Origin: Mytilus edulis
Taxonomy: Eukaryota
Length of the DNA: 64,000 nucleotides
Reading direction: 5' to 3'
Assembly (NCBI RefSeq): GCF_963676685.1
Contig: NC_092351.1
Span: forward strand, 13,268,001-13,332,000
Shown here: piece by piece, positions 1 through 64,000 of the stretch
Numbering within the stretch: position 1 is the stretch's first letter
Layout: each line of letters opens with the position of its first letter
Notes under the pieces: generated by a model
The model's input: only the letters and a program-made list of their open reading frames with translations
Told to the model about the DNA's origin: nothing
Databases searched by the model: none
Position numbers and translations under genes: made by a program

Positions 1-313
1 CACAACAAATGTGAATCCAGGGAAAAGCATATGACCCCGACCGGTTCTCTGTCGTAAAAGACCATTAACATCCGCTTCAATTTGAAGTAACATTTCAGGA
101 GTTTCACTTATAAAAGGAATATCGGGGTTGCTTGCAAAACAAGTGACCAACACATCTCTCCCAGTCCAAAAGTGTACCTCATTGCCTATAATATTTCCCT
201 GATTGTAAAAGATTGGTCGTTGATCAAGCTAGGACTACCAGGGTAAGAATCATACGACGAGTGAAATGTGTATTATCTGTTGGAGTCTGCATCAGGGCAG
301 GTAAAGCTGCCAT
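1..313 (-). other. Coding-like fragment of unknown origin inside the ADH intron, running off the left edge
   Basis: Higher GC than its surroundings. Reads MAALPALMQTPTDNTHFTRRMILTPG, then after a frameshift or splice LDQRPIFYNQGNIIGNEVHFWTGRDVLVTCFASNPDIPFISETPEMLLQIEADVNGLLRQRTGRGHMLFPGFTFVV. No family recognised. Confidence 0.3.
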
Positions 314-869
314 GATGGTAAACCTGTGTTCTTCATAAGGAGGAAAATAAAATAAATGCGTGAAATACACTTATAATTTATTAATTTTCCGTATTAATAG
401 TTTCAATCGCTTTAAAAAATCAAGCGGTATATTGTAAAAAGGTGTCGTTCGTCTTTTATACGATAACACTTTTGTATCTATACAAACAAATGCTTCCTAA
501 ACGACTTAAATAGTGAATGTTTGTTTTAACAAAAACGTTCAAATCTTGCCAAATAATATAAACGGTATTTTTATACTGTTTTTGACGTGTTTTTGACGTA
601 GTAAATAACGCGTTGGCGATTTTTTTTTAAATAGCAGCTTATAATTTATTCCTAATGAAATATGAAAATATCTCGTTATAAATGATGTGTTATGTGTTTG
701 ATTAAGATTCGGATCCACTTAATATTCGTGTGCATTCAAATATCTATACAAGCAAAGAGCATTTAAGTCAAGAATGAAGTAATATAATTTTATGTGATTA
801 CATATTACTAATTTATCATGTTTATATTTAAAGAAATATAAAAAAAAATCATCGTTTAAGAAAATTGTT

Positions 870-1085
870 TGACTTGCACTAAATCTTGATGTGCATGGGT
901 TCACATACATCTGTGTACTTAAAAAAAAACCAATTTGGATGCTTTGATGTGCAATAAATCTAAAATTGGGTTCACAGCTAGCATCCGTGTAGTTTAAAAG
1001 ACAACTTACGTGCTTTGACTTGCAATAAATCTAAATTTGGGTTCACAGACATCCGCGTACTTTAAAAGACAACTTGGGTGCTTTA
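870..1085. repeat. Degenerate ~70-75 bp tandem repeat, ~3 copies
   Basis: Recurring tgcaataaatctaaa..tgggttcaca..catccgtgtactttaaaagacaact. Confidence 0.6.
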
Positions 1086-2283
1086 AGAATATTTAAACGA
1101 AATTCTTGGGGATCTATACTTTGAAATGCTTGATCTAATTTAAAATGTATATGTTTAATGCAACTCAAGTTACTTTTATTTTTTTTTAAAAGAAAACGAT
1201 GAAAAGGGGCATTTAGAACCCATAAATCAAGAACAAAAAAAAAGACCCCACCGTGGGCAAAATTAAAACGACGAAAATACAAATAAAAGTCCACAAAAAC
1301 TCCACAAAGAAAACATATTGTTCATTTCTCGATGACGATAAAAAAAATCAACTGATTTTGACGAATCATGATATATGTTTTCCAATTATTATAACCGTTA
1401 CGGTAACGTTTTAAATTAAATGATTGACACCTCTGACAAATAAGGATAATTTGACAAACCACAATAAGGCATTTCAACCATCTTGAAAGATATTTGTTTT
1501 TCGTAAATTGTTTTGTTATAAATAAGGCCGTTAGTTTTCTCAATTGAAATGTTTCATATTTTTCATGTAGGGGCCTTTTATAGCTGACTATATGGTATTG
1601 GTTGATGATGAAGGTTGTACCTACAGTTACCTATAGTTGCTTCCATCCACCTCATTTAAATTTTGATGGATAGTTGTCTCATTGGCAATCATACCACATC
1701 TCCTTATTTATATAACAAAAATGTTTCATATCATGGTAGGATCAGAAAAATATATTTCTTCAAATTACCGGACGTTACAATAAGAAGCATGACGGATGAC
1801 AATAGTGAGGTAGAAACTACTAAACGAGCCGGAGCACAAATTCTGTAAAGACCAAAACCCAAACTTTACTATCAGGATGTATAAATACGCACACACGTCC
1901 GATTGACATCCAATGACACGTTTGAAGAGAGTACCATGTCATCAGCACGTCAACGAACTCTTGCAAAAAAATTCTTGTAGGTACATGTATTTGTTAGTGA
2001 CTTATTACAAGACAAAATGCCTACTATCTGATATATTCATGAATATTCATGAGTAAGAGAGTATTATACGTAGCACGTTCTGTGATTTGGAATCCTTGCA
2101 ATAATGCTTTTAGGGGTTCGTAAATGAGCTACATTGTATCGCCAAAACTATATTTCTGATCATCCAAACTGCCAATTCTCTCCAATGGTACTAGTTTTAA
2201 TCAGACCCCTTTCAGCTTTCGCATTTCATCACGGTCGATCTGCTTTTTAATACATGTACATGCACCATTCTTCTTCGTGTTTA

Positions 2284-4219
<1,936 letters not shown>

Positions 4220-5486
4220 GGCTTCAATTTGTGTTTACGTCAAATGTTAGCATGAAATCCAATATAAAAGCTTGACCTTCAAAAATTGAGGTTTTGAATT
4301 ACTTTTTTAAATGTATCATTGTACTTTAAATGTATTGAAACGAAAAAATAAAATAAACATTTTTATGGTTGACATCATTTAAACTAAAACTTCCGAATAG
4401 CTTCATAAATTATAACTCACATGGTGTTTTTGCAAATTATATTTGTGTTGAAATAAGATGGATTTTCCAAGCATGTTAATAGTATTATAATATGTAACTT
4501 TAAATGACAGAGTGGTTGGACAATAGTCCTTTCATCTGTTTTCAGGAATGGTGAGATAGGTTTGCTGGAGTTTTGGACGAAGCAATTCCGAAGAAAATCC
4601 CTATGATACTGATTATGTCCTAATAATTAAGTCCGCTATTTATACATAAATCAAATGGCAAGCTTAACAACTTAAAAAAAAATATACCCAAAGAAATCGA
4701 AAGGGAAAGCAAAAGGGGAAAATGTATAATTACAAATTATTTTTCTATGTGCTACAATTTATAAAAAAGAAGGATCCGTAATAAAACAGATGGACTGTGT
4801 AAATAAATTTTAACCGCTAGTTTGCTTTAAATAAGAAATAAAACAGCAATATACACCCTTCATTATATACATGTACCTCGTAAACAAACTGTCCCCATCT
4901 GGCAAAACTTAAATTGAATTCAAACATTGGCGGCTCGATTGGCGGGGTAGTTTTCACAGCAGACATACAGTAAGAAAGTCAAACTCGATAAATTAAAAAG
5001 AAGACTTTGGAGTGAATTACAAGAATATAAAATCTTTTGAAATATGACTACTGTTTCCTTGACTCCCAGTTTACCAAATATTTTGAGCTCTATGGTGTTC
5101 GCCCCTTCCTTCCGCCCCCTCTTTAATGAATTTTAGGGATAGTTAAATTTTAAATTGAATATATAATGCATTTATTTACAAAACGTTTTGTGCTCTTTGA
5201 AATTAAAAAAAATCTAACGATACGTTTAATTAAACCATAGCAGAGTCTCGATCTATTATACATGTTATAAAAGTGTGCATGTATATTAATTTGTAAATAG
5301 TTTTGCTACATTAATCATGTTAAAATTCGACAAAGGCTTGAATACGCATCTTTTTTACTTTTACATCAACTAAAATTTATAAAATACTTAACTGACCTCT
5401 TTAAGAATATGCAAAGTCAACTGCAATTATATATATAATTTATACTGTGTATACGCTATCCGTACCAGCAATTTGTGTGTACTTAC

Positions 5487-5560
5487 CGGTAAAGAGAGCA
5501 CTTAAGAGGGTGTTCATGTTCCAAAACGTTGGAACCAATCAGATTATTATTTACTTTATA
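5487..5560 (-). promoter_or_regulatory. Putative ADH core promoter and non-coding first exon
   Basis: Minus-strand TATAAA at 5560-5555; strong donor CCG|GTAAGT at 5487/5486; plausible acceptor tttttgaAG at 4278-4277 feeding the ATG exon. Inferred without transcript data. Confidence 0.45.
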
Positions 5561-6790
5561 AGCGTTGGTTTGATTCGTTGGGGGTGTGTCTTATAAATGT
5601 ATGACGAGTAGCCTCTGTATGAAGCATTGATCTCCTATGTGAAGGCATAGAAAGTGTACTATGGCGACCCGATGGCGGTAACAGAGAACAACAAAAACTA
5701 TTTTGTAGCTTAATGCATGCAATACAACCTATCTGTCTGGTATTGGTAATACTTCTTTTTACCCATTCATGTAAAACATACTCTTTTTTGTCAAATAACA
5801 CTTGAAATTAAATGAAGTTGCGGTGCATCGAAGGATCCAGCCTTCGGGGGACCGACTCCTGTCGTCCTGGTCGAAAATCGTCAAATTATTTTGATTGCTA
5901 CCGAAAGAATATTCTTGTCATCTGTTTCACTAATAATATCTTAGAAATTAGGTGACTTACATGATGTCATTATACTCCTTCAAATGTCTTTAAATTTAAA
6001 TGTCTTCTTATTTAAATTATTCAAAGGCCTTCAAATGCGGAACTAAATTCAATGAAATATTATGGGGGAGGGGTATCCAACCAGGTATCGGGATCGTTTG
6101 CCCTAGGTTCATTGCACGGAGTTTCTTCTCCCTGATACAGAGATCTCCATGGATGAAAATTGAACGATGGAGGAACTTTCACAATCATAAAATGTATCTA
6201 CACCGTACAGTGTAACGCGATCGAAAGTATTTCATCCCTCCATATAAGGATAGGTGAACATGCTAATTCATTGCTTATTTAAATTATATTTATTTGAATT
6301 TTCATTATAAATACTATATATAGAAGTACATGTATATATTTTTTCAATAATTGCCGTTTGTAACCCTTCAAAGGCCAAGCCCTCATGCCCCCTCCATTTA
6401 CCTTAGTCGAGCATGACCAATAGCTATCACGAAGGTCCCCATGTAGTTTTCTTGCTACTTTCGGTAATTGTTAAAAATCATGTGGAGCTTATTTTTTACG
6501 GACACTCAAATTCAGAAGTCATGAACCCATTACCGGTATGGCTGGTTTGCAGCAACGACAAAACGAGTAGTACGGGTAAAAGGGTCCGGTTATGTAAAAG
6601 GTTAAAAAGATTTGTAAAGCAAACGTTGTCAAATGAAAAGGTTTTTAATTACTTTATCTAGCAAATCCATGCTATGCAACATGCATCTTTCGAGTTTAAA
6701 TAGAAACCGGAAATGCGGATATTTCAATTTGATTGTAAACTACAAAATGAATTTGGAACTACGATACAATATTTCTTTGCAGGAAATTAA

Positions 6791-7474
6791 AGGGGCACTA
6801 GCTACGAGATATATAAAAAATCTAAAGTTTGATTTTTTTGGTTCAATCAATAATGAAAGTGAAATAGTGAAATAACAATTTGCTTTTTGCAGCCAAAAAG
6901 GTTAAATTTTGTCAAATTACGCTAAGAAACATTGATAATTAGTAATTCACTTGCAAGTGAATGAGTCGACCTCTTTTTAATCCGTATTCATGTGAACTTC
7001 AATTTAACCCCATGCTAGAGATTGACAACTAATGCATTGTACGTGTACTGGTTATTTAAAGAAAAAGAATGTCAACAATAAAAGTGAAACTACGGTAAAT
7101 CATTTGATTATTAATTCGATGCACATAAAATCATTCATATACGGTTAAAAGCAATGAGAACCATCTATTTTTAATCTATAAAATAAAATCAAACACACCT
7201 ATAAAAATCTAATTGCACGTGTTGTTTTAATCTTTTCATATCTTTATTTATGTTTACATCGCTTATATGGTCATATTAGGTCAAATCGATAGTTAATTAG
7301 ATGGCGTCTGGACTAAAATACACACGAAACGAATCTAAATATTATCTACCCCATGCTCTGTTAACTGTTTATTTTAGACTTTTGATAGTTTGGATAAATG
7401 TTTTACATAGTTATAAATCAAATATGAGAATTTGAGTCAAATCGGTGACCATGAATTTGACAGCTAATGCCCCT
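6791..7474. mobile_element. Kolobok-type non-autonomous DNA transposon (second copy at 49488-50171)
   Basis: TTAA|AGGGGCACTAGCT ... AGCTAATGCCCCT|TTAA: TTAA target site duplication (TSD), RR termini, short TIR. Confidence 0.85.
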
Positions 7475-7869
7475 TTAAAAGTTTTTACTTTTTAACTTTT
7501 AAAGTAATTCTATATTATCGTTACAATACCGCAGTACTCGAGTTATTTGCAATGAAATAATAATTACTGTTTTACGTCTTATTTTGTACTTCTTAAAAAG
7601 GGGGATGCTGATAGCGTAACTAAGTCAAAATAAAAGCATGTGATAGTCCGTTCGCCCTATTTTCATGTATGATATGTATATGATACATTAATGAACGAGA
7701 TATATATATTTTATATCCATTAAAATTAAATACAGAATACTTGCTAAATTTATATAAATTAAATAAAATTCTTGGCTGCATTGTTACACTTTAATTTATA
7801 ATTAAATTCTGAGAAACTTATTTCCTAGTAAGGTAATTGCATACAGATACAAACTTAGTCATCAATGAA

Positions 7870-8565
7870 TTGTCATGTCATGGTTTCTTTTATACACATT
7901 AAACATGCCACCAAGGACCTATACATACAATTTATGTTATTAACACATCATGGACCATAATAAAACAGAAGACCTATGTAGCTATTATCAACACATCATG
8001 GGCTCTTAAACTACAATGAAACAGAAGACCATGGATCAATTAGACACACCATAATCTCTTTTATACATATAACCCATGAGACCATGGACTTATAATTAAC
8101 ACATCTATTAACACATGACACCATAGACATAATTCATGTTATTAACACATCATGGACTCTTATACCACAATAAAGATAGACCCTGGACCAATTAGACTCA
8201 AAAACATGCCATGGTCTCATATTACGCATATTACACATGAGACCAAGGACCTATTCATGTACATGCTATATATCTGTCATAAGCATATCATTTAAACCAC
8301 AAATAAACATAAGATCCTGGACCACACAAAACTGTAAATGGCATGCCATGGTCTCATTAATGCATATTACACGTGAGACCTTGGACCTAAACATATCTCG
8401 GACTTTTAAACCACAAAGAAACATGAGACTAAGGACCAAATAGACAGTAAATAACATGCTATGGTCTCATTAATACATATTACACATGAGACCATGGACC
8501 TATAAATCTGTAAATAACACTTCATAGACTCTTATACCACAAAGAAACAAGACCATGGACCATTA
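7870..8565. repeat. Degenerate minisatellite built of catgagaccatggacc / catggtctcat motifs (copy at 50567-51262)
   Basis: Repeated motifs with an irregular ~115-140 bp period. Confidence 0.6.
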
Positions 8566-9659
8566 GTCTGTTTTCCAATTCCTGTAATTAGAGACTACTT
8601 TTTTGGTTGCCTCCCTTAGGAGTATATTAATGTTTAATGGCAATGGAGATCTAGTAGAAAAAGCAAACATATCTGTGCATTTTGTGGGTAACCATTAAGT
8701 TTTTCGATTCATTTAAAAACATTTAACTCTGTGTTAAGCTAAATACTTTTTATAGATTTTAAATTTGTTAAAACGTTAATATATCACTTTCAACTTAAGC
8801 TGAGTGGTCAAATACCAGATTACGATTGACCAAGGGAAGTTATTTGTTTAAAAAGTGTGTAGTTACAGAATCAAATTGGTAATTGGTAAAGGAATTGTTT
8901 TACATTAAAAAAAATAATGATGTAAAACATGTAGTAGACTGTAAAAAATAAAAAATTATATCAATTATTTGAATGATAGCTAACAATAGTTCTTACAAAG
9001 GATACTATAATTATGATACAGTACACTTCAATTTATGATATGTAATAAGCAAGTCTTTACCTGTTTGATATATATATGTATTCATATATATTTAACATGC
9101 TATATATGTTATAATATCATTTTACTTTTATTCCAGTCTGAAAATAATTATACAAGCTGCATCATTTTTCTAATTCTGTAAAGATTTCAGAGATGTCAAT
9201 TTCCCAAGTGTTGAAAAGAAAACTGTAATGTTTTGTGTATTTAGTTCTTTAAGATTCTATTTTGACTTAAATTTAGTAACTTTACATAGTCAGTCAAGCC
9301 AATTAAAATGTTTTAGTCCTATATGTGTGTAAACTTTAATTTGTGCATATTTATTTACATATTATTTTTCATAAAATGGAAATAATAGATAAACAGTATC
9401 AATATAGAAGATCACATGAGTAGTAGATAAATCATGGTGATGGTTATAGTATGAGAGAGAGAAAAATCTGTTGAGTTAGAGATTATATATTTAAAAAATT
9501 AAAGTTGTCTCTAGTTATCCTACATTATGCTACTTAGTACATGTAGTATATTCATAGTGTATTTTATATGGAATATTGATCACTGTTTAAATTTATTTTA
9601 AATGCTTTCAAAATTCAAAATAACTTATTACAGGTATTTTACAGTTATTCAAATATTAT

Positions 9660-9945
9660 TTTTATGCCCCATTTATGGGCATTATGTTTTCTGGTCTGTG
9701 CATCCGTCTGTTCGTTTGTCCATTCGTCTATCTGTCCCACTTCAGGTTAAAGTTTTTGGTAGAGGTAGTTTTTAATGAAGCTGAAGTCCAATCAACTTGA
9801 AACTTAGTATGCATGTTCCATTTGATATGATCTTTCTAATTTTAATGCCAAGTAAGAGATTATCCCCCATTTTCACGCTCCGCTGAACATAGTAAATGAT
9901 AGTGCCCAGGGGCATCCGTGTACTGGGGACACATTCTTGTTTTTT
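9660..9945 (+). mobile_element. Helentron-associated non-autonomous element (HINE/DINE-1-like); partial relative at ~13652-13750
   Basis: T-rich insertion site, 5' tttatgcccc..gggcat stem, (ccgt/tctg)n microsatellite, 3' gggcatccgtgtactggggacacattcttgttt. Confidence 0.65.
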
Positions 9946-10704
9946 ATAAATGTAAAAAGTGTTTTTTTCTTATATAATTTTCCTTAGTATCGCTCTTGAT
10001 TACTTGAATTTAGTATGTTATACTTTTAGGTGGAGAATTTCAAAGATGAATATCCAGAATATGCTATTATTTGTATGGCTGTTGTTAATAATGCCATTGT
10101 GCATGTTGTATCAACTGGTATGTATCTGTAATCATACATTTGAGACATTTTTTCTCTGATTAACTTTTATCATGCCATGTCTTAAACAAATATTACCACA
10201 TGTATTATTACATTTAATGGACTTATTAACCATAGTAAAAGTAACCAACCCTGAAAAAATATTGATAGATTATTGAAGGGTCTCCAATTAAGAGTTTCTC
10301 TGCAAAAATCTCATGAAAGACAAACAAACATCCGCTTGTTAGAAAGATCTATTTTAGAGTTAAAATATGATAAATGAAATAGACATATATATGGTCAATT
10401 TTTAAATGTAATAATTTCAGTAGACCTGTGCTATTTATAAATTCAACTTTCTTTTTTTTAAATTTTACATTTTAATACATTTGTACTTTTAAAAGAGTTT
10501 CTTTGCTTTTCGAGTATTAACTTATTAAACTGAGATAGATTTAAACAGCAAATGTTGATATATTGAAAAGATATATATGTTTTTTGTATTATATTCAGGT
10601 TCAGTACAGATGAAGTTTATGTTGGTTCAAAATTAGCATGTAACAAAGACGTACAAAGATATACTTCTTGGCATGCAGTTTAATGGTAAACCTACAGAAT
10701 ATAT

Positions 10705-10882
10705 AAAAAAGAAGATGTGGTATGATTGCCAATTAGACAACTATCCACAAAAGACCAAAATGACACAGACATTAACAATTATAGGTCACTGTACGGCCTT
10801 CAACAATGAGCAAAGCCCATACCCGCATAGTCAGCTATAAAAGGCCCCGATATGACAATGTAAAACAATTCAAACGAGAAAA
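10705..10882 (+). mobile_element. Abundant short interspersed repeat (aagaagatgtggtatgattgccaatgagacaact family); other copies at ~1480-1710, 14780-14990, 19994-20140, 31755-32205, 32265-32490 and 44615-44902
   Basis: Multiple diverged copies on both strands within the window. Confidence 0.75.
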
Positions 10883-13800
10883 CCAACTAATATGTTTATA
10901 TTACATATCCTTCTTCATGCATATTTTTTTCCTTTTGTTCTGCTTCACATTTTTATTCTTCCACATAAGTTATGTTTCACTGTTCAACTACTGGACCCAT
11001 TTTAAGCAATTAGCTTGATTTTACTGCATAATGTACACATGGGTACATGTTGCAATATCTCAAATATAGAAAAATAGATGTATTAATATTTATGGTTAGT
11101 GAAATGAGTCTTTTTAGTTGAAGGGAAAACCAAGTGGCATATTGTAATTAGAGCTGTTAAACCATAGTTTTATGATACTGATACAGTGCTTGTTTTTCAG
11201 AGGCAGACAAAACTCCAGATCAGGCTGCAGACAATAATATTGTATCAATACCATACTCTTCTGTGCTGGAAACTAACGTCTATGATTTGCATGTTGGCAT
11301 CATGAGAACTCCGATATCCAAATCAGCTAAACCAATCACTTCTCTATCTAGTATGACACAATTTATTTTTATGTATTTTCTTTTTTTTAATATTAATAAT
11401 GTATGGTTTTCATTGTTATATCCTTGTAACTTGAAAACATTTTTAAATAGCACATTTTTAATGGTTTACCATTATAACTTACATGACTTACTGATAGGAT
11501 GTTATAACTTTCTATTTAACCTCGATAAAGGGGGATATGATGCAGCTTATTGGCTTGCCTGTTTTCATGACATTTTTTGCACTTGGTTGCAGTTTATATA
11601 CATTCTAGGATTGAAAGCCTTTGGCTTAGAAAACATCAGCATAATGACCCATATCTTTTCCCTTTGGTATTTAATCCTTTGTAATGTTTTGCCTATATTT
11701 CTGATATTTACATATTTCTTTTTAAGATACAGGCTCTTTGGGTTTAATTGTTCTTTTAGAATTGGTCTATTCCATGGGCATAATCTTTTGATAGACAGTG
11801 TTACAAATAATACTCATTATTTTACTTATCTTTTACACCATCAACTTTTGTAGTCACATCAATCAGTCGTAATGCAAATTGCTATTGAATATCTTTTAGT
11901 ATATAAATGGTACTGAAGAAGAATGTGTAGAAACTGTCAACCATGATCCAATAGAGCCTTAGAAAATATGAGAAGGGGACAAGGAAATGCAGGAGACGGA
12001 TGAAGAACAAGGGGGCATAATTTTTCAAGACAGGACAGGAGAAAGGGCAAGAACCAGAGGGGTAAACACATGTTCGATATGAAGATAATTCAATACAGGT
12101 TGTTTTTTTATGTCTGTCTAGGTTAAGGAACTTTTATTTTTTCATAAATAATTAAAGTTATTCATTGTATGTATTTCAAAGAGACCAAATGATATAGTAG
12201 TTAACAACAGTTCACTTTTCTATCTCCAACAATGAGCAAAACCCATTACACTTATCCAGCCATGACAGTCCCTGAAATTACAAATGATAAACATAAAATT
12301 CCTGTACAAAACAATATACAAATATAATATCAGAAGACAACCAATGAATTACACTGGATTTGTCCTTTTTTTCTGTTGTACTAATAGGAGAAATAGAGGT
12401 AATATCGAAATAAAAAAAGAACTTAATTACATAAATCGCTTAAATTTTTAAATTATTTGGTTTGTGTACAGCTTATTTGAAAACAATAATAAAAAATATA
12501 GGTCACCGATGAGTTAAAAAAGAAATTTCAGTTTTATTGCCAAAAAATGCATTTTTGCATCAAAGGGAGATTATTTGGAGCTTTTTCAATGAAATAGATA
12601 TTTTAAAAGTCATCTGGGGCCAAACCTAATCAATTTTTTTTTATTAAATTTTGTACCATATCATAAAGTTATAACTAATAGTGTAATAAATAAAATTTGT
12701 AATGAGAAAGACAAATGTTTATTTTTTCTCTTAACCAAATACAGTCGTAACATTTCTTAGCGAAACGTGATCGGTTTTATAGAATATTTCAGATGAGATC
12801 ATAGTTTAATAATTCAAACCCAATTTCATAGAAATTTCGTGATGACGACCCTTTGATTATCTTTAAAGTTAACCTGGTCATACTTTAATTTAGTTTCTTT
12901 TTTGGGGGGTTTACAGTTAGATGGACGGATAGATCATGATCTTGAAGGGAATTTGGTAATACCCTAAGATGATGTTGTGAAGCTGTTACCTCATCATATA
13001 GCCGAATGTTTATTCTGAAGGTATATATTGTATCACAATAAAGGAGTATTTCTAAACAGATTGGTTTCCTAATGTCATCTTAAATGTAAGTAGTGGGTAC
13101 CAAACGACAATTTAAAATTTTGATCTGAATTGTTGTTACGCTATATGACACACAACGTGTTAAAACATACTGATTTGCTCACATACAATTTTGAATATGG
13201 TTGACCAAAGTTCATCAAATGACAATAATAAGACATTATAATGAATATCCTTTTCACGTATAAATTTTTGTACCCGCGAGCCTCCTTAAGTGTTAAATTT
13301 TTATCCTTTTAGAATAAGTTTATTTAATAATTGATAACTTTACTCAGAGCAAACTTATTGTTTAAAGCTTGGTTAACAACATGATACAGAAAATCTAATG
13401 AACTGTCAAATTATTTTTAAAGAAGTCTTTAACTGTTACAGCAACAGGAGATATCTGTACAGAAAAAAGAAGCTGTAAATTGGCCATTTAAAACATAAAT
13501 GTTGGGTACATGCAAAAAAAATACCATTAACACAAAACAAATGATTGATTGATTGAAAATTTGTTGCTAAACATCCAGTGGTGAATATTTCATGCATGTT
13601 CAGGATGACATAATAAATTACAAATATATTAAAGGAAATATGTCTGAAATGTTTTTATGTCCCACCTACGATAGTAGAGGGGCATTATGTTTTCTGGTCT
13701 GTGCGTCCTTCCATCCGTCTGTTCGTTTGTTCGTCTGTCCATCCATCCCTTCATCTAGTAGGTATATAATTTGAGTTGATAACATGCATGTAACTGCAGA

Positions 13801-15056
13801 TTTTAAAATAATTTTTCATAGCCTACATTAAATCATGCATTAAGATAGAACTACATCCTTGTTTATTTTGCTTTGTTTATAGTTAATATTCTTTGGAAAT
13901 CGGGTATTATTAGAGATGTCTTTTTTTTTTTTTAGGTATAAAGACTGTATACCACTTTCCATAGGGGAATGAACAGCTTACCAGTTCACAGCAAATGAAA
14001 GTTGCATTTATAATGCAGTGTCCATTATCCTCTATAGAAATGAAGATACGGCTGTGGTACTGAAGCTGGCTGAAGTGTTGAAAATGGTGGATAATATGGT
14101 ACCATTTCCAAAATATGTAAGAATACAATATATGTTTTTTGTATTTTCCTTTATTTTATACCCTTCTATTACAGATAGAAAATAGAATTGTTTGTTGCTC
14201 CTTCATAAATCTTATGACTGGAAACATTTGTTTGCTGAACAGTTCTCTTAAATTGTTAAATCATATAAAGCAAGTATAAAATTCAACATTAAGACCTGTT
14301 TATTTAAAAATATTTATAATTGCAATTTACAATCCATTCATATGATCACAATCTGGTGCTTCAATCAATTTCACTATAATGTAGTATGATAAAAGAGTAG
14401 CACATAAGTATACAAATGTAAACCAAAAGGATATGCATAAAAAAATTATGTAAATCACAGATTACCATTAAGGGGTTATCTATGCTTGGCAATATTAATT
14501 TTTTTTTTTTTGCCTGTAGAAAGGTATATTTATTCTTATGGTATTATTGTAATATTTCTCTAAGATTGTAGAAGAATTCAAAGAGAAAACTGACCTGTGG
14601 GTTAAATCTACCCTGCAGCAGGTGATTGCAGCCTCGACAGCAGAGGAAGTAGAGTATGGATGCAGAAAAGAGCTGGTCTCGACTATTCAATATCCATACA
14701 CTACAGGGACCCGAATAGTATAAAGTTTCTCAAAATAATTTTTATGATTTAAAAGTTTAAAAAATATATTAATATGAAAATGAGGAAATGTGGTATGATT
14801 TCCAATGAGATTACTCTCCACAAAAGACAAAATTACACATTTATTTAACAACTACAGGTCCCAGCCTAATCTTCAACATTAAGTACAGTCCATATTGCAT
14901 AATGGGCTATAAAAGCTCCAAAATGACAAATCTAAAACCATTCAAACAAGAAAACTTACAGCCTGATTTATGTACAAAATAATGAATGAAAAATGCACAT
15001 ATTTCCTTAAAACAAATAGTTATAGTTCTGTTCTGTATATGATTACTGGTCAACTT

Positions 15057-16105
15057 CTTTTGTCAAGCCTTCGACTTCAGTCGAAAAAGCGAGACTAAGC
15101 GATCCTACAATCCGTCGTCGTCGGCGGCGTCCACAAATATTCACTCTGTGGTTAAAGTTTTTGAAATTTTAATAACTTTCTTAAACTATACTGAATTTCT
15201 ACCAAACTTGGACAGAAGCTTGTTTATGATCATAAGAAAGTATCCAGAAGTAAATTTTGTAAAAATAAAATTCTATTTTTTCCGTATTTACTTTTAAATG
15301 GACTTAGTTTTTCTGAGAGGAAACATTACATTCACTCTGTGGTTAAAGTTTTTAAATTTTAATAACTTTCATAAACTATCCTTGATTTGTACCAAACTTG
15401 GACAGAAGCTTGTTTATGATCATAAGATAGTATCAAGAAGAAAATTTTGTGAAAATAAATTTCCACTTTTCCGTATTTTACTTATAAATGGACTTAGTTT
15501 TTCTGCGAGGAAACATTACATTCACTCTGTGGTTAAAGTTTTTAAAATTTTAATAACTTTCATAAACTATCCTTGATTTGTACCAAACTTGGACAGAAGC
15601 TTGTTTATGATCATAAGATAGAATCAAGAAGAAAATTTTGTAAAAATAAATTTCCACTTTTCCGTATTTTACTTATAAATGGACTTAGATTTTTTGCCAG
15701 AAACAAAACATTCACTCTGTGGTTTAAGTTTTTAAAATTTTTATAATGTTCTTAAACTATCCTGGATTTCTACCAAACTTTGACAAAATATTGTTTCTGA
15801 TCATAAGATATTATTCAGAAGTAAATTTTGTAAAAAAAAATTTCACTTTTTCTGTATTTTACTTATAAATGGACTTAGTTTTTCTTCCAGTTAACATTAC
15901 ATACAGTCTGCAGTTAAAGTTTATAAAACATTTATTAGATTCATAAACTATCCTGGATTTTTTATCAAACTTGGAAGCTTCTTTCAATCAAAAGACAGTA
16001 TCGAGAGGGAAATTTTTATTGATGTTTTTCCTCATTTTTGTTGAGTCTGCGATTAACAGCAAAAGTAGGCGGGACACTGGGTTCTGTGGAACCCTTACGA
16101 ATTTT
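15057..16105 (+). mobile_element. Helentron-associated non-autonomous element with an internal ~190-bp tandem array (~4.5 units); copy at 57754-58802
   Basis: Units start at 15141, 15332, 15522 and 15712; (gtc/ggc)n microsatellite near the 5' end; 3' hairpin gggttctgtggaaccc; T-rich flanks. Confidence 0.8.
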
Positions 16106-17688
16106 ATTGATGATCAATGCATGAAATAGTAGACCAAGTATTCTGTTTTTAATTTTGCTACCTATGTGTATTATCTATAGCTTTGTTATTTTTGTTTCAG
16201 CTGTTTCCCATTGTTTTCATGTCCAATACAACAGCACTGCAAAAAATACCAGCAGTACAGCAGCTGATCCTGCCACCATTGACATCCTCAGCTAGACCAT
16301 CATCTTTACACTTGGTTTTGATGCCTACCAAGCCAAGACATATGTAAGATATAAAAGGTGTAGGCCTCACTTTATCCTGCAATCAGCTAACTATTGTACA
16401 AATAACAGGTACAAACATAGTTTTTTGCTTTATTTGTATATTTTGGAAAAGTATCAAATCTATTTGTACTCGCTACGATGCAGATATCCACTCAAAATAT
16501 ATCATGCTAACAATTTCTATGTTTTTAATTTGTTTCTTTTTTTACAAGCATCGCTCACATTGTTAACACATACATTTATAGTGTGTGGAATGGCAATTCC
16601 ATTATAAAGGTTGATGTAAAGTCTGATTTTCGTATTCCTTAGGAGTGACTAAAAAATATTTCATATTCTGAGGAGTTCAGCAAATTATCTAAAGAATTTT
16701 TAAAAAAATTATCTGACTTGAATTCAACATAAATACATTTAAGTTTACATCACAAAGCATTTTGAAGTAAAATGTAATAAATTTATGGACACTGAAATGC
16801 ATTTTTGTTTTTATTTTTGAATTTAGTTATACTTTTATAATATATTTTTTTATTATTTTCTTCATACAGCTCTGCATCTATCAACTCTATCTACAATGAG
16901 GTTCCAGATGTCTGCTCATTGGGACCTTATGGAAGCAGTATTGAGGATTGTGTGCTTTTTTGCCCTTCAGTTATGCTGTTTTCTGGACAGCCATCACAAG
17001 GTTATAACCCCAGGCTGGGTGGAATGTACCATTTGTGGACAGTTGGTTCATGATACATGCATGGGTGTCACTGCAGCAACCTTTAGCTTGCAGGATGATT
17101 TACCATGTGGATGTGATTGCCTGCAAAAAGGAGAGTTTTAACAGAAAAGATTGAAACTACCTAGCTCTCGTTAAAAAAACTCTCCCTTTATCCAGTCTAA
17201 TTTACCCAAATATAAAATTCTGTGTTTTCAATACTTAGTACTTCATTTCTATGGAAATTTTACCAAAATATTTCTATAAGTTTTTTCTATATTTTTGTTG
17301 ATTGTAAGTTTATTTTTATGTACACCATTTAGAGATAAGTCTTAGGCTATTGGAACAGTATTTTGTATTGTGTTAGCTACAATGATCTACAATGTATTTA
17401 ACATTGCATACTTATAATATTATTTTTTTTATTTCAGCATTGAATACTACACAAATTTACAGGTTAAAGACCTTGATATGGATTTCGATGTAAGTGAAAG
17501 AACAAACATATATTAAATAATGCTGACTCAGATCACTACAAATGAACACTAAAATGAGAAGAAACACAAGTTATACAAATATTATGTATTTTGTTTTTGT
17601 TGTAAATAGCCAAAACATGATTTCTTCTTTGAACAGTATGCCATACTTTTTGTTTTACAGTTCTTCTGGTGATGAAATATTATATTAA

Positions 17689-17961
17689 GGTGGTACCAAA
17701 GCCCTTGGCTAAAATTGATTTGGATTGTTTAATTTCTACAAATTTTGACAAAATGTTTACTTTGAGCCTTTGACCAAAATAAAAAAAAATTCAAAAAAAC
17801 ATGAACCACACAATTTATAGGAAAAAACTCAATAGATTTACAGCAGTTTGACACACATAAAATTTGATCATTCAAAAGCTTAATATTTAACATCAATAAA
17901 TAGTGATTTAAACATTCAGCTGATTTAACAGAGTTATCTCCCAGTTGTGTTATGTACCACA
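17689..17961. mobile_element. Kolobok-type MITE (copy at 60386-60658)
   Basis: TTAA|GGTGGTAC ... GTACCACA|TTAA. Confidence 0.7.
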
Positions 17962-18462
17962 TTAAAAGGGCATTGTCATGGTCCACAGAGTACTGATTTC
18001 ATATGAAATTTCAATATAAGAAAATTCTGTTGACCTGTAAACTTCTAGTATCATTCATGTAGATCAAGAGGAATACATGTTGAAATGTGAAATTGGTATA
18101 TAGATTGAATTATAGTGAAAAAGTTTTCAAACTGATTCAAATGATTTAACATTTTGTTCTTATTAATTTTAGGTTTATATACAAGTTCTATGTTAAAAAG
18201 AAGAAGTAAACAAGCCTATGGCTGAACTGGTTCTCATGAGACATAAACCAGCTGACCACTGTCAATCATCTCATGTTGACAACTTTATATCATTCCATGT
18301 TGATCACTGCATATCATTGTGACATCCATTTTCATTTTTTTCATCTTCAAAAAACGTTTATCTCTAGATGTTTGTAGCAAAACCTGTTGACTAAATCTAT
18401 ATTTAAAGTGGCAACCCATGTATTTAAATTTGTTTTATGATATATAATCTCTTATATCAACT

Positions 18463-19206
18463 TTTTAGCTCACCTGGCCTAAAGGGCCAATTGAGCTTTT
18501 CTCATCACTTGTAGTCTGTCGTCATTAACTTTAATAAAAATCTTCTCCTCTGAAACTACTGGGCAAAATTTAACCAAACAATCATCATTGGGGTATCTCG
18601 TTTCAAAAATGTGTCCGGTGACAGGGCAAACCAACCAGATGGCCGCCCCGCTAAAGATAGAACATAGGGCAAAATGTAGATTTTGGCTTGTATTTCTGAA
18701 ACCAAAGCATGTAGAGCAAATCTGAAAAGGGGTAAAATTGTTTATCAGATTAAGATCTATCTGCTAAGAAATTTTCAGATGAAGCGGACAACCCTTTGTT
18801 GGGTTGCTGCCCCTGAATTGGTAATTTTAAGGAAATTTTTCCGTTTTTGGTTATTATCTTGAATATTATTATAGATGGAGATAATCTGTAAACAGCAATA
18901 ATGTTCAGCAAAGTAAGATCTACAAAAAAGTCAAATGATCAAAATGGTCAACTGACCCCTTAAGGAGTTATTGCCAATTTTTAACAATTTTCATAAATTT
19001 TGTCAATTTTGTCAATTATTACAAAATGAGTTAACTCCTGGGACAAGTTCATTATAGATATAGTCAGCAGCAAAAATGTTCAGTAAAGTAAGATCTATAA
19101 ACACATCACCAAAACACAAATTTGTCATGAATTCATCTGTGTCCTACGTTTATTATATGCACATAGACCAAGGTGAGCGACACAGGCTCTCAAGAGCCTC
19201 TAGTTT
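18463..19206 (+). mobile_element. Helentron-associated non-autonomous element (tttttagctcacctg family); degraded minus-strand copy at ~27186-27615
   Basis: 5' gctcacc subterminal IR with stem; 3' ggtgagc followed by hairpin aggctctcaagagcct, then ctagttt. Confidence 0.8.
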
Positions 19207-19272
19207 ATTTGCAAATATTAATCCTAAAAATGATTTTCATATTTATCTCACAAAACATTTTGGGAACTCAGT

Positions 19273-19640
19273 AATTGATAACATATCTTTGATATATTTT
19301 TTCATTATATTATTATTGAAAATATAATTGTTAAAACTCTTGGCTATAAAATTAAAATATTAATCCTTAATAGCTAAAAATGATGCTCTAATTTATCACA
19401 AAAAAACTTAATTGATAACATATCTTTGATATATTTTTTCATTATATTATTATTGAAAATATAATTGTTAAAACTCTTGGCTATAAAATTAAAATATTAA
19501 TCCTTAATAGCTAAAAATGATGCTCTAATTTATCACAAAAAAACTTTTTTGGAACTCAATAATTGATAACATATATATGACTTATGTTTTCATTATATTA
19601 TAATTGAAAATATAATTGTTAAACCACTTGACTATGAAAT
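19273..19640. repeat. AT-rich ~137-151 bp tandem repeat, ~2.5 copies
   Basis: aattgataacata at 19273, 19410 and 19561. Confidence 0.8.
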
Positions 19641-20147
19641 TATGTAATTATCTTAATTCAGCATGGAAAACGAGATGTCAAATTATTACTTAACATTGTA
19701 TCATTTATGTTGTTTTCTGCTATTTATTATTGTGTCATATATGTAATATATGTTTTGATTGCAATGGCATGTAAATTTATTTTTGCAAATAAACTTATTC
19801 ATTCATATTCAATTATATAGATTTTAGTATATGAAAACTTCCGTTACAAGACAAAGTCATGGTATATGTGCATTTAAATTGAAGCTTTAAACAAGGATGT
19901 TTGCTGTCATTGTAAGGTTGAACTTTGTCATAAGCTTAAAATGTTTTCTCTTTTTTATTCATATGAATTGTTTATACCCTTCTAATAAATTTAGGAAGAT
20001 GTGGTGTAAATGCCAATGAGACCATTTTCCATCTAAATAACAATTTATAAAAGTAAACCATTATAGGTCAAGGTATGGCCTTCAACATGGAGCCTTGGCT
20101 CAATGTGAACAACCAGCTATAAATGGCTAAAAAAATTACTGTATCTG

Positions 20148-22851
20148 TAACTCATTGGTGTTTAAACGGTGTATAGAGTTTATACCAATCAAATAACTCT
20201 GTCTCACTGATGTATGAACATTTTATCTTGCCCCTATAAACTACCGGTACATGGTGACTAGGTATATTTGATATAGGTTGTCCTAAAAGATATAGGATTA
20301 GTTACCTTATGGGGAAAGTAAGGAGTTGCTTCCCTTTCAAAACAAAAAAGATGCTATCACCCTTCATATGTACAAAACAGTGTTGGGGTAAAATCTGAAA
20401 GGATTCAACAGACGAAGAAATAGTTGAGAAAAGGTCTCATTGGTGTATGAATGTTATAACGGGTTTATACCCGAGTATCTGTGTCTCATTGGTATATCAA
20501 CCTTATATAGGCTTTATACCCACTGAATAACTGTCTCATTGGTATATATGGTTTATACCTATATAATAACTGTATTGATGGTATGTGTGTTTTAATGTCC
20601 AGCTATCCTCTCTGGATATTGCGGACTGATATACCTATTTACAGATTTGGGTCTGTGTCATTTGGCTTTCATTATACTCCAACTGCGTGGCTAGTACGGA
20701 TTATCAGGCCGTTTTGCCAAGATGTCTGCTTGCATTGCCTCTTGGGATTCTATTCTTACAGGCTATGTATGTGGTGGAGTGCACGGTAGGTCTGGGTTGT
20801 TGATGTCTTATTGGTGTATTAACGTTTTATATGGAAATATATCCATCAAATGACCATGTCTCATTGATGAATAACCGTTTTATAGGATATATATCCATCG
20901 AAAACTGTCTTATTGGTGTATGAAAGTTTTATAGGGTTTAAACGCATCGAATAAATGTGTATGATTGGTATATGGACGTTGCTTAGAGTATAAACACATC
21001 AAGTAAATGTGTCTCATTGGTGTATGTACGTTATGTAGGGTTTATACCCGTCGAATAACTGTGTCTCATTGGTGCATGTACGTCATATAGGGTTTTATAC
21101 CCATTGAATAAGTGTCTCATTGATGTATAAACGTTTTATAGGGTATATACCCATCGAATAAATAGGTCTCAGTGGTGTATGACCGTTATATAGGGTTTAT
21201 ACCCATCGAATAAATGTGTCTCATTGATATATGAACAGTATATAGGGTTTATACCTATAAAATAAATGTGTCTCATTGCTTTATTTAGGGTTTATACCCA
21301 TCGAATAACTGTGTCTACTTGGTGTAAGACCGTTATATAGGGTATATATACCTATAGAATAAATGTGTCTCATTGGTGTATGACCGTTATAGAGGGTTGA
21401 TACCCATCGAATAAGTGTCTCATTGGTGTTTAAACGTTTTATAGGGCATATACCCATCGAATAAATGTGTCTCAGTGGTGTATAACGTTTTCTAGGGTAT
21501 ATATCCATCGAATAACTGTGTCTCATTGGTGTATGAATGTTTTATAGGGTATAAACACATCGAAATACCCATCGAATAACTGTCTCTCATTGGCGTATGT
21601 ACGTTATATAGGGTTTTTTACCCATTGAATAAGTGTCTCATTGATGTATAAACGGTTTATAGGGTATATACCTATCGAATAAATGTGTCTCATTGGTGTA
21701 TGAACGATTTATAGGGTTGATACCCATCGAATAAATGTGTCTCATTGGTGTATGTACGTTATATAGGATATATATCCATCGAAACACTGTGTCTTTTTGG
21801 TGTATGAACTATATATAGGGTATATACCCATCGAATAACTGTCTCTCATTGGCGTATGTACGTTATATAGGGTTTTTTACCCATTGAATAAGTGTCTCAT
21901 TGATGTATAAACGTTTTATAGGGTATATATCCATCGAATAAATGTGTCTCATTTGTGTATAACGTTTTATAGGGTATATATCCATCGAATAACTGTGTCT
22001 CATTGGTGTATGAATGTTTTATAGGGTATAAACACATCAAAACGCTGTGTCCCATTGGTGTATGAACGATATATAGGGTTGATACCTATCGAATAAATGT
22101 GTCCCATTGGTGTATGAACGATATATAGGGTTGATACCCATCGAATAACTGCATGTGTGTCATTGGTGTATGACCGTTATATAGGGTTGATACCTATAGA
22201 ATAAATTTGTCTCATTGGTGTAAGAACGATTTATAGGGTTGATACCTATAGAATAAATTTGTCTCATTCATGTATGAAAGTTTTAAAGGGTTTATATCCA
22301 TCGAAACAGGTCTTATAGGGCATATACCCATCGAATAAATGTGTCTCAGTGGTGTATAACGTTTTCTAGGGTATATATCCATCGAATAACTGTCTCTCAT
22401 TGGTGTATGAATGTTTTATAGGGTATAAACACATCGAAACGCTGTGTCCCATTGGTGTATGAACGATATATAGGGTTGATACCTATCGAATAAATGTGTC
22501 TTTTGGGTGTATGAACGATATATAGAGTTTATACCCATTGAATAAATGTGTCTCATTGGTGTATGTACGTTATATAGGGTTAATACCCATCGAATAACTG
22601 TCTCTCATTGGCGTATGTACGTTATATAGGGTTTTTTACCCATTGAATAAGTGTCTCATTGATGTATAAACGTTTTATAGGGTATATATCCATCGAATAA
22701 CACTGTGTCCCATCGGTGTATGAACGATATAAGGGTTGATACCTATCGAATAAATGTGTCCCATTGGTGTATGACCGTTATATAGGGTTAATACCCATCG
22801 AATAACTGTGTCTCATTGGTGTTTGTACGTTATATAGGGTTTTATACCCAT
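20148..22851. repeat. Satellite array, ~50-53 bp monomer (gtctcattggtgtatgaacgttatatagggtttatacccatcgaataaatgt); partial second copy at 62845-64000
   Basis: About 40 homogeneous units over 20800-22851, a degenerate left edge, and a unique insert at ~20590-20800. Confidence 0.95.
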
Positions 22852-24384
22852 TTTTTCTGTTGAAGTTGGTTTTTCTATTGGATCTGTATCTGCATTTTTA
22901 AAGCTAATACCAATTTTAGTGCCATCACATGCTAAGAATTTTGGGTTGTATTTGCAGATAGAACAAGGCTTTCTGAAATCAGTCTTGAATTTACTACTCC
23001 ATGAAAACCACCAAGCAATGAATGTTTGAGGGGACATAAATTTAGCTGAATTAAGAAAATTTCTCCTGTATTTTTTGCTCATGATTTTGCAATATGCACT
23101 GAAAGTGACATGAGTGTTCAATGCATGATCTACAAAATCCCAGCCAATCTCATCTCCTGCAGCAGTTTCCTTTGAAAGAAAATGGAGGCTGTCTGAAGAT
23201 CCACCATATTGAACTTGGCACTCTGCATTTGCTGCCAAGCAATTCCTACCAAGTACCTGAAAAAGAAGGAAAAGCAAATTGCATTTTTCTTCTAAATAGT
23301 TTAAGCCAAAATATAGATTTAATCTGTTTCTGATTCATCAGGGAATTCAAGTATCTGTATATTATTTCTACATCAGTTGAATAGGAAATATACTGTTTAA
23401 AATAAAGTATCATAACTTTTGATTTAACTATGTTCATACTAATAATTGCATAAAAGAAATAGTGAATTTATACAGGTAAGGGTCATATAAAATATTTCTT
23501 GGAATCGATTGTTAGGAGCATTTTGTCGGATAAACTTGTTTTTTTAAAATGAAATTTTGTAGGTCTGAACACTACCTGCACTACACATTCATTTATATAA
23601 CACTTTAAAACAAAATAAACAATTTTTAATTACTTTGTAAAGGGCCCACACTGGAATTTAAAAATTGAGAAATGAATAACCTCACTGGATCTGCACTATT
23701 AATTGTTTGTCTCATCAATGATATGAATGATATTAAGAAAAACAATGAGATAGGCAAATTATAAAAATTAAATTGAAAATTGTAGTATCTACAAAAATTT
23801 AAAGTCTTTTTAATTTCTTTAAACTTGTTTATAATTAAAAATAAATGAAAGCACACATAGTTCTTAAATTTAAAATGGCTCAAGACTTAGAAAACATTCT
23901 CACTTCAAATCTAGCTGGTCCGTTAGTCAAATACACCACTGTCCTGTACTTCACCTCGGTCAATACCCCATTTGGATGGTCATCATCAGAGTAGCCGGCC
24001 TTTAATTAAAAGCATTTTATTAGACATGAAAACACTAAGCAGAAAAATAAAAAAATATAAAATGTTGAGATATTCATGCAATCTGACATTATAGATTTTT
24101 TTTTTTAAAACTGTCAAAGGTTCAATCTAATAACTGTTATTTACTAATTTTTACAATGCAACTCATTACCTTTTAAATAATTTGGCGAGATATTTCATTC
24201 TAAAATCTAAATGACATGTAAATATTTTGCCATAGAAGCTAAGTTAGTTAAGATACTCTTAAACAATAATGTATATCTAGTCTGTCTATATCATGTTTAT
24301 AACAATTACAAGTCAGGCATACTGCACTGGTTATTAGAATTTCGGATACACCAAACCAGGCACTTTATATTTGAGAAACAGGCT

Positions 24385-24555
24385 ATAAAATTAAGAATGG
24401 AAATGGGGAATGTGTCAAAGAGACAACAACCCGACCAAATAAAAAACAACAGCAGAGGGTCACCAACAGGTCTTCAATTTAGCGAGAAATTCCCGCACCC
24501 GGAGGCGTCCTTCAGCTGGCCCCTAAACAAATATATACTAGTCCAGTGATAATAT
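24385..24555 (+). mobile_element. Abundant repeat of the taaaattgagaatggaaatggggaatgtgtcaaagagac family; minus-strand copy at ~45850-46098
   Basis: Two near-identical copies in opposite orientation. Confidence 0.75.
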
Positions 24556-27500
24556 ACATGCCCTTAATTTTAGAACCATTCATATATTTTTGTATTATTC
24601 AAAATTATCAGTAAATTGTATGTTCTACAAGGATCACCAATCCTTCACCTTTCATCTGATACCTTAATTACATAAATTTATTCTACACAAGTTTTACCTT
24701 TCTCTGTAGAAACTATTTTGTTTTAAATATGTACTACTTTCCAGTATGTCCTTTTTTGACCAGGACTGATTAGGATGTGTTACAACTAATCATTTTTTCA
24801 AAGAATTCCTTTCAAGCCAGTGCTAGGGGCCATCTTCAACTTGCATTGAGGTGATCTTTTTTTGTTTTTTTTTGTTTGTTTGTGTTGAAGGCCTCACTGG
24901 TCCTTTCAGATAAAGAACAGCAATAATAGTACCGTTTTTTTTTATGTGTACTGGATTTTTTTGGTCATGGATGAAAACCCATCATTCTTTGTTTTCCAAT
25001 TTTGTTATATTTTGCACTAATATAATTTGTGACATTTAGCGCAGAATTTTGTAGTAGAAATTTAATAGAGAAAAAAATTACCCCACAAAGACATCCATCT
25101 TCTAATACAGGAGGAAAGAGTACAAGTGGATTGTTTCCGGTCAAATACCCTTTAGTGTCTCGAACAACTCCTTCTGCACCATCAAATACAGCTAATCTTT
25201 TTTTAATTGCTCGTTGTAAGGCTGGATCATCTTCCTCCTTGGGTCTGTGCTCACTCAAACTTGGGAAATCCCAAAGTCCTGTTGCCGGATTAAAAAAATT
25301 TGTCTGAAAACAAAATGTGAACATATTTAATAAATATAACATAACAGACAAAATAAAGTATGTAGCACTATATGAAAAAACTGACATCATGATGTGAATT
25401 ATTTCTTCCATATTTTTTTTAGATTAACCTTTTTAGTCAGGTAAAATCATACTTTATGGGCAATTGTATCAGTTATTGTATTTATGTTCATTTAAAAACG
25501 ATTTTTGGTCCATCAAGGAAATGTTTGTGTTGTAGGCATTTAGTTGGTAATTGCATGTTATTTCCAACGCTGGCAAATTCAATTTGATTAAAAGTTTGAG
25601 TGAACGGTGTTATTCTTGTCTATTAATTAGATATATCTGCTTTGGTTTAATGATTGTAGTTTGTAACTTACCCTCTTTGTTTGAGTAGTTTCTGGTTGAA
25701 AAGTATCCTCCAAATCATTCTCATCTTCCTCATTATCAATAAATGCTTCCTCATCTTCATCTTCAATGTCTTCTTCAATATCATTACCATTCATCCATAA
25801 ATTTTTGTGGTCTTTCATTGCCTGCAGATGAGGACAAACATTACTTGTTTCGCACAAGTATATGACTTTACGAGTAGAAAAACTGTAAATGGCACTACAT
25901 TCACCGGACTGGCATGATACACGGTTTCTGGAAACATTCACAAACTTACAATCTTGACTACTGTTTGGTACAACTGAAAATTTTTTTGTTCGAAGAGATG
26001 ACAGAAGTAAAATTACAGGCTTTTGTAAAGCAGCCAAAGATAACATTATACTTTTCTGAGATTTTGTTGGTGATGTAAAAACTTCTGTGCTGAAGTAGAT
26101 GGGATAATCAGGTTCAATAATTTCTTTGAAATACCTTATATGGCAGCATTTGATGTTAATAGAATCTATTTCTGTGTCAGGCTGTTCATCTAATGTTGCG
26201 AGCTGTAATAAAGTTGCAAAGAGTGTACATGTGCAATGGTATACGTTGACATTCCCAACATTTCTCCTTGTCATGTGAACAAAAGATGACTCCATTAAAC
26301 ATCCAGTGGTCATGTTGACGTCATTCAAACAGAGGACATCGATATCTGATTCGTGAACACGCCAAAATAAACCTCCAGTTTCAGTTTGTGCTGTTTTATA
26401 CTTTTCATACAAGGAATTGTCTGAAGCCCTGTTGTGTGTTGTAAAGAGAGGATTAACAGTTCGAAGGTTTCTTAAAATATCCTCTTCATTTAAAGCTTTG
26501 CGTTTAGGTCTTACTTGTCTCGGAGTAGAATTTTGCATATTTTCCCCAATGTTGATGTTGTCGTCATTGATGTTCTGGCGCGAATTTGATGGGGAAGACT
26601 CTGGGTTACGAAATTTGTCAACTAATCTAAAAATAGCAGAGTAGTTGGATTCTCTGTGATGGTAAAGTATCAGATTACGAAGAGAAGCAGGCTTATATTT
26701 CTCAGTAGAATCGCGGATAGATAACATTCTACCATAGCCAACATGAGCATGGGTTCCCTCATTCCAATAGTGGTCATTTGGTAGGCAGGAAATAATTTTG
26801 CACTGGTCATATAATGTGTATTTTGAGCTGGATGGTGGATCAAAAATAAATTTAAATTCTGGATTCTCAACAGGGACTCCTTTAGAACGGTAGTTATGTA
26901 TGGTATTTTCCCATATATGGAGAATAGGATGAAAGACTCCTGAGGCTTCGAGAAATCTACAAAAGAAATATTTAGTTTCAATCATATTACGGTAGATATG
27001 TTTTAGGTTAAAATTTCAGACAACTGAAAATATAATATTCTACAAATATAATATTTAATATATGAAATAATATAACTGTAAAGTATCTTTTTTTTAACAT
27101 GTTAAACTGGTCTCAAAGATTCTCCTTTAATAGCATATATATATCAAAAACAAATACATTAAATATTTTTTTCTTATCTGATAAACAACTAGAGGCTCAC
27201 CTTGGTCTATGTGAATACTAAACAAAGGACACAGATGGATTCAAGACAAAATTGTGGTTTGGTGATGGTGATGTGTTTGTAGATCTTACTTAACTGAACA
27301 TTCTTGCTGCTTACAATTATCCCTATCTATAATGAACTTGACCCAGTAGTTACAGTGGAAAATGTTAGTAAAATTTTACAAATTTTGTGAAACTGTTAAA
27401 AAAAAATGACTATATAAAGGGCAATAACTCCTTAGGGGTCAATTGACCATTTTGGTCATGTTGACTTCTTTTTAGGTCTTACTTTGCTGTACATTATTGC

Positions 27501-30500
27501 TGTTTACAGTTTATCTCTATCTATAATAATATTCAAGATAATACCAAAAACAGCAAAATTTCCTTAAAATTACCAATTCAGGGGCAGCAACCCTTCGGGC
27601 CAGGTGAGCTAAAAATGTATTTACATTTCTTTTTGATGTTCATTTTTCTTAAACTTGCATTATATTTTTCAGAACAATTAAACATATTAATAAACAATGT
27701 TAAAAGCTATTCCACAATAGGAGAGAAAACAGCTTAAATTACATAATTAGTAAAATAGAATGTTTGAGGACAAAAATACACCTTCTCATATTTTGCTATT
27801 GTCTGCATGCTGTGGTTCTTATCATTGTGTATGAGTATCACAAGAATTGGATGAGTAAAACTTAAGTTAGAGAGAGCAGAAATAAAAATTGGGATGGATG
27901 GATGGATGGACTGTAAAAGGTAACACACAATGCTTCTTTCACCCTAAAGCAGGGGCATAACAAAAGTATGGTAAGTATATCATGTATATAGATTCAAAGT
28001 GTCATTTTTTTTTTCATTTACACACTAAACTTTTAAACCAATAATATTTTTCTTCAATTACTCCTGCAATAAAATAAATAAATACATAGTTGAAAATTTC
28101 AAACTGAATAAAAAGATAAATTTATATCTAATTTTAACAAGTATTCCTTAGAGAAAAACTAAGAACATTAATTGATACAAGTTTCAATTCTGAAGATCTC
28201 AATTATACCTGGCTTTTTGAGTATTGTTTTCTTTGTGCGAGTTATGTTTGATAACATTTACCACTGTTCCTAGTAACTGGCAGGATTCTGTTGAGGTTTG
28301 CGCCTTTGCCATCAACTTTCTGTGTGAATTAAGAATACTGGATTTATTTCTTTCAAGAAGGTTGACGTATCGTCTTCCAGTATCTGAACCAGGATTACCT
28401 ACAATAATAAACAATAATCTCATTCTTTGAAACTAACATTATAAAATTATGGTGTAACTGCTGTTGAGGACAGAATAGTGTTTTTGAATGAGAATATTAT
28501 CTAGAAAAAATACACTAGAGAAATATCTCTTATCAGATGATTGATTGCTGTTGTTGACTCGCCCTAATTAGCTTTAACATGTAGGTCCAGGTTAAACATA
28601 CCTTGCTGGGTTCAAACTTACAACCTCAATGTTGACAGGATAATTATCACATTAAATCACTAAACTGCTGAAGCTCCCATTTTACAAAATTCAAATTGGA
28701 GCATGCATATGCAGACTATTCTTAATAACTTAAATCACAATCCTCTTTAAAAATAGAAAAAATAAATTATTGGAAGCAGCTTATAAATCATATCATTTGT
28801 ATTATAAAAAGCTCGAAGTTTTTTATGTGCTGTTCATATATAATTATGTATGTCTGTTTATGTTTTACTTGCTTATGGCTTTATTTTTTTATTTATCATA
28901 AATTGTCTTCTATGTTTCATCTTTCTTCATAGTTTGGTACCATCTATGAAGCTTATCAATTTTGAGGCTGAACATGGAATTATGACCAATGCAGTTGTCT
29001 TTATTCAGTGTATATTTTAAAATAGTAAACTTGCTTAAAGAATGATGACTTCTTTTTCTTTCTAACTTAAGGGTGTATCTTCTGTGGTACTGCTTTATAT
29101 CATCTTGAGTGGAAACTTGCAACCAAACCAGTTTTGTCATATCCAAACGATGTTCCTCAAAATAATTTTTAAGCTGAGACATTCCTAGTGACAAAAAATA
29201 AGAAACTTATTTCTGTAAATGTTACAACAATGAATAAATATATTTTTTCACAAATTGAAATAATGCTAAATGTTACTGATTCGACAAATTTATCTTAACA
29301 CTATGCAGAATTTGTAAAAAAAAGAAAAAGATATTCATCAGTTTTATTCACTATTAACTTTTTTTTCTAGATTTCCTTATTCACAATCATGGTATGTTAA
29401 CAGGACCTGTTATAAAACTGCATGATGTGTTAACATTTTTAGAGGCATTGAATTGTATAATGTTGATAGTGAAAACTGCTCTAGAACTGATATAAATGAG
29501 TTTCCTTCAAAAATATAAATACCTGAAAAACATGATAATCATGAGTTGTATGGCTAAGAACCATGATTAATCATATGATAAATAGTTTATACTTTAAGGA
29601 ATGTTTAATTCCTTATTTTTTTTAGATTAATTGCACACCTTACTCAAATAATGTTATAACAAAGACATATTACAAATATGAAAACAATGTAAAAAAGTAA
29701 AAAAAACTCAATGGGAAAAAACTAAGGACAATTGTCATGATTGTGTAGATCACTGTGTATGAATTTACATGGTACATGTAGATATGAACAATAATGAAAC
29801 ATACCCTCAGATAAGAAATATCCCTGAAGAACTCCACTTTCAAAAAATCTACAGTAGTAAACATCATCAAGCTTGAAGAAGGAGCAGTAAAACTCTCCAT
29901 CAGTAAGGGAGGGTGATGACAGATCTAACATGGTTTTCTCTAACTGAAATAAAAACGGTGTTTCTGGTGAAGTGAAGTCAGCAGCGGCCAAAGATTCAGA
30001 ACATTTTCCTTCTAGATACACAGCTCTTGAGGCAATTTCTAGATTCTTCTTTAAGCTGACTTTCCATTCTACAATGAATTTTGATTTATACAGTTTACTT
30101 ATTCATTTTAACAATATATTTTTTACCTAGAAGCAACATGAATTTCATTTAAAAAATGTAAAGATTTTTGCAATAATAAAACCATTTAAAATAAATGAAA
30201 GATGATATGTTTGTTAACCTTATATCATGTAGAACATTGACATGTCAGTTAGATAAGTTTTTGTGCTGATTTTACTCAGAAAATGTATTGTTTATCTTTT
30301 TTGTTTCAAGTTTAATAAATATATAGTAATGCTATCAATATAAAAAAAAACCAATTAAAAATACTGCACATACATGACATATATTTCTACAATTTATGTT
30401 ATTCATGAATTACCTCTGTCTTCCAACTGTTGCAAAACTGAAGATGATGGACATGCTAATTCTGGTCTAGTTGAGTGTACTCCAAAAGTTTCCTATCAAA

Positions 30501-31981
30501 TAAACAAAAAATAAATTAAAAATGAAAATTTTCTTACTACATGTTACTGTGTATAATTTCAGCTTACGCCCCAAAAGGTAATAAGCATTTGTTATATGCC
30601 ACATAATAACTTATCATAGCCAAGCTGCTGACATTTTTCACTATCTACTAAATAAAGAACTAGAATGAAGCCTTAGTAAGGTGTGACTCATAATATTTTT
30701 AGAAAGGCACTTGGGTTTAATTGATTACTGCATAGATGCAAACCCCTTTTTGACACAATCAGTAACAAACTATCAAATTTTCCGTATTTTTGAAAAGTTT
30801 TCAGTAATCATTCATAAACGTGCATTTACCAATAAAAATTACTGATGAGTGGTTGCACAGTGATGTACACTAAAATTTGTCATTTAACATGTTGTCTGTA
30901 GTATGTATTCCATTCATTGATTGTTCAGATGTTCTCGACTCAAACATTTTTGTTTTGTCAAGGAGAAGTAGAGAAAGGGGGAAAGCTACTTAATAAAATG
31001 CAAGTTTGCCTCTTCGGAAGTCAGTTAGTTACCCAACAATAGGTTGATAACTCCCGAGAAACCGGAAGCATTACATTGGCGTTTCCTAAATACTGGACCA
31101 GGACGGAAAAGTAATGATAAAAATCCGCGTTTTACAAAATTGAACGTCGATGATTGGGAATCCGTAACTATACTACTTTGACCGTAATAGCGTAGTTTTT
31201 ATCGCAAAATCGGAAAAACTACGGAAAAATCGTAATGGTTGGCATCTATGTTAATGATTATACATGGACACATGCAAGTAACTGATCTTTAGATAAAATT
31301 AAAATTAATCAAACAGAAGCACAAGTTTTTTTAGATGAAATACAGAAAATGTTCCTCTGCACACGCACCTGTACATCATTTTATTGTTCAACTGATAGGA
31401 ATTCAAGAAAGAACCCATTAGATCTTGATGAAACTTTAAGAAAACTGCAGTATATATATATAAAAAATAATATTGATAAAATATTTTATAAAATTTCAAT
31501 GTCAATGAATGTTATGATTTCTTCAGAAAATTTCAGTAAAAATATGTAGACTTTAAAAAAAAAATGACAATATGTCGATAGTAGTATTTAGTACATATGT
31601 GATGCCCAACATAGATGTGTAAGCATTGTGTATTAGTTTAATAAAATATAAGACAATAACTTCGAGAGAATAACTGCACTTCAGAATAAAAGCCAAAAAT
31701 AGAGACAAAATGTATGTTACAATGTATGTATGTAACTATGTATGTGCCAGTACCAAGGCAGGAGCCTGTAATTCAGTGATTGTCGTTTGTTAATGGGTTA
31801 CATATTTTCTTTTCATTCAACATTTTTTTAAACATAAATTAGACTGTTTGTTTTCTCGTCTAAATTGTTTTACATTTGTCATTTCTGATCCTTTTATAGC
31901 TGAATATACGGTATGGGCTTGCTCATTGTTAAAAGCCATACAAGGACCTATAGTTGTTAATTTCTATGTCTCTTGTGGAAG

Positions 31982-32154
31982 TAGTCCTATAACATATGAC
32001 TTCGCATTCTTATTCAATTTTTAACGTTTTTATACTGATATTTTCATTTTTATTTTTTTTTGAGCTCGGGTGGCATATTGATAGTAAAAAAAAATATCAG
32101 AACAGTAAATAGAAATAGTAAATAATGCCCCCGAGGTCATATGTTATAGGACTA
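31982..32154. mobile_element. Academ-type MITE: TAG...CTA termini, 9-bp TSD
   Basis: TSD ttgtggaag at 31973-31981 and 32155-32163; TIR tagtcctataacatatgac. Confidence 0.85.
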
Positions 32155-34507
32155 TTGTGGAAGGTGTCTCATTTATGGCCATCATAACACACCTTCTTTT
32201 TTATATACACCATAGGGAGAAGTGGAGGGTCGTGTCATGTTTTTTTAAACTCTATTTTCCAAATCAGGAACCTGATGTTAGTTGGTTGGTTGTCGTCTGT
32301 TGATGTGGTTTAGTAGTGATTCTGGTTTTTTATAATTAGGTTTCCAAGTTTGAATGTCTTTATAGCTTGCTGTTCAGTGTTAGCCAGGTCTCTGTGTCGA
32401 AACCTTTACCTTTAATCTGTAATTGTTTACTTTTACAAATTGTGACTTTGATGGAAAGTTGTCTCATTGGCACTCATACCATATCTTCTTACACCTATCT
32501 ATATCTATTTATTTCTTTTAAAAGCATTTGTGTGTGACAAATGCTAAGGAGGTATTTCCCTGCCTTGCCAAGTAAACATTTTCCTCATTTTTTTTTTACA
32601 TCCAATAACAAAGGGAAATAATCCAAATCATCAAAATTACGGGTTAACTCGGCCCAGGACCAACTCGAACCACGACAAGACAAAACAGCACACTCAAAAT
32701 CATGTCACAAAAAATAAAATGAAAATATAAAATAATATGGAAATACCGACTTACCTACCCTAAATTTTTTTTAAAGCATGTAACCTTAACAGACATAATA
32801 TATATATTTTTTGGCCTAATAATAAAAAAATGTTTTTTTATAAATTATTTACAAACTAAAAAAAAACAAACTTTTTGTCACCTGTCATGCTTGCATAAAA
32901 CATATATGATATTAAAGTTGGGTCTAAAAAAACACACATTGGCGGCAATAGCCTTGTTTATACATGTAAATAAATACAACCATTAAACCATTCTAATGTA
33001 TCGAGAATTGGTACTTACAGAACATTAGTTATTTCTAGACTATTCTGCAGAATATTATTCCTGAAGATGTTTGAACCAATAGTTTGTGAAGTTAGCGGTC
33101 AGTGTAACAAGTTGCCAAGTTGTATTTTGCCAATGTATGAAAGAATTTTTTAATCTGGACTAGCTAGAAGGATAAATTCTGGATTTCTTTGAAAATTGAA
33201 AAATCATATTCAGTTTAATATGTTTAAACATTTTCCACAATTGTTTACTGCATGTTGTAGCAGATTATTCATCTTGTACTGTGAAAGCTCATTAATTTTT
33301 AGCTCTTACCGAATCTAGGTTATTCTCTTTTTTCAGTAATCCCCCCCCCCCCCCAAATCCTAATTTGTAATAAATTTCCATTGTTTGTTGTTTTTTTAAT
33401 GTAGTGTTCCCAAGTTCTTGTCAAGTACACAACTCAAGACTAAGATTAAAGTTATCAGGTCATGCCAGTGTATGCTTTCGTTTATGCCCAGAACGACTTT
33501 TTTGTAACTTTAGTTTGTCAGATATGAATGCACGTGCGGAGCGTGGGACCTTATTAAACCTGGGTATATATGAAACCTCCAAAGGTTAATAATTAGTAAT
33601 TACTTTTGTAATAGGTTTGACTAGCTATTGACGAGTATTGTACGCACATCTTCGGTTGGGCCTCGATGTTTTTTTTAAAGGGGGAGGGTCGATGTTATGG
33701 AGTTGAAAACCCGCAAGACACACTGTTAAAGCACTTTTTGCTGCATTTAGTTGGCAAGCTAACTTACTTTCACTAAATTACTCATAATCCTGCTAAAAAT
33801 ATTCTAATAATTAAATAAAATCAACTATAGAATTGTTGTGACCCCTTTGTGAAGCAACAATGGCCGACAAAGATGCTCTGCAGCAGTAGCTATATCACAT
33901 GATTCAAGCAACCAATGGGACGTACAGCACCAGACTTTTTTGTAATATATGATATGATTGGTTCCTACGTTTTGGTAGGTAAATACTATGTAAATATATA
34001 TATCAATTGCAGTCAAAATACATGGGTTAATGTGTTGCAATGTAAACAATGGAGAGCGTGGAGAAAAACATAAAAAGGTGAAATGATACATAGTTTGTAA
34101 AGTACTGAAGAAGGTCAATGTATTTAATATCTCTAATAAACAGCTGCGCCATGTAAAAAGTTTCTGAGATACGGCGCGACATGTGATTTTTTTTTTTACA
34201 AAAAACTCAATAACTCTAAAATAAAATTTTGAATCATCACCAAAAAGTACACAGATCTTTAGATTAATATAACTAAGAAGTGTGTAAAGTTTTAAGCAAT
34301 AGATATTAATGGTTTTTAAGATACGATGCAACATGTGAACCCCCTTTTTTTTTTTACAAAAAACTCAATAACTCCATTATAAAATTTTGAATCATCACCA
34401 AAAAGTATTCAGATCTTTTGATTAATATAACTAAGAAGTGTGTACATTTTTAAGCAATAATCATAAATCGTTTATGAGATATGGCGCGAAATGTGAAAAC
34501 CCATCCC

Positions 34508-36808
34508 TTTTTAGCTCACCTGACCGAAAGGCCAAGTGAGCTTTTCTCATCACTTGGCGTCCGGCGTCCGTCGTCGTCCGTCGTCGTCGTCCGTCGTCGT
34601 CCTGCGTTAAATTTTACAAAAATCTTCTCTGAAACTACTTGGAAAAATTTAACCAAACTTGGCCACAATCATCATTGGGGTATCTAGTTTAAAAAATGTG
34701 TCCGGTGACCCGGCCAACCAACCAAGATGGCCACCATGGCTAAAAATAGAACATAGGGGTAAAATGCAGTTTTTGGCTTATAACTCAAAAACTCAAACAT
34801 TAAGAAGAGCAAATCTGACAGGGTAATATTGTTCATCAGGTCAAGATCTATCTGCCCTGAAATTTTCAGATGAATCGGACATTTCGTTGTTGGGTTGCTG
34901 CCCCTGAAATGGTAATTTTAAGGAAATTTTCCTGTTTTTGGTTATTATCTTGAATATTATTATAGATAGAGATAAACTGTAAACAGCAATAATGTTCAGC
35001 AGAGTAAGATCTACAAATAATTCAACAAGACCAAAATGGTCAGTTGACCACTTTAGGAGTTATTGCCCTTTATAGTCAATTTTCACCATTTTTCATAAAT
35101 CTTAGTAATCTTTTCGAAAAATCTTCTCCTCTGAAACTACTAGGCCAAATTTAACCAAACTTGGCCATAATCATCATTGGGGTATCTAGTTTAAACAATG
35201 TGTCCGATGACCCGCCCAACCATTCAAGATGGCCGCATGGCTAAAAATAGAACATAGGGGTAAAATGCAGTTTTTTGCGTATAACTCAAAAACCAAAGCA
35301 TTTAGAGCAAATCTGACAGAGTAAAATTGTTCATCAGGTCAAGATCTATCTGCCCTGAAATTTTCAGATGAATCGGACATTTCGTTGTTGGGTTGCTGCC
35401 CCTGAAATGGTAATTTTAAGGAAATTTTCCTGTTTTTGGTTATTATCTTGAATATTATTATAGATAGAGATAAACTGTAAACAGCAATAATGTTCAGAAA
35501 AGTTAGATCTACAAATAATGCAACAAGACCAAAATGGTCACTTGACCACTTTAGGAGTTATTGCCCTTTATAGTCAAATTTTAACCATTTTTCGTAAATC
35601 TTAGTAATCTTTTAGAAAAATCTTCTCCTCTGAAACTACAGGGCCAAATTTAACCAATTTTAGCCAAAATCATCATTGGGGTATATAGTTAAAAAAATGT
35701 GTTCGGTAACTCGGCCAACAAACCAAGATGGCCGCAATGGCTAAAAATAGAACATGGGGGTAAAATGCAGTTTTTGGGTTATAACTCATAAACCAAAGCA
35801 TAAAGAGCAAATTTGATCGGAAGTAAAATTGTTGATCAGGTCAAGATTTATCTGCCCTGGAATAATCAGATGAATCGGACATTTTGTTGTTTGGTTGCTG
35901 CCCCTGAAATGGTAATTTTAAGGAAATTTTCCTGTTTTTGGTTATTATCTTGAATATTATTATAGATAGAGATAAACTGTAAACAGCAATAATGTTCAGA
36001 AAAGTTAGATCTACAAATAATGCAACAAGACCAAAATGGTCAGTTGACCACTTTAGGAGTTATTGCCCTTTATAGTCAATTTTTAACCATTTTTCGTAAA
36101 TCTTAGTAATCTTTTAGAAAAATCTTCTCCTCTGAAACTACTGGGCCAAATTTAACCAATTTTAGCCAAAATCATCATTGGGGTATCTAGTTAAAAAAAT
36201 GTGTCCGGTAACTCGGCCAACAAACCAAGATGGCCGCAATGGCTAAAAATAGAACATGGGGGTAAAATGCAGTTTTTGGGTTATAACTCATAAACCAAAG
36301 CATTAAGAGCAAATCTGATCGGAAGTAAAATTGTTGATCAGGTCAAGATCTATCTGCCCTGGAATTATCAGATGAATCGGATAATCGGTTGTTAGGTTAC
36401 TGCCCCTGAATTGGTAATTTTGAGGAAATTTTGCTGTTTTTTTGTTATTATCTTGAATAATATTATAGATAGAGATAAACTGTAAACAGCAATAATGTAC
36501 AGCAAAGTAAGAACTAAAAATAAGTCAGTATGACCAAAATAGTCAATTGACCCCCTAAGGAGTTATTGCCCTTCATAGTTAATTTTTAACAATTTTCTTA
36601 AAATTTGAAGATTTTCAATAACATTTTCCACAGAAAGTACTGTTATAGATAGAGATAATTGTAAGCAGCAAGAATGTTTAGTAAAGTAAGATCTACAAAC
36701 ACATCACCATCACCAAAACATAATTTTGTCATGAATCCATCTTTGTCCATTGTTTAATATTCACATAGACCAAGGTGAGCGACACAGGCTCTTTAGAGCC
36801 TCTAGTTT
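34508..36808 (+). mobile_element. Nested Helentron-associated element with a ~500-bp internal tandem array (~4 units)
   Basis: tttttagctcacctgaccgaaaggccaagtgagc start; (cgt)n microsatellite; units at ~34621, 35120, 35619 and 36121; 3' ggtgagc..aggctctttagagcctctagttt. Confidence 0.85.
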
Positions 36809-37004
36809 TACAAAAACTGAATAACTCTAAAATCAATTTTGAATCATCACCAAAAAGTATACAGATCTTTGGATTATTATAATTAAGAAGAGTGTGAAGT
36901 TTAAAGCAATAATCAGAAACCGTTTTTGAGATACAGCGCGACATGTGAAAAATCGTTTGACCATCATAAGAAACAACTATGTTAAGTTTCATAAAAGGAT
37001 GAAC

Positions 37005-37194
37005 NNNNNNNNNNNNNNNNNNNNNNNNNNNNNNNNNNNNNNNNNNNNNNNNNNNNNNNNNNNNNNNNNNNNNNNNNNNNNNNNNNNNNNNNNNNNNNNN
37101 NNNNNNNNNNNNNNNNNNNNNNNNNNNNNNNNNNNNNNNNNNNNNNNNNNNNNNNNNNNNNNNNNNNNNNNNNNNNNNNNNNNNNNNNNNNNNN
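37005..37194. other. Assembly gap (190 N)
   Basis: Run of N. Confidence 1.
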
Positions 37195-38689
37195 TATACC
37201 ATAATACGTCCCGTCAAAATTTTGTTGGGTGTATAAAAACCACAGCGAATAAAAGTTACTGTTGTATGAATAGGGTATATACATATTAACCGGCAACAAG
37301 CAGACGGTTCGGTATTCAAACATTCTCAGTATAAAATAATAAGATCAGGACATTTTAAAAATTCTTAAAATAATAACCATGCTAATAAAGTAGATACGAA
37401 GAAGAAAAAATACAAAGGGGGTTAAGTGTATTATTCCCTAAGGTCTATATGTGCAGCAATTGGCTATTACTTTGTGTTCAAAATACTAGCAATATACTGT
37501 ATGTTGAATTTTAAGTGATTGTCAAACTCATGTGAAAAGGGGTTGCCCGTTTGGCTGTGCGGAGTGTTTAGATACACAGTGAACTCTGGTCAGAATGGGA
37601 ACGTTAAATCCGATGCACGCTGTTGGGAGAATGCCGATCTCTGTGCACGTTAATTCTGTGAATGGTCCGTAGACGGCCTGTTTTACAGCTAAATCTGTCT
37701 GTCCTATCAAATATCTTTTTTCGTGGCAGTCTTAACTTCGCGCCCTATTACCCGGTTGACATACCTTACAGAAAGTTCCTTTATTAGAGTGTTGTTAATT
37801 TGCTTTGAATGTACGAACATTCTACAGTCTCCTTTTTTAAATATTTTTTTATTTGTTAATCAATGCTGAATCATTTAATAAAATGATAATTCGTGAAGTC
37901 AATCTATAATAATTTTGATTGTTTTACAACATTATTTTGGACTCAATACATATATTTATTGTATAAGTCGAGAATGCGAGACTTATGCGTGCTTGTTCCA
38001 GCGTCGACGCCAGCAATGTATGACATGTATGAACTTGTGATATATCAGTTTAAGGGAATTACTAGTGGAAGGTCAATGATATTTGGTATACAGTGCACAT
38101 TTAATGTCCATAAATTACACAAAGGCGAGACATATCTCTGTGTCAACAGTTTATATTACTTTTATGAAGAAAAAGTTGTTCAATTTATATTTAATTGAAT
38201 TGTCGTAGTTAAATGTTCCTACCTGCCATGCATTACACGCTTTGTGTGACTTTCCTGCTTAGATATGTATTAAAGGGTGATTAAATTAATGAGACATCAA
38301 CCCAACTGGTGCACATTTGATAAAAAAGACATCTATTCAAATATATTCAAGACTAATATATACCGATGTTTCCGTGAGATTTTGCGCCGTTCGTTTTAGA
38401 TTGTAGTATCGTACTTTTGGGCAAGTTAAACGTTTAAAATCTATAAAAACATATCATCCGGATACATGAAACATATTGTACTTGTTAAAGTTGTAATTTC
38501 GGTGCTTTCATAATTTACATTCTAACATGACGTCCTTCAAACGCTTTGAGTACACACCCGTGGTAAAATATGAATATATTGCCAGTGCTGTTCCGATTGT
38601 ACTCCCACGTCATCAATCTCCGGCGCAGAGATCATATCCGTTCCTTACGTGCTCCGCAATACTACACTTAATATGACCTCTGCCATACG

Positions 38690-38776
38690 ATTGGCTGACT
38701 CCATGAGGAAATTTCCTCATGGCGGACAAGCGGAAGTATATAAGGTTGTGAAAAGGCTATTTGTAAAAAATGGCGG
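38690..38776 (+). promoter_or_regulatory. Compact promoter of the RecQ gene
   Basis: ATTGG (CCAAT box) 38690-38694, perfect 22-bp palindrome 38701-38722, ETS-like CGGAAGT 38731-38737, TATATAA 38737-38743, and YY1-like AAAATGGCGG over the ATG at 38770. Confidence 0.55.
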
Positions 38777-39116
38777 ATTACGAAATCCAGCTTAGACGTC
38801 TTGGACTTGGTCATCCTAACATACTACTCAAACCTAAACAAATTGAAGTGTTGGACGAAATCAGAAAAGGAACACTTGAAACAGTTGCGATTTTGCCAAC
38901 TGGTTATGGAAAGAGCCTCATATACCAACTGGCTCCGCTAATCTTGGACGGCACTGTGATTGTTTTTTCACCTCTCAGTGTCATCCAAGAAGAGCAAGTA
39001 AAACAGTTGAAGAACTCAGAAGCACTGAAATGTTGTATATTAAATACCAGGGTAAAAATCTACTCTTATTCTTAAGGTTCATCATAAGGAATTTAAAAAT
39101 ATGGCCGTGTTTACCC

Positions 39117-39817
39117 TAGCAGGGGCGTGTCCAGGATATTTTAAAGGGGGGGGGGGGCGTAGAATAAACCTTTTTTGGGCTTAAAAACATAAAATAATAG
39201 AGAATTGCACTATTGTAACGGTTCCTGACTTGGAGCATGTATATTTTATAGTTAAAGTGTCAGGGTGTGACATTTTTTATGCCAAGTTCTCTCCATTAAT
39301 TGTCTATGGTATATTAAAATGATTGGATGGATCTTAACAGCAGTAGACCAATAACGAGAAATTCCAAACTCAAAGGAATAAGGAGTAACCAAGATTTTAT
39401 GAACGAGAGGCGTGATTACGGTTGATGGTCCATGGGGAAGATCAGAAGCTCCTGAATTTCAACAATTTAGCATCAAATTATGAAGTAATCCCTCTATTTT
39501 TGATTAAGTTCGGGTTTCGTTGAACGACATACATGATACAAGACAAATAAACACTGAAGAATAAAGTTCTTTCGTTCTGAGTATTGCTTTAATGTGGAAA
39601 TATACATATTTCTAGTATAACTAGCAGATTATAACGATATTTTTTTTTTTTTAAAGGGGGGGGCGTACGCCCATTACGCCCTTACCTGGACCCGCCCCTG
39701 CCTAGTCCAAATAATTATGACGCCTTGAAAGGCTATTATAATTTTTTTCTCGTCGATGTAAGGCGTCAAAGAAAAAAATTATAATAGCCTTTCAAGACGT
39801 CATAATTATTTGGACTA
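39117..39817. mobile_element. Academ-type hairpin MITE (TAG...CTA, 9-bp TSD) in RecQ intron 1, with a nested MITE
   Basis: TSD tgtttaccc at 39108-39116 and 39818-39826; long TIR tagtccaaataattatgacg.. Confidence 0.85.
39120..39700. mobile_element. Nested MITE with CAGGGGCG termini and 5-bp TSD
   Basis: caggggcgtgtccagg ... cctggacccgcccctg; cctag at 39115-39119 and 39701-39705. Confidence 0.85.
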
Positions 39818-40645
39818 TGTTTACCCCTAAAAATTTACTATATGAGTAAGAGAAACTGGTACATCTAGGAAAGTTTTAAGGCATGACAGATATATATATA
39901 ATAGTTATATAAAGTAAACGTTTCAGAAAATTATAAACTTTACTAGATTTTGGTTTCCAGTTTTTTTCGTTCAGGCAGAAGGTGCCAAAATAAACTAAGT
40001 CGGAAAGAGGTTTGAGAATATCCCCTTATATAATACATGTTGTGAGTAATATTGATTTAAATGGACAATTGACATCTGCAGACAACAGGTGATTTAAACT
40101 GTGTAAATGATTTGACCTATGAAACGAAACTCATGTGTTTGTTTATTTTGCTATCTTCTGCAGACTGGAAAAAACTTGGACATCAAAATCCAGGTAAGGT
40201 TTTAATTTTCTGGATTGAGGATTTCATATTTTTAAGCCCAGGATTTGGGATAGAGGATTTTATAATTTATAGCTCGGTATTTTAGGATCAGGACCCCTCC
40301 GATTCTCCCTCTTTACACATGCATGTCAAAATCAGCAATTTTTTTTAAGGTCTAAAAGATCTTTTAAGTGAAATATTTCAGAATATGAGTGCGAAGAGAT
40401 GATCACTAACTAATCCAATTTGTGATTTACCATTTGTTATTATAATTAGTTAAAAAAAAATGTATATGTAACAGATGACTGTAGTGGTAGCCTTAAGCCA
40501 CCTGATGAGTACCCTTGGCCGGGACGAAACAGTTTTACTAACATACCAAATTAAAGTTAACTGATATTTGAAGACTTTGAGATATTCATGTCAATCTGGT
40601 ACCAGTTACATGCTTATGCATGGCTCACCTGTTAATTTTTTTTTT

Positions 40646-40769
40646 TACTCAAATACTGTACTTAATATTTCAAGTTGTCAACTGCAGGTTATACATATAC
40701 ATATACATGTATATATATATGTATAACCTGCAGTTGACAACTTGAAATATTAAGTACAGTATTTGAGTA
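40646..40769. repeat. Perfect foldback inverted repeat, ~54-bp arms
   Basis: tactcaaatactgtacttaatatttcaagttgtcaactgcaggttatacatata and its exact reverse complement around a short (ta/ca) loop. Confidence 0.9.
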
Positions 40770-43113
40770 TATATATATATATAAGGTTGTTCTAAATCTT
40801 GTAGTTACATGTACATGTATCATATGTTCAAAAGTATTTGGTTTCGTCAAGAAGTAGTTTCTGATTCATTGAATGGTGCATGAATTTGATAAAATCTAGA
40901 TTCATAAATCATTATTCTTGATTGTTGGCTACACATGTATTTAATTTCTTCTGTTTCAGTTTCTAATAATTCTTGGTAGGTAGTTTAACTGTGCTCCTTT
41001 ATTCCACAGGGAAGACTGTTGACTGCAGGGAATGAGGAAAATATCCAAGATCTTAAGTGTGATATAGATACTTCAGATATATCCAATTGTAACTTAATAT
41101 TTGCTCATCCAGAAGCCTTCTTCTGTACTTCAGAAGGAAATGATCTTTTGGATTCCTCTAGGTATTAAACTATTTATATGCATGTATTAATTATATATAG
41201 AAAAAATAATCAAGAAATTAAAAAAAAAAGATTTTTGACTTATGCATCACTTCTTTCCCATGTTAAATTGTTCTTTAAAGCAATAATGCAATAAAAATGG
41301 AATGTTGATTTTGCAGTCTGGTTAAAATTAAGCAGTCCCTTAGAGTTTAGTTTTTCACATTTTTTTTCTGAAAACCACTTACATTGTTAAATTTTGCTAA
41401 CAAATAATGATAATGTTACTGAGAATTCTGATCTTAATATGAATTTAGAACAACGTTATGTGTGCATTTAAAATACATCCAAGTGGCCAAAACAGTCAAT
41501 AGTAAAATTCCATGTTTTTTTTACTTTATATTTCTTGTAGTTTCAAATCTTCAGTGAAGGCAATTTTTATTGACGAATGTCATAAAGTTGCAGATTGGTA
41601 CGTTTCAGCTCTAGTTGTATTTTAATTTCAGATTCAGTTTGACAACTTTTTTCTGTTGGACAATAGCAAAATGTATTGAATATATGAATAACTACTGGTA
41701 ACATTCCATACTTTTTAGGTGACCTTAATGGACATCTATTACACTTTATAAAACAATTTAAACGTAATTCTTTAAGCTTTTGTCCTGGTTGTGTGTTACC
41801 CCGTATATTGGTCAATAATTAACATAGTTTATATATTTTATCAAGCATTGGCCATTTCTTTGAAAGTAAAGTTTTTTTTCCAATTTTAAAAATCAATATT
41901 ACTTATATAACCTCAATAATATTTTGTTGTTTTGTTTTTTTATATTACCATTGATTTAAAGTTCACATTTTGACATGAATTTCTATCAGATTTTACTGAT
42001 ACTGTTTGAAATGTTTTAAACAGATAATGTAAGTATAAAAGAGAAAGCAAGGTATGTATTTCCATTTCTAATGTTAAGACTTACCAGTAATGTATATGTT
42101 TTTTGTATATTTATTACTTCTAGCAAAACTCCTTACAGTTGGCCTAATGGAATTTATCTGCAACATGTAGCAAGACATTTTTTGAACTTAACAATAAGTA
42201 AAATTGATCTTAGGTGACCAATTTTTTATTAATTTATTTTCAGTGCATATCTGCATTTTACATGTTTTAGCTTCTGGTTTAATTTCCTGTTTTCATCCAC
42301 TGTCAACTTCTATAATGCAGCTAGTATAAGCTTTTAATGTGTTTTTTTTAAAAGCTTTTTGTTAACATTTAGTAATTAATGCTTTTATCTTAATTTTTTA
42401 TTTACATTTTATCTCACCCTTACTAACAACATACATTATAAAGAAGTCTGTATCTATAGGGTAATACACTTTTGCTGTATGTTGGTTCAATTCCAACTGC
42501 GGACAAACAATGTATATTATTTCAGCTATTAACATTCCACTGTGAATGCATTTTTTTCCAATTATCTGTGACCTGTATTGTTTTTGAAATATATTATTCA
42601 TTCTTGGATTATTAGATTCAGTGGTTTTCTTTCAAATTTATTTCATGTAGATAACTAAAATTATAACAAATACAGAACACAAATTTTAAGACCATATTTA
42701 ATAAAATCAGAGTTTTTATTGGAAAAAATGATTTCATATTGCTTATATCCCTTTTATTTGGTGGTGGTGTATTTAACTTTATTTATTAAATGGTTATCAA
42801 AATGCATGATCATTACTTCTTTTTTTATGAATAGGGGGAAATCCTTCAGGAAAGCTTTTGAACACCTGAAAGAGCTTCCAGGATTTTTTCCAGGAGTACC
42901 AAGATTGGGACTTCATTTGCTAAAAGGTAAAGATTATGCTTAGTGTTGAAGGTATTTTGTATCTTAGTCAAATTATCTCTACCAATATAGTAGTCTCATT
43001 GAAAATCATGCAAAATCTCCATATTTCATATCAGAAATCATTTTGAGAAAATCTGACCTAAAAATGCTTGCAGAAAATTATGATGATCATCATGATGATG
43101 ATGTTAATAATAC

Positions 43114-46100
43114 CGTGTTTTCATTTCTTCAATAATGCTCATGAAGATGTCTTTTTCGCTAAGATCTGTCTGACTACAAGTCCTTAACATGCTTGGGTAG
43201 TCATATGCAGCATTACTCTTTAAATTGAGTAGTTTTAATATTTGTTTTGTTCTATCCTGACATAAAATATTGACGTCTTCATCATCTTCTTCATCCTCTT
43301 CTGTGTGCAAGTTACAGGAATATTCATGGTCATTTGAATCACTTGCATTGTGCCCTTTGTGGTTGATATATGAATGGTCACTGTAAAAATAAACATTTAA
43401 TGGTAGTAAAAGATATTTCATAGACATTGACTTAAGTCTTCAAGATTTGTATGAGAGTTGAGGATATATATGTTGAAAAATAGAAGTACTATTGCATATC
43501 AAATTTTCAAGATACTAAGCATTTACAAGATATGAAAGCATAAACTTTATTCAAACTCATAAATGATCTAGTTTAAGGTTATGTACAGTCTTTGACGTCA
43601 CGTTTAGCAATGACATTTATAGGCCAAAAATATTCATAAAGTTCCGCTGACTTTTTTTTTGTATGTCAAATTTATACATTTTTTCAACTTGTAACATATC
43701 TTATTTTTTAAATGTATTAGAACCAGAATATCAGTACTGTAGTTGAAGAGTTGACACTGTCAATTTTGATTTGACGGCAGCAAATATTGGTCGCCAATAA
43801 AACTGCATTTGTGACCGTCAAATCAACAATTAACGGTGACAACTCTTTAATAACAGTATCGTTATTCCTTATTTACAAATGCTTATCTGCTTTTTTCAAT
43901 TGATTGTACTTGCAAAAATTGTCTTTTGATTAAACAATAGAAATTACATGCCCACTCCTATTGGTGGTCAGACTGGACAAGCTGGAATTTTGCCCACCCA
44001 GTGCCAATTCCCACTGTGGAAGAGTGGACAAAGCAAAATCTACCCTGAGCTGTAGTGTGACCTAAACATATAGATGATATATACTTTGTAAAAGATCTTT
44101 TTACTCCTGATGATAGTATGCAATCCTCCTCTTGAATAACTGTGTCATTTATACTGAAAAAAGTTATATAAAACTGTTGATATGAATGTAACCACATGTG
44201 CATACTCATAATTCATTGTAATTTCACATTATGTAAAAAAGTACAAAATGATAGGTGATATTTTTTTTCTTCAGATTCCCATAAATGATAAATATTCCAT
44301 TTTTCCTACAATTATTCTTTGTGCCTGGTACTTTTTTGCAAGTTGGTTGCTTTTCAGACTACATTTTAAACAATCAACTATAATTATTATATTCATGTTC
44401 ATATTCATATATACATTGGTGTTTCAATAACTTTGTTATTTATGTATGTCACAGGATATGGATCTATTGCTTCTAAATGATTTTTTTAATTGGGGGAAGC
44501 TATCTCATTGACATGTAGACCATATTTTTTTGTCATGTGCATAATGTACTGTGTACTGTAACACCTATGTCCCTGGTTACATTTTCAACCCAACCACATT
44601 CTGTTTGAATTTTCCTGTCCCAAGCCAAGATCCTGTAATTTAAATGAGGCTGTTTGTTGCTGTGCTCCATAATTGTTTTTCATCTATTTTTTGCACTTTG
44701 ATTAGGCCATAAGTTTTGTCAATTGAATTGTTTACATTTGTGATTACTTTGTCTTTTTTTAGCTGACTAAGCCATAACAGTTTTTATCGTTGTTAAAGAC
44801 TTGACAGTAACCTATAGCTGTGATTTCTTTTGTGTCAATCTGTCTCTTGTGGAAAGTTGTCTCATACATGTCATATTGGCAATAATACCACATCTTCTTT
44901 TAATATAATATGAAATGTGTTGACATCACTTATTCTAAAGTTCCTACAGATAATTACTTACTCTGATTTGTCTATACTGCCAGCATCCCCTGCAGGACCA
45001 ACTGTATGTGATAGACCAGGTTCTAGACTTCAAACAAATATATTTGTATTACTTTTTGAACAAATTCTCTGTTTATTTGTTTTGAGCAGTCCATAACCCT
45101 TCCCATACATGGTATTTTGTATATATATTGTTGTGAGCGGCACAGTACATTCTATTGAAAACTACTCTATCACATCATAGTACAAAATAAATATGGAATT
45201 TATCAAAATTTTCAAGCACTTGACTAGATACATATATTTGTACAGCCAAATTAATCAAATGTACATTGTATTATGCAAATGCCATTATTAAAAATTATTC
45301 CAAGTTTAAACTATAGCCTGTTATAAGGCCAAAGAAAAATATATGTGTGGTTCCAGTAACCCTACCGTCCCTACTTTTTTGGCTTGAAAATAGCCTACCC
45401 TAAAGATTTTATTGTCATTTTTCATTAAGCACTGTTAAAGTCAGAATGTTGCTCACATACATGCCATAGACTCAATGTAAAAAAAACACCATAAAATAAA
45501 AAAAAAATCCCTAACTACCTACCCTAACTTTTTTTCAGATGTAACTGGAACCACACATACTTTTTCATTTGGCCTAAGTAGATTTTTGTAAGTAGAGCCA
45601 TCTTAACCATAGCATATGTAATTATATATACATTATACAGCTTTCATTATATATGCCTTAGAATTAAACATGACAAAAAATGCAAAGGTGCATTCATTAT
45701 TCCAAAAGGTTTAATTAAATAAATATCCTATACTGTTTTAACTTTTAAAATTTTGAAAAATTTAAATAAAAAATCTCTTATACCTGTACTATGTTTATAA
45801 AAATGAATAATTAGCATTTAATGAATCACACAGTATACATATATAATAAAGGTAAGTTTCTGCCTTTGTTAGTCTTGTATTATTTTAATTTTAGTTTCTT
45901 GTGTACAATTTGGAAATTAGTATGGCGTTCATTATCACTGAACTAGTATATATTTGTTTAGGGGCCAGCTGAAGGACGCCTCCGGGTGCGGGAATTTCTC
46001 GCTACATTGAAGACCTGTTGGTGACTTTCTGCTGTTGTTTTTTATTTGGTCGGGTTGTTGTCTCTTTGACACATTCCCCATTTCCATTCTCAATTTTAAG

Positions 46101-47866
46101 TTACTTACTCAATGGAACCAAAGTGACCATTCCTTAAACAATCAATTATCTGTGGATCAGGTGAAATTCTAAAATCAGAATTAGAACTATGCAATTTATA
46201 TGACATGAACATGATGAAAGCACATAAGTATATACCAATATTTACCAGTTTACAATTGAATAATTATATAGTCCAACTGTATATATTGTTACATTGAGTG
46301 CTACCCAACATAATATTATCTTTAATATTCTACTGAGATCAATAAAGGTCTTATTTTATGTCTTATATTAAATAGCAGCTAAATAATCAAAAAGATTTCA
46401 ATCATGTCACTTAGTGTATCATTGGCAATGGAGACCAATTATCTAATATCAAACAAAGGTCAAAAGTACAAAAAGTGCAGTAAATGTTTGTTAATATTCA
46501 TAATATTTATTTTAGTATTTTCAAGTCTTTTTTTTGTGTAGTGGTAGCTGAATTGTTGACATGAACCCTTCCCCACATTTCATGCGTATTCATCAACTAT
46601 CTACACATACCCTGTGTCAGTAACCAATTGATTGACATGTTGTTCCTGAAACACAGCATGATCACTAAATGTATCAATTCTCTCAGTTCTACAAGAAAAT
46701 CAACAGATAAAGTACATGTAATTCATATGTCAATCAAGAGACGCCCCGAGGAGCAGTACAATTACAGTTTAAATTAAAGTGTACAAATAATTGTGTTGAT
46801 TTTTTTCATTGAAATTACAATACATGACAATAAAATTAAAACAATATTATATAAGAGAAGGGAGACAACAAATACAGTAAAAATTCTCAAAGATAATGAG
46901 TGAGTGAACACAATCAGTACCGTTTTATAATGAGAAGAAGAGCTGGACTACTCATGTGTTTATGCTTAATTTAACTCTTCTAGATTTTATTAAACTATCT
47001 ATTAATTTAATCATTATGTTATTAACAAATGGATCTTCATTATAAATATTTTTTGTATCTTTCAATTTTAACTGGAAGGAGAAATTAACATCAATAAGTT
47101 ACACAATCTTTTCATAGAGAAGTGAAGAAACAATGAAATCTTTAAAAAAAAATGTATTCTTGTTTAAATAGCTAGGAATGCCTAAATCGCTAACCTATAT
47201 AATATACTTAAACCTCCACTCAATTTTGGTCAGGAAAATAAGAAGTTCTGTTTGTCAAACATGCAAAATTGCAATGTTACAAAGAATGTGATTATAAGAA
47301 TATCAGTTACACCAAGTTGAAGAATAATTAATAATTATCTCAAGCTATGTTGTGTTCAATATTAAATAGAGATATCATAGCTACTGATAAATAACAGTCT
47401 TTAGTGGCTAGTTCATTGGTCAAACATGGTCCACTGCATGCACTATATATATATTTCTTACACCTTTTATTTGGCTTTTTTGATAAAAATTAAAAACTAA
47501 TTTTGGGGGTTATTCATATGGACTTCTTTTAACTTCAGAGGTCCAGATCATTATTATTTAATAAGACATGGTCATGGATTACAAATTCATGAAAGACATT
47601 TATGTATAATATATCTAGTGTACATGTATACGGAAATGTTCATTATGTAGACAATTTAAGCACTTGAGTTACCTGTATATGTTCTCACTCCACTCTTTCA
47701 ATTTCTTTAACGTACAATAGCAGGAGTTACACAATGTTTGTTTTTTGGTAGTTGGAATGTAAACTGATACAAAATTCTTTGTAAATTTGTCGAAAAAAGA
47801 AAAAAGGTCAGATTTCAAGGAATGAAATCTCCACGAATTTGTGGTATAACAAGCATTGCAAGACAT
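43114..47866 (-). pseudogene. N-terminal part of a spliced C2C2 zinc-finger, transposase-like gene of the TIR element; catalytic core deleted
   Basis: Exon 47673-47866 MSCNAC...LCNSCY (ZAD/THAP-like C2C2). Small exons at ~46611-46645, 46109-46168, 44962-45027, ~44043-44153 and 43114-43380 (DHSY, DHEY, acidic tract, FMSIIEEMKTR). No DDE residues visible. Confidence 0.5.
45327..45574. mobile_element. PIF/Harbinger-type MITE
   Basis: TAA|GGCCAAA ... TTTGGCC|TAA, with an extended imperfect TIR (atgtgtggttccag). Confidence 0.75.
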
Positions 47867-48202
47867 ATCAAATTATTTAAATTGAAGAAGAAATCCATAA
47901 AAAAAGTGAAATATGTATAAAAAACATCGCTACAGAAATAAAAATAATCCCTTTGCAGACTACTTTGTTTACATAATTTGACAGGAAATACAATCTATAA
48001 CAGAAGTGCGACAATCAGCTTTTATTTGATAAATATAAATTTTTTAAATAAATTTCATTAAAACTTTTGTTATTCTTTTAAAATTGAAGATTGATTGATA
48101 AATTTTGATAAAAAAAGTCATCATAGGCATTTAATTTTTGTTTAGAGATTGAGAAGAAAAAGTACGCAAAAAAAGGTATGGCAGAGGTCATATTGAGTGT
48201 AG

Positions 48203-51200
48203 GAGGGTGTTCATGTTCCAAAACGTTGGAACCAATCAGATTATTATTTACTTTATAAGCGTTGGTTTGATTCGTTGGGGGTGTGTCTTATAAATGTATG
48301 ACGAGTAGCCTCTGTATGAAGCATTGATCTCCTATGTGAAGGCATAGAAAGTGTACTATGGCGACCCGATGGCGGTAACAGAGAACAACAAAAACTATTT
48401 TGTAGCTTAATGCATGCAATACAACCTATCTGTCTGGTATTGGTAATACTTCTTTTTACCCATTCATGTAAAACATACTCTTTTTTGTCAAATAACACTT
48501 GAAATTAAATGAAGTTGCGGTGCATCGAAGGATCCAGCCTTCGGGGGACCGACTCCTGTCGTCCTGGTCGAAAATCGTCAAATTATTTTGATTGCTACCG
48601 AAAGAATATTCTTGTCATCTGTTTCACTAATAATATCTTAGAAATTAGGTGACTTACATGATGTCATTATACTCCTTCAAATGTCTTTAAATTTAAATGT
48701 CTTCTTATTTAAATTATTCAAAGGCCTTCAAATGCGGAACTAAATTCAATGAAATATTATGGGGGAGGGGTATCCAACCAGGTATCGGGATCGTTTGCCC
48801 TAGGTTCATTGCACGGAGTTTCTTCTCCCTGATACAGAGATCTCCATGGATGAAAATTGAACGATGGAGGAACTTTCACAATCATAAAATGTATCTACAC
48901 CGTACAGTGTAACGCGATCGAAAGTATTTCATCCCTCCATATAAGGATAGGTGAACATGCTAATTCATTGCTTATTTAAATTATATTTATTTGAATTTTC
49001 ATTATAAATACTATATATAGAAGTACATGTATATATTTTTTCAATAATTGCCGTTTGTAACCCTTCAAAGGCCAAGCCCTCATGCCCCCTCCATTTACCT
49101 TAGTCGAGCATGACCAATAGCTATCACGAAGGTCCCCATGTAGTTTTCTTGCTACTTTCGGTAATTGTTAAAAATCATGTGGAGCTTATTTTTTACGGAC
49201 ACTCAAATTCAGAAGTCATGAACCCATTACCGGTATGGCTGGTTTGCAGCAACGACAAAACGAGTAGTACGGGTAAAAGGGTCCGGTTATGTAAAAGGTT
49301 AAAAAGATTTGTAAAGCAAACGTTGTCAAATGAAAAGGTTTTTAATTACTTTATCTAGCAAATCCATGCTATGCAACATGCATCTTTCGAGTTTAAATAG
49401 AAACCGGAAATGCGGATATTTCAATTTGATTGTAAACTACAAAATGAATTTGGAACTACGATACAATATTTCTTTGCAGGAAATTAAAGGGGCACTAGCT
49501 ACGAGATATATAAAAAATCTAAAGTTTGATTTTTTTGGTTCAATCAATAATGAAAGTGAAATAGTGAAATAACAATTTGCTTTTTGCAGCCAAAAAGGTT
49601 AAATTTTGTCAAATTACGCTAAGAAACATTGATAATTAGTAATTCACTTGCAAGTGAATGAGTCGACCTCTTTTTAATCCGTATTCATGTGAACTTCAAT
49701 TTAACCCCATGCTAGAGATTGACAACTAATGCATTGTACGTGTACTGGTTATTTAAAGAAAAAGAATGTCAACAATAAAAGTGAAACTACGGTAAATCAT
49801 TTGATTATTAATTCGATGCACATAAAATCATTCATATACGGTTAAAAGCAATGAGAACCATCTATTTTTAATCTATAAAATAAAATCAAACACACCTATA
49901 AAAATCTAATTGCACGTGTTGTTTTAATCTTTTCATATCTTTATTTATGTTTACATCGCTTATATGGTCATATTAGGTCAAATCGATAGTTAATTAGATG
50001 GCGTCTGGACTAAAATACACACGAAACGAATCTAAATATTATCTACCCCATGCTCTGTTAACTGTTTATTTTAGACTTTTGATAGTTTGGATAAATGTTT
50101 TACATAGTTATAAATCAAATATGAGAATTTGAGTCAAATCGGTGACCATGAATTTGACAGCTAATGCCCCTTTAAAAGTTTTTACTTTTTAACTTTTAAA
50201 GTAATTCTATATTATCGTTACAATACCGCAGTACTCGAGTTATTTGCAATGAAATAATAATTACTGTTTTACGTCTTATTTTGTACTTCTTAAAAAGGGG
50301 GATGCTGATAGCGTAACTAAGTCAAAATAAAAGCATGTGATAGTCCGTTCGCCCTATTTTCATGTATGATATGTATATGATACATTAATGAACGAGATAT
50401 ATATATTTTATATCCATTAAAATTAAATACAGAATACTTGCTAAATTTATATAAATTAAATAAAATTCTTGGCTGCATTGTTACACTTTAATTTATAATT
50501 AAATTCTGAGAAACTTATTTCCTAGTAAGGTAATTGCATACAGATACAAACTTAGTCATCAATGAATTGTCATGTCATGGTTTCTTTTATACACATTAAA
50601 CATGCCACCAAGGACCTATACATACAATTTATGTTATTAACACATCATGGACCATAATAAAACAGAAGACCTATGTAGCTATTATCAACACATCATGGGC
50701 TCTTAAACTACAATGAAACAGAAGACCATGGATCAATTAGACACACCATAATCTCTTTTATACATATAACCCATGAGACCATGGACTTATAATTAACACA
50801 TCTATTAACACATGACACCATAGACATAATTCATGTTATTAACACATCATGGACTCTTATACCACAATAAAGATAGACCCTGGACCAATTAGACTCAAAA
50901 ACATGCCATGGTCTCATATTACGCATATTACACATGAGACCAAGGACCTATTCATGTACATGCTATATATCTGTCATAAGCATATCATTTAAACCACAAA
51001 TAAACATAAGATCCTGGACCACACAAAACTGTAAATGGCATGCCATGGTCTCATTAATGCATATTACACGTGAGACCTTGGACCTAAACATATCTCGGAC
51101 TTTTAAACCACAAAGAAACATGAGACTAAGGACCAAATAGACAGTAAATAACATGCTATGGTCTCATTAATACATATTACACATGAGACCATGGACCTAT

Positions 51201-54200
51201 AAATCTGTAAATAACACTTCATAGACTCTTATACCACAAAGAAACAAGACCATGGACCATTAGTCTGTTTTCCAATTCCTGTAATTAGAGACTACTTTTT
51301 TGGTTGCCTCCCTTAGGAGTATATTAATGTTTAATGGCAATGGAGATCTAGTAGAAAAAGCAAACATATCTGTGCATTTTGTGGGTAACCATTAAGTTTT
51401 TCGATTCATTTAAAAACATTTAACTCTGTGTTAAGCTAAATACTTTTTATAGATTTTAAATTTGTTAAAACGTTAATATATCACTTTCAACTTAAGCTGA
51501 GTGGTCAAATACCAGATTACGATTGACCAAGGGAAGTTATTTGTTTAAAAAGTGTGTAGTTACAGAATCAAATTGGTAATTGGTAAAGGAATTGTTTTAC
51601 ATTAAAAAAAATAATGATGTAAAACATGTAGTAGACTGTAAAAAATAAAAAATTATATCAATTATTTGAATGATAGCTAACAATAGTTCTTACAAAGGAT
51701 ACTATAATTATGATACAGTACACTTCAATTTATGATATGTAATAAGCAAGTCTTTACCTGTTTGATATATATATGTATTCATATATATTTAACATGCTAT
51801 ATATGTTATAATATCATTTTACTTTTATTCCAGTCTGAAAATAATTATACAAGCTGCATCATTTTTCTAATTCTGTAAAGATTTCAGAGATGTCAATTTC
51901 CCAAGTGTTGAAAAGAAAACTGTAATGTTTTGTGTATTTAGTTCTTTAAGATTCTATTTTGACTTAAATTTAGTAACTTTACATAGTCAGTCAAGCCAAT
52001 TAAAATGTTTTAGTCCTATATGTGTGTAAACTTTAATTTGTGCATATTTATTTACATATTATTTTTCATAAAATGGAAATAATAGATAAACAGTATCAAT
52101 ATAGAAGATCACATGAGTAGTAGATAAATCATGGTGATGGTTATAGTATGAGAGAGAGAAAAATCTGTTGAGTTAGAGATTATATATTTAAAAAATTAAA
52201 GTTGTCTCTAGTTATCCTACATTATGCTACTTAGTACATGTAGTATATTCATAGTGTATTTTATATGGAATATTGATCACTGTTTAAATTTATTTTAAAT
52301 GCTTTCAAAATTCAAAATAACTTATTACAGGTATTTTACAGTTATTCAAATATTATTTTTATGCCCCATTTATGGGCATTATGTTTTCTGGTCTGTGCAT
52401 CCGTCTGTTCGTTTGTCCATTCGTCTATCTGTCCCACTTCAGGTTAAAGTTTTTGGTAGAGGTAGTTTTTAATGAAGCTGAAGTCCAATCAACTTGAAAC
52501 TTAGTATGCATGTTCCATTTGATATGATCTTTCTAATTTTAATGCCAAGTAAGAGATTATCCCCCATTTTCACGCTCCGCTGAACATAGTAAATGATAGT
52601 GCCCAGGGGCATCCGTGTACTGGGGACACATTCTTGTTTTTTATAAATGTAAAAAGTGTTTTTTTCTTATATAATTTTCCTTAGTATCGCTCTTGATTAC
52701 TTGAATTTAGTATGTTATACTTTTAGGTGGAGAATTTCAAAGATGAATATCCAGAATATGCTATTATTTGTATGGCTGTTGTTAATAATGCCATTGTGCA
52801 TGTTGTATCAACTGGTATGTATCTGTAATCATACATTTGAGACATTTTTTCTCTGATTAACTTTTATCATGCCATGTCTTAAACAAATATTACCACATGT
52901 ATTATTACATTTAATGGACTTATTAACCATAGTAAAAGTAACCAACCCTGAAAAAATATTGATAGATTATTGAAGGGTCTCCAATTAAGAGTTTCTCTGC
53001 AAAAATCTCATGAAAGACAAACAAACATCCGCTTGTTAGAAAGATCTATTTTAGAGTTAAAATATGATAAATGAAATAGACATATATATGGTCAATTTTT
53101 AAATGTAATAATTTCAGTAGACCTGTGCTATTTATAAATTCAACTTTCTTTTTTTTAAATTTTACATTTTAATACATTTGTACTTTTAAAAGAGTTTCTT
53201 TGCTTTTCGAGTATTAACTTATTAAACTGAGATAGATTTAAACAGCAAATGTTGATATATTGAAAAGATATATATGTTTTTTGTATTATATTCAGGTTCA
53301 GTACAGATGAAGTTTATGTTGGTTCAAAATTAGCATGTAACAAAGACGTACAAAGATATACTTCTTGGCATGCAGTTTAATGGTAAACCTACAGAATATA
53401 TAAAAAAGAAGATGTGGTATGATTGCCAATTAGACAACTATCCACAAAAGACCAAAATGACACAGACATTAACAATTATAGGTCACTGTACGGCCTTCAA
53501 CAATGAGCAAAGCCCATACCCGCATAGTCAGCTATAAAAGGCCCCGATATGACAATGTAAAACAATTCAAACGAGAAAACCAACTAATATGTTTATATTA
53601 CATATCCTTCTTCATGCATATTTTTTTCCTTTTGTTCTGCTTCACATTTTTATTCTTCCACATAAGTTATGTTTCACTGTTCAACTACTGGACCCATTTT
53701 AAGCAATTAGCTTGATTTTACTGCATAATGTACACATGGGTACATGTTGCAATATCTCAAATATAGAAAAATAGATGTATTAATATTTATGGTTAGTGAA
53801 ATGAGTCTTTTTAGTTGAAGGGAAAACCAAGTGGCATATTGTAATTAGAGCTGTTAAACCATAGTTTTATGATACTGATACAGTGCTTGTTTTTCAGAGG
53901 CAGACAAAACTCCAGATCAGGCTGCAGACAATAATATTGTATCAATACCATACTCTTCTGTGCTGGAAACTAACGTCTATGATTTGCATGTTGGCATCAT
54001 GAGAACTCCGATATCCAAATCAGCTAAACCAATCACTTCTCTATCTAGTATGACACAATTTATTTTTATGTATTTTCTTTTTTTTAATATTAATAATGTA
54101 TGGTTTTCATTGTTATATCCTTGTAACTTGAAAACATTTTTAAATAGCACATTTTTAATGGTTTACCATTATAACTTACATGACTTACTGATAGGATGTT

Positions 54201-57200
54201 ATAACTTTCTATTTAACCTCGATAAAGGGGGATATGATGCAGCTTATTGGCTTGCCTGTTTTCATGACATTTTTTGCACTTGGTTGCAGTTTATATACAT
54301 TCTAGGATTGAAAGCCTTTGGCTTAGAAAACATCAGCATAATGACCCATATCTTTTCCCTTTGGTATTTAATCCTTTGTAATGTTTTGCCTATATTTCTG
54401 ATATTTACATATTTCTTTTTAAGATACAGGCTCTTTGGGTTTAATTGTTCTTTTAGAATTGGTCTATTCCATGGGCATAATCTTTTGATAGACAGTGTTA
54501 CAAATAATACTCATTATTTTACTTATCTTTTACACCATCAACTTTTGTAGTCACATCAATCAGTCGTAATGCAAATTGCTATTGAATATCTTTTAGTATA
54601 TAAATGGTACTGAAGAAGAATGTGTAGAAACTGTCAACCATGATCCAATAGAGCCTTAGAAAATATGAGAAGGGGACAAGGAAATGCAGGAGACGGATGA
54701 AGAACAAGGGGGCATAATTTTTCAAGACAGGACAGGAGAAAGGGCAAGAACCAGAGGGGTAAACACATGTTCGATATGAAGATAATTCAATACAGGTTGT
54801 TTTTTTATGTCTGTCTAGGTTAAGGAACTTTTATTTTTTCATAAATAATTAAAGTTATTCATTGTATGTATTTCAAAGAGACCAAATGATATAGTAGTTA
54901 ACAACAGTTCACTTTTCTATCTCCAACAATGAGCAAAACCCATTACACTTATCCAGCCATGACAGTCCCTGAAATTACAAATGATAAACATAAAATTCCT
55001 GTACAAAACAATATACAAATATAATATCAGAAGACAACCAATGAATTACACTGGATTTGTCCTTTTTTTCTGTTGTACTAATAGGAGAAATAGAGGTAAT
55101 ATCGAAATAAAAAAAGAACTTAATTACATAAATCGCTTAAATTTTTAAATTATTTGGTTTGTGTACAGCTTATTTGAAAACAATAATAAAAAATATAGGT
55201 CACCGATGAGTTAAAAAAGAAATTTCAGTTTTATTGCCAAAAAATGCATTTTTGCATCAAAGGGAGATTATTTGGAGCTTTTTCAATGAAATAGATATTT
55301 TAAAAGTCATCTGGGGCCAAACCTAATCAATTTTTTTTTATTAAATTTTGTACCATATCATAAAGTTATAACTAATAGTGTAATAAATAAAATTTGTAAT
55401 GAGAAAGACAAATGTTTATTTTTTCTCTTAACCAAATACAGTCGTAACATTTCTTAGCGAAACGTGATCGGTTTTATAGAATATTTCAGATGAGATCATA
55501 GTTTAATAATTCAAACCCAATTTCATAGAAATTTCGTGATGACGACCCTTTGATTATCTTTAAAGTTAACCTGGTCATACTTTAATTTAGTTTCTTTTTT
55601 GGGGGGTTTACAGTTAGATGGACGGATAGATCATGATCTTGAAGGGAATTTGGTAATACCCTAAGATGATGTTGTGAAGCTGTTACCTCATCATATAGCC
55701 GAATGTTTATTCTGAAGGTATATATTGTATCACAATAAAGGAGTATTTCTAAACAGATTGGTTTCCTAATGTCATCTTAAATGTAAGTAGTGGGTACCAA
55801 ACGACAATTTAAAATTTTGATCTGAATTGTTGTTACGCTATATGACACACAACGTGTTAAAACATACTGATTTGCTCACATACAATTTTGAATATGGTTG
55901 ACCAAAGTTCATCAAATGACAATAATAAGACATTATAATGAATATCCTTTTCACGTATAAATTTTTGTACCCGCGAGCCTCCTTAAGTGTTAAATTTTTA
56001 TCCTTTTAGAATAAGTTTATTTAATAATTGATAACTTTACTCAGAGCAAACTTATTGTTTAAAGCTTGGTTAACAACATGATACAGAAAATCTAATGAAC
56101 TGTCAAATTATTTTTAAAGAAGTCTTTAACTGTTACAGCAACAGGAGATATCTGTACAGAAAAAAGAAGCTGTAAATTGGCCATTTAAAACATAAATGTT
56201 GGGTACATGCAAAAAAAATACCATTAACACAAAACAAATGATTGATTGATTGAAAATTTGTTGCTAAACATCCAGTGGTGAATATTTCATGCATGTTCAG
56301 GATGACATAATAAATTACAAATATATTAAAGGAAATATGTCTGAAATGTTTTTATGTCCCACCTACGATAGTAGAGGGGCATTATGTTTTCTGGTCTGTG
56401 CGTCCTTCCATCCGTCTGTTCGTTTGTTCGTCTGTCCATCCATCCCTTCATCTAGTAGGTATATAATTTGAGTTGATAACATGCATGTAACTGCAGATTT
56501 TAAAATAATTTTTCATAGCCTACATTAAATCATGCATTAAGATAGAACTACATCCTTGTTTATTTTGCTTTGTTTATAGTTAATATTCTTTGGAAATCGG
56601 GTATTATTAGAGATGTCTTTTTTTTTTTTTAGGTATAAAGACTGTATACCACTTTCCATAGGGGAATGAACAGCTTACCAGTTCACAGCAAATGAAAGTT
56701 GCATTTATAATGCAGTGTCCATTATCCTCTATAGAAATGAAGATACGGCTGTGGTACTGAAGCTGGCTGAAGTGTTGAAAATGGTGGATAATATGGTACC
56801 ATTTCCAAAATATGTAAGAATACAATATATGTTTTTTGTATTTTCCTTTATTTTATACCCTTCTATTACAGATAGAAAATAGAATTGTTTGTTGCTCCTT
56901 CATAAATCTTATGACTGGAAACATTTGTTTGCTGAACAGTTCTCTTAAATTGTTAAATCATATAAAGCAAGTATAAAATTCAACATTAAGACCTGTTTAT
57001 TTAAAAATATTTATAATTGCAATTTACAATCCATTCATATGATCACAATCTGGTGCTTCAATCAATTTCACTATAATGTAGTATGATAAAAGAGTAGCAC
57101 ATAAGTATACAAATGTAAACCAAAAGGATATGCATAAAAAAATTATGTAAATCACAGATTACCATTAAGGGGTTATCTATGCTTGGCAATATTAATTTTT

Positions 57201-60200
57201 TTTTTTTTGCCTGTAGAAAGGTATATTTATTCTTATGGTATTATTGTAATATTTCTCTAAGATTGTAGAAGAATTCAAAGAGAAAACTGACCTGTGGGTT
57301 AAATCTACCCTGCAGCAGGTGATTGCAGCCTCGACAGCAGAGGAAGTAGAGTATGGATGCAGAAAAGAGCTGGTCTCGACTATTCAATATCCATACACTA
57401 CAGGGACCCGAATAGTATAAAGTTTCTCAAAATAATTTTTATGATTTAAAAGTTTAAAAAATATATTAATATGAAAATGAGGAAATGTGGTATGATTTCC
57501 AATGAGATTACTCTCCACAAAAGACAAAATTACACATTTATTTAACAACTACAGGTCCCAGCCTAATCTTCAACATTAAGTACAGTCCATATTGCATAAT
57601 GGGCTATAAAAGCTCCAAAATGACAAATCTAAAACCATTCAAACAAGAAAACTTACAGCCTGATTTATGTACAAAATAATGAATGAAAAATGCACATATT
57701 TCCTTAAAACAAATAGTTATAGTTCTGTTCTGTATATGATTACTGGTCAACTTCTTTTGTCAAGCCTTCGACTTCAGTCGAAAAAGCGAGACTAAGCGAT
57801 CCTACAATCCGTCGTCGTCGGCGGCGTCCACAAATATTCACTCTGTGGTTAAAGTTTTTGAAATTTTAATAACTTTCTTAAACTATACTGAATTTCTACC
57901 AAACTTGGACAGAAGCTTGTTTATGATCATAAGAAAGTATCCAGAAGTAAATTTTGTAAAAATAAAATTCTATTTTTTCCGTATTTACTTTTAAATGGAC
58001 TTAGTTTTTCTGAGAGGAAACATTACATTCACTCTGTGGTTAAAGTTTTTAAATTTTAATAACTTTCATAAACTATCCTTGATTTGTACCAAACTTGGAC
58101 AGAAGCTTGTTTATGATCATAAGATAGTATCAAGAAGAAAATTTTGTGAAAATAAATTTCCACTTTTCCGTATTTTACTTATAAATGGACTTAGTTTTTC
58201 TGCGAGGAAACATTACATTCACTCTGTGGTTAAAGTTTTTAAAATTTTAATAACTTTCATAAACTATCCTTGATTTGTACCAAACTTGGACAGAAGCTTG
58301 TTTATGATCATAAGATAGAATCAAGAAGAAAATTTTGTAAAAATAAATTTCCACTTTTCCGTATTTTACTTATAAATGGACTTAGATTTTTTGCCAGAAA
58401 CAAAACATTCACTCTGTGGTTTAAGTTTTTAAAATTTTTATAATGTTCTTAAACTATCCTGGATTTCTACCAAACTTTGACAAAATATTGTTTCTGATCA
58501 TAAGATATTATTCAGAAGTAAATTTTGTAAAAAAAAATTTCACTTTTTCTGTATTTTACTTATAAATGGACTTAGTTTTTCTTCCAGTTAACATTACATA
58601 CAGTCTGCAGTTAAAGTTTATAAAACATTTATTAGATTCATAAACTATCCTGGATTTTTTATCAAACTTGGAAGCTTCTTTCAATCAAAAGACAGTATCG
58701 AGAGGGAAATTTTTATTGATGTTTTTCCTCATTTTTGTTGAGTCTGCGATTAACAGCAAAAGTAGGCGGGACACTGGGTTCTGTGGAACCCTTACGAATT
58801 TTATTGATGATCAATGCATGAAATAGTAGACCAAGTATTCTGTTTTTAATTTTGCTACCTATGTGTATTATCTATAGCTTTGTTATTTTTGTTTCAGCTG
58901 TTTCCCATTGTTTTCATGTCCAATACAACAGCACTGCAAAAAATACCAGCAGTACAGCAGCTGATCCTGCCACCATTGACATCCTCAGCTAGACCATCAT
59001 CTTTACACTTGGTTTTGATGCCTACCAAGCCAAGACATATGTAAGATATAAAAGGTGTAGGCCTCACTTTATCCTGCAATCAGCTAACTATTGTACAAAT
59101 AACAGGTACAAACATAGTTTTTTGCTTTATTTGTATATTTTGGAAAAGTATCAAATCTATTTGTACTCGCTACGATGCAGATATCCACTCAAAATATATC
59201 ATGCTAACAATTTCTATGTTTTTAATTTGTTTCTTTTTTTACAAGCATCGCTCACATTGTTAACACATACATTTATAGTGTGTGGAATGGCAATTCCATT
59301 ATAAAGGTTGATGTAAAGTCTGATTTTCGTATTCCTTAGGAGTGACTAAAAAATATTTCATATTCTGAGGAGTTCAGCAAATTATCTAAAGAATTTTTAA
59401 AAAAATTATCTGACTTGAATTCAACATAAATACATTTAAGTTTACATCACAAAGCATTTTGAAGTAAAATGTAATAAATTTATGGACACTGAAATGCATT
59501 TTTGTTTTTATTTTTGAATTTAGTTATACTTTTATAATATATTTTTTTATTATTTTCTTCATACAGCTCTGCATCTATCAACTCTATCTACAATGAGGTT
59601 CCAGATGTCTGCTCATTGGGACCTTATGGAAGCAGTATTGAGGATTGTGTGCTTTTTTGCCCTTCAGTTATGCTGTTTTCTGGACAGCCATCACAAGGTT
59701 ATAACCCCAGGCTGGGTGGAATGTACCATTTGTGGACAGTTGGTTCATGATACATGCATGGGTGTCACTGCAGCAACCTTTAGCTTGCAGGATGATTTAC
59801 CATGTGGATGTGATTGCCTGCAAAAAGGAGAGTTTTAACAGAAAAGATTGAAACTACCTAGCTCTCGTTAAAAAAACTCTCCCTTTATCCAGTCTAATTT
59901 ACCCAAATATAAAATTCTGTGTTTTCAATACTTAGTACTTCATTTCTATGGAAATTTTACCAAAATATTTCTATAAGTTTTTTCTATATTTTTGTTGATT
60001 GTAAGTTTATTTTTATGTACACCATTTAGAGATAAGTCTTAGGCTATTGGAACAGTATTTTGTATTGTGTTAGCTACAATGATCTACAATGTATTTAACA
60101 TTGCATACTTATAATATTATTTTTTTTATTTCAGCATTGAATACTACACAAATTTACAGGTTAAAGACCTTGATATGGATTTCGATGTAAGTGAAAGAAC

Positions 60201-63200
60201 AAACATATATTAAATAATGCTGACTCAGATCACTACAAATGAACACTAAAATGAGAAGAAACACAAGTTATACAAATATTATGTATTTTGTTTTTGTTGT
60301 AAATAGCCAAAACATGATTTCTTCTTTGAACAGTATGCCATACTTTTTGTTTTACAGTTCTTCTGGTGATGAAATATTATATTAAGGTGGTACCAAAGCC
60401 CTTGGCTAAAATTGATTTGGATTGTTTAATTTCTACAAATTTTGACAAAATGTTTACTTTGAGCCTTTGACCAAAATAAAAAAAAATTCAAAAAAACATG
60501 AACCACACAATTTATAGGAAAAAACTCAATAGATTTACAGCAGTTTGACACACATAAAATTTGATCATTCAAAAGCTTAATATTTAACATCAATAAATAG
60601 TGATTTAAACATTCAGCTGATTTAACAGAGTTATCTCCCAGTTGTGTTATGTACCACATTAAAAGGGCATTGTCATGGTCCACAGAGTACTGATTTCATA
60701 TGAAATTTCAATATAAGAAAATTCTGTTGACCTGTAAACTTCTAGTATCATTCATGTAGATCAAGAGGAATACATGTTGAAATGTGAAATTGGTATATAG
60801 ATTGAATTATAGTGAAAAAGTTTTCAAACTGATTCAAATGATTTAACATTTTGTTCTTATTAATTTTAGGTTTATATACAAGTTCTATGTTAAAAAGAAG
60901 AAGTAAACAAGCCTATGGCTGAACTGGTTCTCATGAGACATAAACCAGCTGACCACTGTCAATCATCTCATGTTGACAACTTTATATCATTCCATGTTGA
61001 TCACTGCATATCATTGTGACATCCATTTTCATTTTTTTCATCTTCAAAAAACGTTTATCTCTAGATGTTTGTAGCAAAACCTGTTGACTAAATCTATATT
61101 TAAAGTGGCAACCCATGTATTTAAATTTGTTTTATGATATATAATCTCTTATATCAACTTTTTAGCTCACCTGGCCTAAAGGGCCAATTGAGCTTTTCTC
61201 ATCACTTGTAGTCTGTCGTCATTAACTTTAATAAAAATCTTCTCCTCTGAAACTACTGGGCAAAATTTAACCAAACAATCATCATTGGGGTATCTCGTTT
61301 CAAAAATGTGTCCGGTGACAGGGCAAACCAACCAGATGGCCGCCCCGCTAAAGATAGAACATAGGGCAAAATGTAGATTTTGGCTTGTATTTCTGAAACC
61401 AAAGCATGTAGAGCAAATCTGAAAAGGGGTAAAATTGTTTATCAGATTAAGATCTATCTGCTAAGAAATTTTCAGATGAAGCGGACAACCCTTTGTTGGG
61501 TTGCTGCCCCTGAATTGGTAATTTTAAGGAAATTTTTCCGTTTTTGGTTATTATCTTGAATATTATTATAGATGGAGATAATCTGTAAACAGCAATAATG
61601 TTCAGCAAAGTAAGATCTACAAAAAAGTCAAATGATCAAAATGGTCAACTGACCCCTTAAGGAGTTATTGCCAATTTTTAACAATTTTCATAAATTTTGT
61701 CAATTTTGTCAATTATTACAAAATGAGTTAACTCCTGGGACAAGTTCATTATAGATATAGTCAGCAGCAAAAATGTTCAGTAAAGTAAGATCTATAAACA
61801 CATCACCAAAACACAAATTTGTCATGAATTCATCTGTGTCCTACGTTTATTATATGCACATAGACCAAGGTGAGCGACACAGGCTCTCAAGAGCCTCTAG
61901 TTTATTTGCAAATATTAATCCTAAAAATGATTTTCATATTTATCTCACAAAACATTTTGGGAACTCAGTAATTGATAACATATCTTTGATATATTTTTTC
62001 ATTATATTATTATTGAAAATATAATTGTTAAAACTCTTGGCTATAAAATTAAAATATTAATCCTTAATAGCTAAAAATGATGCTCTAATTTATCACAAAA
62101 AAACTTAATTGATAACATATCTTTGATATATTTTTTCATTATATTATTATTGAAAATATAATTGTTAAAACTCTTGGCTATAAAATTAAAATATTAATCC
62201 TTAATAGCTAAAAATGATGCTCTAATTTATCACAAAAAAACTTTTTTGGAACTCAATAATTGATAACATATATATGACTTATGTTTTCATTATATTATAA
62301 TTGAAAATATAATTGTTAAACCACTTGACTATGAAATTATGTAATTATCTTAATTCAGCATGGAAAACGAGATGTCAAATTATTACTTAACATTGTATCA
62401 TTTATGTTGTTTTCTGCTATTTATTATTGTGTCATATATGTAATATATGTTTTGATTGCAATGGCATGTAAATTTATTTTTGCAAATAAACTTATTCATT
62501 CATATTCAATTATATAGATTTTAGTATATGAAAACTTCCGTTACAAGACAAAGTCATGGTATATGTGCATTTAAATTGAAGCTTTAAACAAGGATGTTTG
62601 CTGTCATTGTAAGGTTGAACTTTGTCATAAGCTTAAAATGTTTTCTCTTTTTTATTCATATGAATTGTTTATACCCTTCTAATAAATTTAGGAAGATGTG
62701 GTGTAAATGCCAATGAGACCATTTTCCATCTAAATAACAATTTATAAAAGTAAACCATTATAGGTCAAGGTATGGCCTTCAACATGGAGCCTTGGCTCAA
62801 TGTGAACAACCAGCTATAAATGGCTAAAAAAATTACTGTATCTGTAACTCATTGGTGTTTAAACGGTGTATAGAGTTTATACCAATCAAATAACTCTGTC
62901 TCACTGATGTATGAACATTTTATCTTGCCCCTATAAACTACCGGTACATGGTGACTAGGTATATTTGATATAGGTTGTCCTAAAAGATATAGGATTAGTT
63001 ACCTTATGGGGAAAGTAAGGAGTTGCTTCCCTTTCAAAACAAAAAAGATGCTATCACCCTTCATATGTACAAAACAGTGTTGGGGTAAAATCTGAAAGGA
63101 TTCAACAGACGAAGAAATAGTTGAGAAAAGGTCTCATTGGTGTATGAATGTTATAACGGGTTTATACCCGAGTATCTGTGTCTCATTGGTATATCAACCT

Positions 63201-64000
63201 TATATAGGCTTTATACCCACTGAATAACTGTCTCATTGGTATATATGGTTTATACCTATATAATAACTGTATTGATGGTATGTGTGTTTTAATGTCCAGC
63301 TATCCTCTCTGGATATTGCGGACTGATATACCTATTTACAGATTTGGGTCTGTGTCATTTGGCTTTCATTATACTCCAACTGCGTGGCTAGTACGGATTA
63401 TCAGGCCGTTTTGCCAAGATGTCTGCTTGCATTGCCTCTTGGGATTCTATTCTTACAGGCTATGTATGTGGTGGAGTGCACGGTAGGTCTGGGTTGTTGA
63501 TGTCTTATTGGTGTATTAACGTTTTATATGGAAATATATCCATCAAATGACCATGTCTCATTGATGAATAACCGTTTTATAGGATATATATCCATCGAAA
63601 ACTGTCTTATTGGTGTATGAAAGTTTTATAGGGTTTAAACGCATCGAATAAATGTGTATGATTGGTATATGGACGTTGCTTAGAGTATAAACACATCAAG
63701 TAAATGTGTCTCATTGGTGTATGTACGTTATGTAGGGTTTATACCCGTCGAATAACTGTGTCTCATTGGTGCATGTACGTCATATAGGGTTTTATACCCA
63801 TTGAATAAGTGTCTCATTGATGTATAAACGTTTTATAGGGTATATACCCATCGAATAAATAGGTCTCAGTGGTGTATGACCGTTATATAGGGTTTATACC
63901 CATCGAATAAATGTGTCTCATTGATATATGAACAGTATATAGGGTTTATACCTATAAAATAAATGTGTCTCATTGCTTTATTTAGGGTTTATACCCATCG
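48203..64000 (+). repeat. Copy 2 of the large direct duplication; runs off the window end
   Basis: As for copy 1; begins immediately after the right TIR at 48176-48202. Confidence 0.98.

Follow-up and report, generated by a model that had tools for sequence, protein, structure and literature searches.

A 34.5-kb KDZ DNA transposon, likely still mobile, carries a broken OTU-PHD passenger gene in the mussel Mytilus edulis

We analyzed a 64,000-nucleotide stretch of the Mytilus edulis genome (the window; contig NC_092351.1, positions 13,268,001 to 13,332,000). As an initial annotation made from the sequence had proposed, it holds two intron-containing genes that face each other, a minus-strand gene with two SWIM-like fingers and a CxxC..P..ACDG motif and a plus-strand gene with OTU-type and PHD exons (Table 1). 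The interval assigned to the pair, 10030..33280, needs correcting, since the transposase ATG lies at 33785, the plus-strand gene probably runs to about 18244, and the element spans 5506-33990. A second, full-length copy of the element, starting at 48203, had been overlooked.

Table 1. Features of the window (positions are those of the window)
Feature	Position	Strand	Remarks
Left target-site duplication of copy 1, TAA	5503..5505	+	One TAA where another individual lacks the insertion
KDZ transposon copy 1	5506..33990	.	28,485 bp; without about 6 kb present in copy 2
Left subterminal inverted repeat, copy 1	5521..5552	+	Begins at base 16 of the end
Degenerate internal tandem repeat	7851..8601	.	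Related to repeats within C11 and C7 elements
Cargo pseudogene	10031..18244 (end probable)	+	N-terminal region, vertnin-like OTU, PHD finger, tail; tblastn and profile matches
Cargo exons 1-5 (about)	10031-10118, 10599-10685, 11201-11350, 11900-12098, 13937-14118	+	
OTU Cys-loop exon	13937..14118	+	In-frame TGA at 13970; ANESC versus (D/N)GNC in intact homologues
Cargo exons 6-10 (about)	14566-14706, 16202-16340, 16871-17153, 17439-17490, 18174-18244	+	
OTU His-site and PHD exon	16871..17153	+	Frameshift; TAA at 17139; NEVP versus NHVVP in homologues
52-bp satellite array	20804..22851	.	About 71% alike to C3/C11-family array; copy 1 deletion ends within it
KDZ transposase gene, 9 exons	22851..33785	-	ATG at 33785; last 400 codons deleted in copy 1
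Transposase exons 1-5	33785-33768, 30492-30414, 30068-29805, 29184-29035, 28398-28209	-	
Transposase exons 6-9	26956-25672, 25303-25082, 23999-23904, 23256-22851	-	
Right subterminal inverted repeat, copy 1	33944..33975	-	
Right target-site duplication of copy 1, TAA	33991..33993	+	
Left target-site duplication of copy 2, GTAG	48199..48202	+	Same GTAG after the copy 2 right end
KDZ transposon copy 2	48203..64000	.	First 15.8 kb within the window; intact 1,302-codon transposase

The minus-strand gene has eight introns, seven GT-AG and one GC-AG, and the evidence for its splicing is P0023, a public spliced product from a 5.8-kb Logan contig. In copy 1, the exons are stop-free over 903 codons, 899 of them identical to P0023, and two sister copies, copy 2 and C12, have complete 1,302-codon frames that agree with P0023 at 1,296 and 1,299 residues. 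Words from exon 6 were present at 0.70-0.85 in five RNA runs from three studies, as measured by word sharing rather than read mapping. Changes relative to the transposase of the related C7 family fall 140/90/267 by codon position (of 532), a pattern that shows purifying selection on the gene. Judged by its reading frames, the window-family transposase is not decayed, and copy 1 has lost only the last 400 codons, to a deletion of about 6 kb. The two genes had been described as similarly decayed, but decay is confined to the plus-strand gene.

In copy 2, where the last exon is intact, this exon scored 27.7 bits against the Pfam KDZ family (PF18758) and a genome search gave 29.2, above the cut-off of 26.6; full-length P0023 scored 24.7 bits (E 2.2e-5), below it. 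Pfam found no KDZ, SWIM, or OTU match in 22 raw frames of the window, because the KDZ core is deleted from copy 1. Pfam SWIM did not match P0023, and the SWIM assignment denotes a conserved CxC..CxH pattern (C475-x-C477..C504-x-H506 and C587..C608-x-H610) whose listed residues each recur in 23-25 of the 25 homologues aligned. The CxxC..P..ACDG motif lies at about 22,900-22,960 on the transposase strand. No Pfam CxC family, CxC4 included, matched P0023; the CxC4 reading comes from homologues that pass the CxC4 cut-off (P0005, 30.0; P0044, 52.2; P0055, 34.2) and from cysteines C733, C735, and C774, kept in all 25 aligned rows. D879, D1195, and E1250 are conserved in the same 25 rows and probably form the catalytic triad of an RNase H-type core. 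The fold check agreed with the KDZ assignment, in that the AlphaFold model of the transposase (pLDDT 91.8) best matched the ISCth4 transposase, at Z 9.2 with an rmsd of 4.6 over 221 aligned residues, and foamy-virus integrase, at Z 8.2 with an rmsd of 3.5 over 138. Foldseek with this model returned no match at E <= 0.001. Alignment and model together point to the RNase H-type core that defines KDZ proteins. Relatives of the transposase occur in bivalves, hydrozoans, and one ribbon worm, the closest fungal proteins found were CxC4-KDZ proteins (P0098-P0102, E 1e-23 to 9e-10), and viral contigs yielded no relative.

We located the termini, which had escaped the initial annotation, by comparing copies. 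Both ends of copy 1 are common to six two-ended copies of 7-34.5 kb, which lie on four contigs, have unrelated flanks, and differ by 0.09-0.96%. Copy 2 has a full length of 34,522 bp, with its right end at G000:C8:13350724 in mussel genome G000. Window positions 5506-21303 match 48203-64000 exactly, making the two copies identical over 15.8 kb, and the internal deletion in copy 1 lies at 22851. We rejected a tandem origin of the pair from a 42.7-kb unit, as no repeat of the spacer follows copy 2. Copy 1 sits upstream of an alcohol dehydrogenase gene, at a distance of 1.3 kb. The ends read CA..TC in the window family and CA..TG in the C3/C11 family. In all three families, the inverted repeats begin 12-16 bases inside the ends and the outer bases diverge; in the window family, bases 16-36 match the opposite end at 20 of 21 positions and bases 1-15 diverge.

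Target-site duplications of 3 or 4 bp flank eight of the nine two-ended copies from the three families, and none is of 8 bp. The sequences are TAA, GTAG, TTA, TCA, CTAG, TTA, ATAA, and CTT, of which any TTA that is followed by G is ambiguous between 3 and 4 bp; the chance expectation for eight of nine is about 5e-12. The 7-kb C4 copy has no duplication. Empty sites confirm two of the eight, TAA and CTAG. The copy 1 site carries a single TAA in run X1, where the filled junction is one 68-base contig reaching 30 bases into the element, and in X4 and X8 flank is joined to flank, with one AT beyond expectation in the flanking microsatellite. The C14 copy sits in a repeat, 7 of 11 paralogues of which have a single CTAG and none a doubled one. 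A search for the empty site of copy 2, whose flank enters a common small repeat, did not find it. Left flanks in X4 and X7 differ from all seven flanks found in G000.

Since the copy 1 insertion is missing from alleles of other individuals, its mobility is recent. The element is thus a discrete mobile unit with a target-site duplication, and its sequence indicates a 34.5-kb KDZ DNA transposon with delimited ends that is likely still mobile by means of its own intact transposase. The identity of copies 1 and 2 over 15.8 kb, together with the eight introns and purifying selection of the transposase, might instead suggest two adjacent host genes, duplicated as a segment or through an assembly error, with the transposase domesticated. 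We give this idea almost no credence: flanks and target duplications differ between the two copies, copies are spread over four contigs, and the empty sites in other individuals refute it. Academ elements have short target duplications and were considered on that account; they were dropped because the protein is KDZ. The 3-4-bp insertion scars are unusually short for the KDZ family, in which the available parts of published descriptions give 7-8 bp, or 4-8 bp in two fungal elements, KDZ2/3 (PMC12730594; PMC11343200; 10.1101/2025.05.19.654958).

The plus-strand gene, hereafter the cargo, was traced by tblastn with P0120, P0111, P0109, P0218, and P0219; exons 1, 9, and 10 are weak collinear matches, and exons 2 and 3 were read by eye. 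The OTU-PHD exons are collinear with intact bivalve proteins (E 2e-7 to 4e-9 versus P0120), and the OTU domain of P0120 scores 28.2 bits, over the Pfam cut-off of 23.3 (PF02338). By itself, the window OTU exon gave no Pfam match. A word-based search with one OTU exon returned no match either; a HMMER profile search found cargo matches that it missed. Pfam PHD matches were below the cut-off both for the window exon (PHD_4, E 0.0013) and for P0111 (E 7e-4). For P0218, the clusters nearest its Atlas model were OTU and vertnin, and AlphaFold gave a pLDDT of 42 from nine sequences. By sequence homology, the cargo is a true OTU-PHD homologue. An Atlas score of 0.84 offers a lead, and only that, to a possible NRF1-like N-terminus; PDB sequence and Pfam searches gave no match for it, and searches of the window did not recover the exon that carries the NRF1-like core motif.

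Intact homologues from scallop, clam, and pearl oyster retain the OTU Cys, the OTU His, and the PHD finger. The cargo has suffered stops, frameshifts, and loss of the catalytic His, and in the window it lacks the open frame with catalytic Cys and His of OTU proteases. The OTU TGA was present in all eight cargo copies tested, the G000 searches covering the best-scored candidates. Exon identity (0.87-0.89) was close to intron identity (0.86-0.88; four comparisons, Fisher p 0.38-0.70), and changes by codon position were 6/9/4. By these measures, all the cargo copies checked are pseudogenes that drift neutrally, and the cargo no longer encodes a protein.

The cargo lies convergent to the transposase in six of seven two-ended, transposase-bearing elements, which supports the earlier proposal of a single large KDZ element comprising both genes. 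That proposal also envisaged an anti-silencing module, in which the PHD finger would read the element's histone marks and the OTU protease strip repressive ubiquitin. Such a role would suit the domains kept by intact homologues (P0120 and P0111), the convergent arrangement, a convergent SET-domain gene in one metagenomic relative, and the TET/JBP genes borne by fungal KDZ elements (PMC12730594). However, none of the element-borne cargo copies examined is intact, and they drift neutrally, which refutes a working module for these copies, and the family stayed mobile despite its dead cargo. The C7 family, which has the closest transposase (70% identical) and the same kind of ends, lacks cargo, and it was seen in none of 80 metagenomic relatives, just 13 of whose loci are at least 8 kb. 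We therefore regard this role as very improbable.

Somewhat less improbable, but still unlikely, is that an unrelated repeat or gene family inserted by chance into a KDZ element and was never of use to it. Around eight of the ten other cargo-like loci of G000, no hit to this transposase lineage lies within 30-60 kb, and the available part of one account reports fixed nested insertions in giant KDZ elements (PMC12477816). Set against this is a hint from Mytilus californianus, where a transposase (P0191) and a cargo protein with intact Arg and GNC (P0109) have near locus numbers and an equal-size scaffold. Chance insertion departs from our preferred reading, a broken passenger that was likely once functional, solely on the cargo's past.

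The C3/C11 sister family includes a 39-kb element with the same OTU stop in its cargo. Its transposase is 31-34% identical to that of the window family overall and 42% in the last exon, has another exon layout, and falls on a separate, well-supported branch of a quick tree of CxC4-group proteins that left out reference Zisupton, Kyakuja, and Dileera. Cargo introns of the two families share about 86% of aligned bases. Because the OTU stop is shared while the transposases are only 31-42% identical, the dead cargo segment likely moved between these two distant KDZ lineages by recombination.

Zisupton carries a SUMO-protease domain, and Pfam found none on P0023. The label "Zisupton-like" used initially suits the element as regards KDZ broadly but not as regards target duplication. 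Zisupton shares the KDZ core, a SWIM finger, recent activity in an animal, and perhaps its inverted repeats, which in the mussel element begin inside diverged outer bases, but in platyfish it has an 8-bp duplication and a CxC7 domain, neither of which was found in the mussel element (PMC12730594; PMC12062965). The comparisons that follow draw on the available parts of the sources cited. KDZx1 of Cryptococcus deneoformans likewise has a KDZ and SWIM transposase, with a CxC4 domain that the mussel protein may share, and a second ORF, but is 6.4 kb long with an 8-bp duplication and no detected inverted repeats (PMC11343200), against 34.5 kb, 3-4 bp, and short subterminal inverted repeats here. 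Kyakuja and Dileera share the KDZ core, large size, chromatin-related cargo, and passive passage of cargo between elements, and Kyakuja shares its CA..TG ends with the C3/C11 family. Kyakuja differs from the mussel family (3-4 bp, CA..TC, inverted repeats) in its 7-bp duplication and lack of inverted repeats, and Dileera in its 8-bp duplication (4-8 in KDZ2/3), CxC1, and, in Cryptococcus, 139-241-bp inverted repeats (PMC12730594; PMC11343200; 10.1101/2025.05.19.654958). CxC1, which marks Dileera, was found neither on P0023 nor among the domains listed for 102 homologues. Ectocarpus and Chlamydomonas have giant KDZ elements of the same size class, up to 30.3 kb in the former and 31.7 kb in the latter, with extra genes, fixed nested insertions, and mobilization in trans (PMC12477816); the mussel elements differ in their bivalve host and in reaching 34.5 and about 39 kb. 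Finally, the cargo shares Cys-loop and His motifs with vertnin and OTU proteases, but its OTU is joined to a PHD finger and possibly an NRF1-like N-terminus, and is broken in this element.

We consider it highly probable that this is a cut-and-paste KDZ transposon with 3- or 4-bp duplications and an intact, spliced DDE transposase, the convergent OTU-PHD gene being a broken passenger. What we observed comprises the ends, the duplications and the empty sites, two sister copies whose frames are intact, the spliced product, and the decay of the cargo. The SWIM and putative CxC4 zinc fingers would bind the subterminal inverted repeats, of about 21-30 bp, and the D879/D1195/E1250 core would cleave at the outer 15 bp, where the ends match poorly, and carry out the joining to target DNA, at a stagger of 3 or 4 bases. 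Copies 1 and 2, 14 kb apart, are a recent local pair, copy 1 having either jumped before its deletion or been mobilized in trans. A functional gene probably preceded the broken cargo, as in scallop, clam, and pearl oyster, and probably died before the dead segment was exchanged between KDZ lineages. A bolder reading, which we hold only tentatively and think rather doubtful, gives these elements an animal-wide KDZ lineage of their own, marked by a 3/4-base stagger that varies and by sizes above any other in the KDZ descriptions consulted. On this reading, their ancestors bore an anti-silencing protein of three parts, an NRF1-like DNA-binding domain, an OTU deubiquitinase, and a PHD reader, which elements of scallops and clams would still carry intact, as the animal equivalent of fungal TET/JBP cargo.

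KDZ elements in animals have been little studied beyond fish Zisupton. A fully delimited, recently mobile bivalve element with an intact spliced transposase makes KDZ chemistry directly testable, and its 3/4-bp duplication would break the 7-8-bp rule for classifying the KDZ group. In mussel genomes, polymorphic insertions of 30-40 kb account concretely for some presence/absence variation. A gene can travel within giant transposons, and be exchanged among them, well after it has died, and the presence of cargo by itself is therefore no proof of function.

An exact repeat within the window (5506-21303 recurs at 48203-64000) led us to the ends of the element. Searching the mussel genome (G000) with the last transposase exon as the query gave 10 matches, and in an alignment of the matched regions four long copies begin at window position 5506 and end at 33990. 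End searches of G000 found at least seven left ends, at least six right ends, and at least six two-ended copies, all lower bounds. The outermost 15 bases of the left and right ends matched poorly, and bases 16 to 36 matched at 20 of 21 positions. This layout of a poor outer match and an inner repeat was also present in two sister KDZ families, C7 (32.5 kb) and C3/C11 (39.4 and 38.7 kb).

Element copies and other features of the window and of the searched sequences
Feature	Location	Strand	Form	Size
Copy 1	window 5506-33990		two-ended	28.5 kb
Copy 2	window 48203 to past window end		two-ended	34.5 kb
C12 copy			two-ended	29.7 kb
C8B copy			two-ended	32.9 kb
C14 copy			two-ended	19.4 kb
C4 copy			two-ended	7.2 kb
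Sister KDZ family	G000:C3:25088718-25128122 and C11:51984710-52023396			~39 kb
Host gene	window 1-4219	minus
Helicase remnant	window 38767-42940	plus	spliced
Common small repeats	window 34507-36808, 15139-16016, 18461-19206			500-bp, 190-bp units
Broken remnants	G000:C8 ~13,259,000-13,262,000 and ~13,360,000-13,377,000
OTU frame	L063:1315-2529		intact, intronless
SET-domain gene	L191:11909-12730	minus
Decayed OTU-PHD cluster	G000:C11 ~6-41 Mb

Five of the six two-ended copies of the window family were flanked by duplications (TAA, GTAG, TTA, TCA, and CTAG); none was found in the flanks of the C4 copy. With the sister families included (C7, TTA; C3, ATAA; C11, CTT), duplications flanked eight of nine two-ended copies, with a chance expectation of about 0.03 per copy. 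We compared two of these duplications, those of the C14 copy and copy 1, with empty sites. The C14 copy is inserted in a repeat family, in which this site occurs with a single CTAG in 7 of 11 paralogues; the other four differ by substitutions, and none has a doubled CTAG. For copy 1, contigs from three of the four sequencing runs of other individuals that were compared (X1, X4, and X8) join the left flank directly to the right flank, with exactly one TAA in X1 and one extra AT in a microsatellite in X4 and X8. X1 additionally contains a short filled junction, and X4 and X7 have new left flanks of the element. These empty alleles, the filled junction, and the new flanks indicate that the insertion is polymorphic.

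Two spliced, convergent genes were confirmed, as the initial annotation had claimed; the decay that it ascribed to both was found only in the cargo, the transposase gene being undecayed. A homologue search yielded P0023, a 1,302-amino-acid protein on a 5.8-kb Logan contig, which maps to nine exons; of the intervening introns, seven are GT-AG and one is GC-AG. Copy 2 (1,296 residues identical to P0023) and the C12 copy (1,299) have complete transposase frames. Copy 1 has 903 codons without a stop, followed by a deletion into a 52-bp satellite, and in C8B the last exon carries an insertion as well as a stop. In clustering at 90%, the transposase falls with proteins named from five Mytilus species, which marks the host as a mussel. 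Relatives were found in bivalves, Hydra, Clytia, Hydractinia, and Lineus and, distantly, in fungi. Pfam KDZ scored 27.7 bits on the last exon against a cutoff of 26.6 and 24.7 bits on the whole protein. Two SWIM-like fingers, the cysteines of the CxC4 region, and D879/D1195/E1250 are kept across 25 aligned proteins, a chosen subset of 102 homologue hits. A confident last-exon model (pLDDT 91.8) best matched DDE transposases and integrases (ISCth4, Z 9.2); Foldseek with the same model gave no significant match.

A profile from six OTU-like exons found 87 proteins. Intact homologues of the cargo, P0120 (Pecten), P0218 (Ruditapes), P0111 (Pinctada), and P0219 (Logan), comprise an N-terminal domain, a low-complexity linker, an OTU domain with (D/N)GNC and HVVP, and a PHD finger, and the window exons lie in the same order. 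The window cargo has stops at 10634 (in a visually assigned frame), 11960, 13970, and 17139 and several frameshifts, and NEVP replaces NHVVP. The TGA at 13970 is common to all four long copies and to C3, C11, C1a, and C9. Exons were not more conserved than introns (identity of 0.87 to 0.89 versus 0.86 to 0.88 in four comparisons; P = 0.38 to 0.70), and changes by codon position numbered 6/9/4, versus 140/90/267 in the transposase. Cargo death preceded the ~13% divergence of the compared copies. Numerous decayed OTU-PHD homologues are also clustered on C11, together with KDZ fragments.

Convergent cargo was present in six of seven two-ended, transposase-bearing elements, from two of the three families. 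The C7 element has the closest transposase (70%), yet it lacks the cargo. The C3/C11 transposase is 31 to 42% identical and belongs to another branch, and these elements have in common with the window element the cargo, including its introns, and a related satellite. The simplest reading is that the cargo half was exchanged between lineages after the cargo had died. The predicted C3/C11 transposase, P0227 (2,046 amino acids), has a 1,431-codon open frame and an N-terminal extension with SGNH/GDSL-like and C2H2 domains. Eight of ten other cargo-like loci in G000 had no hit to the window transposase lineage within 30 to 60 kb; of the remaining two, C5 retains both genes and derives from the element by deletion, and C11b has a divergent fragment. 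No cargo was found in 80 metagenomic relatives, which are short. Downstream in a metagenomic relative, L191, lies a SET-domain gene in convergent orientation (Pfam SET, 41.6 bits).

The host gene (Pfam ADH_N_2, E = 0.04), presumably a class III alcohol dehydrogenase, has its ATG at 4219; the distance from there to copy 1, the polymorphic insertion, is 1.3 kb. Between copies 1 and 2 lies a remnant of a DEAD-box helicase (Pfam DEAD, E = 1e-7), which we take to be RecQ-like and which is probably part of another transposon. The broken remnants on both sides of the window are presumably Polinton-like, with integrase, polymerase, ATPase, and capsid-like frames. Some of the common small repeats are nested and fixed within the element. 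The OTU frame at L063 (Pfam, 24 bits) is followed by what we assume to be a MULE-like transposase motif, a second OTU-transposon pairing in G000.

The element is a discrete mobile unit, with 3- to 4-bp duplications, an intact spliced transposase, recent insertions, and a dead cargo. By analogy with DDE transposases, the transposase would bind the subterminal repeats, and excision would be followed by strand transfer to target sites staggered by 3 or 4 bases; internally deleted copies would be mobilized in trans. Copies 1 and 2 differ by 0.09%, lie 14 kb apart, and have different duplications, which fits local hopping.

The element belongs to KDZ. In the parts of the published accounts available to us, duplications are 8 bp in Zisupton and Dileera and 7 bp in Kyakuja, which has CA..TG ends and no inverted repeats (PMC12730594), and these reported lengths set the window element apart from all three. 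Those accounts also give 8 bp for KDZ1, 4 to 8 bp for KDZ2/3, and 8 bp for KDZx1, which has CxC4 and SWIM (PMC11343200; 10.1101/2025.05.19.654958), and describe passive passage of cargo between elements (PMC12730594). Giant cargo-bearing KDZ elements are already known, with reported sizes of up to 30.3 and 31.7 kb (PMC12477816). We found no bivalve KDZ element with 3- to 4-bp duplications or an OTU-PHD cargo in the portions of the literature searched (including PMC12062965, PMC5751038, PMC8226300, PMC4455052, and PMC9297572); Repbase, Dfam, subscription journals, and bioRxiv supplements, outside this scope, may contain such families. What is new is that the duplication is short and varies in length, how the ends are laid out, that the host is an animal, and that the cargo is dead and was probably swapped between lineages.

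Follow-up and report, generated by a model that had tools for sequence, protein, structure and literature searches.

Organisation of the locus

The window is a 64,000 bp stretch of the Mytilus edulis assembly G000 (C8:13268001-13332000); coordinates above 64000 extend its numbering into the adjoining C8 sequence. Between inverted repeats it contains the stubs of two genes that face each other, a RecQ-like helicase and a DUF6589 protein, together with inserted elements. The features are summarized in Table 1.

Table 1. Features of the helicase-bearing element, its target and the nested elements; positions are those of the window unless a contig is named
Feature	Position	Strand	Remarks
High-copy repeat, target of the AcademH-type insertion	38357..38604		left limit approximate; resumes past extended 82788
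Left TSD copy, 9 bp, CCACGTCAT	38605..38613	+	matches right copy; single in 9/9 empty paralogous sites
True left TIR, 75 bp	38614..38688	+	starts CAATCTCC; 27-bp repeat 38662-38688 is its inner third
Helicase exon 1	38770..39051	+	ATG; Walker A region
Nested non-autonomous element, helicase intron 1	39117..39817		TAG..CTA termini; 9-bp duplication 39108-39116 / 39818-39826; high read depth
Helicase exon 2	41010..41161	+	
Helicase exon 3	41541..41597	+	DECH, motif II
Helicase exon 4, retained start	42835..42913	+	cut just before motif III
Deletion junction	42912..42913		2-bp overlap; helicase side / transposase intron 5; loose contig ends after 42913 in 3/3 DNA runs, before 42912 in run X14
DUF6589 (presumably Academ-type) transposase 5' stub	43114..47866	-	exons 47866-47673, 46186-46109, 45027-44962, 44153-44085, 43380-43114
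Right TIR, inner part	48176..48202	-	ends in the left copy (4 bp) of the duplication flanking the insert
Nested KDZ-transposase element in right TIR, 34,522 bp	48203..64000, on to C8:13350724 (extended 82724)		duplication GTAG, 4 bp
KDZ ORF	extended 70383-72062	-	560 codons
Right TIR, outer part, and true right terminus	C8:13350725-13350779 (extended 82725-82779)		outside window
Right TSD copy	C8:13350780-13350788 (extended 82780-82788)		outside window
Second KDZ copy, 28,485 bp	5506..33990		duplication TAA, 3 bp; without about 6 kb including most of the transposase ORF
Further KDZ copies	C8:15521045-15553943; C12:75589889-75619593; C14:46849199-46868613; C4:79862837-79869987		

The helicase stub is encoded by four stop-free exons with GT-AG introns and corresponds to the annotated M. 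edulis protein P0001, the last exon of which runs over 42835-42943. The helicase homology itself ends at 42913, directly before the SAT motif III; past this position the frame adds nine foreign codons and reaches a stop at 42943. An earlier reading made from the sequence alone (the sequence-only reading) had described stop-free RecQ exons broken just before motif III, and this description was correct. The stub is identical to the full-length M. galloprovincialis protein P0002 at 167/171 residues and to an M. coruscus protein at 173/187, and about 246 helicase residues have been lost. PF00270 was found in the stub, while the full-length relatives carry PF00270 and PF00271. RNA run X24, of which about 6% was sampled, gave 0 reads on 40860-43580. 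The nested element in intron 1 holds a second small inverted-repeat element at its very end, with an apparent 5-bp duplication.

The opposite gene is stop-free over its five exons (224 codons) and carries an N-terminal CxxC..CxxC motif. It is identical at 137 of 142 aligned residues to P0298, the accession of which is adjacent to that of the full-length helicase P0002 and which comes from a contig of equal length. Pfam searches with 22 single exons or frames left this gene unnamed, the sole match past the cut-off being a reverse-transcriptase fragment in a copy on contig C7; the gene was identified as PF20231 (DUF6589) via this decayed C7 copy, whose relatives are DUF6589 proteins. The conserved acidic residues of the D/D/E core (D40 in 29/37, D198 in 36/37 and E426 in 33/37) all lie beyond the stub, at 254-640 of P0298 and past the 146 residues retained, which confirms the earlier statement that the opposite gene lacks a catalytic core; about 608 transposase residues have been lost. 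Both genes had been said to break off near 42.9-43.1 kb. This is true of the helicase at 42913; the last retained transposase exon reaches a regular GT donor at 43114, and it is the following intron that is broken, 200 bp on (42912).

In animals, AcademH elements carry the helicase and the transposase as two facing genes. The same convergent layout was observed here and elsewhere in the genome: of 54 helicase loci, taken as C-terminal-exon matches picked from 100 scored helicase matches, 38 have DUF6589 within 20 kb, and the two are facing in 35 of these 38 (about 0.2 expected by chance). On the architecture and the target duplication, DUF6589 is presumably the Academ transposase, and the locus would be another animal case for DUF6589 as the AcademH transposase. 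Helicase and DUF6589 matches are numerous and clustered on contig C11, at about 22-37 Mb.

Termini and target site

The 27-bp inverted repeat described earlier (38662-38688 / 48176-48202, differing at 1 of 27 positions) was recovered, and its pattern, with at most one mismatch, is present at 27 places in the M. edulis genome against 0 for the reversed control. In other copies the conserved sequence extends 48-51 bp outward of this repeat, up to CAATCTCC, and hence the 27-bp repeat is not the terminus. The true termini, CAATCTCC..GGAGATTG, are of the CA..TG type and lie at 38614 and extended 82779. The TIRs are imperfect, 75 bp on the left and 78 bp on the right, with 67/78 columns identical; the right repeat breaks off at 48202, picks up again at 82725 and ends at 82779. 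From end to end the element thus measures 44,166 bp, and 9,640 bp once the nested insert is subtracted.

The CTACAC/TACTAC termini of the sequence-only reading were a misreading, and the ends are not intact as it had stated, since the 27-bp blocks lie inside the longer TIRs and the right TIR is interrupted at 48202/48203 by the 34.5-kb insertion. The uncatalogued family that it had suggested from unusual termini loses its basis with them; the TAG..CTA and CAA..TTG elements at this locus both have 9-bp duplications. The single mismatch in 27 positions, taken earlier as a sign of youth, is a fixed left/right difference of the family and therefore gives no date for this copy.

The nine bases flanking both termini are identical and form an exact TSD of 9 bp, a length that had been left to be determined. 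The element is inserted in a high-copy repeat, in which the 9-mer is present once in 9/9 paralogous copies representing the empty site; the right-flank continuation agrees at 50-51 of 51 bases in eight of these nine paralogues, the ninth having a 1-base indel. The 9-bp TSD is exact in 7 of the 9 two-ended copies examined, with one mismatch in another and no duplication in the last, and four further loci have a single outer end only. These two-ended copies and the 27 places matching the repeat pattern bear out the expectation that other TIR-bounded copies exist.

The right TIR is interrupted at most about 10 bases from the same point at C7:88278904-88279030 (L007), where the interruption is a small element with CAAACTCC ends, and at C13:54611292 (L014). 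With three examined copies interrupted there, the point is a possible insertion hotspot.

Related copies in the genome

No intact copy of the subfamily was found in G000 at the 27 places with the TIR pattern, most of which were fetched. The closest copy, on contig C7, shows 75-90% identity and has suffered frameshifts and partial deletion; its stretch matching the deleted part is about 11 kb long, including a nested reverse-transcriptase fragment. Twelve further loci hold ends or fragments only. At C7:88261209-88262911 (L005), tandem arrays of 54-bp and 38-bp units have formed by amplification of parts of helicase exon 2. Miniature derivatives of the TIR family, 153-872 bp long, were observed at C14:49659111-49659281, C9:49627600-49627765, C6:42357469-42357621 and C5:37822668-37823539; three of the four have a 9-bp duplication, in one case with a mismatch.

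Two-ended elements of related families with helicase and DUF6589 genes are located at C3:12658010-12672414 (14.4 kb) and C6:71318865-71340110 (21.2 kb). Both have 9-bp duplications and long stop-free exons and, judged from sequence, they are candidate autonomous copies. Two related, more distant families have CA/CG..TG ends and 9-bp duplications. An automatic scan for TIR and TSD pairs also returned a hit on C14, which was rejected as weak, and one on C5, which is an unrelated element.

Central deletion and age of the copy

The one central deletion proposed by the sequence-only reading was confirmed, and the breakpoints, in helicase exon 4 and transposase intron 5, were mapped to an overlap of 2 bp. 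Each of the three DNA runs, which come from three studies, yielded a contig that tracks the helicase exon as far as 42913 and then goes on for 14 bases encoding S-A-T-V-T, that is motif III. From the transposase side, a contig of 651 bases in run X14 joins the element at 42912. Contigs running past 42913 and before 42912 show that undeleted, near-identical elements exist in other mussels. The junctions at 42913 and 48202 rest on the assembly, as they are unbridged in independent data among the contigs listed. The earlier view that the element is young was retained on the exact TSD, the near-unmutated host repeat and the identity of about 99% to copies in other mussels (for example 6 differences in 738 bases and 3 in 570), and the TIR difference was given up as a clock.

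The parent element would have moved by cut-and-paste: its DDE transposase would bind the 75/78-bp TIRs and cut with a stagger of 9 bp, and the helicase may have served as an accessory factor of transposition. The deletion is probably a single event, due to end-joining or to an aborted gap repair and dating from the arrival at the present site or later. The alternative, a deleted form that originated at another locus and was then mobilised in trans to the present site by an intact partner, is rather unlikely but has several points in its favour. Both outer termini and the TSD are intact, undeleted partners are present in other mussels, and a sister subfamily has, at C10, C12 and C13, copies with one and the same deletion structure, collinear and 87-98% identical, which means that trans mobilisation does occur in the family. 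Against it, the junction stretch matched only itself in G000 (best 40 of 868 candidates, most of them nested repeats), and among the pieces listed for three other mussels no contig bridges the junction and those present continue undeleted. The trans mobilisation of the deleted form put forward earlier was accordingly not upheld, and a deletion formed at or after arrival is tentatively preferred.

The copy has neither a transposase core nor a complete helicase, and autonomous movement is now unlikely because the middle is deleted and the right end is split by a second element. It is probably immobile at present unless moved as a 44-kb composite.

The nested KDZ element

The KDZ domain (PF18758) was detected in the frame of the insert in the right TIR with an E value of 2.6e-6, above the cut-off. 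The neighbours of the protein in the Atlas (0.96-0.97) are clusters from animals, with KDZ in 10-47% of their members. Six two-ended copies of this young family were found on three or more contigs (three on C8 and one each on C4, C12 and C14), ranging from 7 to 34.5 kb, with asymmetric GAG..ATG termini and an imperfect terminal inverted repeat starting 15 bases in. Their target duplications are 4, 3, 4, 3 and 3 bp, with none in the remaining copy; the 4-bp duplication at the nested copy is firm because the pre-insertion TIR sequence is known from other copies. The copy at C12 likewise has the 560-codon frame intact; at the second C8 locus the frame is interrupted, in 5506-33990 most of it is deleted, and the C14 and C4 stretches lack it.

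The insert (48203-82724) and the copy at 5506-33990 are 99.9% identical, with 0 mismatches in the first 17,196 bp and one mismatch and one gap in the last 11,147. An assembly duplication, with the right end of the outer element truly intact, was considered, as such a long stretch free of mismatches is unusual and polishing can homogenise copies. This explanation is quite improbable: the insert is bounded exactly by the KDZ family termini and duplicates four bases of known TIR sequence, it differs from its twin by the 6-kb deletion and in its flanks, and four more two-ended copies, 96-99.6% identical, are present at other loci. A true insertion into the right TIR, later than that of the outer element into its repeat, is retained. 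The two copies in the window resemble each other more than they do the remaining ones (96-99.6%), which fits a local hop, and the element may have arrived by such a hop to or from the copy at 5506-33990.

A repeat spaced by 42.7 kb had been tried as a transposon-made tandem duplication and was rejected, the second copy ending at extended 82724, where the TIR resumes. Pfam left further long frames of the family unmatched (L002:358-1743); another frame, at window 59524-59835, is weakly PHD-like. A 52-bp tandem array at window 20800-22850, inside the KDZ element, marks the position of the 6-kb deletion. Window 34600-36700, outside the element, holds a 500-bp tandem array, and a run of 190 N occupies 37005-37194.

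It is tentatively suggested that the nested element belongs to an undescribed, currently active, giant (up to 34.5 kb) animal KDZ lineage with 3-4-bp TSDs that hops locally, and that the locus is a 44-kb composite movable as a unit by AcademH partners segregating in mussel populations. The composite could move as one unit because the AcademH outer termini and the TSD are still intact.

Significance

The family could be used to test the part played by the helicase in transposition because it is young and has near-identical undeleted members; to our knowledge, this role has so far not been tested. The AcademH-type element itself matters little, being a deleted copy from a lineage already known and common among bivalves. 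Of greater interest may be the nested KDZ giant, as a possibly active animal family whose target duplication falls outside the lengths published so far.

Comparison with known systems

The locus is, with high confidence, a non-autonomous, centrally deleted DNA transposon with helicase and DUF6589 genes. It most likely belongs to the AcademH lineage, has a TSD of 9 bp and carries a 34.5-kb KDZ-transposase element that splits its right TIR. The AcademH lineage is said to have been defined by Kojima 2020 (Mob DNA 11:15). In the available text of the sources, AcademH is cited as a lineage of the Academ superfamily (PMC10045372, PMC10799480), with a TSD of 9-10 bp for AcademH and 3-4 bp for AcademX (PMC10045372), and Academ is described as having amplified in bivalves (PMC10294476). 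The Mytilus family may already be contained in that study's curated bivalve library, which has 100 Academ consensus sequences. No description of AcademH termini or of Mytilus families was found in the accessible literature searched.

Assignment to a helicase-bearing Kolobok lineage or to an uncatalogued superfamily, the first of which had been raised before, is highly improbable. As far as the available text of PMC9587614 goes, KolobokH and Kolobok-1_CCri are DNA transposons that carry a RecQ helicase, in Kolobok-1_CCri with an opposite-strand layout, and KolobokH is reported only from fungi; the placement of the present element was made by features and domains. However, Kolobok requires a 4-bp TTAA duplication and RR..YY termini (PMC9587614, available text), both of which are absent from the Mytilus element with its variable 9-bp TSD and CA..TG termini.

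In comparison with solved structures, the best matches of the helicase are of the RecQ family, and its scores are about equidistant (WRN 122 bits, E. coli RecQ 118, RECQ5 107, RECQ1 and BLM 100). Pfam gave no RQC or HRDC domain in the helicase, the only RQC matches being found elsewhere. A quick tree of 43 proteins, which included no verified animal orthologue, placed the stub within a 21-member clade of proteins without RQC and separated it from the other 22, mostly bacterial RecQs. The possibility of a RecQ gene of the host (RECQL/BLM/WRN/RECQ5), or of a domesticated gene, with incidental repeats can practically be dismissed, for although the locus carries the annotation 'putative ATP-dependent DNA helicase Q1' and both stubs are stop-free with canonical splice sites, the helicase, rather than being single-copy with one closest WRN/BLM/RECQL paralogue, is RQC-less and about equally far from all of these, has 100 scored matches across the M. 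edulis genome, mostly DUF6589-paired, and is enclosed by TIRs and a TSD within a repeat. The annotation of XP_071123777.1 as 'helicase Q1' is thus corrected to a transposon stub.

The AcademH-like assignment of the sequence-only reading agrees with the 9-bp TSD and the DUF6589 partner gene. On the features compared, the element most likely works like AcademH and departs from it in none of them, sharing the RecQ-like helicase, a presumed DDE-type transposase, the TIRs, the 9-bp TSD and an animal host; it differs in that the Mytilus copy has lost its middle, is non-autonomous and is interrupted by a giant element nested in it. AcademX belongs to the same superfamily but, in the available text of PMC10045372, has a nuclease instead of the helicase besides its shorter TSD.

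For the nested insert, the nearest systems are Zisupton and Dileera, with a TSD of 8 bp, and Kyakuja, with 7 bp (PMC12730594, available text); a KDZ family with 3-4-bp TSDs was not found in the accessible parts of the literature outside Repbase and subscription papers. The insert has in common with these systems the PF18758 KDZ domain, an imperfect terminal inverted repeat and a multi-copy state, and differs from them in its 3-4-bp TSD (in 5 of 6 copies, not 8 or 7 bp), its size of up to 34.5 kb and its asymmetric termini.
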